From IMG/VR virus record IMGVR_UViG_3300024518_000036: a stretch of DNA of 64,000 nt; one strand, 5' to 3'. Numbering within the stretch: the first letter of the stretch is position 1; every line of letters starts with the position of its first letter. The notes under the pieces were generated by a model. The model worked only from the letters and a program-made list of their open reading frames with translations, was not told the DNA's origin and did no database searches. Below, in pieces: positions 1 to 64,000 of the stretch. Source of the DNA: an uncultured virus (IMG/VR IMGVR_UViG_3300024518_000036). Taxonomy: Duplodnaviria > Heunggongvirae > Uroviricota > Caudoviricetes. The translations under genes were made by a program, and so were the position numbers.

Positions 1-1
1 C

Positions 2-499
2 AGCGTGGACACGGGTGTCCGCCTCAACGAGGATCAACCAGTTTTTGATGGTGGTCTTGCTCTTGCCGAAAGCAATGGCAACCTCGTCGATGTCACCGAG
101 GATGTCGTGAAGCCGCTGAGCCTTCACGGCCTTGGCAAGAACGTCATCGCTCTGGCGAAGCTCGTTGGCGCTGATCATGATGCCCTGCACCCGCTTGTCG
201 TCAACAGTCTTCGGGAGGACCGGGACCTTCACGCCGTACTCACCGGCCGTGTCAGCAGTGCCCGCCGCTTTTCTAGCAGCCCTGACCCGTTGGCGACCGT
301 CAATCACGATGGTCATACCAGCCTCCTGCCGGACCAGGACCGGGACCTGGATGCCGTAGACGATGATGTTCTTCACCAGATTCTGGTCTACCGGAAGAAA
401 CACCCGTTCGTCAAAGAGGGGGTGCTCGTGCCGGTCATCGGTGTCCAAACCGATGATGACAAGGCTGTTGGGGTCCACGTACTCGATTTTCTGCGCCAT
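2..499 (-). CDS. ParB/Srx-family N-terminal domain protein with HTH (partial, runs off the window start)
   Basis: Absent from the ORF track because it is truncated; translated by hand from the ATG at 499, which follows the RBS CACAGGAG. MAQKIEYVDPNSLVII...IVYGIQVPVLVR...IVIDGRQRVRAA...NELRQSD...EVAIAFGKSKTTIKNWL fits the ParB GxxRxxA box plus an HTH. Confidence 0.75.
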   Translation of the reverse strand, partial: MAQKIEYVDPNSLVIIGLDTDDRHEHPLFDERVFLPVDQNLVKNIIVYGIQVPVLVRQEAGMTIVIDGRQRVRAARKAAGTADTAGEYGVKVPVLPKTVDDKRVQGIMISANELRQSDDVLAKAVKAQRLHDILGDIDEVAIAFGKSKTTIKNWLILVEADTRVHA

Positions 500-574
500 G
501 ATTGGCTCCTGTGTTGTTGTTCTTGTGCTGTTTCTGTTGTGCCCCTCTCGGAGGCGAGTTTTCTCGTCACCTGA

Positions 575-612
575 CGGAATCTGTCAAGTGGCAAGAGGTT
601 TGTCAACTGGCA
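575..612 (-). promoter_or_regulatory. Putative sigma70-type early promoter (TGCCAG-TTGACA-N17-CAGATT)
   Basis: Intergenic TTGACA with a -10-like hexamer 17 bp downstream. The 13-mer TGCCAGTTGACAA recurs exactly upstream of the Cas12f-like gene (35990-36002). Confidence 0.5.
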
Positions 613-1001
613 TTTTGCTCTGGCTTGAACTCCTCCCACAACTCGTCGATCTTCCTGTTCACGTCGTAAGGCTGCTCTGGCTCTTCCACGACGGCAGCAA
701 GAGCATGAAGGTCGCCAAGATCTGCAGCCCACCACACCCAGAAGTTCGCGGTGTGATTCGACCGCCAGCCCGTGTACTCCGGGCCTTCTCTCACTCCGAT
801 GGTCTCTCCGTACTTGCGGCAAGCAAGCCACGCCGAGGTGCGGGAAGTGACGACGACAACAAGGTTGTCTTTCCGGCGGGAAGCTCGGCTCTTGCTGACA
901 GCGAAGACCCGATGGGTCTGGGATGCTCGCCAGAACCCGATACCTCTCCTCACCTCAAGAGGCAAGTCCGTGGTTCGAGTCACCGGATCGTCGTCAGCCA
1001 T
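603..1001 (-). CDS. Hypothetical protein
   Basis: ORF 603..1148; start moved to the ATG at 1001, which follows GGAGG. The C-terminal region has a GDLHALA tag variant. Confidence 0.6.
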   Translation of the reverse strand: MADDDPVTRTTDLPLEVRRGIGFWRASQTHRVFAVSKSRASRRKDNLVVVVTSRTSAWLACRKYGETIGVREGPEYTGWRSNHTANFWVWWAADLGDLHALAAVVEEPEQPYDVNRKIDELWEEFKPEQNAS

Positions 1002-1701
1002 CACTACCTCCAGTCGTCGGGTCGGGCAGGAGTTGAAGAAAGGGACCGGCACCTGTCGGCTCCGGTCCACTGTCCTCCCGCTCGCTCCTCTGCACTTCAC
1101 GATCGGCCATCTCCAACCAGTAGAGCTGGTCTTCAATCTCGTTGACATCCTCTCCTGCGTCTTCGGCCCAGGCCCGAAGGCGTGGCCCGTTGATAGGAAG
1201 AAGGGTCGGGAGGTCGAAGCCCTGCTCCGGGCGCCGAACAGGTTTGCGTCGCCACCGACTCAGGTAGCGCCGGGAGACAGTGGTCCCCGTAGCGGCTTCG
1301 GCCTTGCAAAAGGCGCTGCTGATCACCCGCTCGAAGCGGTTGCGCTCGTTCTTCGGTACGTGGGCCCACAGCTGCAAGACGCAGCCGGTCATCGACGGCT
1401 CTCCGTACCCGTAGAACGCCACTTGAACGTCCTCCCAAGCGTAGGAGAGGTTCTCTTCGTCAGGACGGCCTCCATACCCGAAGTCGATGTAAGCGATGCT
1501 GAATACAGCAAACTTGAACTTCTTGTAGGCACGCTGGAATTGCACGGTCCGCTTGCTCGACTTCGCGTAGCTGTCCAGAATCTTCTCTGCTTCCTTGTAA
1601 GCAAATCGATCCGATTGGTGTTTCATGTAGTTTCTCTGGAGGGGTAGAAAGGAGGTGGGGAGGGCGCCCCTACTTGAGAGAGGCGCCCGGTAGGTGTTCA
1701 T
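994..1701 (-). CDS. Hypothetical protein (start uncertain)
   Basis: ORF that tiles the minus-strand gene block. Confidence 0.55.
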   Translation of the reverse strand: MNTYRAPLSSRGALPTSFLPLQRNYMKHQSDRFAYKEAEKILDSYAKSSKRTVQFQRAYKKFKFAVFSIAYIDFGYGGRPDEENLSYAWEDVQVAFYGYGEPSMTGCVLQLWAHVPKNERNRFERVISSAFCKAEAATGTTVSRRYLSRWRRKPVRRPEQGFDLPTLLPINGPRLRAWAEDAGEDVNEIEDQLYWLEMADREVQRSEREDSGPEPTGAGPFLQLLPDPTTGGSDG

Positions 1702-1707
1702 GGGAAG

Positions 1708-2874
1708 CTACTTCTTCTCTTCGACCGGAATGTGCCCCCCGTTCTTGAGTGCAAGGGCGCGCCCCTTGCTCAACAACCGAGAAGCAGCCCGCTCCACCTC
1801 GTACTGCATGAACATGTCGTCTTCGCTCTGTGCTGCCAGAGTGATGGCGTCGATGACCGAGGCGAGCATCCCGCCCGGAGTGGTCGTGACATCAGAGAGC
1901 GCAGCCTGCGCACCCTTGACCACCCGCTCCGGAACCGCAGGCATGAGCCCCAGCTCCTGCTCCAGCCACACGAAGGCGTTGTCGATGCCAATATCCATCG
2001 CTGCCTTGTAAGCTTCGACGACACCGCTAGCCGACGTGGTGAGGTTGGTAAAGGCATTCTGGACCCCCGAGCGAATGCGCTCTGCGTCTCCCCTATGAAT
2101 CCAGTTGTACTCGGTCTGGCTGTTCCAGTGACCCATGCCGTTGGTGCAAACCAACTTCCACATCCCACCACGAAGACCGACCTTGCGACGAGCAACCTCG
2201 GAGTTCCACGCCTCGATCATCGGGATGGGCTCGTTCAGCAGTGCGCTCTGGTCAAGGTTAGCCAGCCCGAACAATTCGTTGTCCATCCCAGCGAACCGGA
2301 TGCGCATTCCCGAATCCGTCACCCTCCAGTCGAGGACCGGCAGGTTCTTGTAGTCCCCGGCGTGGTCGAGGATGTCCTGCACGAACTCCAAGTTCGAGTA
2401 GGTGGCATAGGTCTGGCTGACAGTCGCACGAACGACGCGTGCGATCTCCCCGTCGACCTTCATGCGAATGGTCCGCACCTTTCTCGGCGTGCTGCTATGC
2501 TTGCGTGCGAACTTGGCCCACACCATGGTCGAGAGCCTGCCGCCGTGCTCGTCCATCTTCGCAAGCTGCTTCAAGCCCTTGAAGAAGTGACCCGGCAGAA
2601 CGTAGCTCTGGGTTGAGGACGCCCCAATGTCCGTGAAGCGGAAGGTCGTCTCTTCGCGACCGTTCGGCCCGAGCCAGAAGGCTTCCATGTGACCTTTGCT
2701 GAAGTCCACGTGAAACTGGTCGAGAGTCCGCTCGTGGTCAACGGGGTCCTGGAGGCGGTTCAGCTTGGCGAGGTAATCGCGAACCTCTTCCAGGTGAAAG
2801 GTTGAAAGAACTCCTTTCTCGGAGCCCCGACGAACCAAAGTCCTGTCGCCGATTGTGAATGCTGCTGTGCTCAT
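1708..2874 (-). CDS. DUF932-family phage protein
   Basis: Motifs VRATVSQTYATYSNLEFV, WNSEVARRKV, GGMWKLVCTNGM and WIHRG are typical of DUF932. The ATG at 2874 follows AACACAGGAG. Confidence 0.75.
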   Translation of the reverse strand: MSTAAFTIGDRTLVRRGSEKGVLSTFHLEEVRDYLAKLNRLQDPVDHERTLDQFHVDFSKGHMEAFWLGPNGREETTFRFTDIGASSTQSYVLPGHFFKGLKQLAKMDEHGGRLSTMVWAKFARKHSSTPRKVRTIRMKVDGEIARVVRATVSQTYATYSNLEFVQDILDHAGDYKNLPVLDWRVTDSGMRIRFAGMDNELFGLANLDQSALLNEPIPMIEAWNSEVARRKVGLRGGMWKLVCTNGMGHWNSQTEYNWIHRGDAERIRSGVQNAFTNLTTSASGVVEAYKAAMDIGIDNAFVWLEQELGLMPAVPERVVKGAQAALSDVTTTPGGMLASVIDAITLAAQSEDDMFMQYEVERAASRLLSKGRALALKNGGHIPVEEKK

Positions 2875-2935
2875 GTTGTTCTCCTGTGTTGTTTCGGGGG
2901 TTTTGGGCGCGACCCTCACGCGCGTGGTATTTTGT

Positions 2936-2973
2936 TTTGACAAATCCTCTCACGAGAACTGTCAGTTGTCAAA
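2936..2973 (-). promoter_or_regulatory. Putative promoter TTGACA-N17-GAGGAT inside an 8-bp inverted repeat (TTTGACAA...TTGTCAAA), possibly an operator
   Basis: Seen directly in the intergenic region upstream of the DUF932 gene. Confidence 0.45.
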
Positions 2974-3164
2974 CTATATGACTGAGTTTGTCTCAGCCTG
3001 GAAGAATCCTGTTCAGGTTGGCAATCGTACGCTCGGTAAGGATCTTCTCAGCACTACCACTGTCAGTGTTGCGATACCGACCTTGCGCATCTCTGCTTGA
3101 AGGGCAGAGACGGCTCCTGCCAGAGTCATGATTCTTCTTCTCGGTGTCATCGTCTTAATCACTG

Positions 3165-3911
3165 TCAGCTCCCCAAGAAAAAGGTGTACCCCTCGACGTC
3201 TCCGTCGGGATCGTCCGCTTCAGCCAGCAGTTCGAGGTCGTGTCTTGGGATCACGTCCACCGACTCCAAGAAGACGTGATGCTCGTCTTTCGTCGTCCTG
3301 ATCTGCTGCTCTGCGATCACACACAGCTCCAACCAAGTCGGGTTGGTGAGGATGTCAGAGAAGTAGAGCTTCGCCTCCTCTCCACCCCAGAACTTGTCTG
3401 GATGAGCCACTACGATTCCACGGCCCTTGAAGGCCACCTCGTCGAGGTTGTCGCCCGGCTCGTCGTCATAGGCGGAGTAGCGGACGTGAAAGGGAGGTTC
3501 TAGTCCAGCTGCCCGGAGAGCCGCTTCAACTCGAATCTCTTGCTCATCGGACAGGCGAAACGACTTCTTTTCCTCCTCCGAGTAGTCGGAGTCTGGCTTG
3601 TCCCACCACTTGGGCTCTGGCTCGGCCCCCGATTCCACCCACTCGACCGGCTCGATGACGACACGGTACTCAGGACCGTACTCGTCGATGGCCTCGCAGT
3701 AGCCCTTGTGGGCCGCCTCAATGCCCCGGTAGGCACCGAGGCGTCCCTTCGGCCACCGCGCCTCCAAGGGACTGGAGGCGTCGGACCCGAACTCATCACG
3801 CCTACGAACGCAGACGTAGAAATCAGTCTTGCTCTGTCGAATCATCTTCTCTCCTTTCCAGAACAGGTGGTCTTTCCCCCTCGGGTCCCGCTGCTGCTGC
3901 CCGCTCATCAA
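3165..3911 (-). CDS. Hypothetical protein with near-C-terminal HDLELLA tag
   Basis: 248-aa ORF overlapping the stop codon of the upstream gene. Confidence 0.65.
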   Translation of the reverse strand: MMSGQQQRDPRGKDHLFWKGEKMIRQSKTDFYVCVRRRDEFGSDASSPLEARWPKGRLGAYRGIEAAHKGYCEAIDEYGPEYRVVIEPVEWVESGAEPEPKWWDKPDSDYSEEEKKSFRLSDEQEIRVEAALRAAGLEPPFHVRYSAYDDEPGDNLDEVAFKGRGIVVAHPDKFWGGEEAKLYFSDILTNPTWLELCVIAEQQIRTTKDEHHVFLESVDVIPRHDLELLAEADDPDGDVEGYTFFLGS

Positions 3912-5230
3912 GCCCCCTCGGGCCAGCTGACCAAGCCGAGACCCACGACGAGAACGAGAACCTCTTCGAGGGGAAGCTCGGGCTCTTCTCCACGAGCAGA
4001 CCGGAGAGCACGCACTTCCGGCGTGTCCATGCGCTCACGAAGACGAGACAGCTCCGCTGTAGTTCCCTCTCCGAGGAGGAAGTTGATGGTCTCCTCCACA
4101 TAATCGAACTCGACCGGCTCCGGGTCACCCGTGTCAAGCGCCGGAGGCACGCTGTTCCCGGTGGCCTCCCGAACCTTCTCCCACCAGTTGGCCAGAACGT
4201 TCTCGTCCGGCCACGTGTAGACCGTTCTTTTGGCCTCTTTGCCGCTCGGCAACCGGACCTTAGTCACGCTGGGCAAGAGGTCGGGATTCTCCTTTTCCAA
4301 GAGGCTCAGAGCAGCATAAAACAGGCTCTTGCTAACTCCCAGAGCGGACGCTGCAGCCCGGACCCCCACAACCGGCGGGGACGACATCGGCACAGGCGCG
4401 ACGGGGACGGGGTGCCGGACGGCTGTGATGCCTGCGTGGGCTTCGACGGTATCCACCACCTTGCCGACCCAGTTCAGCCTCTTCCACTCTTTGAAGCGGT
4501 AAGCGTTGGCCTTCGATTTCACGGGATCGCTGGTGATTTGCCACACCACCCGAGAAAAGACCCAGTCCCCTCCAGTCGAGGTTGCCTTAACAATGGACGG
4601 CTTCTTCAACTTCGGAGAAGCAACGAGATCCTTCACAGTCCCTACCCAAACCGCACCGGTGGGAGGAGACTTGCAAGTGGAAGGACGAACAACAAGAGCA
4701 TAGACGCAGCCCGGCTCTTCTTGAAAGAAGGAGTCGGGTACGGTGAAAGGCAGCCCCAGCACACCCCTCACCCACTTCTCACCGGACGACCTCGTAACCT
4801 CCCGGTACTGGTAATCGTCCTTGTTCGGCTTCTTGCTTTGCTCCGCCTGGGTCGCCAGAGGCAAGCCGCGCGCTTCGAGGTCCCGTCCCTCTTGATACCA
4901 AGACCGCACGTGCTCTTCATCCCGCCAACGCCAAGAGAACTTGTTGGTTCCCTGCTGACTCGACACCTTCAGCGGGGCGTTGCTTCCGGCAAAGTCGAGC
5001 AACAGCAGCTTGCTAATGGCGTACTGCGTCACACCGAGCACTTTGCTCGCTCCCCTATGCCCACGGATCTCTTCATCTTTCCTACTCAACTCTTCCATAC
5101 TCAGCTCCTTTCTTCTGTTTTGGTTCCAGTGCGTCGAGCACCAGCCCCTAGCTCTGTAATCACGCTTGCAGCCAGAAACGGTGCAAGTCCTTTCTTCTTC
5201 ACCAACAGCCCCTTCGGCTGCCAAGTGCAC
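3908..5230 (-). CDS. Putative DNA-binding protein (Cys/His finger plus two HTH-like segments)
   Basis: CTVSGC...ARGWCSTHW finger. IRGHRGASKVLGVTQYAI and VVGVRAAASALGVSKSLFY look like repeated HTHs. Confidence 0.55.
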   Translation of the reverse strand: MHLAAEGAVGEEERTCTVSGCKRDYRARGWCSTHWNQNRRKELSMEELSRKDEEIRGHRGASKVLGVTQYAISKLLLLDFAGSNAPLKVSSQQGTNKFSWRWRDEEHVRSWYQEGRDLEARGLPLATQAEQSKKPNKDDYQYREVTRSSGEKWVRGVLGLPFTVPDSFFQEEPGCVYALVVRPSTCKSPPTGAVWVGTVKDLVASPKLKKPSIVKATSTGGDWVFSRVVWQITSDPVKSKANAYRFKEWKRLNWVGKVVDTVEAHAGITAVRHPVPVAPVPMSSPPVVGVRAAASALGVSKSLFYAALSLLEKENPDLLPSVTKVRLPSGKEAKRTVYTWPDENVLANWWEKVREATGNSVPPALDTGDPEPVEFDYVEETINFLLGEGTTAELSRLRERMDTPEVRALRSARGEEPELPLEEVLVLVVGLGLVSWPEGA

Positions 5231-5263
5231 CTATCACTTTCCAGATCTTCATTGGGTCATCTC

Positions 5264-5698
5264 CTACCAGTTGTATGTTTTGAAGCCGGTTTTCGTCCCG
5301 GCAAGTGTTTCGAGGTCACTGACCTCATAGGTGTCTGCGTCCTGGTCGAAGTTGACCAGAATGCAGTCGTTGTCGAGGGCGTACTTGACGATGGGCTTCA
5401 GCCACGCTGGACAAGGCAGGTGAGCCTCTTCCCCCGCACTGGTCAGGAAGAGAACCCAGCCGAACGCGTGGCTCTCGGCCCGAGCCCCACCCCAGTCAGG
5501 GTTAGGCCCGGGCATGTGTGCTGTGCTGAGATCCAGCGAGATCCAGCGATCAAGCAACGTCTGGTCCGGGATCTCGACATTGCCCGCTTCAATGTGAGCA
5601 ACGATGCAGCTGTCGTCGATCTCACCGAGGATGTCTGCGGCTTCGATCTCCCCATTACGGACAAGGTACGGTGGAATTTCCACTGTGACTGTGGGCAT
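5264..5698 (-). CDS. DUF5983-like small phage/plasmid protein carrying the SDLETLA tag
   Basis: LDLSTAHM...GW...PAWLKPIVKYALDNDCILVNFDQDA...YNW pattern, recognised from memory. RBS AACACAGGAGG. Confidence 0.55.
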   Translation of the reverse strand: MPTVTVEIPPYLVRNGEIEAADILGEIDDSCIVAHIEAGNVEIPDQTLLDRWISLDLSTAHMPGPNPDWGGARAESHAFGWVLFLTSAGEEAHLPCPAWLKPIVKYALDNDCILVNFDQDADTYEVSDLETLAGTKTGFKTYNW

Positions 5699-5762
5699 GA
5701 TTGCCCTCCTGTGTTTTGAGCTGTTAAGCTCGGTTGTTGTGAGCCTTTAGGCTCGGTTGAAA

Positions 5763-7661
5763 CTACTCTTCGTCTTTGCCACGCGGCTTGAGTGGCGACT
5801 GGCGGACTTCGATGTCGTCGATGCCACGACGGACTCGAACTTTCCTCGGCTTTAGGTCTCCGCTGCCTGCCCAGCAGCCCTTTCTAGGCCGCTCGACCTG
5901 GCAGTACTCTACTTCGCCATCCTTCTTGGTGGTACGCGTCTTGGTGGCAAAGACCTTCTCTGTGGGGGAAGTCCGGTCCCGACGAATCCACGGCTTCCAC
6001 ACGTGAGCCTCTCGCTGGTGCAGACCAACCAAGACGCCAGTGGTCCCTCCCCCAGCACTGTCCCGCTCTCGATTGGCGGAGTCTTGGCACCAAGTGGCCG
6101 ACCACGTATGCAACCCGTCATCGTCGAGGTTGATTTGAAGAACCGCAGCCAAGCTAAGCCTGGCTTTTCTCGACTTCTTCTTTCGGGCCTTGTTCTTTTC
6201 CTTATCCTTCTTCACCACGTCGTGATGAAAGTTGTGGAGAGCAGCGATCAGGTTCACGGTCATGTGAACGAGTCTGAAGTAGGGGAGAGCAAGCACGACT
6301 TCGGCCGCAGCTCGCTGAGTTACAGGAGTACCTGCCTTCTGCGCTTCCTCTCGAACTCCTCGAATAGCCCGAGCTACTTCGTCATCGAAGTCTCTCCGCC
6401 GAACGTAGTAGGGAGCGTCCACCTGCTTCCATACGTGGGAGTAGCCTCTTTCCCACCACTGAGCCGGAGCAGGTCCCAGGTGCCATCGGACGATTTCTAG
6501 GTGTTCGTCGAAAAAGACGCCTCGCGGAGCACCGAACGACATGACGTAGTTGCCGCTGTCCGCTGCGAGACTGTCCCACCGGAACACGATGCCCTCACCA
6601 AAACCAATGGCCGTCGCCCCAGGAGCAGACAAGTGGTTCCAGTGACACGGTGACAGGCCCAGAGCAGCACGCTCTACAGCAACTCGGAAAAGAGTCTCTT
6701 GAGAACGTTCCGAAACCTGGACCATACGGCGCTGGGCACGGCCCCAAATAGCGACTGCTCGAAGTAGGCGCCGCTGGCGAGACTCGCCCTCCTTGCTCAT
6801 GTCGCCAGAGCCAAGGGCGCTCTCTCGAAGGACTCGCGTAACGGCCTGCTCATAGGTGCCAGCCGTAAGCAGCAGCCGCTGATACTTGTGTGGCAAGTGG
6901 GACCACGGGTACTCCATGACCTTTAGGTCTTCCTCCAGAGCCAGAGAAACAAGATCTACTTCTTGCTCCGTCAGGAACCCCTCTTGGACTAGCTTCTCGA
7001 TGGCCTTCGGGAGCAGCCCTGAATGCCCCAGGCCAATGGCCATGATGCGTTGCATACGCTCGCATCTGTCCGTGTACTCCTCGATGCTCCTCGCTCGACT
7101 TCGCTCCCGCTGGTCGATGATCTCTCGCATGGCCTTCATTCGTCCGTGATGAGTCTTGGCCTCGCCAATGTCTGCAAGAACAAGCCGAACCAAGTCAATG
7201 CGGCGAACCAAGCCCTCTCGATACCCCAACATCACCCCGTTGGGTCCAAACGGGAGGGTTGGGTCAAACTTCACGATGAAATCTTGCTCCCTCGAAAACC
7301 GGGAGGGCCTCTCCTCTAATATGGTGCCCACATCCCCAGAGTACGCAATTCGCTCCTTTCTGCCCACTGAGTTCTTTGAGTAGACACTTCGAGTCACCCG
7401 AACCCGCTGACCCACTTTCAATCCACGGTCTTCCTCCGTGTATGTGGCGGCGTCGAGGTATACGCCGGGAACGTAGATCTCCTTAGCTCCGGCATGGCAG
7501 CACGGACAATTCCCTCCGTGGGGCATGAATCGAACGCGGTACATGTCCTTGCCTCCGACCTTGACAATCGTGCCCCTCTTGTCCTCGTAGAACATGACCG
7601 TGCCCTGGCGACGGTACGTTTGAGTCGTGATCACGGAGTCACCTACTTTGAACTTCATCAT
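5763..7661 (-). CDS. Large hypothetical protein with N-terminal SH3/KOW-like repeats
   Basis: FKVGDSV...GTIV and LKVGQRVRV...VGTIL repeats. The ATG at 7661 overlaps the upstream stop. Confidence 0.6.
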   Translation of the reverse strand: MMKFKVGDSVITTQTYRRQGTVMFYEDKRGTIVKVGGKDMYRVRFMPHGGNCPCCHAGAKEIYVPGVYLDAATYTEEDRGLKVGQRVRVTRSVYSKNSVGRKERIAYSGDVGTILEERPSRFSREQDFIVKFDPTLPFGPNGVMLGYREGLVRRIDLVRLVLADIGEAKTHHGRMKAMREIIDQRERSRARSIEEYTDRCERMQRIMAIGLGHSGLLPKAIEKLVQEGFLTEQEVDLVSLALEEDLKVMEYPWSHLPHKYQRLLLTAGTYEQAVTRVLRESALGSGDMSKEGESRQRRLLRAVAIWGRAQRRMVQVSERSQETLFRVAVERAALGLSPCHWNHLSAPGATAIGFGEGIVFRWDSLAADSGNYVMSFGAPRGVFFDEHLEIVRWHLGPAPAQWWERGYSHVWKQVDAPYYVRRRDFDDEVARAIRGVREEAQKAGTPVTQRAAAEVVLALPYFRLVHMTVNLIAALHNFHHDVVKKDKEKNKARKKKSRKARLSLAAVLQINLDDDGLHTWSATWCQDSANRERDSAGGGTTGVLVGLHQREAHVWKPWIRRDRTSPTEKVFATKTRTTKKDGEVEYCQVERPRKGCWAGSGDLKPRKVRVRRGIDDIEVRQSPLKPRGKDEE

Positions 7662-8377
7662 TACCTCCCCTCCGTGCCGTTCTGAGACGACTGAACGAAC
7701 CACTGCGGGAGTGGAACCTTACCAACCGCGTACTCCCAGCCGTGCCGCCAGCCCGCCAAGTACTCCTCGCCTTCCTCTTCCCCGCTGTTGCAGCGTTGCA
7801 TCCCAGAGATGAACCCGGCCATGTACTCGACGGGACTCTGCTCACGCAACCTTTCCCAACGCCGGTGATGCAGACTCTGTCCACTCGACAGCGCGTTCGA
7901 GAGGATCTTCAAGTCAGAGTCCGGGTGGTGCTGTTCGATGTACTCTTCAGCCAGTTTCTTGGCCTTGGTACGAACATGAGACGCCGTGTTCCCCGGTACT
8001 CCACCGACGACAACCCCGAGCCCTTTGCTCGTGGCAGCCAAGAGAAACCGAGCCTCCCAACCGTGACACCAGTTGAGGTTGAAGCAGTCGGGATTCCACT
8101 CCTCTCCCAAAAGGTCTCTGACTTCCGGCAGCGTCACACGAGCCAAGTCAATGTGCTTGGCGTAAGCATAATATGGAGCGATCCCCGGCTTGTGTCCGAC
8201 CATTCGTTCGGTGCCTCGAACGACGATGATCAAGTAGACGAGCGGTGGAGTGTTCCTGCCGCGAAGGGGATACGGCCCCTTGTACCAAGCGCCTCCTTTC
8301 TTCTTCCAGTCAGCCTCTTTTGTGAGGCATGTCCACTTCGCCCGTGCCTCTTCTCCAGGCTCTTGCCAGACCTTCAC
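7661..8377 (-). CDS. Hypothetical protein
   Basis: The GTG at 8377 overlaps the upstream TGA. Contains SDLKILS. Confidence 0.6.
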   Translation of the reverse strand: MKVWQEPGEEARAKWTCLTKEADWKKKGGAWYKGPYPLRGRNTPPLVYLIIVVRGTERMVGHKPGIAPYYAYAKHIDLARVTLPEVRDLLGEEWNPDCFNLNWCHGWEARFLLAATSKGLGVVVGGVPGNTASHVRTKAKKLAEEYIEQHHPDSDLKILSNALSSGQSLHHRRWERLREQSPVEYMAGFISGMQRCNSGEEEGEEYLAGWRHGWEYAVGKVPLPQWFVQSSQNGTEGR

Positions 8378-8862
8378 TTGCTCTGCCCCTGGATGCGCTC
8401 CTCGCACCACTCGACTGCGTCCTCCCGAATCATCTTCCAAATCCGCTCCTTGAAGCGCCGCTTGGTGTTGCCGCAGCAGTTCGTCCTCAGCCCAAGGTGA
8501 GCACGAACCTCGTCGGCAGTGATGTAGCGGTCTTCCCACTTCTCTTCACCGTCCTCACCCTGCTTCATGCGCAGCCGGGCTCCTGAAATGCGCTGTTCAA
8601 TCATCACTTGCACGACCACCTCCTCGACGTTCTTCACGTCGATCTTCCCCTCGCAGCCAAGACCCATCATCATCCAGATGAGTGAGTTGGTGATGGGGTT
8701 CAGCACCTTGATGTTGCCATCATCGTCCTCGTGCCACGCCGGAGCGAAGAATCCCTGAGTCCCGTGCTTGCGGATGCTGTCGGCTTCCTCTTGGTCCGTG
8801 ACGACGTCCCAGCAGACCTCCTCGTGGTTGTCGATGTCAGTTAAATCCCAGTTGAGCGACAT
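8374..8862 (-). CDS. Hypothetical phage protein
   Basis: 162-aa ORF with GGAGG RBS and TAATG coupling. Confidence 0.7.
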   Translation of the reverse strand: MSLNWDLTDIDNHEEVCWDVVTDQEEADSIRKHGTQGFFAPAWHEDDDGNIKVLNPITNSLIWMMMGLGCEGKIDVKNVEEVVVQVMIEQRISGARLRMKQGEDGEEKWEDRYITADEVRAHLGLRTNCCGNTKRRFKERIWKMIREDAVEWCEERIQGQSK

Positions 8863-9605
8863 TACGCCTCCTTCTTCTTGTTAGTTTTCTTGCTTGTAAG
8901 CACAGCTAGTTTGACCCTTGCTTTTGCCAAAGCGACTTCGCCCTTCTGCTCCCTTTCGACCGCCTCTGTCAACTGTTGTTGAAGCTGTCGCCGACCCAGC
9001 CTCAGCCAGGTGAGATCCGATGTGTACCGCCGAACCTTGTCTATAGCCCCGGTCAGCTTCTGCGCGTGGCTCGACCCTTTCTCGGCCTTCTCGCAGATGG
9101 CTACTTCGCAAGACGGGAGGACTACCGTGTCCAGGAAGTAATAGGCACAGTTCTGAGGCCAACCGTACTTCCCCGGCTCCTCCTCCGCTTGATCTCGGAA
9201 CTCTTGTCGGAGAGCGTTGCCCAGAGAGGAGGTTGGTCCGAGGGCAAGAAGCACACCCCGAGCGATTTCTCGCAGGGACTTTCGTGGGATCATGGGGTCT
9301 TCTCTGCCCAAGGCTGCTACCGTTTCCAGATCAGACCCAAACAGGCCATTGCGACGAGAGATGCCTACCCGAAGCCGAGTATGATGACTCTGGTGATCTC
9401 CGGTCCAGATGGTTTGGGCCTCGGCTTTAACCACACCCGATTTACCCCCGTAGTAACGAATCCAGACCTCATCAGGAACCTGGATCAGCGGTACATCAGC
9501 AGGATGTCCAGGAGGGGGATTTAGTCCCTTGGCGGAGTTCATCACGCGCTCTATGAGGTATTGAAGCCCCTCACTGTCGTAATAGGTCGTGTTACTCCAC
9601 TTCAT
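8862..9605 (-). CDS. Paralog family A, member 1 (NxTxY-x3-L N-terminus, C-terminal coiled coil)
   Basis: NTTYYDSEGL; ISRRNGLFGSDLETVA. Confidence 0.7.
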   Translation of the reverse strand: MKWSNTTYYDSEGLQYLIERVMNSAKGLNPPPGHPADVPLIQVPDEVWIRYYGGKSGVVKAEAQTIWTGDHQSHHTRLRVGISRRNGLFGSDLETVAALGREDPMIPRKSLREIARGVLLALGPTSSLGNALRQEFRDQAEEEPGKYGWPQNCAYYFLDTVVLPSCEVAICEKAEKGSSHAQKLTGAIDKVRRYTSDLTWLRLGRRQLQQQLTEAVEREQKGEVALAKARVKLAVLTSKKTNKKKEA

Positions 9606-10312
9606 CGGTCGCTCCTACCTTGCTCCATGAGCTTGTTCTGAAGCGCAAGCTGAGCTTCTGCCTCAAAGACGAGAGACTTGGCCTCCGCCTCACGAGCATC
9701 CTGGAGGCGCTTCGTGTACTCAACGAGAAAGCGCTGGACTTTGCTGACTTCTATCTGGTTGCCCTCACGCCTAAGGGCTGCTCGGTGAAGAAGTACCTCT
9801 TGGAAGGCCACCTCTTTTCGCCACCTCAGAATGTCTTTGGCCGGGTCTTTCTTGTCAAAGCGGAGACGTAGACTATGTTGAGCAATCGCTTTGCTGGCCC
9901 GGAAGCTACGGGACGGACGAAGACAAGACCACGAGGGACCCCTCTCGCTATGTTTCCACCGAACCATCAAATAGAGACGCCAGAGAATCTGTTGGATGAC
10001 CTCTTCTGGTGCTTCGTTGCTGGCCGCAGCTGCAAGCACTTCGAGTTCGTGCACTCCATCGAATCGAGTGGGGCGAGTAATACACAGGTTCTTGCTCCTA
10101 TAGCCCTCATCACCATTTCGCAGAGCCTTCACGAAGAGACCAGTGTTAGCCAGCTGCTGGTACTGTTCTTTCATTGACTTGCTCGGACTGTAGTAAGAAA
10201 CAGTGAGTTGCTCGGGTCTCCACTCGGTGCCTTCCCAGGCTGCCAGAACAATCTTTTCCAGATCTTCCGTGCTGTAGCGGGTCGTGTTGAAAAGTACCAA
10301 GTCATTGGGCAT
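9602..10312 (-). CDS. Paralog family A, member 2
   Basis: NTTRYSTEDL; ITRPTRFDGVHELEVLA. Confidence 0.7.
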   Translation of the reverse strand: MPNDLVLFNTTRYSTEDLEKIVLAAWEGTEWRPEQLTVSYYSPSKSMKEQYQQLANTGLFVKALRNGDEGYRSKNLCITRPTRFDGVHELEVLAAAASNEAPEEVIQQILWRLYLMVRWKHSERGPSWSCLRPSRSFRASKAIAQHSLRLRFDKKDPAKDILRWRKEVAFQEVLLHRAALRREGNQIEVSKVQRFLVEYTKRLQDAREAEAKSLVFEAEAQLALQNKLMEQGRSDR

Positions 10313-10754
10313 CGTCTTCCTCCTGAGCCCCTTTTACAAGAGCCTCCAAGTCGGAAAGGACTGTGATGGTCCCTGATATATTGGCCTTGTTCTTGAAGCG
10401 GTCCAGCGCCTCTTCCGCATCAGCCGGGGTTGAAGCCCGAACCAACACCCGGCCTTCGAGGACCAAACGCAGGGATCCCCCCACGTTCATCAGCTCCAGA
10501 TGAGCCTCTTCGAGTACGAAGGGACCCACACGGAGCTTCCTCTGTTGGGCTCCTGCCCGGCAGATCTCTTCAAGGGCGTGGTTCTTCCACCCAGCAACCG
10601 CCTGCTGAACATCTACACTGGCACAGCCTTTGGCGTCGACCTCCACCCCCCAGAGATCTTCTGGCCACCGAGCGGAGCTGCGGCCCGACTTCTCTCTCTT
10701 CTCTTCCACCCACGACCGTTTGAAGACCACCCTGAATTCGTTCCACTCACTCAT
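10302..10754 (-). CDS. Hypothetical protein with C-terminal SDLEALV tag
   Basis: 150-aa coupled ORF. Confidence 0.65.
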   Translation of the reverse strand: MSEWNEFRVVFKRSWVEEKREKSGRSSARWPEDLWGVEVDAKGCASVDVQQAVAGWKNHALEEICRAGAQQRKLRVGPFVLEEAHLELMNVGGSLRLVLEGRVLVRASTPADAEEALDRFKNKANISGTITVLSDLEALVKGAQEEDDAQ

Positions 10755-11587
10755 GAGACCTCCCGCATGGCTTTGGTGCCTTCTTCGGCAAGAACCACCA
10801 AGTCAGGCCGCGTCTCTGTGGTGATGTACGCAGGGCCGTTGTCGGTCCCGACATTGCAGTCCCTTTCTTCGTGGTGGTACGCCACCAGGGAAGCAAAGTG
10901 TGCTCCTGCGAAGGAGTAGCCGCCGCCGTCAATGCCAGCGAGCCTGTACTCACAATCCTCCCCCCAGTTCCCCGTGCCTCCGCAGTAGTTAGCAACCCGA
11001 AAGCCCGCTGCCTTCAGAGACGCGGTGCTAATCCGACTGTCAGGCATGAAGGCGAAGGCGTGAGCCCAAGGGAAGCCGTGGCTCTCATGACCGTGCTCAC
11101 TGTGGTAATCCACATCGCATTGCTCGGCGGCCTCGTTGGCTTCTCCTTCATCGAGCCAGACGTAGACGCCAGTAGTGCCTTCCAGCTCCACCTCGTGGTC
11201 GTACCAGGGCTTCCAACTGCCAACGTACCCGGTATCGTCCCCAACCAGGTTGCCATAGTTCTCTTCTCGAATGGCCCAACCTGAATCGCTCGTGTTGGTG
11301 AGGGGAACGCAGCAGGCCTCGGCATCCTCTTGCTCCTCGGCGAAGACCTCGCCACACTCCGAGCACTCCCAACGGACCCACGTGACCCGCTCGGCCTCGT
11401 GAATGCTGTCGGGCTCAATCTGCCACCGCTCGAAGGCGGTCTCTGATTCGGTGTCCAGCAGCCCCATCGGAATGGCTGGCATCATTCGATTCATCCACTT
11501 GGTCACGTAGGACTCGAAGGTCTTGTCCTTGAAGTTGCACCTGTCAGGAACCAGGTCCTTTAGGGGCACGGTTGGGTAGTTACTCAT
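10751..11587 (-). CDS. Acidic hypothetical protein with CxxC motif
   Basis: The ATG at 11587 follows AAGGAG (alternative start 11623). WECSECG; C-terminal PDLVVLA. Confidence 0.65.
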   Translation of the reverse strand: MSNYPTVPLKDLVPDRCNFKDKTFESYVTKWMNRMMPAIPMGLLDTESETAFERWQIEPDSIHEAERVTWVRWECSECGEVFAEEQEDAEACCVPLTNTSDSGWAIREENYGNLVGDDTGYVGSWKPWYDHEVELEGTTGVYVWLDEGEANEAAEQCDVDYHSEHGHESHGFPWAHAFAFMPDSRISTASLKAAGFRVANYCGGTGNWGEDCEYRLAGIDGGGYSFAGAHFASLVAYHHEERDCNVGTDNGPAYITTETRPDLVVLAEEGTKAMREVS

Positions 11588-11619
11588 GGCTTCTCCTTTT
11601 TCAAGCATGATCTCGGCCG

Positions 11620-12465
11620 TCATGCTGTCTCCTTCAATGGTCTGTAGATGTCGACCTGCACCACGTCCTTGTCGTTCTTGAACGGTCCTTCCGTCACTGC
11701 CCACTTGCCGACCGACTCGACACCAACCTGGAAAGGGACTGCGATGGGGTGAATCTGACCGCTCACCGTGGTCGGGAGCGGTAGAGGCAGCGTGCCTCGC
11801 GTCACCACGACGGTAACGGGCCGCGTGTCGTCCTTCCAGCCTTCAGCCGTCTCCCGACACCACTCCTCTGCGGACTCATGACCGTAGAAGCCTCCACAAG
11901 AATCCACAATCTCGCCGTCGCTGTCTTCGATGCGAGCCCAGTGAACGTCTCCGGTGAGGTACTGGCTCCACTCGGACAGGATGCAGTCAGCGATCTTCTG
12001 TGCGTCGAACTCAGGATGAGCCAGTCTCTCCAGCTCGGAGGACCACGGCACCTTCACGAAGATGTAGCCGTTGGCCTCCGCGTGGTCGGAGATGTGAAGA
12101 GCCGCTCCGTTGCTGCCGTAGTCGATTAGCCGTACAGGGAAGACCTCGTAGCCTCTGCTGCATTCAGTCTCCCAAACCTGCCTCAGTTCCTCCTCATCGT
12201 CAAACCAGGTGTCCATGTCGCAGCCAAGAGACCCGTTGTTGTCCTGACTCCATTCCCACGGACCTTCGCCCCAGGGGATGCAGCGACGAGCCTCTGCCGC
12301 CGTCTCGCCCTCTCGACCCATCTTGCTGTACCGACGCGCATCAAGCTCGCCAAGGAATCCGTCTGTGTTTCCCCACTCTTCGGGGCTCTCAGCATCATCA
12401 TCGCTGGCAATGATGCACTTGAACCCCCCATGCTCAAACTCAGTGTGATCGTAGCTCATACTCAT
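11620..12465 (-). CDS. Hypothetical phage protein
   Basis: 281 aa with AAGGAG RBS. YLTGDV...VDSCGGFYG pattern; internal SELERLA. Confidence 0.7.
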   Translation of the reverse strand: MSMSYDHTEFEHGGFKCIIASDDDAESPEEWGNTDGFLGELDARRYSKMGREGETAAEARRCIPWGEGPWEWSQDNNGSLGCDMDTWFDDEEELRQVWETECSRGYEVFPVRLIDYGSNGAALHISDHAEANGYIFVKVPWSSELERLAHPEFDAQKIADCILSEWSQYLTGDVHWARIEDSDGEIVDSCGGFYGHESAEEWCRETAEGWKDDTRPVTVVVTRGTLPLPLPTTVSGQIHPIAVPFQVGVESVGKWAVTEGPFKNDKDVVQVDIYRPLKETA

Positions 12466-12969
12466 TGCTCCTTCTTGTGTAAATCAACATCTACGTCGTA
12501 GACCCGGCTTCCGGGGGGTAAGCGAACCAGGGGGTGCTCATGGCGTCCCCTCCGACACGAGGCGGTCGAAGGTCACTCTGCTTTCTCGACTTCACGGTTG
12601 GTGACGAGGAACTCGTGGCCCGTGTCGTCCATCACCTTCAGGATCCGCACCTTCGAGCGTGGGTGTTTCGGGCCGACCGTCACCAGTTCCACAGCCTGGC
12701 CCTTCTTCAACCAACCGTGGTTGAACTCGATGTCGTGGAGCATCCGCAGGTGTTTCACGTTGTCGAAGTTGGCGTTGACTCTCACGTCGCCTCCCAATGG
12801 AACGTGACCTCTTTGATCTGGATGTCGGAGCCGCTGTACTCGACCGAACCCTTCCAGAAGCGATCTTTCTGCCGCTTCTCGGCCTCCGCTCTCCGGGTGA
12901 AGGTCCCGCGTGGGTCGGGGGCGTCGCCCGACTCGGGGTGCCAGCACACCCACCTAGTGATGGTGCCGT

Positions 12970-13461
12970 TCATTCGCTCCCCTCCCGTACAAGCCTGTTC
13001 ATGGTCGATTCGATCTGGATGAGTTTGCACTCCCGCTTGATGGACTCGTGGCAGTTGGGCAGGAACTCCGCAACCTCGGGCTTCTCCCGCTCACCCTTGG
13101 CGTACTCAAGACACGCCGCCTCAAACGCTTGCAGGCCGTTGATCTGGTCCCTGGTGACGTAGGGAGCACTCATCATGCTCAGGCCGAAGCCGGGATGGGT
13201 GTTCATCAGGAAGTCGTCGGAGGCGAGCAGAGCCAGGAAGTCCTGTCGGAAGCCACCTCGGTCGATCTCCTGCTTCATGTCCTTGGCCCATTCCAGCAGT
13301 TGCTCGGGCGTCCCCTCTATATGCCCGCCGTCCCAGACGGCTTGGGCGTCCTCCAGCGTGGTGATGAACAGGGCCGCGAACATCTGCCGGGCTCCGTCGG
13401 CACGGGATTGCTCCAACTCTCGGACGAATTCGGGGACGGTTCGGAAGGTGTCGTGGTTCAT
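12970..13461 (-). CDS. Hypothetical protein
   Basis: 163-aa ORF coupled by ATGA overlaps. Confidence 0.6.
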   Translation of the reverse strand: MNHDTFRTVPEFVRELEQSRADGARQMFAALFITTLEDAQAVWDGGHIEGTPEQLLEWAKDMKQEIDRGGFRQDFLALLASDDFLMNTHPGFGLSMMSAPYVTRDQINGLQAFEAACLEYAKGEREKPEVAEFLPNCHESIKRECKLIQIESTMNRLVREGSE

Positions 13462-14186
13462 GACGTTTCCAAAGTGGCTCTCACAGGGACGATCTCGATG
13501 TCAGCCACCTTGCAGTCGTAATACTCGGGGGTGCTGAGTTGACTGCGGGCGAAGCTGGCGTCCGCTTGGTGATCGAACAGACACGCCAGGGTCAGGGTCT
13601 CGGTCTGGCCAGGATGGCTACGACGCTCGATGTACTTCCCGGTGGGGATGTACCGGAGGGCAAAGGCGTCGATCTTGGCGGGTTCGTCCCGGAAGGGCTC
13701 GGTGCGGTCGCCCGTGTAGGGCAGCACACGAGCGTTGTTCCACTGGATGCGGGCGATGGAGGCACTGTCGGCCCAGGTCTTACGACCTCGTTGGAGGGCA
13801 GCCTCGGCTTCCTCCTGGCTGTTGTAGGGCTGCTGGTCGCGGCCCTCATTCGGCATTCCGCCGCAGCGGCAGTAGATGGCCCACTTGGAGCGGGTCGAGA
13901 TGTCCCGATCGGCGTCCAACTCCGCCAAGAGACTGTCCACGGTGGAGGTGAGCCACTCGGGGTCCTCGACCTGGGTCTTGGTGGGCCACGGGTGTCGTTT
14001 GGAGATGTCGTAATGGGCCTGGACTCGTCCATGAGCATCGAGAGGGTCACGACGGACGTAGAAGCCCTTGATGCGGTTCGAAGCACCCCAGTACTTCTGG
14101 TCATGGAATGAAGCCCGGAAGGCCCGAACGGTCACTCCGTGGGGAGCAAAAGCTGCGGCGAGGGTCTGTTCGATGGTGGGCTTCAT
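13458..14186 (-). CDS. Hypothetical protein
   Basis: 242-aa ORF with GAGGAGG RBS. Confidence 0.65.
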   Translation of the reverse strand: MKPTIEQTLAAAFAPHGVTVRAFRASFHDQKYWGASNRIKGFYVRRDPLDAHGRVQAHYDISKRHPWPTKTQVEDPEWLTSTVDSLLAELDADRDISTRSKWAIYCRCGGMPNEGRDQQPYNSQEEAEAALQRGRKTWADSASIARIQWNNARVLPYTGDRTEPFRDEPAKIDAFALRYIPTGKYIERRSHPGQTETLTLACLFDHQADASFARSQLSTPEYYDCKVADIEIVPVRATLETS

Positions 14187-14418
14187 ACTTCCTCCTCAGG
14201 GACTTCCCAGGTGTGTTTACCGCCGCACTCGTTGTCGTCAGCCGCTGCGATGTACGCTTCAGCGTTCTCAGGCTGGGTGTGGGAGTTGCGGTCCTTTTCG
14301 GCAGCGTCGTTGTACCGCTTCAGCTCGTCAGCGAGCTTGCCTATGTTTCTAGTCAGCTCCGGGAGCTGTCCCTCGAAGAACCGAATCCCCAGGTTGGTGA
14401 AAGGCCATTGTGCTCCGC

Positions 14419-14832
14419 TCATGATGCCTCCTTTTCGGCGTACTTGGTGGCAGCCAGCTTCTCCAGCTCAGACGCCTTCTTGATTAGATAAACGTGAGTC
14501 TTCAGCCAGCGTGGACCCCCAACCTCGTAGCCTCCATAGACCTTCCGTTGGTAGGTGTCCCCCGGCTGAATCAGCCCTCCGGCGTGTTCCTTTCTGGCTC
14601 GGTGAATCCGAGTCTCCGAGAAAGTCTCGACGAGGGCTCCGCGCTTGCAATCGGGACAGGTCTTCTCACGAGCGGGGTCGTCAGCGCGCCAGACCCGATT
14701 CTCGAAACAGTGGGGACAGGATTGCCACTCGCCTCGCTCCTCCTCTTCCCCGTAGTAGGCGTCACAGGGGCTTTCACAACGACAACTGGGAGCAGAGCAG
14801 GTTCGCTTTCGATTCCCGTACCAATAGCTCAT
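14419..14832 (-). CDS. Cys-rich (zinc-binding) protein with C-terminal SELEKLA tag
   Basis: The ATG at 14832 overlaps the upstream TGA. Contains CPHC and CPDC. Confidence 0.65.
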   Translation of the reverse strand: MSYWYGNRKRTCSAPSCRCESPCDAYYGEEEERGEWQSCPHCFENRVWRADDPAREKTCPDCKRGALVETFSETRIHRARKEHAGGLIQPGDTYQRKVYGGYEVGGPRWLKTHVYLIKKASELEKLAATKYAEKEAS

Positions 14833-15182
14833 GCCTTTCCCTCCTTGGGCTTGCTGTGTGCTTTGGCAAGCACTTCCAGGTCCGAGGTGTACTTCTTGAC
14901 GAAGCGCTTGTGTCCGGCCACCGCCTCTTCCAGGGTGGTGTACCGGCAAGCGTCAATCTCGTGGAGGTTCTTACTAGACGAGAACACCATCGTCTCGAAC
15001 ACCAAGGGCGGACCGCTTCCGTACTGATGATCCCAAGACAAGAACACGGTCGAGATCCAGCAACTCGCCAAATCGGTCTGCTCCACGATCTTGTGCGCAT
15101 CGAGGAAGGCCCACGCCTTCTCCTGGTTCGGCTCCATCACCGGGATTCCGCTCTCCAAGTCATATACGTAGTAGTGCATCAC
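14829..15182 (-). CDS. Small phage protein with C-terminal SDLEVLA tag
   Basis: ISTVFLSWDH...PPLVFETMVF...RYTTLEEAVAGH resembles a common phage hypothetical family. GAGGAGGTG RBS. Confidence 0.75.
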   Translation of the reverse strand: MMHYYVYDLESGIPVMEPNQEKAWAFLDAHKIVEQTDLASCWISTVFLSWDHQYGSGPPLVFETMVFSSSKNLHEIDACRYTTLEEAVAGHKRFVKKYTSDLEVLAKAHSKPKEGKA

Positions 15183-15188
15183 ACCTCC

Positions 15189-15911
15189 TCAACGAGCCCA
15201 GCCTTTGGCCTCAGCAATCTCGCCCTTCAATTTGTTGACTACCTCCTGGGCCTTGGCTTGCAGCTTCTCAGCCTCTTTCCGCTTGTTTGCCCAGGTGGCG
15301 ACGCGGGACTTGTAGCTATCAAAGCGGTAGCGGGCGTGGTCGTGTTCTGACTTGGCTTCGCGAAAGACCTTCTCAGCCTCCAAGAGCTTGACAGCCAAGC
15401 GGCCCGACTTCTTGCTCTTCTCCTCAATGCGGAGAGTGCGAGGACAGCCACCCCAAATGCGCCCCCAATCGTAGACGATGCCCACTTCGGCCACCAAAGC
15501 GAAAGCAATGTGCTTCACTGCCATCTCGGGCACCTCGACCAGGGCACCAGAGGCCAAGACCTCAAGGTCGTTGTCTCCATAGATCCGGGTCTTGCGGACG
15601 ATGGAGAGGTTGATCTCTCTGTAAAGGGCATGACGCCCCTTCCCCCGAGAAGCCGTAGCCCGGGGGTACTCTCCGACGCGGAGAATTTCTCCCCAGCCTT
15701 TCCCTTGCAGCGACCAACGGTGCCCACCGGAGTCGTAGTAACTCCGGCTGTAACTCCGGCTATACGAATCCTCGTGGTACTCCGTCATCTTGCCGGCGTA
15801 CTTCACCCGCACCTTCTGGACCGCAGGTTGGCCCCCGAGGACTGTTTGGATGATCACTTTCAAGTCGTCGGTGTTGTAGTAGGTCGAGTTCGCGACCTCG
15901 ATCTCGCTCAC
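15189..15911 (-). CDS. Paralog family A, member 3
   Basis: NSTYYNTDDL; IVRKTRIYGDNDLEVLA; C-terminal coiled coil. Confidence 0.7.
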   Translation of the reverse strand: MSEIEVANSTYYNTDDLKVIIQTVLGGQPAVQKVRVKYAGKMTEYHEDSYSRSYSRSYYDSGGHRWSLQGKGWGEILRVGEYPRATASRGKGRHALYREINLSIVRKTRIYGDNDLEVLASGALVEVPEMAVKHIAFALVAEVGIVYDWGRIWGGCPRTLRIEEKSKKSGRLAVKLLEAEKVFREAKSEHDHARYRFDSYKSRVATWANKRKEAEKLQAKAQEVVNKLKGEIAEAKGWAR

Positions 15912-16729
15912 GTTGCCTCCAAGAAGCTTCTACGGGCCTCCATTTCGTCAGCCAGCCGCCGTAGGTACTGTGGAAAAGTCTCGTAGGGCTCAACGCTCCC
16001 ACCGAGACTCTTGATTCGAGCAATGTATTTGGTGCGAGCAGCCAGCTCTCGTTCGTAATACTCCTGGGCCCCTTCTATGCGGTACTGCCACTTTCCTGTT
16101 GGGCATCGTTTTCCTGAAGCCCACGCCCAGCCAGGACCTTCGAGCACACCGCCATCGCCGTAGAAGCTGTCGCTCTTCCACCGACGCAGCGCCTCTTCGG
16201 TCGTCAGCTTTCTCCGTGCTCCTTCGGGCGCCTCGATTCTATCCATCACACGGAGAGTGTGATTCTTGGACAGTTCAAGAGCGAGATCACGTACGAGATT
16301 ACTGACCTCTTTCCGGGTGTCACCGTAGATGCAGACTCCACCGAACGCCTGGAGCATTACAGCCCTTGCGATGGACTCAACGACGATAGAGGGCGCAACG
16401 GGCACTTGCTGGCCCAAACCACCCAGAGTCATCAGAGCCAGATCAGGGTCGTCTGCAAGAGCTTTCGGAGTTCGTATCTTCAGAGTCTCGCCAGTGCAGT
16501 AGGCAGTCACCCCCGACGCAAACAGAGGAGAGACCTTCAGCTGTGGAACCCGGATGATCCTCTCCCTCTGAACCCGGATGATCCTCTCCCTCGACGTCAA
16601 CCTGATCAGCCCCGCTCCTGAGTAGTTGGTGATGTGGTAGACGATGCGCGCCTCATCCACGGAAGCGAGGATCTCGTTGAGGTCGTCGGTGTTGTACCGA
16701 GTCACGTTGCGTTCCTTTTCGACGAACAT
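15908..16729 (-). CDS. Paralog family A, member 4
   Basis: NVTRYNTDDL. Contains an in-frame 24-bp tandem duplication (RERIIRV twice, 16546-16592). Confidence 0.7.
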   Translation of the reverse strand: MFVEKERNVTRYNTDDLNEILASVDEARIVYHITNYSGAGLIRLTSRERIIRVQRERIIRVPQLKVSPLFASGVTAYCTGETLKIRTPKALADDPDLALMTLGGLGQQVPVAPSIVVESIARAVMLQAFGGVCIYGDTRKEVSNLVRDLALELSKNHTLRVMDRIEAPEGARRKLTTEEALRRWKSDSFYGDGGVLEGPGWAWASGKRCPTGKWQYRIEGAQEYYERELAARTKYIARIKSLGGSVEPYETFPQYLRRLADEMEARRSFLEAT

Positions 16730-17140
16730 TCAGTTCTCCTTCGTTGCTGCGAGTCGCTCCAGATCGGAGCCTGGGTGAATGAGGGTCCAAGCCCCTCGGG
16801 AAGTATCAAATTGGATCGTCTCCCGGTCTTCGCTCTGACCAGAGTGAAGCGGGTGGTCGAAGGGTACGTTGCAGTACCAGACGAAGTCCTGCTGCCAAAT
16901 GCCGTACCCAAGCCGTTGTAGGACTCCGTTCAGTCGCTCCTTCGTGGTGAGGGTAGACCAACCGGCCGCGCTGATCTCCAGCCTTGTGCTGTTCCTGGGC
17001 CGACGGGCGATGACGCTACCGTGAAGCCACAGCGTCACCTCGGCATCATCGACTTCCACTTCGGTCTCACCCGAGCCTCCTTTCCGAAACTTCTTGCCTG
17101 CCCAGAAGGCTTCAGTGGCTTTGGCTGTGATGTTTCTCAT
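16730..17140 (-). CDS. Small phage protein ending in GSDLERLAATKEN
   Basis: LWLHGSVIA...GWSTLTTKERLNGVL...QQDFVWY resembles a widespread phage hypothetical family. GAGGAG RBS. Confidence 0.75.
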   Translation of the reverse strand: MRNITAKATEAFWAGKKFRKGGSGETEVEVDDAEVTLWLHGSVIARRPRNSTRLEISAAGWSTLTTKERLNGVLQRLGYGIWQQDFVWYCNVPFDHPLHSGQSEDRETIQFDTSRGAWTLIHPGSDLERLAATKEN

Positions 17141-17438
17141 ATACTTTCATCTCCTCTTTGTGGGTGTGTGGGCCAGCCCTGGTAAGCCCAGCCCCAATGG
17201 GGACTGAGCACCCGAGCCTACCCGAGAAGGCCCTTGTAGTTGAGGTTGCCAGCCTTCACCTGTTGAAGCTCGGCCTCCTTCGCCTCCTTGAAGCGAGGGT
17301 GGTCCTTTTCCATCATCCCCATCGACTGAAACGGGCATAGGATGCCCAGGCCCTTGTCGATGGCCCACTGTGAGGACGCCGCCTGCTTGCCGTAGTTGAG
17401 CGGTCGCCGGAGCGCCGCCATACACAGTTGAAACTCGC

Positions 17439-17807
17439 TCACGATGCCTCCTCGTCTGCGACGGACAGCAGCTTCAACTCGGCCTCGGCCTGTTTGGCGG
17501 CTGCTACGTCCTCTGGGTTGTCTGGGTCGATGCCGGGGAAAGTCTCCAGCAGCCGCATCTGGCTGGCCTCGGAGAGTTTGGAGATGGCCTCGATGCGGCG
17601 CACGTAGGTTTCCTCCAGAGCGTGTTTGTGCCGAAGCTCCAACCAGTGATGGAACACGCTGATCAACTGCGTGGCAGGGATGGAGATGAGGGCGCTCACG
17701 CCCACCGCCGTCATCATCACGGTGATCCAGGCCATGCCACTGCCGTACCGGAAGAACCAGTCGAGGGTCCGCCACATCTCAAACCAGAAGTTGAAGTCCT
17801 CCATCAC
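17439..17807 (-). CDS. Putative membrane protein
   Basis: Hydrophobic segment MAWITVMMTAVGVSALISIPATQLISVF. Confidence 0.6.
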   Translation of the reverse strand: MMEDFNFWFEMWRTLDWFFRYGSGMAWITVMMTAVGVSALISIPATQLISVFHHWLELRHKHALEETYVRRIEAISKLSEASQMRLLETFPGIDPDNPEDVAAAKQAEAELKLLSVADEEAS

Positions 17808-18035
17808 GTCACCTCGGCGGGCTCAGGGACGACCTCGACGTAGTAGGGAATCCATGTGTGGATGAGTTCACCGTGGCCGTTGCCGCCAGAGGCGGTGCCC
17901 GTGGGCCATGTCGAGGGACCGGTGTTGTAGCCGCTGTAGCCCTGGTGCTGGTCGATGCGGCGGGACATGGTGTGGCCATTCGTTTCCTTGTAGCAGCGTT
18001 GGCAGCGTCCATTCCAATCTCTCATTCTCATCACC

Positions 18036-18503
18036 TCATTCATTGGGTTGTGGGGCGGTTGGGGGTTCTTGCCAGAAGTTTCGCGTCAGCATCTCCGTCT
18101 GGGAGACGCGAAGAAGAAGTCTGGTCGTCTCCTCCTTTTCCGTGGGGGTGGGGCGGTGCAGGTACAAGCCGTCGTACTCCCACACGAAGCCCCTTTCTAG
18201 GATCCGGTCGTGACCCTCAGTGTCTTCGGTCCCAATGCACAGGAGCCGGTGGATCTCGGTGGCCTTCTGCTGTCCATCGCAGTGCCAGTCGAGGTTGCCT
18301 GTCGCTTCTCCTTTCTTCAAGGGCAGGAAGCGATAGGTCACTCGCGGAGCCGTCAGCCCTTCCGCCATGCGCTCAATGACCTCCACGACCTCGGGGGGAA
18401 GGTTTCGTTGAGCGAAGGCAAGCGAGGCATAGCGAAAGGTTCCCATCGGCGCTCGGCTCAGGTCAAGCTGTGGCGCTTTCCAGAGAGCGGTGGCTGTGCT
18501 CAT
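18036..18503 (-). CDS. Putative 2OG-Fe(II) oxygenase-like (double-stranded beta-helix) protein
   Basis: WHCDG (HxD), a distal YLHR histidine and a terminal RLLLRVS strand. Confidence 0.45.
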   Translation of the reverse strand: MSTATALWKAPQLDLSRAPMGTFRYASLAFAQRNLPPEVVEVIERMAEGLTAPRVTYRFLPLKKGEATGNLDWHCDGQQKATEIHRLLCIGTEDTEGHDRILERGFVWEYDGLYLHRPTPTEKEETTRLLLRVSQTEMLTRNFWQEPPTAPQPNE

Positions 18504-18997
18504 TCTTTCTCTCCTCCATTCTCGTCCTGCTGCCGGACGAGCAGCTCCAACGCAGCGTCTTTGTTCTTGTCCACAGTGACCAGCACCCGGAGCGCTTCAT
18601 CGCCGACATCGCGGAAGGGCCGGATCTGACGGTCCAACCAGCCAGGCAACGGCTCTCCTCGGAGAAGGTTTGCCGAGAGCGCCTTGACCCTTACAAGGGC
18701 CGCGTCTCGCCGCTCCTCCAGCTCCACTATCTCGGCTTCTGCCTCTTCAAGGTCGAGGGGCTCGGGCGAGACGAAGGCAGGGGACGGCTTGGCGTGTTGG
18801 GGGCAGCGATTCTCGAACCCAGGGTCGTCCACCTGCTTCAATTCGGCAATCCGACAGGTCTTGCAGACCGATTCGACGCCTCGGGCGAGACGCCAGTCCC
18901 GGGCAACCTGGTTGGACACACCGAACAGGTTGCCAACTTCCCAGTCGTAGAGCTTGCCCAACACGGGGAGAGCCTCCGGAGGCATGGGGTTCTTCAC
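18500..18997 (-). CDS. Hypothetical protein, possible HTH plus coiled coil
   Basis: DWEVGNLFGVSNQVARDWR. Confidence 0.55.
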   Translation of the reverse strand: MKNPMPPEALPVLGKLYDWEVGNLFGVSNQVARDWRLARGVESVCKTCRIAELKQVDDPGFENRCPQHAKPSPAFVSPEPLDLEEAEAEIVELEERRDAALVRVKALSANLLRGEPLPGWLDRQIRPFRDVGDEALRVLVTVDKNKDAALELLVRQQDENGGEKE

Positions 18998-19794
18998 TCT
19001 TCAGTCTCCTCGTTGACAGTCAACGCTTGGTAGAGCCTGTAGCCGTCCACCGAGGCTGGCTGGTCGTCCGACCACTCCCAAGGCCAGGCGAAATCACCGA
19101 ACAGAAGGCTAACCTCGCCCCACTGGCTACCGTGTTCCTCGGAACCACGGAAAACCGCCTCCGCGCCACACCGCACCCGATCTGGCTCGTCCACGCGATG
19201 ATCACCGTACTTCTCGTACTGAGCCCACACCACGTCACCGGGCTCCAATTCCTTGACCTCCCCCAGCGTGAGGAGTGGACCTTTTGTATACGCATCACTG
19301 CTTCCTTCCAGCGAAAGCTGTTCGAGGTCACTCAGCTTGATGATGTTCTCATCCCACTCGGTCCGGGTGTAGTGCTGCCCGTGATCGACTTGCACAGTTC
19401 CCCCAAGAACGGCAAAGGTCACAGTGCCTTCACCCCCCTCGTTGTTCTGCCAACCACCATGAAGACTGTCGACACGGTCCATCGCGTAGATCACAAGGGC
19501 CTCCTGCAAGTCCACATCCTCCACGTTCGCAACAGTTTCCTGTGTTGCATAGTCGTATGCAAAGACAGCCTGCTTGACGGTTCCCGAGGGCCAGCCCTCA
19601 TCCTTGCTCAAGTGCAAGACGGAGGTAGCCGGGTCGCTCTCATTCCTCGTGAACGTCGCTTCCTCCACGTCTCCGCTATCTCCCCCGCCGTAGTAGTGGA
19701 TGACAGCCTCGCCCACCCCGGCCTCCCGAAGAGCAGCGAAGATGCGGAACAGATTCCTGTTCCGGTGTTCCTGTCGGTCTCGGGTAGTCATCAT
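18994..19794 (-). CDS. DUF6878-like protein, then an SDLEQLS tag, then an extra C-terminal domain
   Basis: IHYYGGGDSGDVE and GGWQNNEGGEGTVTF motifs. The ATG at 19794 overlaps the upstream stop. Confidence 0.65.
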   Translation of the reverse strand: MMTTRDRQEHRNRNLFRIFAALREAGVGEAVIHYYGGGDSGDVEEATFTRNESDPATSVLHLSKDEGWPSGTVKQAVFAYDYATQETVANVEDVDLQEALVIYAMDRVDSLHGGWQNNEGGEGTVTFAVLGGTVQVDHGQHYTRTEWDENIIKLSDLEQLSLEGSSDAYTKGPLLTLGEVKELEPGDVVWAQYEKYGDHRVDEPDRVRCGAEAVFRGSEEHGSQWGEVSLLFGDFAWPWEWSDDQPASVDGYRLYQALTVNEETEE

Positions 19795-21188
19795 CCCTCC
19801 TGAGCAATGAGATTCAAGGCCAGAGCGGCAGTGCCCTTGCCCTGAGTCAGCTGTGCGATGAGACAGGAAAGGACTAGGACAGCCCCGTCCCAATCACCTC
19901 GGAGAATCGTTGCAGCCTTCACAGCCGAGACGAGAGTTGACTCAAAGTCCAGCAAGTGCCCGAAAGCCAACTGGATGGTTTGAGTCTCGTTGTTGTGCAA
20001 GAACTTCACCTCGTTAGAGCCGAAGGTCACGACCTCGAACGTCATGTCCTTGGCTTCGGGCATGGCCGACTGCACCAAGAGCTTGATGGTGTCAAAGTTG
20101 GCCTTCTCAGCCTCAGGGAGGTCCTCGTCAGCCCACAGAACCTGAATGGCCTTCTTCCGATCCTCTTGGATCTGAGACAAAGAGCCGAGCCTTCGCCGAA
20201 GCATCTTGCCCAGGAGATTCGAGCAACGAACGCCCCGAAGTCCCAAGGTCTTCGCAGCCTCGATGTCATCATCGTTATCGACTGCGATAGCGTTCTCGCC
20301 GTACTTCTCGACGAAGATCTCAGCCACTCGGTCTCGCAAAGCGCCGTTGTAGGCCAAGTCGCTGTACTCGTCGTCGAGTTCAAGCACGCCCTGGTCGCTG
20401 AAGAACGTGTTCGCCAGGACGGCAGCGAAGCGCTCCTCGTTGTGCTCCAAGGCGTCGTTTAGCAGCGAACCCAGAGCGTTCTTCAGCGTGTACTCGTCCA
20501 TCATGTGACGATCCCGAGTCAGCTCACCTTGAAGGTCGTAGCCGAACATCAGGTCTTCGCGCTCCATGATGAAGACGCCCTTGTTGTAGATCTTGCCGTT
20601 GTACTCGGGCTGGAGCAGAACGCGCTCTCCGCTGTAGCTGCCGCTGTCACCCGTCCGGCAGATAGTCTCCGCTGGTGCAAAGTTGCCATCCAAGCGAAGG
20701 AAGCGACCCTGAAGCTCCTTGAACTGCTCGGGGCTGACTCCCTTGACGTGTACCTCGAAGCCATCCCGGTCTTTTTTCAGCTTGCGTGTCTTGACGACCA
20801 AGACCGGCTCGTTGTCGTAGGCTGCCACACGCTCAATGGCAGGCTCCCACTTCTCCGCACCGTTGAAGATGACGACTGAAAGGAGCGGATCACGCTCCAT
20901 GCACAAGAGGCCCATCGGCAGCCCCTCGCCAAACTGCCCGATGCACTTCTGGTCTTCTCGGGAGTCCGACGTTCCCATGAGAAGCGAAGTCGACGAGACG
21001 CCGATATTGGCGCTTCGCACCACGACCGTCTGCGTTCGCTTTTTGTATCGAATGGTCATCGCACCGATGCCAAGGTGACGGTGCCGCTCCTCGCCGTCGA
21101 TGGCGTTGGAGACGATCTCTCGCAAGCCCCAGAGGGCGTCGAGTTTGGGTTGGTAGGTGTAGTGGAGGCTGGTGGTGATTAGGGGCAT
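19791..21188 (-). CDS. GHKL (HATPase_c-like) ATP-binding protein
   Basis: LREIVSNAID (ExxxNaxD), LLMGTSDSR and IGQFGEGL motifs. Confidence 0.75.
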   Translation of the reverse strand: MPLITTSLHYTYQPKLDALWGLREIVSNAIDGEERHRHLGIGAMTIRYKKRTQTVVVRSANIGVSSTSLLMGTSDSREDQKCIGQFGEGLPMGLLCMERDPLLSVVIFNGAEKWEPAIERVAAYDNEPVLVVKTRKLKKDRDGFEVHVKGVSPEQFKELQGRFLRLDGNFAPAETICRTGDSGSYSGERVLLQPEYNGKIYNKGVFIMEREDLMFGYDLQGELTRDRHMMDEYTLKNALGSLLNDALEHNEERFAAVLANTFFSDQGVLELDDEYSDLAYNGALRDRVAEIFVEKYGENAIAVDNDDDIEAAKTLGLRGVRCSNLLGKMLRRRLGSLSQIQEDRKKAIQVLWADEDLPEAEKANFDTIKLLVQSAMPEAKDMTFEVVTFGSNEVKFLHNNETQTIQLAFGHLLDFESTLVSAVKAATILRGDWDGAVLVLSCLIAQLTQGKGTAALALNLIAQEG

Positions 21189-21237
21189 CTTTCTCTCAGG
21201 TTGTTGGGGTTGGGGGTGTGTTGAAAGGAGTTGGGTG

Positions 21238-22215
21238 TCAGGGGAACAGGAGGTCGAGGACGGGCTTGACGTGCTCTGCGTCGCTGTCCTTCTTCTTCTT
21301 GCACTCGTCCCAGTTGTCGTGGAGAGGCTGGAAGATGGGCACGATGATGTCGTAGTAGCGCTGTCCTCCCTTGTCCTTGCGCAGGGGAAGGATCAGCTCC
21401 AGCAGCTCCCGAGTCGCCCTCAGAAGCTCTCCCCGGCTCATCTGCATGTAGGAGTGCCGCTTCCGAACCACGATGTCAGTGCTCAAGTGCCCCCGAAGCA
21501 CCTCTGTCGCCATGTCCACGGTGTTGCGGTATGCCTCCTTGGCCCTGGATTTCGGCAAGGTCTTGTAGACGCGGCCCTTCTTCTCACGCAGTTCCCGACG
21601 GCGAGCGTTGCGGCGCCGCCGCTTGATCTCCTCGCTGGCCGCCTTCACTTCGGAGGTGCCGAAGACGAGGTAGGTGTTGTGCCAACCCGCACCACGGAAG
21701 ACGAACACGCCGTCCGTCCACAGGTAGACCGAGCCGTGCTCCGTGCCGTCGAAGAGGTCAGCTCCTTCGGGTGCCGAGAGCCGCTCGCCCTGGACTCGAA
21801 TCTTCACTCCGGGAGCCTGCCGAGCTGCCTCGAAGGGATCGGCGCCCTCTCGAAGCCGGGGCTCGTCGCGCTTCCGAAAGCCGGTGACGCTTCCTGCGTT
21901 GCCGATGGAGTCGTACCAGTCGAGGTGAGACTCCCCTCCCTCTCGGGCATTCAGCTGGATTCGGATCTCCTCCTCCGTAGAGCCATCAACAATGTCACCC
22001 TCCGCTAGGGCGAACTTCACCGGGTCGGTGACGATCTTCCAGTCCTGCCGGTTGTGGTGGTAAGCGTCCGGATCCTTCGGCACGAAGGCGGCCCCGAAGA
22101 TCACTCGGGGCTCCTTCTCGACCGTGTAGCCGCCCCCGAGGGCTTCACCGGTGACCGAGACGGCCTCGCGGCGCGCGCTGTGGATGCGTGAGAAGAAGGC
22201 CTTGGTGCCCTGCAC
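21238..22215 (-). CDS. Hypothetical protein
   Basis: 325-aa ORF with GGAGGTG RBS. Confidence 0.6.
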   Translation of the reverse strand: MQGTKAFFSRIHSARREAVSVTGEALGGGYTVEKEPRVIFGAAFVPKDPDAYHHNRQDWKIVTDPVKFALAEGDIVDGSTEEEIRIQLNAREGGESHLDWYDSIGNAGSVTGFRKRDEPRLREGADPFEAARQAPGVKIRVQGERLSAPEGADLFDGTEHGSVYLWTDGVFVFRGAGWHNTYLVFGTSEVKAASEEIKRRRRNARRRELREKKGRVYKTLPKSRAKEAYRNTVDMATEVLRGHLSTDIVVRKRHSYMQMSRGELLRATRELLELILPLRKDKGGQRYYDIIVPIFQPLHDNWDECKKKKDSDAEHVKPVLDLLFP

Positions 22216-22877
22216 TACTCACCTCCTTGGCTGTCGGTGAGCATGAAGGGGTTGTCCGCGCCTTCGGTCAGCGCAGCCAAGAGGCCGCGACCTTCCTCGG
22301 TGGTCTGAAGCGACTTCACGACCAGGTGAGCCCGGACCTCTCGCTCCTTGGTGCTCAGGCTGTTGAGGGCCTGGACGACCTCGGACAGCTCACGGCCCAG
22401 TGTGGCGACGTGCTCCGTGGCCAACTCCGCCTGCCCTCGAAGGGCCAGGACCTCCTCCGTGGGCTCGACCGTCTTGGAGATGGTGGCCACGTGGTTGCGG
22501 TGACTGCCGTAGCCTCGGCTCTGCTCGGGCACCGCGACTCCGACGACTCGCCTTCCCAAGATGTTGCCGTCCTCGTCGATGCTGTGGCTGTTCTCGACGG
22601 TCATGTTGACGTGGAGCCGCTTCGCCGCTCGGATCAGGGACTTCACGTTCTTGTCCTGAAGCTCGGCGACCAGGGCGCGCTCCGCAGCTCGAACGCTCTT
22701 GACCAGCTCCTCCTTGTGCTTGTTGGCCTCTCGGATCTCGACGGTCAGCGCCTTCTTGCGAGCGAGCTTGCCTTGTTCGTAGTTGGCGATGCCGACGGCA
22801 AGAAGATCGCCCTTGTCGATGTTGAGGTTGAGGTCGGTCTCGCCGATGGTGAGCTGGTACTTGGTGTCTTCGGACAT
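22215..22877 (-). CDS. Coiled-coil hypothetical protein
   Basis: The ATG at 22877 follows GGAGG and an A/C-rich leader. Confidence 0.65.
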   Translation of the reverse strand: MSEDTKYQLTIGETDLNLNIDKGDLLAVGIANYEQGKLARKKALTVEIREANKHKEELVKSVRAAERALVAELQDKNVKSLIRAAKRLHVNMTVENSHSIDEDGNILGRRVVGVAVPEQSRGYGSHRNHVATISKTVEPTEEVLALRGQAELATEHVATLGRELSEVVQALNSLSTKEREVRAHLVVKSLQTTEEGRGLLAALTEGADNPFMLTDSQGGE

Positions 22878-23565
22878 GGGTGTTCCTCCAGGAACGTGGG
22901 GTTGTTGAGTTTGATGAGGGCCCCTTTCAGGGCTCTCTGGGGTCGTAGTTGCTGAGGTAGTCGGTGATGGGAATGTTGAAGCCACCCATCGTGGCGTGGA
23001 GGTCATCGGAGAGGGCAAGGACTGCTTTCTCCGCGTCTTCCGTAGCAACGTCGGCGAGCTTCTTGAGCCCATCACTCCGGCGTCGATGAAGGGGTCCCAC
23101 CCGAACGGCTTCCCCGCCTCGGGGGCCGTCCAGGTGGATGAAAGACCAACTGGCCGAGCGTGTCTCGAACCATGGATCGAGGCGTGGCAGGCGATGTTCA
23201 GGCCCACAGCGTGTCTCGAACCGAAGGCCGAAGTCGTTGCACACATCCCAGATCTTCGGGGCCAGTCGGTCAGCGAGAGCCCCGACGGCCTCGCAAGCCT
23301 CGACGAGCAGCCTGTCCTCCAGGCGGTCGAGGCTTCTCTGAGCGTTCACGGGGTGGCTTCCGTGCTCACCCTGGCCAGCTTCACGAGCGGGTCGCGGCTC
23401 ACTCGAATCTTCTCTTGCAAGGCGGCCAGGTTGGCATCTGCTGTTTCCTTGGGGATCTGGGAGAATTGCAGGAACGCCTCGAACGGGAAGCCCATCGCCT
23501 CCCAGACGCTCGTGCTCATCTCCCCAGCCCCTTTCATGGCCAGGATGGCGTCCCATGCTTCTTGC

Positions 23566-24495
23566 TTATTCATCGCTCGTCTCCTCTTCGTTGCGCTCGT
23601 CAGCTACCTGGGCGATCTGCTCCAGTGAGGACCAGAGCGTCTTCTGTCGCTCCTTCGCGTTCTCGATGCTGGCCTCGACTGCGGCGATCTCCGCGTCGAT
23701 GTCGGCCAGGAGCTTCGTCTTCCGGGGAGTGACCCAAGCACGGACGGCAGCGTCGGCTTCGGACAGCAGCTCACCGAGCTTCGAGTGGCAAGACAGGGGG
23801 ACTTTGGCTTCGACGGCCGAGCACCTTGGCCTGAGCCCGCATATTGTCGCTGCAACGGCTTCCTTGGCGGCCACTCCGTTGACCTCCGCCCTGAACCAGC
23901 CCCGTGGCCGCTGCTCCGAGACCTTCTTCACAACCGAGATCTGCTTCTCCCACGCACCCTGGTTGTGCCCACTGAAGCGGCCACGGGGAAGCGAGAGAAC
24001 GATGGAGAAACGCTGTCCAGCCCTCTCGGGGTCGGCCAGCTTCTCCAAGTCCGCATCCCTGTTCTTGTACGTCTTGATCGTGACTACGGGCTGCCCTCGG
24101 GACATCGCCTTTTCCGAGGAGGTGATGGAAGGAGAACCGTCGGCGGGAGTGAAAGGAGGCGGCTCCTCCTTGTTCCAATACACCTCCCAAGACACAGAGT
24201 CACCGCTCATCACTGCTTCGCCGCGAGTGGGCAAGTTCCACAGGGCCAGCAGGCTGTCCGAGAAGCTGACGACCTTCTCCACGGCCACCTCGACTTCCTT
24301 CTTCACCTTGGCGGCCTTGATTTCCACCTTGGCCGCACGCTCCTCGGCACACAGCCTCGACAAGATGCTGGGAGGCTTCGGTGCCTTCTTCTTGCGCTTC
24401 CTCTTCGCCTTCGCCTTCTTGGGCTGCTCGAAGCCGATGATGTTGCCGTCGTCGTCCAGTGTCACGGTCACGTTGGTCAGTACCTTTCCCATCAC
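23566..24495 (-). CDS. Hypothetical protein (basic N-terminus, ADLEKLA, C-terminal coiled coil)
   Basis: 309-aa coupled ORF. Confidence 0.6.
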   Translation of the reverse strand: MMGKVLTNVTVTLDDDGNIIGFEQPKKAKAKRKRKKKAPKPPSILSRLCAEERAAKVEIKAAKVKKEVEVAVEKVVSFSDSLLALWNLPTRGEAVMSGDSVSWEVYWNKEEPPPFTPADGSPSITSSEKAMSRGQPVVTIKTYKNRDADLEKLADPERAGQRFSIVLSLPRGRFSGHNQGAWEKQISVVKKVSEQRPRGWFRAEVNGVAAKEAVAATICGLRPRCSAVEAKVPLSCHSKLGELLSEADAAVRAWVTPRKTKLLADIDAEIAAVEASIENAKERQKTLWSSLEQIAQVADERNEEETSDE

Positions 24496-25015
24496 AGCTT
24501 CCCCGCTTTTTGCCGGTGCTGCCTGAGGCGAACCAGTCGGTTGTTCTCGTCCTCGATGCGACAGGCCAACATCGCGGCCTCCGCGTGCTTCAGAGCGTCG
24601 TCACCGAACCCGATCTCACGGAGGGCCGACTCGTGGCTGCTCCAGCCCCGAGTCCGCTCGCCCCGAGTCCGCTCGCCCCGTCCTCCCGGTTCCGTCTCGA
24701 CCTCGATGCAGAGCTTGGCCTTCTTGCCCTTGGCCTTCTCCTGGCGCCAAGGGCTGTTGGTGATCTTCAGCTCCTTCACGAAGCCGGGCGCACTCAGCCC
24801 CCACCACGCAGCTTTGCCCGTGCCTGTGAAGGTCGGATGGCAGTCGATCCCGGCCCGATTGGAGAAGAAGAACGTCGTCTCCAGGATGCTTCCGCCGTTG
24901 ATGCAAGACATCGCAGCCCCGACGCAGTGAAGCAGAGGAAGCTGGCTACAGACGTAGTCCCAGGGCGTCTTGGCATCGGCACCGGGGTCGACTGGCTTGG
25001 TCTTGGCTGCGGCCA

Positions 25016-25438
25016 TCACTCACCTCCTTTCACGACGGCTTCGATGCTGTCGAGCAGGGCGTCCATCTCGGTCTCAGCCTTCTCCCAGGCGTCGACGAGG
25101 TCGTCGAGGTGGGCCTCGTAGGCTGCCACGGAAACCGCTTCCGTGTCGCTGAGAACTCCAGACGCCTTGATCGCCTTCTCCAGCTTCTCAACCGCACTGC
25201 TTGGCTCTTCCTTGCCCAGCTCGAACGCCTCGGGAACAGGCAGCTCGAAGCCACACCACGGGCAGTTGTTGATGGGAGTTGAGAACCACTCGGGAGAGAC
25301 GAGGTTCCAGACCCCTTTCTCTTCGTTCAGCTCCAGGAGCACAGGCTGTTGGTGTCCCTGCACGGCGTCGTGACCGTTCGCGTTGAGCTTACGCTCGCCG
25401 CAACACAAGTCGTCTTCTTCAGGTTTGGGGTTGATCAA
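25016..25438 (-). CDS. Small Cys-containing protein
   Basis: CC and INNCPWCG motifs. Confidence 0.55.
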   Translation of the reverse strand: MINPKPEEDDLCCGERKLNANGHDAVQGHQQPVLLELNEEKGVWNLVSPEWFSTPINNCPWCGFELPVPEAFELGKEEPSSAVEKLEKAIKASGVLSDTEAVSVAAYEAHLDDLVDAWEKAETEMDALLDSIEAVVKGGE

Positions 25439-25639
25439 TTTGGGGCTCCTTTCCGGGGTTGAAGTAGAATTGCTTTACAACGTCTTCGGTCCAGCCATGA
25501 GCAGGCCGCTCCGGTAGAGCCAGCTCCTCAAGGAGGTCCAGGATGGGGTTGCTCCCATGAGTCAGCCAAGGACGAGCCTCTTGGACCCACAGCAACGTGT
25601 CGTACATGGCATCTTCGTTGAGCTTACGCTCGCCGCAAC
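25381..25639. repeat. 24-bp exact direct repeat CGTTGAGCTTACGCTCGCCGCAAC (25381-25404 and 25616-25639)
   Basis: Encodes CGERKLN in two adjacent genes. Confidence 0.85.
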
Positions 25640-25819
25640 GGTAGAAATAGTCGCAGTACTTGCAGTAGTCACAGCGAAGATCGTGACAACGGAACGAGTC
25701 AGATCCGCACACCCAACACAGACAGTCCTCTTCCCACCGGCTGCACTCGGAACAACGACTCCACAGCCTTTGCAGTGGCACCAGAGGAGGAGTCTGAACG
25801 AATCTCCGCTTGAGCTTTC

Positions 25820-26305
25820 TCATGCCACTCGCCATGACTCCCCCATCGTCGCAAGCTGCCGAAGCGGGTCGCTTCGCCTGTCTTCCAGCTCCTCCGCCCA
25901 GACCTTCCAGCTACAGTCGTTGTAGTCTTCGTTATCGCTTGCAGCCATGCAATCGTCATCTCCGCAGTAGCTGCAAGGATAATCCTCGTAGTTGTCGCAG
26001 TCTTCGTAGTAGTGGGACCGTCTATCCCTCGGATCGAAACGTCGGTAGTAGTCGTAGTCGTATTCGTGGCAATCGGGGCCGCCCCTGCCGAGACACTGGT
26101 TGCAGTCCTTTTGGTTGCAGTAGCCAAGCTCCTTTCGGGCCTTCTCCTGCTCGTAGAACTCCAGATTGCCCGCCAGCTTCTCTGCGTAGAAAATGAGCGA
26201 CTCCTCGTTCTCGGGGTCGAAGCCGCCAATGCAAGTGCAGTCCTCATCCCATGCGCCACAGTCAGCACATCGAGACCAGACCTTCATGTTGCGGCTACTG
26301 CTCAT
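25820..26305 (-). CDS. Cys/Asp/Tyr-rich small protein
   Basis: WSRCADCGAWDEDCTC resembles WSRCSECSRWEEDCLC in the neighbouring ORF 25419..25835. Confidence 0.55.
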   Translation of the reverse strand: MSSSRNMKVWSRCADCGAWDEDCTCIGGFDPENEESLIFYAEKLAGNLEFYEQEKARKELGYCNQKDCNQCLGRGGPDCHEYDYDYYRRFDPRDRRSHYYEDCDNYEDYPCSYCGDDDCMAASDNEDYNDCSWKVWAEELEDRRSDPLRQLATMGESWRVA

Positions 26306-27120
26306 AGCTCTCCTCTGACCGCCGCTAGGCGAAGCAGGTCGAATGTCCTGGACTCCAGCAAGGTGTAGGAAGCTGGCAGCTCTTCACGAGTGAACCCTAC
26401 CGCTTGGAGCCAGACGACCAAGAAGTCAGCCACCGCACGAACTGCCGCTACAGGTTGAGAGTCTTGCTCGGACAGTGCTACTCCTTCTTGGGAGACGTAC
26501 TCCCTGTGGCGGTCACAGCTTTCCGAGAAGAGCTTCTCATCCTTTGGGAGGACGCCGTACACCGTCTTCTTGCTCCCAGCATCTTCCCAGCCCCCGGTGA
26601 GTATCTCGGCTTCCGTGATCTTCCGGGACGGAGTGAACTCCGTCCCCACCACCGAGATTTTGGGTAGGTAAGGCGTCTCTGTCACCTTTGGATCGGCAGC
26701 TTTCATCCTGTCAACCTTCCCAGCAGCAGACAGAGCCATCGCCAAGCTTATCAAGTCACCATCGGAGTTCATGAAGTTGTCGTACAGCTCGTTCTCTCGC
26801 TCCTCTCCAGGGAGATGAAAGAGGACTCCTTCGAGGAGGCAACCCAAGACCCATCGACCCTCGCAAGCCAAGCAGCTCCACTCCCACGGACCTTCTCCCC
26901 AGTACTTGTCACCAAGGGAGAAGACGTGAGAACAGTCCGCACACTCGCGGTCGACAAGCCCATCTGCTAGGCAAACGATCTGCCCCTGGGCCGTAAGACC
27001 CTCGACGTATGGCTCCATGAGGACCGCCACTTCGTCAAAGGAGAGCTTCGTGTACTTGCGGCTGAGCCTATCTTGGCGAAAGGCAGCCCAGCGATATGCG
27101 ATAGTCTCAAAGTGCATCAT
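26302..27120 (-). CDS. Hypothetical protein with two CxxC motifs, ending in FDLLRLAAVRGEL
   Basis: Start revised to the ATG at 27120. Confidence 0.6.
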   Translation of the reverse strand: MMHFETIAYRWAAFRQDRLSRKYTKLSFDEVAVLMEPYVEGLTAQGQIVCLADGLVDRECADCSHVFSLGDKYWGEGPWEWSCLACEGRWVLGCLLEGVLFHLPGEERENELYDNFMNSDGDLISLAMALSAAGKVDRMKAADPKVTETPYLPKISVVGTEFTPSRKITEAEILTGGWEDAGSKKTVYGVLPKDEKLFSESCDRHREYVSQEGVALSEQDSQPVAAVRAVADFLVVWLQAVGFTREELPASYTLLESRTFDLLRLAAVRGEL

Positions 27121-27249
27121 TACGCCTCTGCAACGATCGTGTGCATGAGCCACAACGGGTTGAGCGAGAGCAGGAGGCACCAGCCACAGTCACAAACTGC
27201 TTCCGGTGCAGGAATGGGGAAGAACACGTTCATTCGAGTTTCCTCTCGT

Positions 27250-27843
27250 TTAGTTGTTGATGCCGAAGATGGTGCACAGGGCGGCAAGCTGAGCGTCCGT
27301 AGTGGCCTGGTCGATCTCCTCTCCGGGTGTCCAGGAGTTGACCAACCTGTACTTGCGCTGAAGCTCGGCCCAGATTCGCTCGATGGGCCACTCGCTCACT
27401 GTGATGTCCATGAGGGCGTCCAACTCAGTCCGAAAAGCCTCACGCCGCTTGTCGTAGTCGTTCGGCGACTCCTCCGGGTCCAGGGCCTTGATCGTCAGGC
27501 CGACCAGGACGTTAATCCCACGATGGCCGCAGCCAAGACCGATCCCGTGCATAATATGTGCCTTAATCACACTCTCGATCGCAAAGACACAAGCCTCCCG
27601 TCGGGCTCCTTCAGGGTCTACCGGCCACGTATCGGGAAGGGCCTCACCCCACATGGGATGGAACATGTGCTCATCATCGACGTAGACAAGGTGACTCATC
27701 TCGTGAATGTCCCGGGTGCTCTTGCCAGCGGAGTAGCGCTGGAAAGGAGGTGCCTTCTGAAGCTCCTCATCGTTGAACGGGACGTGGTCTTCTGACCAAG
27801 GCCCACCTTCGAGCCAGCCTTCGATGTCAGTTGGAATGTCCAT
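27250..27843 (-). CDS. Hypothetical protein
   Basis: The ATG at 27843 follows GGAG. Confidence 0.6.
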   Translation of the reverse strand: MDIPTDIEGWLEGGPWSEDHVPFNDEELQKAPPFQRYSAGKSTRDIHEMSHLVYVDDEHMFHPMWGEALPDTWPVDPEGARREACVFAIESVIKAHIMHGIGLGCGHRGINVLVGLTIKALDPEESPNDYDKRREAFRTELDALMDITVSEWPIERIWAELQRKYRLVNSWTPGEEIDQATTDAQLAALCTIFGINN

Positions 27844-28072
27844 TCTGTCTCCATAAGCACGTTGCGATAAAACGAGAGGGTGAAAAGAAGAGAGGCGGAG
27901 GCCGGTTTCCCGACCCCCGCCAAGGAGCACCCTCAACTCCCAGTTCAGTCTTTCGTCACAGCCCCGTCGGCAGTATGGCGCACCGTCCACCACAGCGTAG
28001 TGGCTCCGATGGCAAACATCACCCACAGGCATTCCCAGCCGTCAATGGTCTGCATGAGCATGATGACCTGGC

Positions 28073-29515
28073 TCATACCTCGTTGCCATCACCGTCGACC
28101 CGGAGCACCTGGCCCCACTTCCCGCCAGTGGGATCGACATCGCCTTCCGCTTCCCACAGGACCCAGAGCACGTCCCGGATGTGAGTCGGCTTGACCGCTG
28201 GAACACCGATGTACCCGTCGGTGTAGGCCACGACGACTCCGGTGTAGCCCTCCTCGTGCAGCTTATTGAAAGCCGGAGTGAAGTCGGACCCGCCACCACC
28301 CTTCACATCCACGTCCTCCGGCTCCCGAACATCCTCCTGATCACTGTGGATCGCCGCGTCGCAGCAGATGACCCGCAGGCTCATGTTGAGATCGTCGCAG
28401 ATGCCGATGGTCTCGGACAAGATCTCCGCCTCTCGGCCGTTCATCGAACCCGACGTGTCCCACAGGACCACGAGGTCGTCAACGCCGTGTCTCTGGAGTG
28501 CCGGAAGGAACTCACCGATGGACTCGGAACGACGGCTCGGACGCCGGTAGGTGAAGTCAGCACGGCGGCCGTTCGCACCGACCCAGCGAGACAACACGTC
28601 GATCCAGCTGATCTTCGGGTCCGTGATCTCGTCGATGAGCTTTTGGAGGGCTCCCGGCAGCGTGCCCCGTCCCTTCTGCTTCTCATGAACCTGTGCAGCT
28701 TCGCACAGGGCCACCTTCCAGTACTGGTCCAGTGACCTGTTCTGAGCCTCCCCACGGCTCTGTCCACTCGTCTGTGGCCCGAGGCCGTCTCCTTCGAGGC
28801 CGCCTCCTTCCCCGTCTCCGTCCTCACCCTCTCCGTCCCCACCACTCTGCTTGCCGTCTCCACCGAGGTCGTCCCTCATGTCGTCGGTGCCCCAGTGGTC
28901 GTCCTTGTTCTTCCCGGGCAGGCGAATCGTTCCTTCTCCGTCTCCACCACCCTTGCACGCTTGCTTAAGGATGATGTCGTAGATCTCCTCAGCGGCGTGT
29001 TCATCGTACCTGTGGTCCAGACAACCACCCGAAGGAAGGCTCACTTCTGAAACGTCCTTGCACATCGTGTCGATGATGCCGTTGATTGCGTAATCGTGAG
29101 CGATGTTCCAGAGCAAAACACGGTCGCCCCACTGGGACTCGACAACGGCGACACGAGTTCCCTGCCGTTCCCAGCAGAGGTACGCCGGGTGCATGACCTC
29201 GTGGCAGAGAACCGCTGCAAACTCGGCGTCGGTGAGCTTGTCGCAGAAGTCCAGGTTGAGGAACAACCTACGATCCCGGCTGACGGCCATCGTCGGAATG
29301 CCCATCGAGGCTGTGGCGATGTGCGGGTCCAGCTTGAGCAGCAGGTGCCCGAAGAAAGGAACCCAGACAGTCAAGGCCGTTCGGACTCGGCTGAGCCGGT
29401 CCTTCAAGGCTTCGACTCGCTGGGGATCGAGAGCAGCAAGCTCCAAGTCCGACTTGTCCGACGGCTTCCCGGACTGGGGGCCGAAGGAGTGCATCGCTGG
29501 GGGTGTGTTCATCAT
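28073..29515 (-). CDS. DUF2201-type protein: N-terminal HExxH metallopeptidase-like domain plus C-terminal VWA domain
   Basis: VLCHEVMH; WNIAHDYAIN; MIDAS motif DTSGSM; GGGGSDF; YTDGY. Confidence 0.85.
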   Translation of the reverse strand: MMNTPPAMHSFGPQSGKPSDKSDLELAALDPQRVEALKDRLSRVRTALTVWVPFFGHLLLKLDPHIATASMGIPTMAVSRDRRLFLNLDFCDKLTDAEFAAVLCHEVMHPAYLCWERQGTRVAVVESQWGDRVLLWNIAHDYAINGIIDTMCKDVSEVSLPSGGCLDHRYDEHAAEEIYDIILKQACKGGGDGEGTIRLPGKNKDDHWGTDDMRDDLGGDGKQSGGDGEGEDGDGEGGGLEGDGLGPQTSGQSRGEAQNRSLDQYWKVALCEAAQVHEKQKGRGTLPGALQKLIDEITDPKISWIDVLSRWVGANGRRADFTYRRPSRRSESIGEFLPALQRHGVDDLVVLWDTSGSMNGREAEILSETIGICDDLNMSLRVICCDAAIHSDQEDVREPEDVDVKGGGGSDFTPAFNKLHEEGYTGVVVAYTDGYIGVPAVKPTHIRDVLWVLWEAEGDVDPTGGKWGQVLRVDGDGNEV

Positions 29516-29559
29516 CGTTTACTGTCCTCGTGTTGAGTGTACTGTGCTGTAAGAGGGTA

Positions 29560-29619
29560 TCCCGGACGACCCCAGAGGGGCCGTTTCGGCCGGTGCCCAA
29601 CCGGCTCTCATCAGCGGGA
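29560..29619 (-). ncRNA. Type I hammerhead ribozyme, GUC cleavage site
   Basis: Minus strand reads TCCCG-CTGATGA-GAGCCGGT[TGGGC]ACCGGCC-GAA-ACGGCCCC[TCT]GGGGTCGT-C-CGGGA. All core nucleotides and three stems are present, and the site is intergenic. Confidence 0.85.
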
Positions 29620-29623
29620 GCTG

Positions 29624-29851
29624 TCAGAACGGCTCGCTGAGCCCCGGACACTTCAGGACGAGATCGCCCTTCGCTGGGACTGGGTTCGTCTCCTGCTGCT
29701 CGTTGAAGAGGTCCTCAAGCAGGTCCTCATGCTGGCCGTCTGGGTCGGGACCATCGGCAGAGAGAAGCGTGTACTGCTGAGCCGTGAGAGGAACGATGAT
29801 GTCCCACTCGTGACCGTGGTGGGGGTACTCGAAGTGTAGGTAGTGATTCAT
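29624..29851 (-). CDS. Small acidic hypothetical protein (75 aa)
   Basis: The ATG at 29851 lies directly after the AAA ATPase stop. Confidence 0.55.
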   Translation of the reverse strand: MNHYLHFEYPHHGHEWDIIVPLTAQQYTLLSADGPDPDGQHEDLLEDLFNEQQETNPVPAKGDLVLKCPGLSEPF

Positions 29852-29852
29852 C

Positions 29853-31067
29853 TCACTTCCCCGTCTTGTTGAAGGTGTTGGCCAAGAAGTCAATCACGCT
29901 CTTCACGAGAGCATCGCCCTTGTTGGTCCGAGCCGCTTGGACCAGGGAGGTGATGTCTCCGCCATTCGACGTGTAGGTGGAAACTGCCGTTGCGATGTAC
30001 TCACGGTCACGTTGAGTGACGTGACCGACAGCCCTCATGAACATGAGAGGAGCCTCTTTCTTCTTCTTGGCATCAACGCCCTTGCGCCACTCGGCAGCGA
30101 CCTCCCCAAGCCCCGTGGCCATGGCGTATGCCTTGTCCGGGCTGTTGAGGACCTTCCGAGGATCCGGCAGGACCTTCAGGGGATCCCGCAACACCTTGGT
30201 CGGATCGACCAGGGTATTCCTCACGTTCAGGAACGCCTGGAACTCGGTTGCGATGCCCTCCGAAACCAGACCGGAAGCGACTTCGAGAAGCACTCCGTTC
30301 GCCTCTGCGACGGTGAACACTCCTCCAAGCAGAGCCCAGCTCCGGGGCGTAGCGAAGGAGCCCTTCTTGTCGGCATCCTTCGGGAGCTTGCTGTGGTGGG
30401 AGGGACGGAATCGCAGGAACGCGGCGATGACAGGAGCGTGTTCCTGCTGCTGTCCATACCACTCGCACCAGTCCTCGACGTTCGTCTCGACGGTTAGGAT
30501 CTGGACGGTGTTACAGAAGTGAGCAGGCAGCGTCGAGCTACCGCTCTTGTCCTCCCGACGGTTGCCGGTCGAGAACAGGATCACGCCGGGGGAGAGCCTC
30601 ATTTGGCCGATGCGTCGATACAGGACCAACTGGCGAACGGCCACCTGGACAGCGGGAGCCGCAGCTGGGATGTCATCCAGGCAGAGGACTCCGACTGCAC
30701 CGGGAGCACAGAAGGGTGCCATCCAACGCTGGGCGGCGTAAAGCGTGACCATCATCTCGGTCCCGCAGACCGACTGCATCCCGGTCTTGGGGATTCCGCC
30801 GATGTCTTCCGGCAGGAAGCTGCTCAAGTCGGCGGCATAGAACAGCACCGCGCTGTCGGGGCTCCCGTTGAAGTTCGGCTTCAAGGCCAAGTCCACGACC
30901 GGCCGGTTGAGGTGCGTACCGATCAGTGCGGCGGCGGCCAGGGCGCAGGCCGACTTGCCAATGCCGGGCTCTCCCAGCACCTGAACTGGTGCTATGGGAT
31001 CCATGCCCCGGCGGCGGAAGTGCGCCCAGAGGCCGAAGGTGTAATCTCGAAGGACGTTGAATTGCAT
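29853..31067 (-). CDS. MoxR-like/AAA_5-type ATPase, partner of the DUF2201-VWA protein
   Basis: Walker A GEPGIGKS, Walker B-like LCLDDI, STGNRRED and FATPRSW. RBS CACAGGAG. Confidence 0.85.
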   Translation of the reverse strand: MQFNVLRDYTFGLWAHFRRRGMDPIAPVQVLGEPGIGKSACALAAAALIGTHLNRPVVDLALKPNFNGSPDSAVLFYAADLSSFLPEDIGGIPKTGMQSVCGTEMMVTLYAAQRWMAPFCAPGAVGVLCLDDIPAAAPAVQVAVRQLVLYRRIGQMRLSPGVILFSTGNRREDKSGSSTLPAHFCNTVQILTVETNVEDWCEWYGQQQEHAPVIAAFLRFRPSHHSKLPKDADKKGSFATPRSWALLGGVFTVAEANGVLLEVASGLVSEGIATEFQAFLNVRNTLVDPTKVLRDPLKVLPDPRKVLNSPDKAYAMATGLGEVAAEWRKGVDAKKKKEAPLMFMRAVGHVTQRDREYIATAVSTYTSNGGDITSLVQAARTNKGDALVKSVIDFLANTFNKTGK

Positions 31068-31113
31068 GTTGATCTCCTGTGCGATGAGTCATGCGGGTTG
31101 TTGAGGGTACGGG

Positions 31114-31185
31114 GGCTTCCCGATACAGCGACCACCTAGTAGTCGCCGTTTCACCTGGTAGCCAACCAGGATCATCAGCCGGGGA
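31114..31185 (-). ncRNA. Type I hammerhead ribozyme variant (GUA site, U-U at the base of stem II)
   Basis: Minus strand reads CCCGG-CTGATGA-T-CCTGGT[TGGCT]ACCAGG-T-GAA-ACGGCGACTAC[TAG]GTGGTCGCTGT-A-TCGGG-AAGCC. Loop II GGCT can pair with the 3' tail AGCC. Confidence 0.7.
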
Positions 31186-31194
31186 TGCTTAACC

Positions 31195-31782
31195 TCAGTT
31201 CAGCTTGCTGAGAGCCGTGGCGACCTCCAGCGGCGAGAATCCCGCCGCCTTCAGCGCTCTGGCAATGACCACCAGGCGATCGTCCTGCTTGACGAGCTGC
31301 GGCTCCGGCAGCTCGGCGATGAACGCCGGAGTGAGGACTTCCGGCAGGCCCGCCTTCTCGGCGAACCTTCCGGCTCGGTGGGCCTTGGAGAACTCGTTCC
31401 GGTTCTTCATCCGGCTCCAGTAGTCCAGACCGGGCTTGATGCCGGTGTCCCCGGCTCCGACACCGATGGCCTCCAGGGCTTCCCCGACGGCGAACCAGCG
31501 AGCGATTGCATCGCGGATGCCCTCGTGGTTGATCGGCGCCTTCTCCCAGGTGCCGATCACTTTCGTGGCCCGGCCCTTGTGGCTGGGCTCTGCGGTGGCC
31601 TGGAGACAGTCATCGACTCCGGGGCGGGAGTCGAGGCTCAGGGACTTGAGCAGCCGAGCGAAGGCTCGGATTTGCTTCCAGGTGACGGGACGAAGGTCCG
31701 CCGTGTGGGGATCGGTGTCGGTCATATGACCTCCTGTGTTGTTGGCTGAGGGTTTGTCGAGGTTGTTGTTGTTGTCGGTCAT
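31195..31782 (-). CDS. Paralog family B, member 1; two in-frame starts (31782 and 31725), each with its own RBS
   Basis: WKQIRAFA...WFAVGEAL...AAGFSPLEVATALSKL. Confidence 0.75.
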   Translation of the reverse strand: MTDNNNNLDKPSANNTGGHMTDTDPHTADLRPVTWKQIRAFARLLKSLSLDSRPGVDDCLQATAEPSHKGRATKVIGTWEKAPINHEGIRDAIARWFAVGEALEAIGVGAGDTGIKPGLDYWSRMKNRNEFSKAHRAGRFAEKAGLPEVLTPAFIAELPEPQLVKQDDRLVVIARALKAAGFSPLEVATALSKLN

Positions 31783-31811
31783 ATGACCTCCTGTGTTGTT
31801 GGCTGAGGGTT
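31716..31811. repeat. 39-bp exact direct repeat (period 57) duplicating the leader, RBS and start codon
   Basis: TGTCGGTCATATGACCTCCTGTGTTGTTGGCTGAGGGTT at 31716-31754 and 31773-31811. Confidence 0.9.
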
Positions 31812-31834
31812 GAGGGTGACTTGCCATAGTCGCA

Positions 31835-31890
31835 ATAAAACAGAACGAACCACGAAGGGGCCGACGGCAAAGACCGACGGCCCCCTGTGG
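31835..31890 (-). terminator. Putative intrinsic terminator or stabilising hairpin
   Basis: Minus strand GGGGCCGTCGG-TCTTTG-CCGTCGGCCCC followed by the T-rich tail TTCGTGGTTCGTTCTGTTTT, just after the stop at 31906. Confidence 0.5.
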
Positions 31891-31905
31891 GATGACGAGG
31901 TGAGA

Positions 31906-32619
31906 TCAGCTGGCGAGCTTCAGCTTCGCCAACGCCTGAGCGATATCCAGCGGGCTAATCCCGGCTGCGCTCATGGCTGCGGCCACCGTGGCGAGATTGA
32001 CATCGGACATTGCCTCCGCCAACACCAGGGCGGGGTCTGGGACACGGTCGCCCCACTCGACACTGCCAGCCTGCGGAACTGGCTGGGTCTCGACCTTCTC
32101 CTCGATGACACGTCGGGCAAACCCGGCGTGGCCGGAGAACAGATTGCCGCCCTTCCTTTCCCGAGGGACCGGGACCGGCAATTCGTAATTGGCCGAGTCG
32201 AGACCGGCCTTCTTCAAGAAGCCCTTTGCTCGGGCATGGGAGTCGATATCACCCAAGGGGTTCCGCTCACTGTGGATCCGCGTCCGAATCCGGGACAAGT
32301 AGTCCAATGCCGGGGACATGCCAGTCCGCTTCTTCTTGCTCTCGCCCTCGTGTGGTCCGATACCCAGCACCATCAGCGCCTCGCCGAAGGCGAACCACCA
32401 AGCGATTCGCTCCGTGATTACCACGTGGGCTTCGGGCTTGCTCTTCCAGCTTGCCACCTCGGCTTTTGCCGCCGTGACATGGGCCGGGAGAACCTCGATG
32501 TCACCCTCGATTCCGAACGTCTCCGCCAAGTCTTCCGACTTGTACGTCGCTCCGGGGCGAAGAACCCCAAAGCCCTGGATTGCGAACTGCTTGATCTGAC
32601 GCCACTTCATGTCACCCAT
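31906..32619 (-). CDS. Paralog family B, member 2
   Basis: MKWRQIKQFA...WFAFGEAL...AAGISPLDIAQALAKL aligns by eye with 31195..31782. Confidence 0.75.
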   Translation of the reverse strand: MGDMKWRQIKQFAIQGFGVLRPGATYKSEDLAETFGIEGDIEVLPAHVTAAKAEVASWKSKPEAHVVITERIAWWFAFGEALMVLGIGPHEGESKKKRTGMSPALDYLSRIRTRIHSERNPLGDIDSHARAKGFLKKAGLDSANYELPVPVPRERKGGNLFSGHAGFARRVIEEKVETQPVPQAGSVEWGDRVPDPALVLAEAMSDVNLATVAAAMSAAGISPLDIAQALAKLKLAS

Positions 32620-32900
32620 TGGGTACCTCTCATTGTTGTTGTTGCACGACGGATACAACGAGAAAAGAGCATCAACCGATGGAAACCACCGGAAACCACC
32701 GGTCGCCTTTTGTCTCTATCAGTTTTTTGCTCAAATCATCGTCATCCACCCTTTGCCATCGTTCAATTTTTCCTGCTTAAAGAGAATATCTCCGGTACTT
32801 GTCAGAACGTGCGTGATTGACGTGCGTCCGCGCAGACGCGAGTCTGTACGCACGGTGCGCGCATTAGATCCCTTGTACGCGTTGTTCCTTGTATTTGCGC

Positions 32901-33350
32901 TCAATTTACGTCGTTCCTCTTGCGCAGTAACCACTTGGTAATCTCCGTCGCCATTTCACTGTTCCCGTGCCTGTCTGGGTGGCAGAGTCGAATGAGGGCC
33001 TTTACCCTCGCTTGCGTCAGTCCGTCGTTGCTCTTCATCACAGGGGGAGGCTTCGCTTTGAAGGCCTTCAACTCCTTTCTTGCAGACGTGTAAGCTTTCC
33101 TTGCATCCTTGTAAGCTTGGTAGACCTTGCGACCTTTCACCCGTTCCTGTTCAGTCTGTTCTACAGCTTTGGTGTATGCATCACGCATCAACTCGAACGC
33201 CCGGTCGCCTTTCCCCGTCTTGTAGCCGTTCTCTTCCTTCCAGCAGAGGAGGCACTTCCTCTTCCAGTCTTCGTCGGCGACGAAGGGCTTGGTGCAGAGA
33301 TCGCACTCCCGAAGCTCGGCGAAATCAGAGTCGGTAGTTGTCTCCAACAC
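32901..33350 (-). CDS. Zn-finger, coiled-coil and truncated J-domain-like (HPD) protein
   Basis: CDLC...CLLC at the N-terminus and LIRLCHPDRHGNSEMATEITKWL at the C-terminus. GGAGG RBS with a GTG start. Confidence 0.65.
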   Translation of the reverse strand: MLETTTDSDFAELRECDLCTKPFVADEDWKRKCLLCWKEENGYKTGKGDRAFELMRDAYTKAVEQTEQERVKGRKVYQAYKDARKAYTSARKELKAFKAKPPPVMKSNDGLTQARVKALIRLCHPDRHGNSEMATEITKWLLRKRNDVN

Positions 33351-33384
33351 GATACCCTCCTATCCCGCGCCGAACTTCCATCTA

Positions 33385-33958
33385 CCGCAAGTCCGGATCT
33401 CAACTCGTTCTGGGGCGTGGTCTTCAACCTGGAGTCCCCATCCCGCAACTCAACTCCGGGCTCGGTCTCACGTCCGAAGCGATGGCCCCACCAGTCCGCA
33501 ACTCGTTCTGGGGCGTGCGCAAGGGCGACCCGCAACTCAGACTCTCGTTTCGACGCCGTCGGTCACCGCAACTCGGCGGAATGCTGACATCGACGTAGAC
33601 ATCCCGCAACTCAGTGCCGCAACGCTCGTCAACGCCAGGGCACGAAGAACCCGCAACTCGAACTGGCGCGCGACCTTCCCAGCCCCGCAACTCGCCTTCA
33701 TCGACGGTTGCCATCTGGCCCGCAACTCGACGGACGCCAGCAGACCCGCAACTCGTTCTTCCAAAGACATTGACCTGGTGCCCAGCGAGGAGGCTCGCTG
33801 AAGACGCCGCAACTCGACGTCGGAGAGAGGAAGAGCGGGTGCTCTCGTCGGGACTGGCTCCGCGAGCGTAGCGCCGCAACTCGACAGAGGGAGACCGCAA
33901 CTCGACAACAAGTATCTACAGGATCTGGAGATTCCCGAAGACCCCGAGCCCGCAACTC
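33385..33958. repeat. Non-coding array of 13 exact CCGCAACTC repeats with unique spacers of 12-58 bp
   Basis: Exact copies start at 33443, 33496, 33530, 33566, 33604, 33651, 33685, 33720, 33746, 33807, 33874, 33895 and 33950, with degenerate copies near 33385, 33398 and 33617. All are co-oriented and most spacings are not multiples of 3. Confidence 0.9.
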
Positions 33959-34015
33959 CTCTCCCTCCTCGAAAGGAAGGGGTGTGCCTCTTTTGTGAGT
34001 CGCCTACAACACCCC

Positions 34016-34335
34016 CAACGAGTTGGAAGTACTAGGTTCATCTCACCAGACGAGCGGTGTCAGAGCTTCGGTCGATGACCGAGCCGCTCGCGCTGGTTCG
34101 TTGATTTGGAGCGTCACCTGTTCACTCTGTTGCTCGATGGTGTAAGCCGAAGCCAAGCATCGAGGCGACTGAACGATGGGACTGTGGCGCTGGCTCTCTG
34201 AAGCCATTGCTGGGCATGACTGCCCACTCCCCTCAAGGCCCTGCGGTGGGCCACACGCTGCCAAGCACCGAGGCACGGAGCTTCCTGGCAGCGGTTTTTA
34301 GTGATGTGAAAGATCTCAAGACCCCAAGGGTCTAG
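34016..34335 (-). ncRNA. Putative omegaRNA/sgRNA-like guide RNA of the Cas12f-like nuclease
   Basis: About 300 nt downstream of the stop codon, with many stems: AGACCC/GGGTCT, CGCTGCCA/TGGCAGCG, TGGGCA/TGCCCA, TGGCT/AGCCA, CTCGATG/CATCGAG and ACCAG..CGAGCGG/CCGCTCG.CTGGT. It ends in GAGATGAAC at 34036, similar to the TGAAC 3' end of the AsCas12f1 repeat. Confidence 0.6.
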
Positions 34336-35943
34336 TTAGTTCGCCGCAACCTTTCCTTCAACCTTCTTGGCTGCAAGGATGCCCCGACGGGCGATATTGA
34401 TGGCTGCGTTGTGGTCGGCTTGTCCTCTGTAGTCACAGCCCTTTCGACTGCTCTCGGCAAGCTTCTTGTTTCGGAGGAGGGTCTCCCCCAAAGGGACTTC
34501 GCCGTCTGCCCACTCGAAAGGAGCCTGGGTTCCTTCGGAGGCACAGTGAAAGATCTCAGGCGAGATGCGGCCCGAAGCGATCTCTCCTTCCTTCGGAGAC
34601 CGGTCGACCCAATCGCGCTTGTGAACGAGACTGCATTGATGGCAGGTTCGAGACGTCCATGCCGGGTCGATGGCTACAGCTTGAACACCTTCACGCTTCG
34701 CGACCCAAAGAAGCTGCTCGCGCATAGCAGCTTCGTGCCAACGAAAGAAGCTGCCTCGAATGCGCCTGCCCTCGGAACGGCTCCGGCGGTCAGCCTTGGC
34801 GTGCATCTTGTCAACCGACCATTTGCCGTGGTCCTCGACGACGATGAGAGTCGCCCCGCGCTTGATGGCTTGCTGAATAGTCGCCGCTGCAGTTTGCTGA
34901 ATCATGGTGACAACCAGGCGTGCGTGGCGGTCGGCAATGTGGTCGAGGGCACGAATCTTGCGGGAACGGCCCCTCCCCGCGCGAACCTCAAGAACGGCAG
35001 CGTTCAGCAAGCCCCGCATCTGCCTCTCGTGCTTGATCCAGGCTAGAGCACGAAGGGTGCGTCGAGGGAAGTGGACGAGTTCGGGTCGTTTCAGGGGCTT
35101 CCCCTCGCCATCTACGAAGGCCGTCCAAGTGGCGTGTCGAATGCCCGTGTCAATGCCCGCAACCACGGCCTTGATCTCTTCGGGCTCGAATGTCGCCACC
35201 TTGTGCTGAAGGTCCGTGAAGGTAATCGAGAGCATCCACTTTCCGCGAGCGCCGGGTCGTTGCTTCCACAACAACGTGGATGTGCCCATCTTGTAGCGGC
35301 CGGTTCGCATGCCTTCGAGAATAGCTTGGCTTCCTTTGTCGATTTTGCGGGGTCGAAGTGCAACCCATCCGGCTCCCCGCCTCACCCGAGGGAGGCCATT
35401 GAAGTTCCCAAATGCTTGAAACAGGATCGTTCCATCCTCCCGAAGCTTGACGCCCTGGTTCGTGATGGGAATCCCCCCGTTACGAAAGGAAGCCAGGGAT
35501 TTCTTCCCTCGGCGGATATCCATCAAATCGGTCTTGAGGCGGTCGTGAACGACCGTGGCCTGAGCCGTCAGGACGAGTCCAGCGGGTCCAGGAAGCTGGA
35601 GAGTTTCGGTCTTCTCCGCCTCTCCGTGCCGCCCGATCTTGATCTTCTTCTCGGTACGGTAGGGCTTGTACGCCGCCCCGGAGCCTGTGGGATCCCAAGT
35701 TCCGTTAAAGACCTGATAGGCGAGGGTCTGGAAGAAGGCTGGCTTGCCGTCCGGTCGAACGGGGCGCGGGATCGCCTCTTCGTACACCAGCCAGAGGTTT
35801 CGGATGGCTCGATTGCTGGCGCGGGTCAACGTGTCCATCACGTTCCAGAGCTTGTGCTGAACCCGGATTTTGTCTTCGCGTCGTGCCGAAGCGAAAACCA
35901 CCTCGAAGCGAATGGCACGAGTCAATCCTTTCTGCTTCCCCAC
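34336..35943 (-). CDS. Cas12f1/TnpB-family RNA-guided nuclease, about 535 aa, RuvC triad intact
   Basis: RuvC-I VAGIDTG, RuvC-II IVVEDH, IDPAWTSRTCHQC and RuvC-III ADHNAAINIA. Segments IRRGKKSLASFR, AILEGMRTGRYK..KWMLSITF and RAGRGRSRKIRALDHI resemble AsCas12f1 as recalled (ILRGDMSIPSYK, IMDRILSGEYQ..KWYLNISY, RGGHGRDKRIKPIEQL). GTG start after GGAG. Confidence 0.9.
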   Translation of the reverse strand: MGKQKGLTRAIRFEVVFASARREDKIRVQHKLWNVMDTLTRASNRAIRNLWLVYEEAIPRPVRPDGKPAFFQTLAYQVFNGTWDPTGSGAAYKPYRTEKKIKIGRHGEAEKTETLQLPGPAGLVLTAQATVVHDRLKTDLMDIRRGKKSLASFRNGGIPITNQGVKLREDGTILFQAFGNFNGLPRVRRGAGWVALRPRKIDKGSQAILEGMRTGRYKMGTSTLLWKQRPGARGKWMLSITFTDLQHKVATFEPEEIKAVVAGIDTGIRHATWTAFVDGEGKPLKRPELVHFPRRTLRALAWIKHERQMRGLLNAAVLEVRAGRGRSRKIRALDHIADRHARLVVTMIQQTAAATIQQAIKRGATLIVVEDHGKWSVDKMHAKADRRSRSEGRRIRGSFFRWHEAAMREQLLWVAKREGVQAVAIDPAWTSRTCHQCSLVHKRDWVDRSPKEGEIASGRISPEIFHCASEGTQAPFEWADGEVPLGETLLRNKKLAESSRKGCDYRGQADHNAAINIARRGILAAKKVEGKVAAN

Positions 35944-36028
35944 GCCTACTCCCCCTTTGTCATCTGGCAATTACCTGGTGGCCTCTGTCTTGTCAACTGG
36001 CAATCTCGTGCTTCTGGTACGGTCCCCA

Positions 36029-36694
36029 TCAGCCCCCCTCTTCGCCCTCGCGAGAGATGCGGATTCGATCGCATTCTTCGGAGCAGGTAAGGGCGCCAGC
36101 GAAGGCGACCCGCTCTCCGCAGGTCTGACAGGGCCCTCTGGGAGCTGCGAGGCCGTCCAGCTGAAGCAGGATCATCGTAGCCTGTTGGCCAATGCAGCAC
36201 TGGTACTCCGGGTCCGGGGCCTCCCACGGCTCGTCGCACTCCGAGCACCGCCCGTCATCTTCTCTTCCTTCGGCAGCAATGCTCTTCACGAAGTCGAGGA
36301 GAACGTCTGACCCGAAGGTTCCGAGAAAGACGTTGCCTTGCCCGGCTCTCCTAAGACCCTTCACTTCGACCCCCGCCTGTTCCAGCAGAGCGGCCGCTTC
36401 GTGCCCGTTGCCTTCGATAGTGAGGATGAAGGTGAGTTCGTCAGAGGTGTTGGCCTTCTCTGCTCCTTTCACGGGGCTTCCTTTCTCCCCTTCATCACCG
36501 CCGCCCGACCCCCGTTCAGGCAGGGCGCTCGCTTCGCTCGCGCCAGAACCTTCGGGAAATGGGAGTGAGGCTTGGTGTAGTGTGCGGGATGAAGTGGGCG
36601 CGGTGCAGGGTAGACGCTCCCAGTAGCGGTCGGAAGGGTCTTCGGGAAATGGGAGTGAGGCTTGGCCTCCAAGCGGGGTCTTCTTTTTCGTCAT
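36029..36694 (-). CDS. Hypothetical protein with duplicated QASLPFPE and C-terminal Cys motifs
   Basis: In-frame 26-bp exact repeat at 36550-36575 and 36640-36665. Confidence 0.55.
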   Translation of the reverse strand: MTKKKTPLGGQASLPFPEDPSDRYWERLPCTAPTSSRTLHQASLPFPEGSGASEASALPERGSGGGDEGEKGSPVKGAEKANTSDELTFILTIEGNGHEAAALLEQAGVEVKGLRRAGQGNVFLGTFGSDVLLDFVKSIAAEGREDDGRCSECDEPWEAPDPEYQCCIGQQATMILLQLDGLAAPRGPCQTCGERVAFAGALTCSEECDRIRISREGEEGG

Positions 36695-37188
36695 GTTGCC
36701 TCTTGCAGTTGAATACGAGCGCGAACCAGGGCCAACGTGGGGTCGTCAGTGTCGATGACAAAGGTGATTGTTCGTCCGCCGCTGTACCGGTTGATGGTGG
36801 AGAGTGCCCACATCCCGTCTCGACCGGAGAAAGTGAGTTCACCCTCATCGTTGAGCTTGGCTGCTCGAACGAGGTCAGCTTTGAGACACGCCCACGTTGC
36901 TACATCGGCCGGGTCCACGTTGGGGAGCAGATCACCGGCTTTGAGCGCTGTCGTGATGGGAGTCATGTTCAACGGCGAAGCCGCCCCGTAGCCGACGGGG
37001 GAGAAGGCAGGCAGCTCGGACAGCCCGTACAGGCTCACCAGGTCGTCCTTCAACCAGAAGGCGTAGTCCATGCGCCTTTCCACGTCCCTCAGTTCGGCCA
37101 CACACTGCCATCCCCCGACCGTGCTCACCCCGCGCCTCGCCAGGTAGCCCTCGGGGTATGCCCTCCACAGCAGTTCTCGATCAATCAC
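36691..37188 (-). CDS. Hypothetical phage protein
   Basis: 165 aa with AGGAG RBS. Confidence 0.65.
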   Translation of the reverse strand: MIDRELLWRAYPEGYLARRGVSTVGGWQCVAELRDVERRMDYAFWLKDDLVSLYGLSELPAFSPVGYGAASPLNMTPITTALKAGDLLPNVDPADVATWACLKADLVRAAKLNDEGELTFSGRDGMWALSTINRYSGGRTITFVIDTDDPTLALVRARIQLQEAT

Positions 37189-37201
37189 GGCTCAGCTCCT
37201 T

Positions 37202-37786
37202 TCATGGGATGTTCATGGGGGTTTTCCAGCGACCATTGAGAATCACGCGCATGCGTACCTCACCCAGAGGAGCGAACTCCTCGTTGGGGAAATCCAGACG
37301 GACGTTCCAGTCCTCGTTGGCTGGAATGAGAACGGGGTGCTTCTCGTAACGAGCGAGTCCTCGGAAGAAGTAGGTCTTGCCGATGAGAAAGGTCTGGCAC
37401 AACTCGCGCCACTCGTTCTCAGCCTTCACTGCGGCCAGCTGCTCAAGATCGCTCGGGGCACCTTGCGAGAAGAACATGTCGAAGAAGGAGCCGTGGAACA
37501 TGGAGCAGGGTCCGATGGGGATTCGTGTCTGCAAGAAGTCCCAGTTCAACTCACCGTTCCACATCAACTCGACCAGGTCCGACTTCTCCTGGGCATAGAT
37601 CTCCCACGAAACAGCGTAGATCTCTTTCGCGATGGATTGCCGGTCGCGAACAAAGGGGAAGACGACTCCTTTTACTGGTTTCCCAGAAAACCGGATGGAT
37701 GCCCATAAGGGAGACTCATCGAAGCGGAACACGCGGGCTCCTTCCGGGGGTGAAGAGAGACCGGGGGGATAAAGCTGTGATGCCAA
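37202..37786 (-). CDS. Hypothetical protein with internal SDLEQLA tag; first gene of the minus-strand block
   Basis: 194-aa ORF; start uncertain. Confidence 0.6.
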   Translation of the reverse strand: MASQLYPPGLSSPPEGARVFRFDESPLWASIRFSGKPVKGVVFPFVRDRQSIAKEIYAVSWEIYAQEKSDLVELMWNGELNWDFLQTRIPIGPCSMFHGSFFDMFFSQGAPSDLEQLAAVKAENEWRELCQTFLIGKTYFFRGLARYEKHPVLIPANEDWNVRLDFPNEEFAPLGEVRMRVILNGRWKTPMNIP

Positions 37787-37867
37787 GGGAACTCCTGCGC
37801 ATTGTCATCTGTCATATCCCAAGTGGTGCCAGAGGCAACTAGGTTTATTGGGTTAGGATTCATCTGA

Positions 37868-38024
37868 ATAGTAGAACGCAGTTTACCACTTCTAGCGGTT
37901 AGATAGTCAACCAACCAATGAGGATATAGCAGGTCGGCCGCTCCTTCCTCTGTTGCCCCTACACATAGGTTGGTTAATAGGTTAACAGATCAACCGGTAG
38001 GAGTGGTGAACCGCGTTCTACTAT
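37868..38024. repeat. 45-bp imperfect inverted repeat at the divergent strand switch
   Basis: Arms at 37868-37912 and 37980-38024. The outer 23 bp match 21/23 (ATAGTAGAACGCrGTTyACCACT) and the full arms match 35/45. The region is AT-rich. Confidence 0.8.
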
Positions 38025-38063
38025 AGGTCGATAAACCCCATAAACCTTTACTGGAGTCAGCGA

Positions 38064-38858
38064 ATGGGAAGACACCGAATCGAAGACGGCCTGGACCAGT
38101 TCTTCGACTGGATGCTGGTCAATGACTACAGCCCGGCCACGGCTAAGAGCTACACTTCGAGCGCCCGCAGGGCAGTTCGTGAGATGGGAGGACAGCCTCT
38201 CACCGGGCAGGAGGCAGTCGACGGGTTCTTCTTGGCTCTCTGCGAGAGCAACCCTATCGCCTACCCCAATATCCTCCGAGCCTGGAAGCTCATGTGCGAG
38301 TGGAGCACAGAAGAAAGGAGCATCAAGCTTCCCGTCCCACGCTCTATTCAGTCCACCAAGAGGCGGGCAGATGCCGTGAAGGAGTTGCCTCCCTCCATCA
38401 GAGCCGCGCTGCGTGGCCTGCGTGACAGTGCCGTGGCTGTTTCCCACATCCCTCAGCTTCGCTGGAGCGACGTGTCTCTGTCCGATATGCAGACGGCTCG
38501 AACTCACGTAAGAGTTCCGGGCAAAAGGGAAGAATGGGTCGTGCCGAGCGAAATCATCAAGACCTTGTGGGAATGGGCTGATGTGAAGACCAACCTGTCA
38601 AAGCCCCTTGTACCACGCGAACCACGAAGTCACCAGCCGTACCCCTACCACGGTCTTCGTCGAGAAATCGATGTCTACACAGAAAAGGAGCTGGAAGAGA
38701 AGATGCGGGGCCCCGTAGGATCTGCTCTGGGCGGCTCTTTACCTCCTGGGGCTGTCACAGCTCCCCCCGCACCGGACGAACCTGATGATGAAGTCAGGGC
38801 TACATCTACCCAGTCCCTTTTAGACGTCCTCGGGTACGACCCTGAAGCGGTGGACTGA
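38064..38858 (+). CDS. Degenerate tyrosine recombinase/integrase-like protein
   Basis: SAM-like N-terminus FFDWMLVNDYSPATAKSY, then LRWSDV, VRVPGK and HGLRR. The first catalytic Arg and the LGH..Y segment are not visible. Confidence 0.55.
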   Translation: MGRHRIEDGLDQFFDWMLVNDYSPATAKSYTSSARRAVREMGGQPLTGQEAVDGFFLALCESNPIAYPNILRAWKLMCEWSTEERSIKLPVPRSIQSTKRRADAVKELPPSIRAALRGLRDSAVAVSHIPQLRWSDVSLSDMQTARTHVRVPGKREEWVVPSEIIKTLWEWADVKTNLSKPLVPREPRSHQPYPYHGLRREIDVYTEKELEEKMRGPVGSALGGSLPPGAVTAPPAPDEPDDEVRATSTQSLLDVLGYDPEAVD

Positions 38859-39128
38859 TGTGGTCTCGATTTCCCGAAGTGACTGCCCTACGAGCGAAGC
38901 GAGTGGGGCAATGCCTAGAACTCGGGCGGCGGGCGGCGGGGGGCGGGCGCAAGGTGTGACAGGGAACGGGCGGCGGTCGACGGTCGACAAAGGATCGACA
39001 AAAGGGTGCCGCCGAGGAGAGCATCGAGGGGCGAGGGGATGTCGAGGTCCCTCGCCCTCGCTCTCTCCGGCGACCTCTTGAGTGTACAGGGAAACGGACA
39101 GGGAATGGGAAACGGACAGGGAGTGAGC

Positions 39129-39605
39129 ATGGCAAAACAGACACCAGCGCGGCCCGGACGGACGGAGCCGCGACGGGTCCAGTTCGCCACGGACAAGCGT
39201 CGAGTCGAGATCACCGGGGGCAAGTACCGAGGAGACTTGGGCTACGTCTGGTTCAAGGAAGGCAAGCCAGAGCGCAAGGTCGACAAGCACGGGAGGCAAC
39301 ACCTGGATCGGCTGTTCGTCTCGGTGTCGGTCTCGAAGTCGGTGTTGACCAGGATCCAGGTGTTGACCAAGCTCCATGGATATCTGCTGGTGACCTTCGA
39401 CTCCGGTTTCACCCGAGTTGTTCAGGACCGATTCGTGAGGGTTCTGGCCGATGTCGAGATTCTCTACATCGAGGCGGACGAGGACATGCCTGACCGGCCG
39501 CCGCGACTCGAAGATGTTCCGGTCGGCCCGGTGAACATCCCCACCCCCGCGAAGCCTCGCGTGCGCAAGCTCGGGGATCCCCCTCGTCTCGAAGACCTCG
39601 AATAA
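39129..39605 (+). CDS. Hypothetical protein with KOW-like motif
   Basis: RVEITGGKYRGDLGYV. ATG follows GGAG. Confidence 0.55.
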   Translation: MAKQTPARPGRTEPRRVQFATDKRRVEITGGKYRGDLGYVWFKEGKPERKVDKHGRQHLDRLFVSVSVSKSVLTRIQVLTKLHGYLLVTFDSGFTRVVQDRFVRVLADVEILYIEADEDMPDRPPRLEDVPVGPVNIPTPAKPRVRKLGDPPRLEDLE

Positions 39606-39638
39606 ATCTCTGGGCTCTTCCCAGGAAAGGAACTGAAA

Positions 39639-39890
39639 ATGAAGACAGGCGACACTGTGGAGATCAAGAAGAAGGGGCTTGCCGTGCGCATGAAGGAGCC
39701 CCGCCAGGTGGTGTCCGCACCGCCCGTCGGGACACGGGGGACGGTGATGAAGAAGCAAGGGCAACGGTACATCGTCGAGTTTCACAACACAACCGTTGAG
39801 GTATCCCAGAACTTGCTCAGACACCTGACCGACTTGGAGCTGCTCGGAGAGATCGGCCTGCTCCGGGCAGAGCAGGCCGAGGGTGGCTGA
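39639..39890 (+). CDS. Small SH3-like protein with C-terminal TDLELLG tag
   Basis: MKTGDTVEI...GTRGTV...YIVEF. AGGA RBS. Confidence 0.65.
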   Translation: MKTGDTVEIKKKGLAVRMKEPRQVVSAPPVGTRGTVMKKQGQRYIVEFHNTTVEVSQNLLRHLTDLELLGEIGLLRAEQAEGG

Positions 39891-40347
39891 GCGCCTGCCC
39901 TGCGTCGGCTGCGGACCCGAACTCTGCTACCACTGCGACGGCCGCACCCCGACCACGCCCCCGCCCTATGGCACTGCCGCCAACCCGGCGATGGACGCGC
40001 TGCTGGCCGGCGCGAGACCCGAGCCCGAGCCGCTGATGCACTTCGACGGCCCGCACGGCGGCGGCCGGTGGACTGCCTGCGGCCGTCCGATGGTCCGAGG
40101 CGGCCGCACCGGGCCGCCGCCGCCCATGGCCACCAATCCCCGGTTGGTGACCTGTCTGGCGTGTCGGCGCGGCACCTGGTGGTTCGAGAAGTACGGCGAG
40201 ATCTTCAAGGCGGAGGCCTTGAATGGCCCACCCGAGTAGCCCACCGCCCCCACCATGAGATCCGCGCCGCCGCCGACAACGAGAACCCCCCGACGGCCGC
40301 ACCCTGTCGCCGCAATGGCCGACAGAGCTGGAGTACCTGGCCACCGC

Positions 40348-40413
40348 GTAGCACTCGGTTGGGCTCTATCTGCGGGGAAAAGGGGTGGAAAAGGGGTTCC
40401 AGCGTGGTACACC
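40348..40413 (+). promoter_or_regulatory. Putative late promoter: GTAGCAC box plus -10 hexamer (further copies at 41991, 44322, 52624 and 55174)
   Basis: Five intergenic GTAGCA(C/T) boxes, each 75-89 bp upstream of a plus-strand start codon, at a conserved distance from a TAnnnT-like hexamer. Confidence 0.65.
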
Positions 40414-40436
40414 CGTTTCGTTACGGAGTGAACCCT

Positions 40437-41957
40437 ATGCCTCTCATTCTCAGCACTGATTCCAACCCCGGCCGAGCGCAATGGGCAGAAAGCTCTTCCG
40501 TGGGCCTCTCGGGTCTCGTTCAAACGCTGGGTTTGGATCCCGACGGCTCGACCCCGGCTCCGGTCGTGTCTTTCGGCCCGTCCAGGGCTTCCGGCACCAT
40601 CACGGCAGCCTCCGCAACAGCTCCCACGGGCGAGAGCATCGTGCTGGGTGCCAACACTCTGACCCCCACAGCCGGGGCAAGAACGTCGGGCTCGGACGAC
40701 TACGACGCCACTCTCACCGATGCCGCACTGATTAACGACATCGTCGAGGCCATCAACGACCCGGACAACTCGTTCGACCCCGACCTCCTTGCTTACCGGG
40801 GAACCGTCGCGAACACAATCACTATCGAAACGGCGCAAGGCGGGGTCGAAGGCAACAGCTTGGCGCTGTCTGCTACAGGCCCTGCCCTCACAGTGTCAGG
40901 AGCCACGTTGACGGGTGGCGGTGTCCCGAACCCCTTGTCCATCGTCTTCCAAGCCCCAGAAGAAGGTGTTCTGCTGAAGCAGTTGTTCCTTTACAGCGCG
41001 GGTTTCGAGAGCGCGGACAACAATCGACTGCTTCAGCTCACGTCTATCACCGTTGACGGGGGTGCAGACCGCATCGTCGGGCAGATGTCTGTTCCTATAG
41101 TGGGGTCCCTCACACCATCATCGAGTCCCGAGTGGAACATCCCCGTCCCGGCAGGCGGGGTGGTGACCATCATTGTAGAGAACCTCTCACCGACAACGGC
41201 ACTGGTTGTTCCTACCTGGACAATGACCCCCACTGCTTCCCCACAGCCACCCGAAAGGTCTGGGCTTGGGACAGAAACCACCCTCTTCATCACCCAGGGG
41301 GCGGTGGCCACAGCAACACTCACCGTGGGCGTGGCTGGTGTGGGAGATGTCTTGCTCTTCGTTGGGTTGAATGGACGAGCCACGCCCTTGACAGGGGCCC
41401 TGACACAAGGGACGGACGACCTCAACTTCGATGTCAGCAGTGGAACTGCAACGACGATTGCAGCCAGCATACGCACGGCCATTGAGAACAACAGCCTCCT
41501 CGACGCTGCCGGTTTCATTGCAGACACAGGCGAGGTAGGCACCACAGTGACTGTCACCGTCAACGCAGGGGAGTTCGCAAACACGGCCTTCTCCATCACC
41601 TCTGTTGCCCCGACCATCACGGCGAGCGCTTTCACCGGCGCAGAAGACGGTGTTGGGACGTTGGTGTTCCCTGCCGCCCCCGCAGACGCGATTCTGGAGC
41701 AGCTGTTCGTCTTCGCTCTGAGCGGCGAAGGGGCTATCGAACTCACCGGCGTGCTGGAAATCAATACCATCACCATCGACGGGGGGCCGAACCTCATTGA
41801 AGGCACCCTCTCCGGCTCGATGGTCTCCGCTGCCGGGGAAGGCAACAGCCCTCGGCTCGACATCCCGATATCAGCGGGACAGGTGGTGAGCGTCGGGCTG
41901 GAAAATGCCGGTGTTGATGTGGGTGTGTCTGGCGCCTGGATTACGCGCCCGCAGTAG
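40437..41957 (+). CDS. Putative virion structural protein with an A-B-A-B internal duplication
   Basis: T/A/G/S/V-rich and acidic. LKQLFLYS..ITVDGG..SPEWNIPVPAGGVVTIIVEN recurs as LEQLFVFA..ITIDGG..SPRLDIPISAGQVVSVGLEN. GNSLALS..LTVSGATLTGG is typical of phage structural proteins. Confidence 0.6.
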   Translation: MPLILSTDSNPGRAQWAESSSVGLSGLVQTLGLDPDGSTPAPVVSFGPSRASGTITAASATAPTGESIVLGANTLTPTAGARTSGSDDYDATLTDAALINDIVEAINDPDNSFDPDLLAYRGTVANTITIETAQGGVEGNSLALSATGPALTVSGATLTGGGVPNPLSIVFQAPEEGVLLKQLFLYSAGFESADNNRLLQLTSITVDGGADRIVGQMSVPIVGSLTPSSSPEWNIPVPAGGVVTIIVENLSPTTALVVPTWTMTPTASPQPPERSGLGTETTLFITQGAVATATLTVGVAGVGDVLLFVGLNGRATPLTGALTQGTDDLNFDVSSGTATTIAASIRTAIENNSLLDAAGFIADTGEVGTTVTVTVNAGEFANTAFSITSVAPTITASAFTGAEDGVGTLVFPAAPADAILEQLFVFALSGEGAIELTGVLEINTITIDGGPNLIEGTLSGSMVSAAGEGNSPRLDIPISAGQVVSVGLENAGVDVGVSGAWITRPQ

Positions 41958-42065
41958 GAGGAGACTTTCACGGGGACGAATTGCCACTGCGTAGCACTCG
42001 ATTGGGCGCTAGCTTCTACCTCCTGCTCCTCAGTTGCACTACGCTGGTGAAGAGCTGGGGAGCAG

Positions 42066-42461
42066 ATGAGTGAGGAATCCGCTGCCATTGCAGCCCTAGA
42101 AAAACGAATCTCTCGGCTGGAGGATGATGTGCACCCTGTACCAAAACTCGTACATAAAGCCCACGAGCACGGAAACAAACTTCAACAGTATGAGGGGCAT
42201 TTTGACGCGCTCCTCGGGCCGAGGGATAGCCTGCTGATCAAGGTCGGTAAGATGGAGGGGACCATCTTGCTGATGCAAGCCGACATCGGATCAATCAAGG
42301 GCGATATCTCCACGCTCAAAGACGCTGTAGCAAACTTGGTCGAAAGTTACGAGCTACAGAAGGCTGACGTGGCGGGCCAGTGGAACATGCGCGCAACGGC
42401 TGCGGCAGCCCTGATAGCCGCGCTCTCGGCGGTCGCTGTGGCGGCGATGCAGTTTCTCTAA
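42066..42461 (+). CDS. Coiled-coil protein with C-terminal transmembrane helix (possible lysis or membrane protein)
   Basis: Heptad pattern followed by AAAALIAALSAVAVAAMQFL. Confidence 0.6.
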   Translation: MSEESAAIAALEKRISRLEDDVHPVPKLVHKAHEHGNKLQQYEGHFDALLGPRDSLLIKVGKMEGTILLMQADIGSIKGDISTLKDAVANLVESYELQKADVAGQWNMRATAAAALIAALSAVAVAAMQFL

Positions 42462-43081
42462 AGTCAGGTTGGCTCATTTCAACGACCGGATGATCTGCTA
42501 CCACTGCAACCGACTTGTCTACATGACCCGGGAGCGCAAGGACGGGGAGTACGCAGTCTTCTCCTGCGGCCACCTTCTGTTCCTGCCGAAAGGAGCCGAA
42601 AAGGCGGTCATGAAGAAGCCGTGCGTTCATGACAAGAAAGGAACTCAGCGGTAGCCGGGCTTGGTCTTCACTGCCCTCAGTCGTGTGTCGGGGTGAAGGA
42701 GCATAGGAGTCTTTGTTTCCCAGCGCTCTCCGAACAGCGTTGTGCCTCTCAGGTGCCACAAGAAAAGAGGCCAATCAGGGTGTCTCAATGCCTCTGCCAG
42801 CAAGCCCTTCTCCCGGCCATTCGCGCAGGCCCCTTTCTTATTCAATCGCCGAATCAAGGTCTTCACCGACCAGCGGTGAAGCTTGTAGTAACTTCTCTCG
42901 AAGAACTGGCTCCGGGTCGGGCGGTAGACCTGTCCTGTTGCAGCTTCCGCCGCACGTATCGCCATCTTGCCTCCATAGGCATGGTAACATGGCGAAAAAC
43001 CAGTGTCAACCTGCCCTTTCGGCGCCTTCGGGCGATAAGGCACGTTCTACTGTGCGTGGCAGAACGGACCAACCTCCCTTC

Positions 43082-44257
43082 TCACAGAGGTCTCCGGTGC
43101 TCATAGGCGAAGCCGATGGTCGTCTTGATCTTGCCCACTCTGCCTTCGCACTCCAGTGCGTCTAGCGTTTCGAGGATGGGGCGCTTCCGCATCTTCAGTA
43201 TTTGGAGAATCTCACCGAGGGTGGCCAAACCTCCCTTCGTGTCGATCGCGAGAAGAACCGAGCGGCGAAGGCGAGCGTCGTGATGCTCTGCGATCACCTC
43301 GGACAGGTCGACAAGGCTCCTGATGTGAAGCTCAGTGAACTCGATGGCAGGTTCTAAGATGTCGATGCCCATGCGCCAGGGCTTCCCGTGGATGGCAGGC
43401 CCAAAGTCCCAACCGTAAAGCAGGGCGACCTTCCGTGCGATGGTTGGGGCGCGTGCCCGAATCCCGACGATGTTGCTGGGCAACTGGCGATTCATCACGT
43501 CAGTGAACCAGTCGGCCCAGTACCGCTTCGCACCGGCGTCGAGCCCCATGCACCAGCCCGCATTCGCCACCAAAGCCCGCTTCTGCAACTCGTCCACGAG
43601 CCACTGAAAGTCGGTTCTGTCACCGACGGGGTCCGGGTCCGTTCGTTCTCTGCGGCCGTACAGCACCATCCATCGGCCCATGAAGCCACCGGTCCAGTCC
43701 TCGGCCAACGTGTGCTTCTCCAGATACGGGATAGAACAGGCCGCTGCGATGGATAGCCGAGGGTGCTCTACCCGAATCACCTTGTTGTTGGCACGGGCTC
43801 TCTGGACGGGGAGGCTGTCCCAGAGGTCGGCTAACAGCGTTTTGGTCGGCTCGAAGTAACCTCGCTGGGCCGCAGAAAGGAATTTGCCGAACTCTGATAT
43901 GGGGATCATCTGGCTGGGTGAGCGATCAAGCGCTTCGATCAGACCCTCGGGTGAGCCCGGGAAATCTCCGATGAGGGGAGCTGCGGCGGCGTCGAGGATC
44001 TCTCGACCGATGTGGAGAGCCGAGCTTTTCCGATCCTCACCTGACCGCCCGACGAGAAGACAGAAGTTGTTGGCCCTGAGCGGCCCAGCGTAGTGCATGC
44101 CGTAGTTGATGGGACACGTCACGGCGAGAGTCGTGAGGCCAACCCCAATGTGGTAGATGAGCGGTGCTGTGGTCTGTTTTACGCCATGAATGACGAACCG
44201 CCTGACCCACCCACTAGAAGGCAGGACGGCAGCTGCTTCTGCTTCCGTAACTGGCAT
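43082..44257 (-). CDS. DUF3987 (YfjI-like) P-loop protein, replication-associated
   Basis: NNFCLLVGRSGEDRKSSA, GSPEGLIEAL, SEFGKFL, LADLWD, PRLSIAAA and GGFMGRW, with a wHTH-like C-terminus. Confidence 0.75.
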   Translation of the reverse strand: MPVTEAEAAAVLPSSGWVRRFVIHGVKQTTAPLIYHIGVGLTTLAVTCPINYGMHYAGPLRANNFCLLVGRSGEDRKSSALHIGREILDAAAAPLIGDFPGSPEGLIEALDRSPSQMIPISEFGKFLSAAQRGYFEPTKTLLADLWDSLPVQRARANNKVIRVEHPRLSIAAACSIPYLEKHTLAEDWTGGFMGRWMVLYGRRERTDPDPVGDRTDFQWLVDELQKRALVANAGWCMGLDAGAKRYWADWFTDVMNRQLPSNIVGIRARAPTIARKVALLYGWDFGPAIHGKPWRMGIDILEPAIEFTELHIRSLVDLSEVIAEHHDARLRRSVLLAIDTKGGLATLGEILQILKMRKRPILETLDALECEGRVGKIKTTIGFAYEHRRPL

Positions 44258-44401
44258 GTCATTAGATTCCTGTGCTTTAGCGCAGGTAGCAGGCGGTCAC
44301 AAGCCGGTCAACACGATGGATGTAGCATCCCAGTCTGACTCTTCGGAAGGCGGCGGGGGAGGGGGTCTGATAGGGTCAAACTCGTATGAGGAGGGTCTGT
44401 C

Positions 44402-44728
44402 TTGTCCCGCGACTTCAAGCCCAGCAGAAAAAGTCTCACTCCGGCTGAACAGGCAGGGGCTCGGTTGCAATACATCTGCCGGGCAGCAGAGGTCATTGAG
44501 AAGCACATGAACGAGGAGGGTGACCTTCCTCACTGGGTTCTCGAACGGGTCAACCAGTCGGCACAGCTCATGGGTATGGCCGTCTCCTACGTCTCCTTCG
44601 CTCAAGAGCGGAAGCTCCGGGCAGAAGAAGAGAAGACGACGGGGAAGAAGAAGTCTCGGTCCAAGACCAGGGTCAAGAAGAGTAAGAAGGCAGCGACCTC
44701 GGTGAAGGTGAAAAGGAACAAGCCATGA
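44402..44728 (+). CDS. Small helical protein with Lys-rich tail; paralog of 53779..54132
   Basis: EEGDLPHWVLERV versus DDDQLPGWVTAKI. TTG start after GAGGAGG. Confidence 0.65.
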   Translation: MSRDFKPSRKSLTPAEQAGARLQYICRAAEVIEKHMNEEGDLPHWVLERVNQSAQLMGMAVSYVSFAQERKLRAEEEKTTGKKKSRSKTRVKKSKKAATSVKVKRNKP

Positions 44729-45084
44729 AGACGTCTAATCGCATCGCCCTGCTGTACGGGCTCTCTCTGGCGGGTGCAGGCGCCGTCTCCTTCTATCGAG
44801 GGCGTCGAGGTCAAGAGCTGATGCTCGACACCGCGCTGCACGGTGCTGTGGCTGGAACCGCTTTCAACGTGGTTGGGTGGCTGTTGCTGGAGTCCGGCGA
44901 CGAAGCTCCGATCCTTGCTCAGGCCAACGCGGGCGTCAAGGGAATGGGGAAGATGTCCAAGCAGGCTATCGCCTTGCTCAACAACTTGGACACCGACTCG
45001 TTGTACGAGGCTCTCAAAGAGAACGGTGTGAAGATCGCTGATGTGCCCGCCAATCCGTCGATCATTACGCAGGACATGACCTGA
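44725..45084 (+). CDS. Small membrane protein
   Basis: Two hydrophobic segments. Confidence 0.65.
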   Translation: MKTSNRIALLYGLSLAGAGAVSFYRGRRGQELMLDTALHGAVAGTAFNVVGWLLLESGDEAPILAQANAGVKGMGKMSKQAIALLNNLDTDSLYEALKENGVKIADVPANPSIITQDMT

Positions 45085-47219
45085 TGGACTGGGCGATAAC
45101 CAACGCCAAGAAGGGCAAGAAGAAGAGGAAGAAGGCTCGGGCTAAGAAGAAGAGACGTCAGCAGAAAAAAAGGTCTGCTCTACGACCGAGTGGCCGACGT
45201 GGGTGTGGGAGACCGATGGAGGACAACCCTGCTCGGAAGCTCAAGACCTTCAAGGCAGGCCGAGCCCCTGTGCGTTGGCGCACGATCACCCAGTCCCTAC
45301 CGTCTTCGGCTGGTTTCGTGGACAAAGAGGGAGTTCGGTGGGTGCCGTCTGACGGGGATTACCTTTGGGTTGGCTACACCAAGATTCCTCCAGGGGTGCT
45401 GCACGGTCGGGGCCTCTCGGACCTGGAGCAGCTCAGCCAGGCCTACGAGCCCGATTACAGGGAAGGCCAGTGGTCCCAACACGTGATGATTGCACAAACT
45501 CACCTTCATCCGAGGGAATGGAAGAAGTCCCTTCACGAGTGGAAAGGGCCTGACCCGGACCGCTTCGAGTGGTACACCCCGCCGCCCGACGCCCCCGTGC
45601 CCTACTCTGGTGTGACGACGGCAGACCTGAACAGCCTGAAGCCAGGCCAGGCGAAGTTCAAGCTCCACAAGACCTTCGTGTTGACCAAGAACAACCCAAG
45701 CCGCTCAGAGGGTCTTCCTACCCGAGCCGAGGCCGATGCCTATGCCAAGAGACCAGGGCTGGGTGCCGTTGAGTACATCGGTGTCGTCCGAGTCCCGGGC
45801 GGGTGGAAGGCTCTGGCACAGGAAGAGACGAGAGGCGTCATCGCCCACGCCTACCGAACCGAGGACTACCAGCGCCAGGCGTACCGCCCAGGAACCAAGG
45901 GCTTCATCACCGTCTTCCGAGACGACATCGGCTACTACGGCGGCTGGCCGACCCGACCCCTGAATCACACGTACTGGCCGGAGCACTTGTTCAAGCGGAA
46001 CTTCCGGCGAGTGAGCGACATCGAAGCACTGGCTTGGGAAACGAGGAACAACCCAAGTCGCTACGGCTCAACACCGAATGTCGGCCACGCGAAGCACGAA
46101 GTTCAAAAGCACGGCTTTGACGACATCGTCTTCGTGAAGAAAGGAGCTATCGCCTACGGCCCGGTTCTCGTGTTCACAGCAACTCAGCACAGGCAGCACT
46201 ACAACATCACGGTCGGTCGGTGGAACAGAACAGACCGACTCGATGTACGTGCTTCTCGGGCTCAGACCGATCCTCAGCTCTCACTGTTCAAGAAGAACCC
46301 CCACACCAACTACCGCTCCGCTGTCATCTCGATGCCGTCGTCGGCTCAGCTCAGGGGAAACCCGGGCATCGAAGCCGAGTACGACCCTCGGGAAGAAGCA
46401 GCTCGTTCGATGCGCCAGGGCATCTACGAGAGCTACGCGGCAGAGGCCCTCGGAAAGAAGGGCAAAGAGCTTCGCAACAGGAGTGGGAAGAGAATGGACC
46501 GGGCCTTCTTTGAGAAGCCTGGTCCTTACAAGGTCACGCTCTACAAGAGTTCTGACTCACCGGAGCGCGTCACCTACCACATGCCCGACGACATCTCGGC
46601 CTTCATGTCCGAGATGCTGTTCCGACAGACGAGCAAGAGGGTTCAGCGGGCGGGGTTGCTGGGAACGAGCAAGGCCGCAGAGAGGTCCCAAGAGCGGTAT
46701 CGGGACCTCGACCATCTCATTGAGAACAGGCAGGACTACGAAGAGACTCTTGGTATGGGCCGCAAGGGTGGCTTCTATCGTGTGACCGAGGAACCGACTC
46801 GGGACGGGGCTCGCTGGTTCGTGTGGCCCTTGCCCCCCGGAGAGCGCCTCCCCGGTCCTGGGTCGGTGTCGCAGAGCGAAGCTGAGTCCGTCGCGAACAG
46901 GCTCAATCGCACCGCGAACCCTCTTCGGACGAGGAGCTGGTGGGTGCCTCAACGGGGCTACACGAAAGCAGAGCTGGGTCATTGGTTGCCCCGTGCGTCT
47001 GACTTCGGATCGTCAGGGTCGCGGGCCGTAGCACCCAAAAAGCCACCGAGACCTCGCAGAAGGTCACGTGCTCGCGCTACTACTCCAACTGAGCCGCTCA
47101 ACATCGTCTTTCCCAAGCTGAAGCCGGGCGGCGCCTGGGGCTACTTCCTCGCTGGAGACAGCACGGAGTACCCAGACTTCAACACCGCCTATGCTGCATA
47201 TCTGAAACGAGGCTCCTGA
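45084..47219 (+). CDS. Basic modular protein punctuated by NP motifs
   Basis: 711 aa with a K/R-rich N-terminus. EDNP, KNNP, RNNP, KKNP, RGNP and TANP; also SDLEQLS, SDIEALA and QLSLF. Confidence 0.75.
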   Translation: MDWAITNAKKGKKKRKKARAKKKRRQQKKRSALRPSGRRGCGRPMEDNPARKLKTFKAGRAPVRWRTITQSLPSSAGFVDKEGVRWVPSDGDYLWVGYTKIPPGVLHGRGLSDLEQLSQAYEPDYREGQWSQHVMIAQTHLHPREWKKSLHEWKGPDPDRFEWYTPPPDAPVPYSGVTTADLNSLKPGQAKFKLHKTFVLTKNNPSRSEGLPTRAEADAYAKRPGLGAVEYIGVVRVPGGWKALAQEETRGVIAHAYRTEDYQRQAYRPGTKGFITVFRDDIGYYGGWPTRPLNHTYWPEHLFKRNFRRVSDIEALAWETRNNPSRYGSTPNVGHAKHEVQKHGFDDIVFVKKGAIAYGPVLVFTATQHRQHYNITVGRWNRTDRLDVRASRAQTDPQLSLFKKNPHTNYRSAVISMPSSAQLRGNPGIEAEYDPREEAARSMRQGIYESYAAEALGKKGKELRNRSGKRMDRAFFEKPGPYKVTLYKSSDSPERVTYHMPDDISAFMSEMLFRQTSKRVQRAGLLGTSKAAERSQERYRDLDHLIENRQDYEETLGMGRKGGFYRVTEEPTRDGARWFVWPLPPGERLPGPGSVSQSEAESVANRLNRTANPLRTRSWWVPQRGYTKAELGHWLPRASDFGSSGSRAVAPKKPPRPRRRSRARATTPTEPLNIVFPKLKPGGAWGYFLAGDSTEYPDFNTAYAAYLKRGS

Positions 47220-47566
47220 TGGCTACTTTCCAACCTTCCCAGTTCTCGGGTGGCCCTTATGGCGCCTCGGCCGGGTCCCGCGACGAGTTCGACAAGATCG
47301 TAGCTCAGAGCAAGGATGTGACGAAGCAGTACACAGAGGAAGAGAAGGACGAGGCCAAGAAGAAGCTCCTCCAGAGCGGTGGTGGCCTGGCGGTGCTCGC
47401 CGGTCTGTTGCTCCTCGGTCCTTTCGTGGTCACGCCATGGATCGTGAAGCAGTTCCAGCCGGAGTGGTCCTACGGAAAGCGAGTAGCTACAGGCTTTGTC
47501 GTCTCGTTTGGTGTGGGCGCTGTCACAGGGATCGTTCGTGCAGCTTCGGGCGGGGAGAAGAAGTGA
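47219..47566 (+). CDS. Small membrane protein (2 TM)
   Basis: GLAVLAGLLLLGPFVV and VATGFVVSFGVGAVTGIV. Confidence 0.7.
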   Translation: MATFQPSQFSGGPYGASAGSRDEFDKIVAQSKDVTKQYTEEEKDEAKKKLLQSGGGLAVLAGLLLLGPFVVTPWIVKQFQPEWSYGKRVATGFVVSFGVGAVTGIVRAASGGEKK

Positions 47567-48081
47567 TGAACAACTCCAAGAACAACCCAGACAACAACCT
47601 GATGATTGGGCTCGGGATTCTTGCCCTCGGTGCTGGGGCTTGGACTTACAGCCGGACTGCTCAGCGCAAGAAGCTCCGGAAGATGTTGGAAGACAGCCCG
47701 TCTGTGCAGCTTGCTCTGGGGGCAGGTGTCCTCGACTGGAGCCCGAAGGAGAAGGCCGTTGAGCGCATCACCTTGACTGGTTCCAAAGGAGCTGACAAGG
47801 CGTTCGCCGAGATTCTGGCGGAGCTGCCTCCTCTTCCTGGTGAAGAAGGACAGGAAGGTCTGATGGCTGAGGCAGCACGTCTGGGAACGGAGGCCAAGGA
47901 GATCTTTGAGCACCAGACGGGTTTAGACGTCGATCCCTACTTCGAGGAAGGCACGGTTGGCGGCAGGGTGTTGGACACGACGCGTTCGGGCTGGTCTTAC
48001 GTCGCCTCCTTCTGGGGCAGTGACGCGAAAGAGAACCCCGCTCTGTCGTGGGAGCAGTTCCTGGCGACCGTGGGGGAGTAA
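47566..48081 (+). CDS. N-terminally membrane-anchored protein
   Basis: KNNPDNNLMIGLGILALGAGAW; KENP near the C-terminus. Confidence 0.65.
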   Translation: MNNSKNNPDNNLMIGLGILALGAGAWTYSRTAQRKKLRKMLEDSPSVQLALGAGVLDWSPKEKAVERITLTGSKGADKAFAEILAELPPLPGEEGQEGLMAEAARLGTEAKEIFEHQTGLDVDPYFEEGTVGGRVLDTTRSGWSYVASFWGSDAKENPALSWEQFLATVGE

Positions 48082-49791
48082 GTGGCCCGTTCTCGCCAGA
48101 ACAACGTCAAGGCAAAGATCGCCAAGAAGGCTGTGGCAAAGACCGGAGCGAAAGCCGTGGCCAAGGGTGGTGCACGCTTCATCCCTGGTGTTGGTCAAGT
48201 TGTTATGGTCGTTGAAGGAGCGCCGGTCGCCTGGGAAGGAGGCAAGAGAACTGGAAAGGCCTACACGGACACGTGGAAAGGGAGCTACCAGGCGGCAAGA
48301 GACGTTGCCCAGGCGACGAAGGAAGGCCGCTATTCCGAGGCTGCCGAGCGGGCTGGTCGTGGGGCCAAGGAGGGCGCTGTCGGCTCAGCCAAGGCCCAGT
48401 GGGAGTTCACGAAAGGCGCTGGCCGGACGGCTCTGGCCGCTCTGATTGCGAAAGAAGCTGCCGACGCGACCTACTACGAAGACAAACAGAAGAAGAAGAA
48501 GAAGAAGAAGAAGAAGAAGCGCATGGCCCGGAAGAACAAGAAAATGTCTCTCCAAGACGCGCAGATGCTGGTCGCTGCCGCACCGCACGCTGCCGCCGGG
48601 TTCAGTGAGCAGTTTCGGATTAGTGCGGCAACAGGCCGAGAGACCTTTGCTCATCTCCGCAAGAAAGAGTTGAAGAAGGCAGCGAAGCGGGGAGCCAAAG
48701 GAGCGAAGGACAGCTTCACCAGTCAGATCAAGCACGCCGGGCGTGCAGCAGCTGTCGTGGGTGGAGGCGAGCAGTTCGAGAAGGCTCTGGCACAGGAGAC
48801 GGAGAAGTTCATGACCAAGCCCAGGATGAACCCGGACTTCACTCTCATCAAGCACCCTCCGGGTGGTGCTCGCAGCAGACCGCCGGCCAAGGCGCCGATG
48901 AGCTTCAACGAGTACGCAGTGTGGCGGGAGAGCCCGTCAGTGTCCATCATTGGAATGATGAGCGAGATTCCCCAGATGAAGCGGACCCCCTTGAACCGGC
49001 TGGCGGGTTCCGATCATCCGATGGCATGGATGGCGAACTACGAGTTGACGTATCGAAAGGAGTTGCATCAGCTTCGGCACGGACCTCGGGCCATCGCGAA
49101 TCCGAAGAACCCCCGACTCGATCCAGAAGAAGATGCTCTGATCTCTCGCGTCTACTACCACCTCCTACGGCACCGCCCTGAGTATCGCTCCGCGCCTGAG
49201 AGGGAGACAAAGAAGTGGATCAGGTCGAGCGTGGGGCGCTTTTCGCGAAAGGAAAAGCCTGTGGGTCAGGATGATCACTACGTTTTTGCTGTTCTGGGGC
49301 AGGGAGCGAAGAAGAACCCGGTACGACGAAACTCTCGCCGCAACCCCCGTCAGTCCGATGTGAAGCTCTTCCAGAAAGTCTTGGCTCACCTCCGAGCGTT
49401 GCAGTGGGTCTACACCACCTCTCACTGGACATCGGCTGGCCCGAACAGCTACAGCGACCATCTCTTGCTCGAACGGCTCTACGAAGGACTGGACAAGCCC
49501 ATCGACGCGCTGGGCGAACGCATGGTAGCCTACTTCGGCCCGCAGGCGGTAGACCCCGTGGCGATCAACGGCATCGCCCAGAAAGTGTTGGCAGGAGTGG
49601 GGCCAGCCCGACTTCGTCTCTCTGTCTTGCTGAACTTGGAGCACTCAATCCAGACAGGTATCAAAACGGCGTGGAAAGCCAACCAGGAATCTGGGGACGA
49701 GATGAGCCTCGGCATCGACAACTATTTGGCCGATCTCGCAGATCAAAGAGACGAAGCTATCTATCTCCTTCGTCAGAGGTTGCGGGAATGA
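48082..49791 (+). CDS. Modular basic protein with C-terminal Dps/ferritin-like domain
   Basis: After RRNP: SHWTSAGPNSYSDHLLLERLYE...IDALGERM...IDNYLADLADQRDEAIYLL, the Dps-type HW..H..E..D..ER pattern. Poly-Lys (AAG)n run near 48490-48519. Confidence 0.75.
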   Translation: MARSRQNNVKAKIAKKAVAKTGAKAVAKGGARFIPGVGQVVMVVEGAPVAWEGGKRTGKAYTDTWKGSYQAARDVAQATKEGRYSEAAERAGRGAKEGAVGSAKAQWEFTKGAGRTALAALIAKEAADATYYEDKQKKKKKKKKKKRMARKNKKMSLQDAQMLVAAAPHAAAGFSEQFRISAATGRETFAHLRKKELKKAAKRGAKGAKDSFTSQIKHAGRAAAVVGGGEQFEKALAQETEKFMTKPRMNPDFTLIKHPPGGARSRPPAKAPMSFNEYAVWRESPSVSIIGMMSEIPQMKRTPLNRLAGSDHPMAWMANYELTYRKELHQLRHGPRAIANPKNPRLDPEEDALISRVYYHLLRHRPEYRSAPERETKKWIRSSVGRFSRKEKPVGQDDHYVFAVLGQGAKKNPVRRNSRRNPRQSDVKLFQKVLAHLRALQWVYTTSHWTSAGPNSYSDHLLLERLYEGLDKPIDALGERMVAYFGPQAVDPVAINGIAQKVLAGVGPARLRLSVLLNLEHSIQTGIKTAWKANQESGDEMSLGIDNYLADLADQRDEAIYLLRQRLRE

Positions 49792-49861
49792 GCGTGTCCT
49801 TCTTGCCCTTGCTTCTTCCGGTACAGGCACATTCCATGCTTCCTCCTACGAGCGGTATAAC

Positions 49862-49933
49862 ATGTTTCTCATGAGCCTGGCCAACGAGCGCGACACCGCG
49901 ATCTACCTGCTCAAGCAACGCCTCGGGGTGTAG
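49862..49933 (+). pseudogene. Orphan duplicate of the Dps-like C-terminal helix (MFLMSLANERDTAIYLLKQRLGV)
   Basis: Translated by hand; aligns with YLADLADQRDEAIYLLRQRLRE at the end of the preceding gene. Confidence 0.75.
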
Positions 49934-49935
49934 CC

Positions 49936-52614
49936 ATGGCCGTGGCGAATCCCGGTCAGTTCTTCACGGACTGGCACCAGGAAAGGAGCAGCGGCGGTCC
50001 CGGTGGAAGCTCCCTGCTCTACTCGGCACACCGTCGTGGTGACGACTGGCGGCATCGCCAGTACGTGTATCTGGAGATCGTCTGGCAGAGGAAGGGCTGG
50101 CCACAGCGTCTCGATGAGGGGGAGAAGACCTACATCCAGACGGTGCTTCTGCACCAGGGTCCGTCGTCTCAACGGATGAAGGCGATCCCGGGCGCGAGCT
50201 ATCAGCGCGAGATGACCGATGAGGACACTCGGCGGTCGTCACAGCATGAAGCCACCAAGTGGGCGAACCGATGGCTCGATGATCATCTCGTGCCCGATCT
50301 GGAGAAGCTCGGAGCAGTGGCCAAAGAGAACCCCTTGTGGGAAGTCCCGTCAGATCCTGACGCTCGCGAGATGATTCTGGGGTCGCTCTCGGGACATCCT
50401 GGGCGCAAGAACCCTGAGACTGAGGGCTACCCCGACGACGCTGTGCTGCCTGGCCCTCACGGCGACTGGGAAAGCAACCTGTCCTGCCTCGATGCGAAAG
50501 GGGCTGTGCTGGCGGCAATGCGGAACATCCCGAACGGGGTGGGCACCGACGGTCTTCACTGCACCGGGGTTTACGTCAATGAAGGCGGAGGGCTGTTCTG
50601 GTTGGTCCGAGGCCGCGGGTTCGGCAAGCACCTTGCCTGGAAAGAAGGAGGCAAAGTCCGCACGATCCCGGTGACCTGCACGAATTTTCCGAGGTATCGG
50701 CGCTTCCGGATCAGCGAGGTTCCTGCGATCAAGGTGTTGGCCATGCTCGGCAAGCCGAATCCCAGAACGGCTCTGCGGTGGACCTACGACCCGAGCAAGA
50801 TGCAGTGGGTGGCCGAACACGCCGGGCGCCGCTGGTTTTTGGAGCGGCGAGATGGTGGCGACCCTCGATACCCCCGCGAATACCTGTACCAGACGACGCT
50901 CGGCGGGCGCTACATGGACAGGGTCGCAAAACGTGACGCGAAACCGGTCCTGACAGCCAGCGCCCGGAAGCGACGGAACATCAGGGCGAAGGAGTGGGCC
51001 GAGGGGTTCATCTTGTCGGATCTGGAGAAGCTGGCGCGTTCGATGAAGAAGAATCCCAAGAAGAAGGGCAAGCGGAAACGCAGAGAAAGGGGTATCCGGC
51101 GTGGTGCAGGAACGGTCCCCGCTCCCATGATGCGGATCAGCTCAGCTGGGTTCCCTTCGACGCGAGCCGATCCTGACTACTACCCTCCCAAGCCCTGGGG
51201 TCGACGGGAAGACGCGTGGCAAAAGCAGATCAGCATCGGCGACCGGGTGCTGGTGATGCTGGGCTCTCACCTGCACCATGTTGGCTACGCCGTGGGAACC
51301 GTCCTGGCTGTAGACGAGCGCCGAGAGTGGGAGAAGAAGGCGCAGGTTCGGCTCGACCCGACCGGTGGACAGCACCCGTGGGAAGGGGTCTTCTACTACG
51401 ATGAGATCGTTGAGGTCATCAAGCCGGGGCACCCCCTTCTTCAGCTTGCTGAGCTGGGGAGCGTCGAGAACCCCAGTAGAAATAACCCCCCAAAGCAATT
51501 GCCCCGAACTTTGGTGTTGAGGTGGTACAAGGGCTTCGCGACCTTCTTCAAGCCGGAAGACGAAGATCCGCGCTGGAGGAGGTTCGGCAAACACTGGGGT
51601 GTGTACGAGGGGGATCGTCTTTTTCCGTCTACACAGGATGCTGTCTACAGCCATCCCCTCGAAGGGTTACTCGTCACGGTCGCGCCGCTCCTGTACCCGT
51701 CGCAGCTTCCCCCATTTAACTCTGTGACTTGGGGCGCCAAGACGCGCCGCAAGTCGCTTTGGCAGAAACCGGGAGGGCGCCAGGCTTTGTGGCTGATCGA
51801 CATCCGAGAGCCAGGGAAGAGGTCAACTATAATAGGGGACAAAGGGGAGCTATTTCACACGAGGGAAGCGGCCATGCGGTACGCGGACAAGCTCTTTCAA
51901 GAGCGATACCCGCTCCAGTCGATCGGGAGCGTCGAGGCTGCGCTTGAGAACCCGCTCTACTCTGGCAAGACCCCGGCCAAGGAGCAGGCGCATCAGTACG
52001 CGGCCGAGTGGGCAGAGGACAAGGGCGTCAGGATCCAGGCTTACCTGGGGCTCTTCATCGACCGTGACGTGCACTACAGGGCTTGGGGGAACCGAGGAAA
52101 GGAGGCGCACGTCTACACCTTCGACCAGCACGGTCAGCCCCGTGCTCTCCTCGTTCGCGGTCTGTTGGTTGAGCGGACGTCCGGTGTTCTTCCAACACCG
52201 ATTCCGGGCCCCACTCGCTGGGTCCTCACTGGAGAGTCCTGGCCTCGAAGAGATCTACCGGCGCTTATTCCGGTGGCATTGAGCGACCTGGAACAGCTTG
52301 CCGAGGTGAAAAAGGAGTACGGCCGCAAGACGCGCAAGCGGCGGAAGAAGAAGGAGCCTTGGAGGAAGAATCCACAAGCTCCGTGGAAGCGCATCCACGA
52401 GAACCGCTGTCACCTGATGAAGGACGGCGTCTCCTACCATGTTCACCGAGTCGGTCGGGAGGGGAGGGACATGAACTGGGCCGTCTCGATGTACGGGCCT
52501 GCTCAAGCAAGGAGAGTGCTGGGTCCCTTCCGCACGAAGAAGGAGGCCATGAACGAAGCCGAAGCTCATGCCTACGGTGATCTATGGGTTCTCTCCAAAG
52601 AGGGGAACTCCTGA
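49936..52614 (+). CDS. 892-aa polyprotein-like protein built of small modules ending in tag plus NP
   Basis: PDLEKLGAVAKENP, PAIKVLAMLGKPNP, SDLEKLARSMKKNP, HPLLQLAELGSVENP, YPLQSIGSVEAALENP and SDLEQLA...RKNP. Confidence 0.75.
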   Translation: MAVANPGQFFTDWHQERSSGGPGGSSLLYSAHRRGDDWRHRQYVYLEIVWQRKGWPQRLDEGEKTYIQTVLLHQGPSSQRMKAIPGASYQREMTDEDTRRSSQHEATKWANRWLDDHLVPDLEKLGAVAKENPLWEVPSDPDAREMILGSLSGHPGRKNPETEGYPDDAVLPGPHGDWESNLSCLDAKGAVLAAMRNIPNGVGTDGLHCTGVYVNEGGGLFWLVRGRGFGKHLAWKEGGKVRTIPVTCTNFPRYRRFRISEVPAIKVLAMLGKPNPRTALRWTYDPSKMQWVAEHAGRRWFLERRDGGDPRYPREYLYQTTLGGRYMDRVAKRDAKPVLTASARKRRNIRAKEWAEGFILSDLEKLARSMKKNPKKKGKRKRRERGIRRGAGTVPAPMMRISSAGFPSTRADPDYYPPKPWGRREDAWQKQISIGDRVLVMLGSHLHHVGYAVGTVLAVDERREWEKKAQVRLDPTGGQHPWEGVFYYDEIVEVIKPGHPLLQLAELGSVENPSRNNPPKQLPRTLVLRWYKGFATFFKPEDEDPRWRRFGKHWGVYEGDRLFPSTQDAVYSHPLEGLLVTVAPLLYPSQLPPFNSVTWGAKTRRKSLWQKPGGRQALWLIDIREPGKRSTIIGDKGELFHTREAAMRYADKLFQERYPLQSIGSVEAALENPLYSGKTPAKEQAHQYAAEWAEDKGVRIQAYLGLFIDRDVHYRAWGNRGKEAHVYTFDQHGQPRALLVRGLLVERTSGVLPTPIPGPTRWVLTGESWPRRDLPALIPVALSDLEQLAEVKKEYGRKTRKRRKKKEPWRKNPQAPWKRIHENRCHLMKDGVSYHVHRVGREGRDMNWAVSMYGPAQARRVLGPFRTKKEAMNEAEAHAYGDLWVLSKEGNS

Positions 52615-52711
52615 CGTAGGGGCGTAGCACTGCGTCTCGCAGAAGAGCAAGACCCAGAAACCCTGACGAAGTAATCTCTCGTTGTGTCCCCAAGACAGAA
52701 AGGAACTTTAC

Positions 52712-53482
52712 ATGGCTAGATCACGACGAAACACGGGTGGTCGTCCCAAGAGCTACCGCTCGACCGGGTGGCAGAAGACCGCCATTCCCGGCATAGGCAC
52801 GTTCTGGGAGAAGGGTGCCTTCTCTATCGAGCACCAGGTCATGGGCGGCATGAGCTACGGTCTGGGCAACTACGCCCTCTACTGCAACCGACAGACGGAC
52901 CTGTCCGGTGAAACCGTTGGTCGTCCTCTAGGACGCTTCACTTCGGCCGCTGACGCCAAGTGGGCAGGGGACCAGGCGATGGGCAACCTCGGACAACTTG
53001 CTGCCGTCGCTAGGAACAACATGGCCGGTCGTCCCGGCAAGCACGGACTTCCCCGCTACGAAGGACCTCGCCCTGCTGGACTGGCGAAGCTGGGCAAGCG
53101 AGAGCTGAAGGCATGGGGCAGCATCGAAGCGATGGCCGAGCTGGAGTGGCGTCGTTTGGACAAGGCAATGCGCAGCGGTATGGCAGCTCCCTCTGGTCGT
53201 GTAGCGAAGCGCCTGGCTCACCCTTCCCAGACTACCGCCTTCGCTCCAGGCTTCAGTGCCGTACCGGATAACGAAAAGGGCCAGCAGGTCTTTCGCATTC
53301 TGCTTCACGGACAGCCGATTCCATCAGAGAAGATGCCTGCCGGTCGATACGCGCTGAACATGGAGCGAGCTGCTCAGCTCTCTCACAAGCTCGATCCTCA
53401 GACGGGAGAACGGCTCCGCTTCGGAAAGACGAAGTCACAGCGTCTGGGCATGAAAGCAGCAGCAAACCCTTGGAGGTGGTGA
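52712..53482 (+). CDS. Basic modular protein
   Basis: The ATG at 52712 follows AAGGA. Contains GNLGQLAAVARNN and ends in AANPWRW. Confidence 0.7.
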   Translation: MARSRRNTGGRPKSYRSTGWQKTAIPGIGTFWEKGAFSIEHQVMGGMSYGLGNYALYCNRQTDLSGETVGRPLGRFTSAADAKWAGDQAMGNLGQLAAVARNNMAGRPGKHGLPRYEGPRPAGLAKLGKRELKAWGSIEAMAELEWRRLDKAMRSGMAAPSGRVAKRLAHPSQTTAFAPGFSAVPDNEKGQQVFRILLHGQPIPSEKMPAGRYALNMERAAQLSHKLDPQTGERLRFGKTKSQRLGMKAAANPWRW

Positions 53483-53772
53483 TGCCTTACTACAACAAAC
53501 GCTATGACAACCCCGTGATGACAGCTCTTGTCGAAGCGCCCTATGACTGGCTCGATCCCACAATGATTCAGTCTTCCCTCGTAGTACGGGGAAACCAGGG
53601 GTACGAGCTGACCGCTAAGGAAGTCGCCGTCGCTACAGGTGTCGGCGTCGTCATGTCCTTGATCGGTGAGCGCCTCACCTCTCCGTTGATCCTCGGGACC
53701 AGCATGTACGTCGTCGGCTACGTCGCGCACGAGCGTGGCTGGCTCAAGCCGCTCTACCAAGCGTTCAAGTAG
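53482..53772 (+). CDS. Small membrane protein
   Basis: TGATG coupling; hydrophobic C-terminal half; YDNP. Confidence 0.65.
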   Translation: MPYYNKRYDNPVMTALVEAPYDWLDPTMIQSSLVVRGNQGYELTAKEVAVATGVGVVMSLIGERLTSPLILGTSMYVVGYVAHERGWLKPLYQAFK

Positions 53773-53778
53773 GAAGTG

Positions 53779-54132
53779 ATGGGGCGTAACTTCGACTATC
53801 CACAGCCGCTCGAAGGCCGTCTGGCCAAGAGCTACCTGTGGGCCATAGAGAAGGACGCCCGAGAGCTTCGGTTGGCTCTGCGCGATGATGACCAGCTACC
53901 CGGCTGGGTCACAGCGAAGATCGTGACAGCTCAGGACCGCATCTCCGGTGTGAGCCGGTATATGGACCACAAGATCCATCGGCGTACGGTGAAGAACTTG
54001 CGAAAGAACCCGGGTGTGGAAGAAACAGCCCGCCTCGTAACTCCGTTCCTCGTGGTCGGTGGGTTCCTGCTGGTTACCGGTCTCTTTGCCGAAAGGCTGA
54101 AAGAAAGGAAGCGCCGGGTGGCTCTTGCATGA
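53779..54132 (+). CDS. Helical LPxWV domain, RKNP, then a C-terminal TM helix
   Basis: EGRLAKSYL...QLPGWVTAKI...RYM; LRKNPGV; LVTPFLVVGGFLLVTGLF. Confidence 0.7.
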   Translation: MGRNFDYPQPLEGRLAKSYLWAIEKDARELRLALRDDDQLPGWVTAKIVTAQDRISGVSRYMDHKIHRRTVKNLRKNPGVEETARLVTPFLVVGGFLLVTGLFAERLKERKRRVALA

Positions 54133-54187
54133 AACTTTTCAATTCCCAATTCTTAGTTGACGCCGCTGGCGCAAGGATGTTCTCAAG

Positions 54188-54589
54188 ATGACTTTTCAAC
54201 CCAGCTCCCTCTCCGATGTCAGCGCGCTCGGCGACTACGCAATGCTCTACAACCCCATGAGCCCGGAAAAGAAGGCGGCCAGAAAGGCCAGGCGAATGGC
54301 CAAGGCGCAGGAAAAAGCCGACAGAGACGGCATTTCCTTGGATGAAGCCATTCAAGAGATGAAGGACAAGAAGGCCAAGAAGAGGAAGGGCAAGAAGGGC
54401 AAGAAGAAGGGCGGGCGCAGGGAAAAGGAAGCGGTCCGGGAAGCTGAAGAGCTGGAGTCCGAAGAGGACTTCGATGAAGACTACGATGAAGATTTTGACG
54501 AAGACGAAGAGGAAGGTATGAACCCCATGATCATCGCGGCTGGTGTGGCTGCGCTGGCCATCGGGGCTGTGTTCTTCTTGCGGAGATAG
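54188..54589 (+). CDS. Protein with basic and acidic blocks and a C-terminal membrane anchor
   Basis: K-rich tract, D/E tract, then MNPMIIAAGVAALAIGAVFFLRR. Confidence 0.7.
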   Translation: MTFQPSSLSDVSALGDYAMLYNPMSPEKKAARKARRMAKAQEKADRDGISLDEAIQEMKDKKAKKRKGKKGKKKGGRREKEAVREAEELESEEDFDEDYDEDFDEDEEEGMNPMIIAAGVAALAIGAVFFLRR

Positions 54590-54694
54590 AACGCGAGATA
54601 AACAAGGTCCCGTCGCTGAAGCTCTACGCCTTTCAGGGCATCTGAAAGCTCCTCGGGCTATGTGACAGATGACAAGGGACCACGAGGCGTCTGA

Positions 54695-55177
54695 GTGAAC
54701 CAGACCGAGCTGCACATTTACGACTTGGACGGCACGCTCTATCGGAGTCCGAAGCCGCCGAAGCCGGACTCTGCCTGGTGGTTTCATGCTCACAGCTTCG
54801 GGAAGCCGGGTCAGCCTGGGTACGATGGCCGGTGGTTCCTGAGAACGGTGGCTCGGGCTCGGCGCTCCATCCTCGACCCCTGCGTGTTGACTGTGGTACT
54901 GACCGGACGGCCCGACCACCCACCCATGCAGAAGGCTGTTCGTGGTCTACTTCGGCTGAGCGGGTTGCACTTTGATGCCATTCGACTTCAGCCCGTTCTC
55001 TTCCCCGGAACGACTGCTCAGTACAAGGGTCTTGAAGTCTCCTGCTGGCTGAAGGGTCTTCCAAGAGTCCGTCGTGTGGTGCTCTACGATGACGAGATGA
55101 ACAACCACCGGGCCGTGGCTGCTGTAGCGAGAAAGCGCGGGGTTGCCTTCAAAGGCGTCCGGACTCCGGGGATGTAG
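54695..55177 (+). CDS. HAD-superfamily phosphatase (Swiss-Army-Knife RNA-repair type)
   Basis: LHIYDLDGTLYRSP (DxDGT), VVLTGR, K and LYDD motifs. Confidence 0.75.
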   Translation: MNQTELHIYDLDGTLYRSPKPPKPDSAWWFHAHSFGKPGQPGYDGRWFLRTVARARRSILDPCVLTVVLTGRPDHPPMQKAVRGLLRLSGLHFDAIRLQPVLFPGTTAQYKGLEVSCWLKGLPRVRRVVLYDDEMNNHRAVAAVARKRGVAFKGVRTPGM

Positions 55178-55251
55178 CACCGGAGTCTGGTCTCTTGAGC
55201 TGTCCCGAGGGACCAGAGCGGATAGACTCGGACGCGTGAAAGGAGTTTCCT

Positions 55252-56007
55252 GTGTCTTACTTCGGATCCATCGACGAGTTCAGAGCGGCACTCGACAATC
55301 TAGTCAACAACACCGGGCACCAGAACCCTTCCCGAGATCCGGGACACGTGAGGTCCGCCTTGAAGGTTCGGAAGTCTCGAAAGAAGGGCAGGGCACGTAA
55401 GAACATGGCGTTCCCCAAGGTCGTGGACGGCATCCCTTTCGACTCGATGGAAGAGCTGGTCGAGTACAAGAGGATGATGGGCGGCGGCGACCCTCGTGGG
55501 TCGAGCCCTTCGGTTGAGGCCCACCGTGTCGCGGAGCGGGCTGTCCAGCGGGTAGAAAGGGCTGCTCCCAGGCGGCCTGCGGTGGTACATCAGCAGCGCC
55601 CCCAGAGCCGCTCCATTTTGCGTGATGTTCCAGAAGACTGGAAGTTCAAGGCTCCTTACGGGGCGGCGTCCCTGCTTCTTGGCGGTCAGAAGACGTACTG
55701 TCCTGGTCTTCGAGCCCAGGTGAAGCGTGGTCAGACTCTGAGCAACCAGAAGGCGTTGCGTCACATGGGCCTCGAACCCGACCAGCTCTTCGTCTTCCTG
55801 GACGCGGTGAGTACAGCTCATCCCGAGGCCTTCACCACGGCTCACAAGAAGGACGGCACGCCGTACAACAAGGTGGTTCGTGAGAATGTGACTGCGCAAG
55901 TCGTCGCCAGTGCAACGGGGATCTTGAACCAGTTCGGCGTCACCTGCCCGGTGCCCGGACCCGGTGCTGGAGGCTTTGCTTCGCAGAATCCATACGGTCG
56001 CTGGTAG
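55252..56007 (+). CDS. Hypothetical late protein
   Basis: GTG after AAGGAG. Contains HQNP and ends in SQNPYGRW. Confidence 0.7.
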   Translation: MSYFGSIDEFRAALDNLVNNTGHQNPSRDPGHVRSALKVRKSRKKGRARKNMAFPKVVDGIPFDSMEELVEYKRMMGGGDPRGSSPSVEAHRVAERAVQRVERAAPRRPAVVHQQRPQSRSILRDVPEDWKFKAPYGAASLLLGGQKTYCPGLRAQVKRGQTLSNQKALRHMGLEPDQLFVFLDAVSTAHPEAFTTAHKKDGTPYNKVVRENVTAQVVASATGILNQFGVTCPVPGPGAGGFASQNPYGRW

Positions 56008-56016
56008 GAGTTTCTC

Positions 56017-58842
56017 ATGGCACGAAAGAAGAAGTGGGGCAGGCGCGTGCTGAACAACCCGGATGTTCCGTGGACCAGGGCTTTCAACAACCCGACGATC
56101 CTCGTCACTCGCGGTCCCGACCGCTACCAGATCCCGTCCGACTGGCCCGAAGAGGACTTCCAGTGGGGTAAGCAGCCTCGTCTTGCCCAGTGGACTGGCT
56201 ACCCGCAGTACAGCTACGAGCAGTTCTATAGGACGAACCCGCGTGTGGGCTCCGGTGCCGTCACTCCACGGGACGTGATCCAAGAGCACGACGCGCACTA
56301 CATCGGTTCAGTGAAGGTGAAGAACAAGACCTTTGAGGTCTATGCAGACTACAAGCTGCGTGGGTTCTACGCTTTTGTGGAGGGCTCGCCTATGTACGCC
56401 GTGGTACGCGGCCTCGCCCCGGGGGGCAGCAGCGAAGGGCCATCGCACCCCATAATCGCACGCGCCTACGTCAAGAAGCAGCTTTTGGCGGGTGAGTATG
56501 AGGTAGTAGCCGTTGGGGTGAGCCTCGTGAACCCGCGTAAGAAGACCAAGGCGGAACTGATCGAGGTGCTGCTCGCCATCGAGTTCGACGTCCAGCCCGA
56601 GGCGTCCGGCGCTGACGTGGAAGAGAAGCGCGTGAAGTTGAAGAAGCTGCGTAAAGGCCTCATCGAAGACGCGCTTCTACGCTACCAGGACCACGCGCAG
56701 AAGATGCCTCTCGGGAACCCGCGTCGTCGTCTTTGCCGTCAGAACCCTTCTGACTTCGATGCCAAGGCGGTGCCCTGGAACGTGGCGACTAACGCAGGTC
56801 CTTTCCGCCCAGCACTGTTCCCCTACGGACAGGGCGGCCGTCCCGCAGAGTACGAGTTCAAGAATAACCCTTCCAAAGAAGACCTGATCAGGGCCCTGGC
56901 GCGCGCCATCTACGAGACCGTCGAGGCAGCTGGGCCGCAGGGAGCACCTGAGAGCCCGATCTACATGGCGATGGAGCAGAGGGGCATTCCTTTCAATTCG
57001 ACGAGGCAGCTCGTCGACGGTCTGATCCGCGCCGGCTACATCACCCGCCAGCACAATGTCCTTCGTGTCACCCGTGCCAAGAAGAACCGGAGCCAGTACG
57101 TCGGTTCAGGGGCTCGGGGTGGCTTCGTCGGTGCAGAAAGGGACCAGTACAGCTACGACCAGTTCTACCGTGCTAACCCGAGAAAAAGATCAACTGTAGA
57201 GAACGAGTACACGGAGGTTCGCGGGTCGTTCGCGCCTATGTCAATCGACATGCCTGACTCGCCTTACGGGTACGAGATCCCCGGAGAACGAGGAAGAGGC
57301 GGGGGCTTTGCTGGAACCACGCACATCACGCACCACCCGCCGAAGACGTCCCACTACAGGAAGCGGAAGAAGGACAAGAAGAAGCGCCGCAAGGCCCGTG
57401 TCTTTGTTGAGACTCACCGCTGCTACAACGAGTCGCTCGAAGACCTTCCACAGTACAGCAAGAAGAACCCCCGTCTCTCCGCAGCCGAGCTGAGGGCGAA
57501 AATCGCAGAACTGGACAAGCTGTACCAGTACGACCAGATCGACGACGAGACGTATCACCGGCTGCGTTCTTCGCTGGTGCTTGAGCCCCCAAGACGGGGC
57601 GAAACCATCGGCTCGCGGTTGGCCGCGATGGAAAAGGAAGTAGCGGAACGCGGAAGTGCAGGACTCTACCCACACGCTCGTCGGATTCCGCCACAGATGC
57701 CTTGGAGGGTGACGAAGTTCCTTCTTCTCCAGACCAAGAAAGTGAGTGACCCCCAAGCTCTCCAGAAGGGCGTGCCCCTGAGGCAGGCCGGGCTAGGGTC
57801 AGAGTTTGGTGTCCCCTTCCCTACGGCCATCTTGCCTCGGCATTTGGAAGCAGCAAGAGAAGAGATGCGGTCGTGGAAGACGCCTGGCGGCCCTGGCGCG
57901 CCTGAAACTCAGAAGAAGATTTCGCATAGGATCGCCCAGTACATCGCGTACGGGGAGGTGCTGAGCGCCATGGGAGCGAGCCGGGAGCGTATCGGCAAGT
58001 TCATTCGTGCTACCAAGCTGGCTTCATACCGGCCGGGGTACCGAAAAAGCAAAAGCCCGCGACGTGCCGCGACTTCTTCGCTGCATCCCTGGTCCATCTT
58101 CGGCCCAGGCGGTCCCAAGGTGGCGAATATCCCGAGCTGGGCTCGCCGGTTTCCGGGCATCACAGTGACTGAGCGCGAGGCTCGAAGGGGTGCAAAGGCG
58201 GAGCGCATTCGCAAGAAGAAGGCGCTGAGAAAGCCGCCGAAGATCACCGGCCCGCACGCATCAGAGCTTCGCCGTCTACGTGCCGCTCAGCTTCGGGACC
58301 AACGAGAAGGCTGGGTCCAGGCCGAGCCCGAGGCCCACTGGCGGTCACAATCCAGGCAGGAGCGGGGAGACCCCCACGCTGACTTCATGTACCCGGAAGG
58401 GGCCGAGGCTCACTTCCGTAGTGGAATGCACCCGAAGGCCATGCAGAACCGTGGTTCCCGTGGCGGCTTCGTAGGACAGGAAAGGGACCAGTTGCCGAAC
58501 TGGTACTTCCTCAAGCCCGGAGCACGGATGTGGCCAGCGGGGGATCCTCGCCGTGGCGCACGGGACGACATGCACGCGGAAGAGGTCATCAAGTACATGA
58601 ACCGTGGCTTTGGCAAGCGGTCGGAGTACCCGGGTCTCATCAAGAAGCTCGCTGAGCGCTACCCCGTCGAGGACGCGGCCAACAAGAGCATCTGGACGCT
58701 TTACCGTAGGTATCGGAACAGCATCGACGAGAAGATGTCAGACCGGGGCGTGAGCAAAGAGTTGCCGACCATGCCCGAGCTTCGTGGCCGTGAGCTGGCT
58801 CTGGCCAACCGTCGCCGGGGGCGCAAGCGCCGGGGGCAGTAG
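56017..58842 (+). CDS. 941-aa basic modular protein with many NP motifs and internal repeats
   Basis: Nine NP motifs. QYSY(E/D)QFYR(T/A)NPR occurs twice and RGGFVG(A/Q)ERDQ occurs twice. Confidence 0.75.
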   Translation: MARKKKWGRRVLNNPDVPWTRAFNNPTILVTRGPDRYQIPSDWPEEDFQWGKQPRLAQWTGYPQYSYEQFYRTNPRVGSGAVTPRDVIQEHDAHYIGSVKVKNKTFEVYADYKLRGFYAFVEGSPMYAVVRGLAPGGSSEGPSHPIIARAYVKKQLLAGEYEVVAVGVSLVNPRKKTKAELIEVLLAIEFDVQPEASGADVEEKRVKLKKLRKGLIEDALLRYQDHAQKMPLGNPRRRLCRQNPSDFDAKAVPWNVATNAGPFRPALFPYGQGGRPAEYEFKNNPSKEDLIRALARAIYETVEAAGPQGAPESPIYMAMEQRGIPFNSTRQLVDGLIRAGYITRQHNVLRVTRAKKNRSQYVGSGARGGFVGAERDQYSYDQFYRANPRKRSTVENEYTEVRGSFAPMSIDMPDSPYGYEIPGERGRGGGFAGTTHITHHPPKTSHYRKRKKDKKKRRKARVFVETHRCYNESLEDLPQYSKKNPRLSAAELRAKIAELDKLYQYDQIDDETYHRLRSSLVLEPPRRGETIGSRLAAMEKEVAERGSAGLYPHARRIPPQMPWRVTKFLLLQTKKVSDPQALQKGVPLRQAGLGSEFGVPFPTAILPRHLEAAREEMRSWKTPGGPGAPETQKKISHRIAQYIAYGEVLSAMGASRERIGKFIRATKLASYRPGYRKSKSPRRAATSSLHPWSIFGPGGPKVANIPSWARRFPGITVTEREARRGAKAERIRKKKALRKPPKITGPHASELRRLRAAQLRDQREGWVQAEPEAHWRSQSRQERGDPHADFMYPEGAEAHFRSGMHPKAMQNRGSRGGFVGQERDQLPNWYFLKPGARMWPAGDPRRGARDDMHAEEVIKYMNRGFGKRSEYPGLIKKLAERYPVEDAANKSIWTLYRRYRNSIDEKMSDRGVSKELPTMPELRGRELALANRRRGRKRRGQ

Positions 58843-59777
58843 TGAGGAACAACCCAGCATTGAGGCCAGAGGGGCAGGTGGTTCCTCGCTGGTGGAAGCA
58901 GTCAGGTCCTTTCTTCGAGGTTCGCCTGTACGATGCTCGGTGGGGTCCAGGCGAGGCGCCAGAGCTGGGTCGGATGACGGTGGGCGTGGACGGCATGAAC
59001 TGCTACAACCCGCACACGGGTCAGACCGGTGCCGAGGTCTTCGAGTCCTTGGCTGCGGACGGTTGGGGTCCGTTGATCTACGACTTTGCTGCTCTGATCG
59101 CCACCAACGAGTACGGAATGCCTCTCGTGTCCGACCGCTTCACGGTCAGCAAGGAGGCGAAAGGTGTCTGGGACTACTACGATGAGCATCGCTATGATGT
59201 CTCCAGGGCGGATGTCTCGTCGGGTTCTTGGCGGTGCGACCCTATTTCTGAGCTGGCGCCGGAGTGGGGTATCCGTATGCCAATCTACAACTTCTCGGAG
59301 TACTGGAACGTCGATGGGTTGGCGTGGTTGCAGAACAAGCCGTGGAAGGCCTGGCAGCGGGCCCGGAAGCGGAAGAAGAGGGCCCGGAAGAACCCGCTAC
59401 CGAAGGGAATGCCGACTGAAGAAGAGGCCCGGGAGTTCATTCTCTGCCAGCTCAGAGAGGTCCACAACCGACACCTACGCCAGCCTGGAAGCCGCTCCAA
59501 GCCGAAAGGGATGCTCTACGGCCACGGGGTGGGGCAGAGAGTGAAGATCGAGTACCTGGGTCCGAGGAAGGAGAAGAGGCCCAGAGGAGCCCTCGACGAC
59601 TACGGGCAGGCGTTCAAGATCACCTTCGAGCGGCAAGGGAAGGACGCCTATTGGGTGGTGTACGCATGCAGATGGCGCGGCCGACTTCGCCAAGACGTTG
59701 CGACCACTCCGTTGGGGTACTGGGGGCCCGTCCCGCACTTGGAGCTGCTCTCCTGGGAAGCCGAGGAAAACCGATGA
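58842..59777 (+). CDS. Two-module protein (RNNP..., RKNP...) ending in PHLELLSWEAEENR
   Basis: 311 aa. GWGPLIYD..SD..VSKEAKGVWDYY is reminiscent of GNAT-like phage domains (weak). Confidence 0.65.
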   Translation: MRNNPALRPEGQVVPRWWKQSGPFFEVRLYDARWGPGEAPELGRMTVGVDGMNCYNPHTGQTGAEVFESLAADGWGPLIYDFAALIATNEYGMPLVSDRFTVSKEAKGVWDYYDEHRYDVSRADVSSGSWRCDPISELAPEWGIRMPIYNFSEYWNVDGLAWLQNKPWKAWQRARKRKKRARKNPLPKGMPTEEEAREFILCQLREVHNRHLRQPGSRSKPKGMLYGHGVGQRVKIEYLGPRKEKRPRGALDDYGQAFKITFERQGKDAYWVVYACRWRGRLRQDVATTPLGYWGPVPHLELLSWEAEENR

Positions 59778-62392
59778 GGCTCAATCCGTACAGCCGCGAT
59801 GTTCGGATCAGGGTGCTTCGGAGCAACCCGGTAGGTGGCTTCACTGTGGCAGAGATCGTGGCCCTGTCGAAGTACCCAGGAAAGGGGCCTGCGCAGCCCA
59901 GGATCAAGGAAGCTGTTGCCGCAGCAGACCAGCAGTTCACGGGCTCAGAGGGCTTCTTTCGGCCCAAGGCGAAGCGGAAGCGCGGGCCAGATCACTACGA
60001 GGAGTGGGAACTGTTCGACTACCAGAAGGCAGGAGTTGCCTACGTCTTGGAGCAAGCGGCGAAAGGACAGCGACGGACTGCCATCTTCGACCCCATGGGC
60101 TTGGGAAAGACGGCACAGGGAGTTGGGGCAGCGGTAGCCCTCGGGTGGGAAGCGATGCCGGTCGTCGTTGTTGCTCCCTTGTCTGCGCACAACGCGTGGC
60201 GAGATGCGTTCGGTGTGTTCTCGATGCTCGATGTCGAAAAAAAGAACGTCTTCCCGACGAAGGAGTCCCCCAAGAAAGCTGTGTACTTGCTGACTTACGA
60301 CGCCGTTCGGAAGTTCGAGAACGGGTTGAACCACAAGGTCTACACGCCTCCAGGACTGGTGATCTTCGACGAGGCTCACATGGTCGGGAATCCGGGAAGT
60401 GCGCAGGCTAGAGGCGCGGCCACGTTGATCCATGACGCCAAGTACACACTCCTTTTGACTGGCACCCCTGCTCTCCAGTCGGCCTTCGATGTCCTTCCCC
60501 TGCTTCGTTACCTGGACCCTGCTGTGAGTCCTTTCCAGACACGACAGCAGTATCAGGCGGCAGCAGCAGACTGGGCAGCAGACCGTGGTGTCAGGACCGT
60601 AAGGCCGACAGGTTCCAACCGGTTGCTCTTGGTGAGTCCAGAAGATGGCAGCTTGTTGGAACATGACCTTCGCCAGAAGGCAGTTCGCCGCTCTCGGCGT
60701 TCAGTAGTCGATGTGAAAGCTGCGCCCGATAAGAAGTTGCAGCGGTTGAAGAAGAGGTACGCTGATATGGTGCCTCTTCGGGGCCCCTATGCCTCCGCTT
60801 CCGAGGAGAAGCTGGCTGATCTGCTGCTTCGCCAGACGGACGAAGGAGGCTTGGCAGACTTCGCCGCGCTGGAAGATGCGAGGTCGCGGTACAGGACTCT
60901 CGTGCGCAAGCTGGCTCCTTCGGCTACCTCCAGTGAAGACCTCTTCGATAAGTCCCAGACGCGAGCCCTGACGAGGAGGGGAGAACTCGTCTCGATTCCC
61001 GAAGTGTGGGAAGAGGACAGGTTGCCGCCCGGTGCGACAGTTCCTTTTCAAGAGGTGCTCACGCAGGCGCGGAGAGCCTACCTCCCCATCCCGGCCGGGG
61101 AGTCAGACGCATCATCAGACACTCGGGTGCGGCTGCGTCAAATGATGGGGCAACACGTCATCGATCGTGCTGTGCAGTATCAGCAGAACCCCTGCCTGGG
61201 TCTGACAGGAAAGGAGGAGAAGAAGTGTAAGGCGAACCAGGACATCGTCTTTGTGGTGTACTACCAGCAGACAGCCGACCTGCTGGGGGACAAGCTGATT
61301 CGAGCTGATCCCTCTCGAAAGGTCTACATCTACGCGGGGCACAAGAAAGGGACCTTCGTTCCCTCAGGACCTCGGGCTGCTGTCAGGGGCGTGTACAAAC
61401 CGGGATTGAAGATTGAGGGGAAGTGGGTCGCAGAAGGCGAAGTGCTCGAATCTCTGGAGAAGCTGTTCAAGACCCGTCAAAGGAAGGGCCGGACCGTGAT
61501 TCTTAGCAAGGCCGCGATGACGGGCTTGTCGCTGCCCTCCGCCGATACGCTGGTCTTCCTCGACCGCTACTCGTCTCCTGGACAGGAAGACCAGATGGAG
61601 GACCGGATCAACCGTGCTGGGCGGGAAGGAGAGCCTCGCATCGTGTACCTCATCCCCGAAGACATCTGGGGCTTCGTGTTGGCCCATCGCATGGCCAACC
61701 GCCGCGCCTCCATCTTCTCCGTGTTCGGTGAGAGGTTCGCGGGAGTCGCGTCTCGTAGTGACCGAGAAGCCCTGAAGCGTATCGGTGATGACTACGCAAC
61801 CCCTCTGGCTCTCCAAGATGCCGAGAAGCGGGTTGAACATCTTCGCCGGCTTGGGACTCCCGAGGCAAGAGCTGAGGCGGACGTCATTGAGAACACCCTG
61901 TTCATGGAAGACCCGGTCGGGAACTTGAGCCGTAGCGCCGAGCGTGCTTACAAGCTGGCGGAAAGAGTGCGGGAAGAGGCGCAGAGGGCGGAGGAAGCTG
62001 CGCTTCGGCGAAGGCAGGAAGAGCATCGGCTTGCTCAACTGGCCCTGGCTTCGGGGTACACGCCCGAGATGCGTCGGTTCCTGCAGAGCATCGGAGCGAC
62101 GAAGCTCACTTTCTGGTCGTACGGCGCGAACAGGGCGGTGCAGCCTGACTGGCCTGAATGGGCGGAGGACGACAATCTCGTCACTCCTTCTGGTGTGGTC
62201 GTGCCCTTTGCAGGGTTCTTTCGTGGGGCGGCTGAAGAAGCAGGGGAAGCAACAAGCCCCACTGATTTGACAGAGGCTCAGCACACGACTCTGCTTCGCA
62301 TCGGCTACGAGAGGGGGGAAGCCCGGAAGAATCGGAACCGGAGAAGGAAACCTCGGCGTAGCGCCCGGAAGCGGAGAAGTCGATGGCGGTAA
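59774..62392 (+). CDS. SNF2-family (SF2) helicase/ATPase
   Basis: YQKAGV, DPMGLGKT, VIFDEAH, LLTGTP, GLSLPSADTLVF and QMEDRINRAG. The ATG at 59774 overlaps the upstream TGA. Confidence 0.85.
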   Translation: MRLNPYSRDVRIRVLRSNPVGGFTVAEIVALSKYPGKGPAQPRIKEAVAAADQQFTGSEGFFRPKAKRKRGPDHYEEWELFDYQKAGVAYVLEQAAKGQRRTAIFDPMGLGKTAQGVGAAVALGWEAMPVVVVAPLSAHNAWRDAFGVFSMLDVEKKNVFPTKESPKKAVYLLTYDAVRKFENGLNHKVYTPPGLVIFDEAHMVGNPGSAQARGAATLIHDAKYTLLLTGTPALQSAFDVLPLLRYLDPAVSPFQTRQQYQAAAADWAADRGVRTVRPTGSNRLLLVSPEDGSLLEHDLRQKAVRRSRRSVVDVKAAPDKKLQRLKKRYADMVPLRGPYASASEEKLADLLLRQTDEGGLADFAALEDARSRYRTLVRKLAPSATSSEDLFDKSQTRALTRRGELVSIPEVWEEDRLPPGATVPFQEVLTQARRAYLPIPAGESDASSDTRVRLRQMMGQHVIDRAVQYQQNPCLGLTGKEEKKCKANQDIVFVVYYQQTADLLGDKLIRADPSRKVYIYAGHKKGTFVPSGPRAAVRGVYKPGLKIEGKWVAEGEVLESLEKLFKTRQRKGRTVILSKAAMTGLSLPSADTLVFLDRYSSPGQEDQMEDRINRAGREGEPRIVYLIPEDIWGFVLAHRMANRRASIFSVFGERFAGVASRSDREALKRIGDDYATPLALQDAEKRVEHLRRLGTPEARAEADVIENTLFMEDPVGNLSRSAERAYKLAERVREEAQRAEEAALRRRQEEHRLAQLALASGYTPEMRRFLQSIGATKLTFWSYGANRAVQPDWPEWAEDDNLVTPSGVVVPFAGFFRGAAEEAGEATSPTDLTEAQHTTLLRIGYERGEARKNRNRRRKPRRSARKRRSRWR

Positions 62393-63042
62393 AGAGCCCT
62401 TACGACGACCTGAGAGCTGCCCAGACTCTGGCGCAGGGACAACGTCTCTACAAGAAGCTCGGACGCTACCTCTCTGGGGATACGAAAGGAGTTCGCACTG
62501 CGGCCACGCGTCGAGCAATTGCCACGAGGCGATGGCGGGACGAGGCCAAGGAAGTCAGGCGCCAGTTGGAGCAGCGCTTCGGTGACACGGTTCGTCTGAC
62601 CAGTGCCACCATCTACGCCACTGCCGCCTCCGGAAAGGAAGGGGGGAGGGCAAGGCGTGTGGAGCCAACTTGGTCCCGGCGAAGGCACTTCACCGCCCCG
62701 AAGCCGGATCGAGAGGCTCTACATGAACCATACATCCTTCATGTTCCTGTAGACGACGTGACCTATGAACCCCTGGGCGTCTATCCCAACTTGACAGACG
62801 CTCTTCAAGTCGCGGCGAATCTTCGCCGGGTGCGAAAGGGCATCACACCGGGAGTGACATACAAGGCGTCCGAACTCGTCCTCTTACAAGAGGAGCTTCG
62901 GGCTGTAGACTCGACTCTGGGGTCCCTGACGGTTCACCTCAAGCGTCTCATGGAGCGGAAGAGGAGGCTGGAGAGGGACATCGAGCAGCTGAGCATACGA
63001 GAGCAGGACTTGGGTAAAGGAATGGGAGCCCCACCAGAGTAG
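62383..63042 (+). CDS. Hypothetical protein with C-terminal coiled coil
   Basis: 219-aa ORF overlapping the end of the helicase gene. Confidence 0.6.
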   Translation: MAVKSPYDDLRAAQTLAQGQRLYKKLGRYLSGDTKGVRTAATRRAIATRRWRDEAKEVRRQLEQRFGDTVRLTSATIYATAASGKEGGRARRVEPTWSRRRHFTAPKPDREALHEPYILHVPVDDVTYEPLGVYPNLTDALQVAANLRRVRKGITPGVTYKASELVLLQEELRAVDSTLGSLTVHLKRLMERKRRLERDIEQLSIREQDLGKGMGAPPE

Positions 63043-63107
63043 TTGCCCCTTCTTGCTCGCCGGTTAGTGTTGTCATCTGGCAAAGCACAGGCCGGCGAGG
63101 AGAGGAC

Positions 63108-63584
63108 ATGGGAGTCACATACAGCTGCAAGATGGCCGTTGGGGTCGTCGTTCACGAAGTGGACGACTTCTTCTTCGAGGTCAAGAAGACCAAGGAGACC
63201 GTGGAGGCCGACTGCTCGCATCCCGAGGGCCAAGGCAACCGCTTCTGCCCGAAGTGCGGGGCCGAAGGTGAGCACGAGATCGAGCACGAGAAGAAGACAC
63301 CGAAGAAGGAGTTTGCCGGCGACCTCGACGAGGACGCGGAGGACTGGATGTACGACGATCCGGTCTCCATTGCGGGCTTGGACTTCTTCACCTTGAAATA
63401 CGACCCCTACGGCACCAGTGTCTACGTCTACGGGGAGGAGCTTGGGTCGGCTGGTGGCTACGGAGCCACTACGGTCTGCGAGGATGCTGACAACATGACA
63501 GTGACCATCGAGCGCGTGCAGACCCGGCTGGTGGAGCTAGGTCTGCCGAAGGCCCAGATCTTCCTGTCGATGAGCGCGGGATGA
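63108..63584 (+). CDS. Acidic protein with zinc-ribbon (FCPKCG)
   Basis: GAGG RBS; NRFCPKCGA. Confidence 0.7.
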   Translation: MGVTYSCKMAVGVVVHEVDDFFFEVKKTKETVEADCSHPEGQGNRFCPKCGAEGEHEIEHEKKTPKKEFAGDLDEDAEDWMYDDPVSIAGLDFFTLKYDPYGTSVYVYGEELGSAGGYGATTVCEDADNMTVTIERVQTRLVELGLPKAQIFLSMSAG

Positions 63585-63904
63585 TTGATCTATGGGCCGT
63601 GATGTCGCACCCCTCGGGGGAGCACCCCAACGACGTGGTGCACCCAGACGGGTGGCCGTCGGGTGAGTCCCAGGCGGACTACGAACCTGCAGGTCCGTGG
63701 GAGCCGATCTCCTACGACAGCACATCCTTCAAGTTCATGTGGAGGAGACCCTATCGAGAGAAGAAGTCCGACCTGGAGAAGCTGGCGACTGCGAAGTCGG
63801 CCGTCAGCAACAGGGAAATCGAGGAGCTGGAGCGCATGGCGAAGGGCGTTCTTCGCGTCACGGCTGATCTCCGCTCCATTCGTGACGTGCTGGAGCAATC
63901 ATGA
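63581..63904 (+). CDS. Hypothetical protein with SDLEKLA tag
   Basis: ATGA-coupled 107-aa ORF. Confidence 0.65.
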   Translation: MIDLWAVMSHPSGEHPNDVVHPDGWPSGESQADYEPAGPWEPISYDSTSFKFMWRRPYREKKSDLEKLATAKSAVSNREIEELERMAKGVLRVTADLRSIRDVLEQS

Positions 63905-64000
63905 AAACCGACCGCGTCGAGAAGGCCCAGGCGGCTCTGGACAACCTCCTCTCCTGCGACACAGCTGCGCTCAAAGAGCTGATGCGGAAGCACAAGATCT

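Follow-up and report, generated by a model that had tools for sequence, protein, structure and literature searches.

A short peptide tag recurs in otherwise unrelated proteins of a large, uncultured, phage-like element, and we propose, with a probability of roughly 0.55, that it serves for docking, as a portable amphipathic helix with an N-cap. This helix of about 12 residues would consist of a Ser cap, Asp, Leu1, Glu2, Leu4, Ala5 and often Lys8, commonly ending in Asn-Pro. A clade of such elements would add it to the C-terminal end of unrelated folded modules, and the Leu1/Leu4/Ala5 face together with the invariant Glu would plug into one common partner; we infer that a single partner reads all of the tags. 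The same machine or place would thus recruit roughly one-fifth to one-quarter of the region's proteins. No published description of this shared tag was found in the literature.

The window, i.e. the whole stretch of 64 kb analysed (part of a roughly 150-kb contig), was searched as 89 called proteins (19,786 aa), obtained by a home-made procedure combining a codon-usage score with dynamic programming, whose start codons are uncertain. There are 15 exact DLExL matches, spread over 13 of these proteins, against 0.63 expected from 2000 within-protein shuffles (maximum 4), and DLE.L ranks first among all three-plus-one (abc.d) patterns of the proteome. The first-pass annotation had reported the same count in identical ORFs, three copies of it in 49936-52614, had estimated that chance would give far fewer and had named nine near variants; all of this was borne out, and its coordinates point to the right ORFs but give ORF ends, not motif positions. 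The full motif, (L/V)-S-D-L-E-x-L-A-x-x-K-x-E-N(-P), is clear at 23 sites in 19 proteins, so that approximately one protein in five is a carrier. A position matrix, trained on the very sites it scored, gives at least 19.7 bits to 22 sites in 18 proteins, the next best score being 11.3; at a threshold of 12, shuffles yield 0.25 sites. Leu, Glu and Leu are the invariant positions, while Ser is present in 13 and Lys8 in 6 of the 22 sites, and the conserved positions follow the Ser cap at i, i+3, i+4 and i+7. The sites and their variants are:

3222..3242, (-): HDLELLA, 24 aa from C-terminus, ORF 3165-3911 (248 aa)
5300..5320, (-): SDLETLA, 17 aa from C-terminus, ORF 5264-5683
9315..9335, (-): SDLETVA, internal, residue 92 of 247, paralog family member 8862-9605
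10031..10051, (-): HELEVLA, internal, residue 89 of 236, paralog family member 9602-10312
10335..10355, (-): SDLEALV, 16 aa from C-terminus, ORF 10302-10754
10787..10807, (-): degenerate variant PDLVVLA, 18 aa to stop, ORF 10751-11623
12019..12039, (-): SELERLA, internal, residue 142 of 279, ORF 11620-12459 (phrog_6186)
14452..14472, (-): SELEKLA, 16 aa from C-terminus, Cys-rich ORF 14419-14832
14865..14885, (-): SDLEVLA, 17 aa from C-terminus, ORF 14829-15182
15552..15572, (-): NDLEVLA, internal, residue 115 of 240, paralog family member 15189-15911
16748..16768, (-): SDLERLA(ATKEN-stop), 11 aa from C-terminus, Kyano_Gp96-like ORF 16730-17140
18536..18556, (-): variant AALELLV, 17 aa from C-terminus, ORF 18500-18997
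19312..19332, (-): SDLEQLS, residue 156 of 266, ORF 18994-19794 (DUF6878)
23373..23396, (-): degenerate variant RDPLVKLA, 16 aa to stop, ORF 23346-23573
23611-23631, (-): weak second copy SSLEQIA, 20 aa from C-terminus, ORF 23566-24495
24034..24054, (-): ADLEKLA, internal, residue 149 of 309, ORF 23566-24495
25850..25873, (-): degenerate variant SDPLRQLA, 17 aa to stop, ORF 25820-26287
26323..26343, (-): degenerate variant FDLLRLA, 13 aa to stop, ORF 26302-27120
37433..37453, (-): SDLEQLA(AVKAEN), internal, residue 95 of 176, ORF 37202-37732
39828..39848, (+): TDLELLG, 19 aa from C-terminus, ORF 39639-39890; weakest of the set
45417..45437, (+): SDLEQLS, residue 113, 711-aa basic protein 45084-47219
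46014..46034, (+): SDIEALA, residue 312, same 711-aa protein
50293..50313, (+): PDLEKLG(AVAKENP), residue 121, 892-aa protein 49936-52614
51016..51036, (+): SDLEKLA(RSMKKNP), then a Lys/Arg-rich stretch, residue 362, same 892-aa protein
51430..51450, (+): variant HPLLQLA(ELGSVENP), residue 500, same 892-aa protein
52282..52302, (+): SDLEQLA(EVKKEY), then a Lys/Arg-rich stretch, residue 784, same 892-aa protein
59733..59753, (+): variant PHLELLS, 13 aa from C-terminus, ORF 58878-59777
63767..63787, (+): SDLEKLA, residue 64 of 107, ORF 63581-63904
59607-59621, (-): the sole match to DLE.L outside a coding frame (six-frame search)

At the DNA level, the pattern WSNNNNYTNGARNNNYTNGC has 12 matches in the window versus 1.45 in shuffles, and comparison of coordinates identifies 9 of the 12 as in-frame tag sites. 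Ser is encoded at the tags by five codons from both codon boxes (TCC, TCG, TCT, AGC, AGT), Leu by four (CTG, TTG, CTC, CTT) and Ala also by four, in keeping with the codon diversity already noted from the letters. Since tag codons vary freely, the sequences indicate that selection on the tag acts at the peptide level. The same conservation extends to a syntenic relative from another metagenome (L013), whose shared proteins are 41-80% identical: LE.LA is found 7 times against 0.31 expected, and there are 6 matches to the DNA pattern against an expectation of 0.41. Tags of this relative lie at orthologous places in proteins that otherwise cannot be aligned; the counterpart of the 711-aa protein carries them at residues 97 and 304, versus 113 and 312, with no other detectable similarity. 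The tag is constant between the two while the bodies diverge beyond recognition.

The carriers are unrelated to each other, as first claimed. All-against-all BLASTP of tagged proteins recovers one paralog group only (8862, 9602 and 15189), so the number of independent protein bodies is about 17 instead of 19, and three separate Pfam families each stop short of the tag; in ORF 5264-5683, for example, the DUF5983_C match stops at residue 120 and the tag begins at 122. Kyano_Gp96 homologs in 81 phage records span only residues 1 to about 91-105, and three fetched homologs, together with P0050, stop at the strand directly before the tag, while clade members retain G-S-D-L-E-x-L-A. The last residue of a plasmid DUF6878 protein aligns 3 residues upstream of the tag in 18994-19794, and homologs of ORF 11620-12459 in L009 and L003 are devoid of the motif at the aligned position. 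The claim that the tag is appended to ordinary phage families therefore stands for two families with outside homologs, except that DUF6878 does not occur in phage records. As to the possibility that homologs carry the same residues in an integral helix, outside homologs end before the tag, but in the paralog family (8862/9602/15189/15908 and relatives) tag-less homologs have the same helix with another sequence, and here an integral helix may have been converted rather than a new one appended.

Most tags were also said to lie some 20 aa or less from the C-terminus. A C-terminal bias is real: of 26 sites matching a looser pattern, 11 are no more than 25 aa away from the C-terminus, where 3.06 would be expected (P about 4e-5), and none is that close to an N-terminus; L..L[AS] is present in the last 25 aa of 14 of the 89 proteins versus 2.06 in shuffles. 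Only 6 of the 15 exact sites, however, are 24 aa or less from the end. Roughly 60% of the sites are internal, so the tag does not require a free C-terminus, which is a poor fit to some tag readers. Modules ending in a tag range from about 65 to 290 residues, and 9 of the 12 clearest ones have 89 to 149; small proteins carry one tag, giant basic proteins two to five. AlphaFold2 models agree with the amphipathic helix suggested earlier: the tag is predicted as helix 126-135 following the last strand in 16730-17140 (overall pLDDT 81) and as helix 115-123 in 15189-15911 (overall pLDDT 64).

Two of the element's own products are the best, though tentative and rather doubtful, candidate for the reader of this docking helix:

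28073..29515, (-): putative reader, DUF2201 protein, zincin-like HEVMH and vWA-like domain with DTSGS
29853..31067, (-): putative partner, ATPase (PHROG 1297 'ATPase'), 51% identical in L013

The ATPase is read as MoxR-type because it is paired with a vWA protein, the PHROG annotation giving 'ATPase' alone. The vWA metal site of the DUF2201 protein would bind the acidic tag, leaving the tagged protein to be remodelled, trimmed or degraded by the pair. HEVMH lies at residue 82 from the called start of the DUF2201 protein, which is 53% identical in L013; its HExxH and DxSxS are intact and conserved across 78 aligned homologs, and both genes share one gene array in the window and in L013. One study (PMC7159879) proposes that a peptide is captured by the vWA domain, after which the protein so bound is remodelled by MoxR, and that small, divergent proteins whose C-terminal peptides are conserved are processed by zincin peptidases. 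Across 82 other DUF2201-bearing loci (427,098 aa of ORFs), LE.L[ASG] is not enriched (42 versus 43.6 expected). The L009 DUF2201 protein is 52% identical, yet the L009 homolog of tagged 11620-12459 lacks the motif. Co-location is weak evidence, as the DUF2201 family is very large (13,508 matches at E of 0.001 or better).

It is unlikely that the tag is instead a maturation protease site. The giants would then be polyproteins divided into their modules, and a short tail would be clipped from the C-terminus of small proteins. In this the tag would resemble the consensus cleavage sites for proteases of phage proheads, adenovirus, poxvirus and ASFV. Such processing would suit the 892-aa protein with its 4-5 sites at 121, (264, weak), 362, 500 and 784, about 100-285 residues apart, as well as the two sites of the 711-aa protein and the two-unit layout of 23566-24495 (149, 290). 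Asn-Pro and a Lys/Arg-rich linker often stand directly past internal sites, 16730-17140 terminates exactly at Asn, and the same array encodes an intact HExxH peptidase domain. P0002 (165 aa), an 81% identical DUF6878 homolog, stops 5 residues past the motif, although its contig has only 976 bp and it may be truncated. At least seven conserved positions, helical i, i+3, i+4 spacing and the Ser cap nevertheless speak for a docking helix more than for an extended substrate; the window yielded neither a prohead protease of the S80/HK97 type nor a capsid gene, and the tagged genes are surrounded by genes of replication-type and accessory character, outside any structural module.

Somewhat less probable still is a sorting signal, by which tagged proteins, as virion cargo or type IV secretion substrates, would be packaged in the capsid, exported or injected to act in the next cell, with precedents in the T4 capsid targeting sequence and encapsulin cargo peptides. 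The C-terminal bias would agree with it, as would the many tagged proteins that are small, mutually unrelated and of unknown function, and the DUF6878 relatives on plasmids, 12 of 26 typed conjugative. A ParB-like protein, weakly similar to PRTRC ParB, is encoded at the window edge and points the same way. The sites are, however, mostly internal, capsid, portal, encapsulin and secretion genes were undetectable within the 64 kb, and the tag is acidic and helical, unlike the known basic or disordered type IV signals. The phage identity of the element is itself unproven, because no structural genes were found in the 64 kb and DUF6878 homologs reside on plasmids, with none in phage records.

We consider it improbable that the helix has no separate reader, being either a structural end-cap packed against the domain that carries it or a peptide through whose self-association tagged proteins would stick together, with multi-tag basic giants as scaffolds. 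The paralog-family helix does belong to the fold of tag-less homologs, the tag helix of 16730-17140 is modelled beside the domain with fair confidence (block 121-130, pLDDT 79), and giants with several tags and DNA-binding-like basic stretches suit a scaffold-client layout. Solved proteins also contain similar strings, KKSDLEKLARAT in thermosome and KQSDLETLAKEA in ornithine transcarbamoylase (E-values non-significant), which we take to be ordinary strand-helix units, so the tag sequence by itself is not exotic. A private cap, on the other hand, would need no common seven residues across unrelated folds, the motif stays constant while bodies diverge, and homologs outside the clade lack the helix altogether.

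A modification sequon on Ser, Glu or the downstream Lys, used by an element or host enzyme, is very improbable: sequons are typically short motifs across many unrelated proteins, and the layout recalls the short helical peptide substrates of phosphopantetheinyl transferases, but Leu, Glu and Leu are invariant instead of Ser or Lys8, and no transferase candidate was recognised in the window. A nucleic-acid signal (promoter, methylation/restriction site or recombination boundary) with the peptide as by-product, for which the next gene's start about 50 nt downstream of several tags might speak, is effectively refuted by codon variation, as third codon positions and the Ser codon box vary under constant amino acids, 15 of the 16 six-frame matches to DLE.L are in the frame of called genes, and L013 keeps the peptide at a GC content of 0.50 versus 0.60 in the window.

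The short peptide Ser-Asp-Leu-Glu-x-Leu-Ala, here called the tag, recurs in the proteins of the window well above its frequency in shuffled controls. The gene set consists of 89 genes (19,786 aa), scored by codon usage (training set: the 15 longest ORFs) and chosen by interval scheduling, with approximate starts. Six-frame search for the exact core DLE.L gave 16 matches, of which 15 lie in the frame of a called gene. These 15 fall in the same 13 ORFs that the first-pass annotation had named; its coordinates give the boundaries of the ORFs, not the positions of the motif. In 2000 within-protein shuffles the expectation was 0.63 and the maximum 4, so that its estimate of about one chance match was sound, and all nine near variants that it cited are present. 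DLE.L tops all patterns of three plus one residues in the proteome; the runner-up, trivial patterns aside, reaches 7.

A position matrix, circular in that it was refined on the tag sites themselves, finds 22 sites of at least 19.7 bits in 18 proteins, with the next score at 11.3; shuffled proteomes yield 0.25 sites at a threshold of 12. With SELERLA at 12019-12039 the count rises to 23 sites and 19 tagged proteins. The consensus reads Leu or Val at -2, Ser, Asp0, Leu1, Glu2, x, Leu4, Ala5, x, x, Lys/Ala/Gly8, x, Glu10, Asn11 and often Pro12, without any aromatic consensus position. Of the 22 matrix sites, 21 have Leu1, 21 Glu2 and 21 Leu4; Asp0 is found in 17, Ala5 in 15 and Ser in 13. Conserved hydrophobic residues at i, i+3, i+4 and i+7 follow a Ser-x-x-Glu capping box; this combination is the signature of a predicted short amphipathic helix. 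Looser relatives of the tag are found at C-termini (PDLVVLA, RDPLVKLA, SDPLRQLA, FDLLRLA), and the pattern L..L[AS] occurs in the last 25 residues of 14/89 proteins versus 2.06 in shuffles.

The constraint acts on the protein. Serine of the tag is encoded by TCC, TCG, TCT, AGC and AGT, Leu1 by CTG, TTG, CTC and CTT, glutamate by both its codons and alanine by all four, and the peptide is kept in a relative with GC content of 0.50, compared to about 0.60 in the window. With codons varying in this way, a DNA-level signal as the source of the motif is excluded for practical purposes.

This relative, L013, is 21 kb of an 86-kb metagenomic contig and is syntenic with the window. It was among 29 loci found in a metagenome scan with the alignment of 41 homologs of the protein 19794-21188 (-). 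That protein (465 aa, phrog_6077) has N28, D31, G32 and G84-x-F-G-E-G invariant in 21 homologs; one homolog carries HATPase_c among its precomputed domains, a Pfam scan of the protein itself gave no match, and we take it, from general knowledge of the motifs, to be a GHKL-type ATPase.

Identity of window proteins to their L013 counterparts
43082-44257 (-), DUF3987 protein (L013 2228-3412): 80%
ParB-like protein: 62%
1708-2919: 53%
28073-29515 (-), DUF2201 protein: 53%
29853-31067 (-), ATPase: 51%
16730-17140, Kyano_Gp96-like protein: 47%
19794-21188 (-), GHKL-like protein: 41%

The DUF3987 protein is 80% identical while its neighbours are at 39-62% and GC differs by 10 points; it is unusually constrained, and possibly a replication hub. 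Its alignment found no relatives in species genomes and IMG/VR.

The tag is conserved in L013 as well. In an unbiased pattern count, LE.LA ranks first there (7 versus 0.31 expected), and the DNA pattern of the tag is found 6 times versus 0.41. Its placement is orthologous at the C-terminus of the Kyano_Gp96-like protein and in a member of the paralog family described below (residue 96 in L013, 92 in the window). Behind the same two small genes, both elements encode a protein tagged at residues 97 and 304 (L013) or 113 and 312 (window), and these two proteins have no other detectable similarity.

Beyond L013, the Kyano_Gp96-like protein has five further homologs, down to 41% identity. Three of them keep G-S/D-D-L-E-x-L-A, one has it degenerate and one (104 aa) ends before the tag. 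Homologs also occur in 81 deposited phage records, none reaching 80% query coverage. In three records compared, the proteins of Vibrio and Pseudomonas T7-like phages stop at the strand preceding the tag, and that of a Synechococcus phage continues into an unrelated C-terminal stretch without the tag. Similarly, a plasmid DUF6878 protein stops three residues short of the tag of 18994-19794. The objection considered at first pass, that homologs from elsewhere have these residues built into a helix of their own fold, therefore fails for both families. It holds in part for the paralog family, whose tag-less homologs have a differently sequenced helix in place of the tag.

Members of the paralog family
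Window 8862-10312, 15189-16729 (-)
L013 12273-14935
Locus L005, 501-1274
Locus L009, 3405-4196

These proteins are 236-341 aa long and share an opening N-x-T-R-Y-x-T-x-D-L, with a C-terminal part that resembles a coiled coil. The window has four copies and L013 three, some with the tag and others with an ordinary helix.

The motif is limited to a subclade. Two IMG/VR records that have only the GHKL-like protein in common with the window hold one match to the DNA pattern (G001, 61.8 kb) and none (G002, 77.5 kb), and locus L003 (13 kb, 21 ORFs) has no tag site. Across 82 loci bearing DUF2201 (427,098 aa), LE.L[ASG] occurs 42 times versus 43.6 expected. Searches for close relatives with pieces of the window, as DNA and protein, in phage and plasmid collections gave nothing, nor did single-protein scans of IMG/VR.

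With a loose pattern, 11/26 sites lie within 25 aa of the C-terminus, compared to 3.06 expected under uniform placement in their own proteins (P about 4e-5). These are 11-24 aa from the end and the others are internal. The earlier wording, that the tag usually lies within about 20 aa of the C-terminus, was too strong, as exact sites are C-terminal in 6/15 cases. Internal tags look like the ends of modules:

49936-52614 (+), 892-aa protein: residues 121, 362, 500 and 784, and a weak site at 264
45084-47219 (+), 711-aa protein: residues 113 and 312
23566-24495, 309-aa protein: residue 149 and a weak site at 290

In the three tagged proteins with a Pfam match (DUF5983_C, Kyano_Gp96, DUF6878), the match stops 2 to 34 residues before the tag. 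AlphaFold2 models from small alignments place the tag of 16730-17140 in a helix (126-135) directly past the last strand (mean pLDDT 81, pTM 0.77) and, in a weak model, the internal tag of 15189-15911 in a helix at 115-123 (mean pLDDT 64). Foldseek of the Kyano_Gp96-like model against PDB returned nothing at E <=0.001.

These data are best fitted by a docking helix, a reading to which we give a probability of roughly 0.55, because the tag has many conserved positions on one helical face with an invariant acidic residue beside them, and because it is portable onto unrelated bodies, stands at module ends and is kept while the bodies diverge. From the genes shared with L013, a single candidate reader can be named, and only tentatively: the adjoining ATPase and DUF2201 genes, both present in L013. 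The DUF2201 protein joins DUF2201_N (E 6e-22; HEVMH intact, with H82, E83 and H86 conserved to 90% or more across 78 aligned homologs) to a vWA-like domain (28073-29446, E 7e-13), whose DxSxS...TD is invariant or nearly so in 78 homologs. The ATPase matches solely PHROG 1297 'ATPase' (E 7e-44), with no Pfam or NCBIfam family, and we take it, tentatively, to be of MoxR type. An upstream ATG (29515) would give the DUF2201 protein an N-terminal extension with K-S-D-L-E-L-A-A-L (29432-29452, -), a near copy of the tag; this extension is missing from the L013 ortholog.

The passages of Kaur, Burroughs, Iyer and Aravind (eLife 2020, PMC7159879) that treat vWA-MoxR modules describe conflict systems of cells that include a third component (VMAP, iSTAND, FtsH or beta-propeller), and propose peptide capture by the vWA domain followed by remodelling of the bound protein by MoxR. 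According to the same passages, linked peptide-processing modules have zincin peptidases acting on small divergent proteins with conserved C-terminal peptides of FxSxx, RxD or acidic type. The window likewise encodes an ATPase (read as MoxR-type), a vWA protein and a zincin-like peptidase, together with fast-diverging proteins that share a conserved peptide. Unlike in those modules, a single protein combines the peptidase and vWA domains, the tagged proteins have real domains and reach 892 aa, and the motif is different from all three peptide types and often internal. General Pfam and NCBIfam scans of the window found no VMAP, iSTAND, FtsH or beta-propeller.

It is possible, though we consider it unlikely, that the tag serves as substrate handle for an AAA+ (MoxR)/vWA/zincin machine encoded by the virus. 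The metal site of the vWA domain would grip the invariant glutamate of the tag helix; tagged proteins would be unfolded or remodelled by the ATPase and trimmed or destroyed by the fused peptidase. Roughly one in four accessory proteins of the element could thereby be timed, processed or cleared by one machine, which would also cut its polyprotein-like giants into modules. If true, the mobile element would own a system of tag-directed proteolysis or remodelling, and the widespread phage MoxR-DUF2201 pair would gain a function.

The candidacy of this pair is weakened because it is very widespread, because the other DUF2201 phages (82 loci) lack the motif, and because in L009 a 52%-identical DUF2201 protein stands beside a tag-less homolog of a tagged protein. 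Complex prediction of the DUF2201 protein (78-row alignment) with the tagged Kyano_Gp96-like protein, run without controls, gave a score of 0.00 and a mark of 0.32, which speaks neither for nor against binding. The DUF2201 alignment found two distant matches in species genomes. On whether every DUF2201-bearing phage has a tail tag of its own, two low-power de novo tests on C-terminal tails carry no weight: the window itself scored only 5 versus a null maximum of 4 with gapped 4-residue patterns and 34 versus 24 with ungapped tail-to-tail scores, and L013 went undetected. In L075, an IMG/VR locus with AAA+ ATPase and DUF2201 genes, six small ORFs (57-115 aa; 1746-6674) are encoded upstream of the pair, no more than about 5 kb away. 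F-x-x-x-F-[RK]-[RKI]-F with 0-2 further residues closes five of them, a looser form closes the sixth, and the ORFs may be paralogs. One ORF of L083 (6262-6919), a locus of the same kind, has an ending of this type. These endings may be another tail 'dialect' adjoining the AAA+/DUF2201 pair.

A second, more doubtful reading takes the tag as a site of a maturation protease. The known viral sites (T4 gp21, phiKZ gp175, adenain, ASFV pS273R) are 3-5 residues long and lie on structural proteins. Like them, the tag is a short proteome-wide motif that is repeated within large, polyprotein-like proteins; Asn-Pro and basic linkers lie downstream of internal tags, and one tagged protein ends exactly at Asn. 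Unlike them, the tag has at least seven conserved positions with helical spacing, and the 64-kb window has no structural module.

Improbable, too, is a packaging or secretion signal. The capsid targeting sequence of T4 stands at the N-terminus of proteins internal to the head and is cut off by the prohead protease. It resembles the tag as one short amphipathic peptide common to unrelated phage proteins, there serving as address for one partner. However, the tag differs in sequence and is C-terminal or internal (0/26 sites within 25 aa of the N-terminus), and no head genes were recognised in the window. Neither does the tag agree with the Gly-Ser-Leu type consensus of encapsulin cargo-loading peptides; no prohead protease, capsid or encapsulin family was recognised among the 89 proteins, which cover 64 of about 150 kb. 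In the import into the phage nucleus of chimalliviruses, many phage proteins are also addressed selectively to one destination; a surface patch is reported to be recognised there, and a conserved signal sequence or motif was not found (PNAS 2024, PMC11087766). The motif of the window is linear, and no compartment or chimallin-like gene is known there.

Less likely again is a self-associating or purely structural helix, and a modification sequon is very unlikely; a SUMO-like psi-K-x-E fits only 2 sites by eye. A 2A-like skipping site was rejected since tag sites read NPL, NPK or NPS and never NPGP, and the likeness to ssrA/SspB-like AA-x-x-EN is too loose.

Docking onto one hub has a parallel in sliding-clamp-binding tails (T4 gp43, gp33, gp55; bacterial QL[SD]LF) and PCNA PIP boxes, where a short motif plugs unrelated proteins into one partner. 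These motifs have an aromatic end, stand at the extreme terminus and are borne by a handful of replication or transcription proteins. The tag shares with them its presence on several unrelated proteins but lacks an aromatic position, is in many cases internal and is found on about 19/89 proteins. From the T4 targeting sequence, clamp tails and vWA-MoxR modules the tag departs in at least one defining feature tested, and probably also from encapsulin peptides and protease sites.

Short address peptides common to many proteins, such as signal peptides, clamp-binding motifs and degrons, organise cell biology. To our knowledge, only a few have been characterised in phages. Literature searches on the motif strings, on shared phage C-terminal motifs and on the DUF names found no description of this one, supplements aside. 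A well-defined, conserved and portable helix that marks roughly one protein in five over 64 kb, and is present also in relatives, is by these properties a direct bait for a hub of the biology of this element. Its partner, once named, could bring some twenty functionally unassigned proteins together in one pathway.

We call the window part of a large phage-like mobile element (contig about 150 kb). Matches of phage type (phrog_6077, phrog_554/Kyano_Gp96, phrog_1314/1297, DUF5856-like) and IMG/VR contigs with relatives of two window proteins favour a phage. Against it, or undecided, are the lack of recognisable capsid, portal, terminase and tail genes in the 64-kb window, the DUF6878 relatives, which are on plasmids and absent from phage records, and the weak resemblance of the ParB-like protein to PRTRC ParB. 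Transcription diverges at about 44.3 kb, adjoining the DUF3987 gene. The window has no tRNA genes or Rfam families. The gene 34336-35943 (-) encodes a TnpB/Cas12f-like RNA-guided nuclease (guided_TnpB of NCBIfam, E 7.5e-17, and Pfam TNB domain); the adjoining 1 kb or so (33350-34336) has no convincing ORF and no Rfam match.

Asn-Pro is itself frequent in the proteome (64 versus 31 expected; KNP 11 versus 1.8, NNP 7 versus 0.9), and E-N-P ends several tags. A second motif, (K/N/E)-N-P-(R/S/K), has 5-9 copies, versus about 1 expected, in each of four large basic proteins:

45084-47219 (+)
48082-49791 (+)
49936-52614 (+)
56017-58842 (+)

Long Lys/Arg runs, which look like nucleic-acid-binding linkers, flank tags on either side in the giants, for example the run of some 25 basic residues with which the 711-aa protein begins:

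Approx. 45084-45200, 51040-51100, 52310-52370 and 59380-59420, in the giants
L013 280-1488, in the 402-aa counterpart

The neighbouring paralogs 31195-31782 and 31906-32658 (-) match each other at E 6e-18, and their domain recurs at residues 550-653 of the 941-aa protein 56017-58842 (E 5e-10), for which ESM Atlas gave no usable match. They end in S-P-L-E-V-A-T-A-L-S-K-L-N and S-P-L-D-I-A-Q-A-L-A-K-L, different but tag-like helices. Residues 413-567 of the 569-aa protein 48082-49791 resemble Dps/ferritin-like phage proteins (phrog_3636, E 3e-8; DUF5856 and Dps below the cut-off).

Follow-up and report, generated by a model that had tools for sequence, protein, structure and literature searches.

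A RuvC-intact Cas12f1-like nuclease with a plausible 3'-encoded guide-RNA scaffold and a neighbouring strain-variable repeat array on a putative phage element

Cas12j, Cas12l and Cas12p are phage-encoded compact type V systems with canonical CRISPR arrays. In the Cas12f branch, arrays without Cas1 and Cas2 occur, and the fusion of half a repeat to the tracrRNA re-creates an omegaRNA (PMC10691335). For TnpB of the IS605 type, homing is the established role according to a further report (10.1101/2023.11.20.567912). Here we describe a locus on a 64,000-nucleotide stretch of DNA from an uncultured virus (hereafter the window). Sequence, profile and fold all support its reading as a RuvC-intact Cas12f1-like nuclease unaccompanied by Cas1/2, TnpA or canonical CRISPR. 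We consider it on balance probable that this is a divergent, catalytically competent Cas12f-type nuclease with a 3'-encoded guide RNA and a fixed guide, lacking a CRISPR array and carried on a phage-like element. The features of the locus, all on the minus strand, are as follows.

35996-35991 and 35973-35968 (-): possible promoter elements TTGACA and TAATTG with a 17-nt gap, seen by eye
35957-35949 (-): Shine-Dalgarno-like run AAGGGGGAG, 5 nt before the GTG, seen by eye
34336..35943 (-): Cas12f-like nuclease gene, GTG 35943 start, 535 aa; frame open to TTG 35970 (544 aa)
34036..34335 (-): structured non-coding region with several hairpins, candidate guide-RNA scaffold (omegaRNA/sgRNA-like)
34227..34252 (-): hairpin GGCCC-ACCGCA-GGGCC followed by UUGAGGGGAG, with a counterpart block in the distant family locus L001 (3765-3790)
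34056..34064 (-): TCTGACACC block, 9/9 identical with L001 3953-3961
34016..34035 (-): proposed 20-nt guide, identical in the strain contigs covering that stretch
33959..34015 (-): hairpins GGGGUGU...ACACCCC and CCCUUCC...GGAGGG, lying after the proposed guide and ahead of the first repeat copy
33443..33958 (-): strain-variable array with 13 exact GAGTTGCGG copies in a single orientation
32901..33350 (-): 149-aa gene, next downstream, preceded by GGAGG

The product of the 535-aa ORF is a protein of the TnpB/Cas12 superfamily, and its predicted fold is nearest those of AsCas12f, OsCas12f and SpCas12f1. GTG 35943 is the likely start codon, being preceded by AAGGGGGAG and giving a 535-aa product that agrees with the database form P0001. 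The ORF scores 44.5 bits against the Cas12f1-like TNB domain of Pfam (PF07282; cut-off 26.3), and its RuvC motifs GIDTG, VVEDHG and ADHNAAINIA, which are unchanged across the four closest sequences, align with those of AsCas12f-type PDB chains (E ~1e-9 at best). The RuvC domain is split by the TNB zinc finger and the D-E-D triad is complete (D265, E370 and D510 in 535-aa numbering), as the preliminary description had reported for a protein of ~535 aa; its claim that an insertion splits the second CxxC of the zinc finger is likewise borne out, with ~35 aa between the last two cysteines (C476...C512, 544-aa numbering). This insert is missing from P0004 and from most family members, and it was modelled by AF2 with low confidence (residues 475-499), within an overall model of pLDDT 86.8 and pTM 0.81. 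The best Foldseek match of the model was AsCas12f (8dzj; E 6e-21; TM 0.74, normalised to target length), and VIA-align gave Z-scores of 23.8 for AsCas12f (386 aligned residues, rmsd 3.5), 22.7 for OsCas12f and 22.6 for SpCas12f1, versus 17.8 and 16.2 for ISDra2 TnpB (PDB 8h1j/8exa). In NCBIfam the protein falls under the curated cut-offs for both TnpB (NF040570; 61.6 bits, cut-off 100) and Cas12f2 (NF049972; 47.7 bits, cut-off 450). A promoter scan did not place the TTGACA/TAATTG site upstream of the nuclease among its reported sites, so the gene's own expression signals can be regarded only as putative.

Among the 72 ORF translations scanned, Pfam searches identified no Cas1, Cas2, TnpA or other transposase family, and the 64-kb window contains no direct-repeat family of at least 20 nt with three or more copies; the preliminary description had stated as much for Cas1/2, TnpA and canonical CRISPR. 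Neither a second copy of the nuclease nor transposon ends were found in the window. A phage origin of the locus is plausible from its gene content, which includes PHROG matches, a Kyanoviridae Gp96 domain and viral look-alike clusters for the 149-aa ORF; the earlier label of phage-borne is partly supported by these matches, no capsid, terminase or tail gene having been found in the window. The 149-aa ORF itself combines an N-terminal CxxC...CxxC with a C-terminal J-domain-like end bearing HPD, and a strain contig from run X6 parts from the window 27 nt inside the 5' end of this gene.

The nuclease belongs to a rare family known from metagenomes. At E<=1e-30 the family comprises 65 cluster representatives, followed by a gap before generic TnpB/Cas12f, and its members so far come from metagenomes alone (representatives from Logan, JGI and ENA assemblies). 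No relatives were found in 185,579 species genomes (queries A1 and A3) or in IMG/VR (queries: the window protein, P0002, A3 and A5), and the matches to query A4 were limited to generic TnpB-like genes, part-length and at no more than 37% identity. A search of metagenome contigs yielded at least one family locus, the distant L001, in whose protein R and P stand in place of the first two catalytic residues, D and E. Across 46 aligned members the first RuvC Asp is present in 35, the Glu in 45 and the third residue, Asp, in 42, with His replacing the first Asp in 10. With His-variant and dead-site proteins among its members, the family could illustrate how a nuclease of this kind gives up cutting and turns to binding.

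The region 3' of the nuclease gene (34016-34340, minus strand) has a folding energy of -129.1 kcal/mol, compared with -111.1 +/- 5.7 for shuffled sequences (z -3.17; 0 of 100 shuffles as good), in keeping with the multi-stem region of ~300 nt that had been noticed after the gene. The contig from run X6 shows no differences over the 279 covered nt of 34016-34330, versus 14 in ~1174 nt of the ORF. L001 has ~950 nt of non-coding DNA 3' of its gene, which is strongly structured (z -5.24); the stem in its block at 3765-3790 carries a compensatory C-G to G-C change relative to the window hairpin, and the distance from the hairpin block to the TCTGACACC block is 188 nt in both the window and L001. 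A guide-RNA scaffold encoded 3' of the nuclease gene is therefore plausible, based on the structural z-score, the near-invariance among strains, and the two blocks that are collinear and equally spaced in L001; covariation support is weak because two sequences only (the window and L001) were compared. Directly 3' of the stop codon, a short hairpin and U-rich run discerned by eye (34329-34305) could terminate the mRNA ahead of the scaffold. Run X18, an RNA library that may also contain DNA, has contigs matching parts of the ORF and 33807-33959, and none of them covers the scaffold. An Rfam scan of 32500-37000 returned nothing close to any gathering score, and the scaffold motif GGCCNACNGCANGGCCNNNAGGGGAG has 0 matches in IMG/VR. 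Two further strings common to the window and L001 were set aside: the 8-mer AGATGAAC, because an 8-mer shared by two 1-kb regions is expected by chance, and the 13-mer GGCTCGGTCATCG, which covers the 3' end of a tRNA-Arg in L001 and the bases just past it and was taken as a chance match or remnant, a tRNA search in the window having found none.

The boundary between scaffold and guide may fall either behind GAAC at 34036 or behind the first GAGTTGCGG, at 33950, the latter being the position where strains begin to differ. The preliminary description had proposed a natural single-guide RNA with its guide at 34035-34016, a 20-mer immediately preceded by GAGATGAAC (34044-34036, minus strand), and with TTCACATCAC pairing to GTGAGATGAA. 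Its count of 8/10 paired positions is correct, but the strength of this pairing (just -6.3 kcal/mol) does not exceed chance: even where the 14-nt 3' tail pairs most stably with the scaffold (-12.0), 126 of 300 shuffles do as well, and no anti-repeat-type or 5'/3' pairing within the scaffold was above chance. The 3' half of the 20-mer is able to pair with the following G-run as a local hairpin. Conservation does not drop after TGAAC, the outcome that the preliminary description had itself named as refuting its model; the strain contigs are identical on to 33949-33968, including the covered part of 33959..34015, and the alignment with the downstream region of L001 has matching positions both within the proposed guide and beyond it. 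As had been claimed, the 20-mer has no second match in the 64-kb window (0 others at up to three mismatches). The suggested search for its target was negative in the phage and plasmid collections, as was an exact-match search of IMG/VR, and the whole 990-nt non-coding region matches phages and plasmids no better than E 0.3-0.9. With conservation running on past TGAAC, pairing at chance, no target in the collections searched, and a 3' half able to form a hairpin, the specific single-guide RNA with this guide is not upheld.

The GAGTTGCGG array is real and strain-variable, and is treated here as a feature separate from the nuclease. This, the most unusual feature of the locus, is absent from the preliminary description. 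It begins 57 nt past the proposed guide, on the same strand and with no gene between. The motif occurs 14 times in the window against 0.85 expected (highest shuffle 3), and two further copies have one mismatch (33617-33625 and 33385-33393). Copies are irregularly spaced, 21-67 bp start to start; set beside the regular repeats of at least 23 nt and similar-sized spacers that define a CRISPR array, the repeat core of 9-12 nt and the inter-copy segments of 12-58 nt place it outside that class. With the array lying immediately downstream, 'no CRISPR' nevertheless has an altered meaning for this locus. A pyrimidine (C or T) precedes the motif in all 12 later copies, whereas the first copy has a G there. 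Strain contigs part from the window exactly at repeat edges (X8 at 33949/33950 and X18 at 33806/33807, two short contigs of low depth), and the divergent sequence beyond these edges has no match anywhere in the window; the strains are otherwise 99% identical, with inter-motif sequence replaced between them. Folding of the array region does not surpass that of shuffled sequences (z +0.16). An anti-repeat to the array 13-mer was sought in the scaffold, where the best duplex (-14.5 kcal/mol) was matched by 200 of 300 shuffles, and within +/-7 kb on both strands, where the best (-20.8) fell among the null values, which run from -18.8 to -22.8. Inter-repeat segments match the rest of the window over no more than 14 exact bases, or 14/15, and phage and plasmid collections with nothing above chance. 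By eye, the motif and the GAAC-end of the scaffold are alike at 6/12 positions. No comparable motif array exists in L001, where the motif GCAGG was rejected as an analogue (8 copies, null 95th percentile 7; not significant). A triple GAGTTGCGG pattern found at 23 loci in IMG/VR was also discarded, as the copies at these loci recur in tandem at regular distances, most of them divisible by 3, and represent unrelated tandem or coding repeats. The array is close to a broad minimum of cumulative GC skew (~34-42 kb); GC content there is 0.52-0.68 in 60-nt windows with no AT-rich stretch alongside, and the surrounding genes yielded no recognisable initiator or ParB-like product.

The array could be unrelated to the nuclease and provide sites for a DNA-binding protein, such as origin iterons, a partition centromere, or packaging or regulatory sites. 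Short motifs in a single orientation in intergenic DNA are typical of iteron or centromere-type sites, and we regard this as a serious though doubtful possibility. The proximity to the skew minimum and the lack of any RNA-level signal (structure and duplexes both at null) agree with it, and the array does not appear to be a family trait because the comparator L001 lacks one; on the other hand, neither an adjoining AT-rich unwinding element nor a nearby initiator or ParB-like gene was identified, the irregular spacing is not helically phased, and replacement of inter-motif sequence between strains that are otherwise 99% identical would be unusual for an origin. A different alternative concerns the gene itself, which might be a selfish homing cassette in the manner of TnpB, its fixed guide matching DNA just beyond the cassette; cassette-free relatives would be cut, repair would copy the cassette in, and the phage would gain nothing. 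This predicts the observed lack of a second target in the window, and strains show a mosaic break point just downstream of the gene region. However, contigs matching parts of the nuclease ORF are present in 4/4 runs, so that no empty allele was seen; a second copy, transposon ends and TnpA were all not found in the window, and the fold is nearer CRISPR-associated Cas12f than TnpB, all of which makes homing quite unlikely.

Coupling of the YGAGTTGCGG string to the Cas12f-like protein, which we judge unlikely, would take the form either of a guide array with ~10-nt repeats that dispenses with tracr pairing and Cas1/2, or of tandem sites for a 9-10-nt guide; we know of no description of either form for any Cas12 or TnpB relative, and such coupling, if true, would alter what counts as a guide array. 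As a CRISPR-like, minimal-repeat guide array of the nuclease, used without Cas1/2 alongside or in place of a fixed guide, the array would have the scaffold ending with the first GAGUUGCGG (33958-33950) and each later copy supplying a 9-12-nt handle and a variable guide of 12-58 nt. In favour of this proposal are the start of the array 57 nt past the proposed guide in the same orientation with no intervening gene, the X8 and X18 contigs, which match the window as far as a repeat copy and diverge straight after, and a group of distant relatives with canonical arrays beside the gene (downstream in 4/5 loci); it is rendered distinctly improbable by the short repeat and irregular spacing, the null-level duplexes in the scaffold and within +/-7 kb, the lack of excess structure, the poor match of motif to GAAC-end, the inter-repeat segments without above-chance matches, the missing array in L001, and the dependence of the junctions on two shallow contigs. 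Alternatively, the first copy could itself serve as a 9-10-nt guide, GAGUUGCGG(G), at the end of the RNA, so that the ribonucleoprotein would bind the 12 later copies uncut, with the preceding pyrimidine as a minimal TAM and the self copy spared by its G. By composition, a C or T at -1 in 12/12 later copies has P ~1.4e-4, all copies share one orientation, and the match ends after 9-10 nt; natural guides of 9-11 nt are known for oppF-type TldR (PMC10705468), and the repeated loss of catalytic residues in the family (His in 10/46; R/P in L001) suggests binding as the conserved activity. We nonetheless hold this to be highly improbable, given that the window protein retains D-E-D, the known TAMs of 4-5 nt are much stronger than one of a single base, 12 tandem sites have no obvious purpose, the strain variability is unexplained by the model, L001 has no significant analogue, and a scaffold of ~377 nt would be required.

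In the reading we favour, that of a divergent and catalytically competent Cas12f-type nuclease with a fixed guide, the protein would act as an RNA-guided DNA endonuclease, encoded by a marine phage-like mobile element of ~150 kb. The guide RNA would most likely be a single long transcript directly 3' of the gene, its scaffold putatively starting ~40 nt past the stop codon, extending over at least ~280 nt, and fused to one fixed guide like an omegaRNA or natural sgRNA, with the start of the guide at one of the candidate boundaries. With a fixed guide, the nuclease would cut a conserved sequence lying beyond the window, for instance in the host or a competing element, or at the 'empty' allele in related phages. 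If this RNA model is true, the locus provides an active Cas12f-type nuclease that is compact and whose guide RNA is fused by nature, and possibly a new editing scaffold; as the lineage has no members in reference genomes or IMG/VR, the TnpB-to-Cas12 story would gain a branch in which the array was lost without loss of the active site.

Among known systems, the locus resembles IS200/IS605 TnpB with its omegaRNA (ISDra2) in having a single protein, no adaptation genes and, as candidates here, a long structured RNA at or after the 3' end and one fixed guide; unlike ISDra2 TnpB, it has no TnpA, transposon ends or other copies in the window, the fold match is weaker, and the protein is under the TnpB cut-off. 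With ~280 nt or more, the candidate scaffold has roughly double the length of the ISDra2 omegaRNA. The sigma-factor-associated inactivated TnpB/dCas12f proteins (PMC10691335; PDB 9n9c, Z 19.7) are similar in their proposed array loss and fused downstream guide RNA, although those proteins are nuclease-dead and tied to RpoE, MobC or a relaxase, whereas the window protein has an intact D-E-D and no such neighbours. TldR proteins, TnpB-like nuclease-dead repressors of which some are on prophages, are comparable in their phage setting (a putative one here), a fixed natural guide RNA (a candidate here; guides of 9-11 nt in some TldR cases) and no transposase (PMC10705468), and erosion of the active site is shared with L001 and the His-variant clade of the nuclease family; by the same account, TldR derives from IS605 TnpB and is without the C-terminal ZnF/RuvC part (PMC10705468), both elements of which are complete in the window protein.

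Among more distant viral relatives (26-29% identity), canonical CRISPR arrays with a period of ~66 lie beside the gene in 5 of 78 IMG/VR loci examined (four downstream of the matched gene, one upstream). The phage compact type V loci L030, L039, L052 and L080 of IMG/VR share with our locus the viral setting, a small Cas12-type effector without Cas1/2 and an array beside the gene; unlike the window array, theirs are regular (period ~66), and the proteins match at 26-29% identity over part of their length. The last 15 nt of the L080 repeat match the window TCTGGTGAGATGAAC at 9/15 positions by eye. Compared with Cas12f, the locus lacks both a CRISPR array of 30-37-nt repeats and any detectable pairing of repeat with anti-repeat, and its protein is ~110 aa longer, with insertions including the one inside the zinc finger, ~20% identical, and under the NCBIfam Cas12f2 cut-off. 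Nevertheless, the AsCas12f/OsCas12f/SpCas12f1 subgroup (PDB 8dzj, 9nzs, 9i8y) gives the best match in both sequence and fold (Z 22-24 over ~385-397 residues), and the locus shares with it the WED/REC-RuvC-TNB order, the intact D-E-D, and a candidate RNA gene downstream of the protein gene.

The nuclease gene is placed as follows:

34336-35970, minus strand, open frame of the Cas12f-like nuclease (ORF call)

Its probable start is the GTG at 35943, which yields a protein of 535 aa, the same length as the database form P0001. Read from the sequence, this GTG is preceded by AAGGGGGAG and, further upstream, by TTGACA-17 nt-TAATTG, which the promoter scan did not list. Between the nuclease stop codon and the next ORF (32901-33350), which has its own GGAGG, lie 985 nt without a credible gene; a Pfam scan of the ORFs overlapping this gap gave no match. 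Elsewhere in the window, two identical 26-nt stretches at a distance of 90 nt (36550-36665) fall within ORF 36029-36694 and encode a repeated ASLPFPE peptide, and a perfect 39-nt direct duplication (copies 57 nt apart; 31716-31811) carries AGGAGG-N-ATG on the minus strand in each copy, so that the gene ending at 31195 has its ribosome site and its start in duplicate.

The protein had been described beforehand as Cas12f1-like, with an intact RuvC triad and an insertion that splits the second cysteine pair of the zinc finger, and this is borne out by profiles, RuvC motif alignment, fold, and cysteine spacing. The only Pfam domain above cut-off is the Cas12f1-like TNB domain (44.5 vs. 26.3 bits); the PHROGs label is transposase (phrog_506), and the NCBIfam scores for TnpB (61.6) and Cas12f2 (47.7) lie under the curated cut-offs of 100 and 450 bits, respectively. 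The top PDB sequence matches are AsCas12f-type chains (E about 1e-9), the RuvC motifs of which align with GIDTG, VVEDHG, and ADHNAAINIA of the nuclease. With 46 family sequences as input, AlphaFold2 gave a confident model (pLDDT 86.8, pTM 0.81; low confidence only at residues 475-499), which retrieved AsCas12f first in Foldseek (E 6e-21), with ISDra2 TnpB behind (3e-12); VIA-align Z scores were 23.8 for AsCas12f, 22.7 for OsCas12f, 22.6 for SpCas12f1, 19.7 for a dCas12f, 17.8 for ISDra2 TnpB, and 16.9 for Un1Cas12f. The last two zinc-finger cysteines, adjacent in most relatives, are spaced by about 35 residues.

A word-based search found just three relatives, and a full HMMER search with a profile of those three returned 892 proteins at E<=1e-3, of which 65 reach E<=1e-30; almost all of these 65 match over their full length, and scores beyond them drop to those of generic TnpB/Cas12f. 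The 10 family clusters looked up all trace to metagenome assemblies (JGI, Logan, ENA, and NCBI), the contigs encoding the nuclease's own cluster reaching about 150 kb, and no relative was found in genomes of 185,579 species (one genome each) or, with four queries, in IMG/VR. Among 46 aligned members, the first RuvC position is Asp in 35, His in 10, and Asn in one, the second is Glu in 45, and the third is Asp in 42. The members with His at the first RuvC Asp (alignment A2, of the 46 members) are:

P0014, P0015, P0017, P0022, P0024, P0031, P0038, P0045, P0046, P0066

Seven of these form one clade in a quick tree; the His-variant RuvC may reflect an altered or lost catalytic mode. The homologue at L001, a single distant comparator locus fetched from metagenomes (L001 2235-3686; 34% identity over 432 aa), has Arg for the first Asp, Pro for the Glu, and Glu for the last Asp (the last by eye), and given the Arg and the Pro it is probably nuclease-dead.

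Downstream of the nuclease gene, the region 34016-34340 (minus strand) folds at -129.1 kcal/mol, whereas shuffles average -111.1 +/- 5.7 (z -3.17, a value that none of 100 shuffles reached), and Rfam returned nothing in the 3' region. In the strain of metagenome run X6, there are 14 differences in about 1174 nt of the nuclease ORF and none in the 279 covered nt of 34016-34330, the only other changes, directly at the stop codon, being a single substitution and the loss of 4 nt; because these are contigs at low depth, this invariance is a hint, not proof. At L001, a tRNA-Arg(TCT) gene overlaps the stop codon of the homologue; non-coding sequence continues beyond it for about 890 nt, and a 722-nt fold that begins immediately past the stop codon shows strong structure (z -5.24). 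Common to both loci are a hairpin (GGCCN-6 nt-NGGCC) that carries a compensatory change and precedes AGGGGAG, and a second block, TCTGACACC; both are offset by 58 nt between the loci and thus lie 188 nt apart in each. An RNAalifold run on the window and L001, with two sequences only, was too permissive to add much. Together, these comparisons give moderate support to a putative homologous structured RNA encoded 3' of the nuclease gene. The guide-RNA scaffold proposed in the preliminary description is plausible as a structured, conserved region; its exact guide is not supported. In L001, the non-coding sequence after the scaffold (4090-4520) contains several different direct-repeat pairs. Two of them have 22-nt units, one in tandem and one at a distance of 49 nt (by eye, the latter can be lengthened to about 27 nt); the others have 19-nt units at a distance of 43 nt and 14-nt units at 168 nt.

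The guide had been predicted as the 20-mer at 34035-34016, directly after a scaffold ending in TGAAC. The TTCACATCAC:GTGAGATGAA complementarity within this scaffold is 8/10 as arithmetic, but it is worth only -6.3 kcal/mol, and the best scaffold partner of the 14-nt 3' tail (-12.0 kcal/mol) was equalled by 126 of 300 shuffles, which places the pairing at shuffle level. Nor does conservation drop after TGAAC, an outcome that the preliminary description had listed as counting against its model: strain contigs X4, X6, and X8 follow the window through the 20-mer and on to 33778, 33968, and 33949, respectively, with 34015 C>A in X4 as the one exception, a comparison that is weak both ways since the strains are nearly identical and a fixed guide would be conserved too. 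In the MAFFT alignment of the window and L001, some positions of the 20-mer agree (TAG.ACT), and each locus has a G-run hairpin behind it; a local fold has the G-run that follows paired to the 3' half of the 20-mer. No target for the 20-mer was found in the window, in the phage and plasmid collections, or, as an exact match, in IMG/VR. Distant viral TnpB/Cas12f-like relatives align over part of the length at 26-29% identity; in five of 78 IMG/VR loci examined, the gene adjoins a canonical CRISPR array of 6-9 repeats (period about 66), downstream of the matched gene in L030, L039, L052, and L080 and upstream in L026. These repeats end in ...ACAAC or ...GAAAC, and in L080 the final 15 nt of the repeat agree with the window's TCTGGTGAGATGAAC at 9 of 15 positions (by eye), which favors the GAAC boundary. 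We consider the exact 20-nt guide rather unlikely to be correct.

Directly downstream lies a short-repeat array that the preliminary description missed:

33443-33958, minus strand, array of 13 exact copies of GAGTTGCGG

The window holds 14 copies, vs. 0.85 expected and at most three in any shuffle, and two one-mismatch copies lie within the same stretch. Start-to-start spacings are 55, 21, 67, 61, 26, 35, 34, 47, 38, 36, 34, and 53; as these are not multiples of three, the copies fall in all three reading frames. The core is extendable by one to three bases at most, the preceding base being G in the first copy and C (nine) or T (three) in the 12 later copies, seven of which are followed by G. 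The X4 array is the same as that of the window over 33530-34422. Contigs X8 and X18, from other samples, match the window over 33949-34052 and 33807-33959, and then switch at a repeat copy to 47 and 45 unlike letters, respectively, a 30-letter consensus of each stretch being absent from the window; with the genomes otherwise about 99% identical, these breaks at the motif mark the array as a hot spot of strain difference. The X6 contig diverges from 33324 on, a position that falls within the next gene at its 5' end. The array region is no more structured than shuffles (z +0.16) and has no AT-rich flank; the complement of the repeat occurs in the scaffold and within +/-7 kb no more than by chance, and the inter-copy segments gave no match above chance in the window or in the phage and plasmid collections. 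A comparable motif array is absent from L001. An IMG/VR search with three spaced copies retrieved only regular tandem repeats, which are irrelevant. A 14-nt inverted match (86%) was also observed between 34012-34025, the 3' part of the proposed guide, and 33401-33414 / 33499-33512, two units at the far end of the array, where ACGCCCCAGAACGAGTTG occurs twice.

Our best reading of the locus, to which we lean slightly, is an RNA-guided Cas12f-type nuclease without a canonical array, its guide RNA being encoded right after the gene. The array itself might be a cluster of protein-binding sites unrelated to the nuclease, which we regard as somewhat unlikely. It is considerably less probable that the copies are the minimal repeats of a guide array. 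Least probable of all, the copies would be sites bound via the first copy acting as a 9-10-nt guide; the accessible part of PMC10705468 provides a precedent in the 9-11-nt guides of some TldRs.

A phage-borne setting, as first described, is made plausible by PHROG matches (HNH endonuclease, 3e-69; ATPase, 7e-44; phrog_6077, 6e-40), a Kyanoviridae Gp96 domain, DUF3987, and viral look-alike clusters for the 149-aa neighbor of the nuclease, but the 64-kb window, which consists mostly of ORFans and has no tRNA, showed neither structural nor packaging genes, and the element is absent from IMG/VR. The matching runs are seawater and marine-sediment metagenomes (24 runs, 19 studies), three of them possible sources of the window. 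Gene orientation switches at about 44300, from mostly minus to plus, and the cumulative GC skew is lowest, over a broad stretch, at about 34-42 kb. At 28073-31067, a DUF2201 metallopeptidase/VWA-like protein adjoins an ATPase (phrog_1297), an arrangement that resembles a MoxR-VWA pair.

For the favored reading of an RNA-guided nuclease, the lineage would have lost its canonical array or never had one, and one guide RNA, encoded just 3' of the gene, would be used omegaRNA-fashion against a target outside the window. Literature searches of open-access text listed neither a Cas12f-like family of this kind that is array-less with its RuvC intact nor a 9-mer array next to such a family. Phage-borne compact Cas12/TnpB relatives, array-less Cas12f derivatives, and fixed natural guides are in print, according to the accessible parts of PMC10691335, PMC10705468, PMC11656645, and 10.1101/2025.01.20.633832. 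As far as the accessible part of PMC10691335 describes them, Cas12f-derived proteins took an array-less, omegaRNA-like route; unlike these proteins, the window nuclease has kept its active site.
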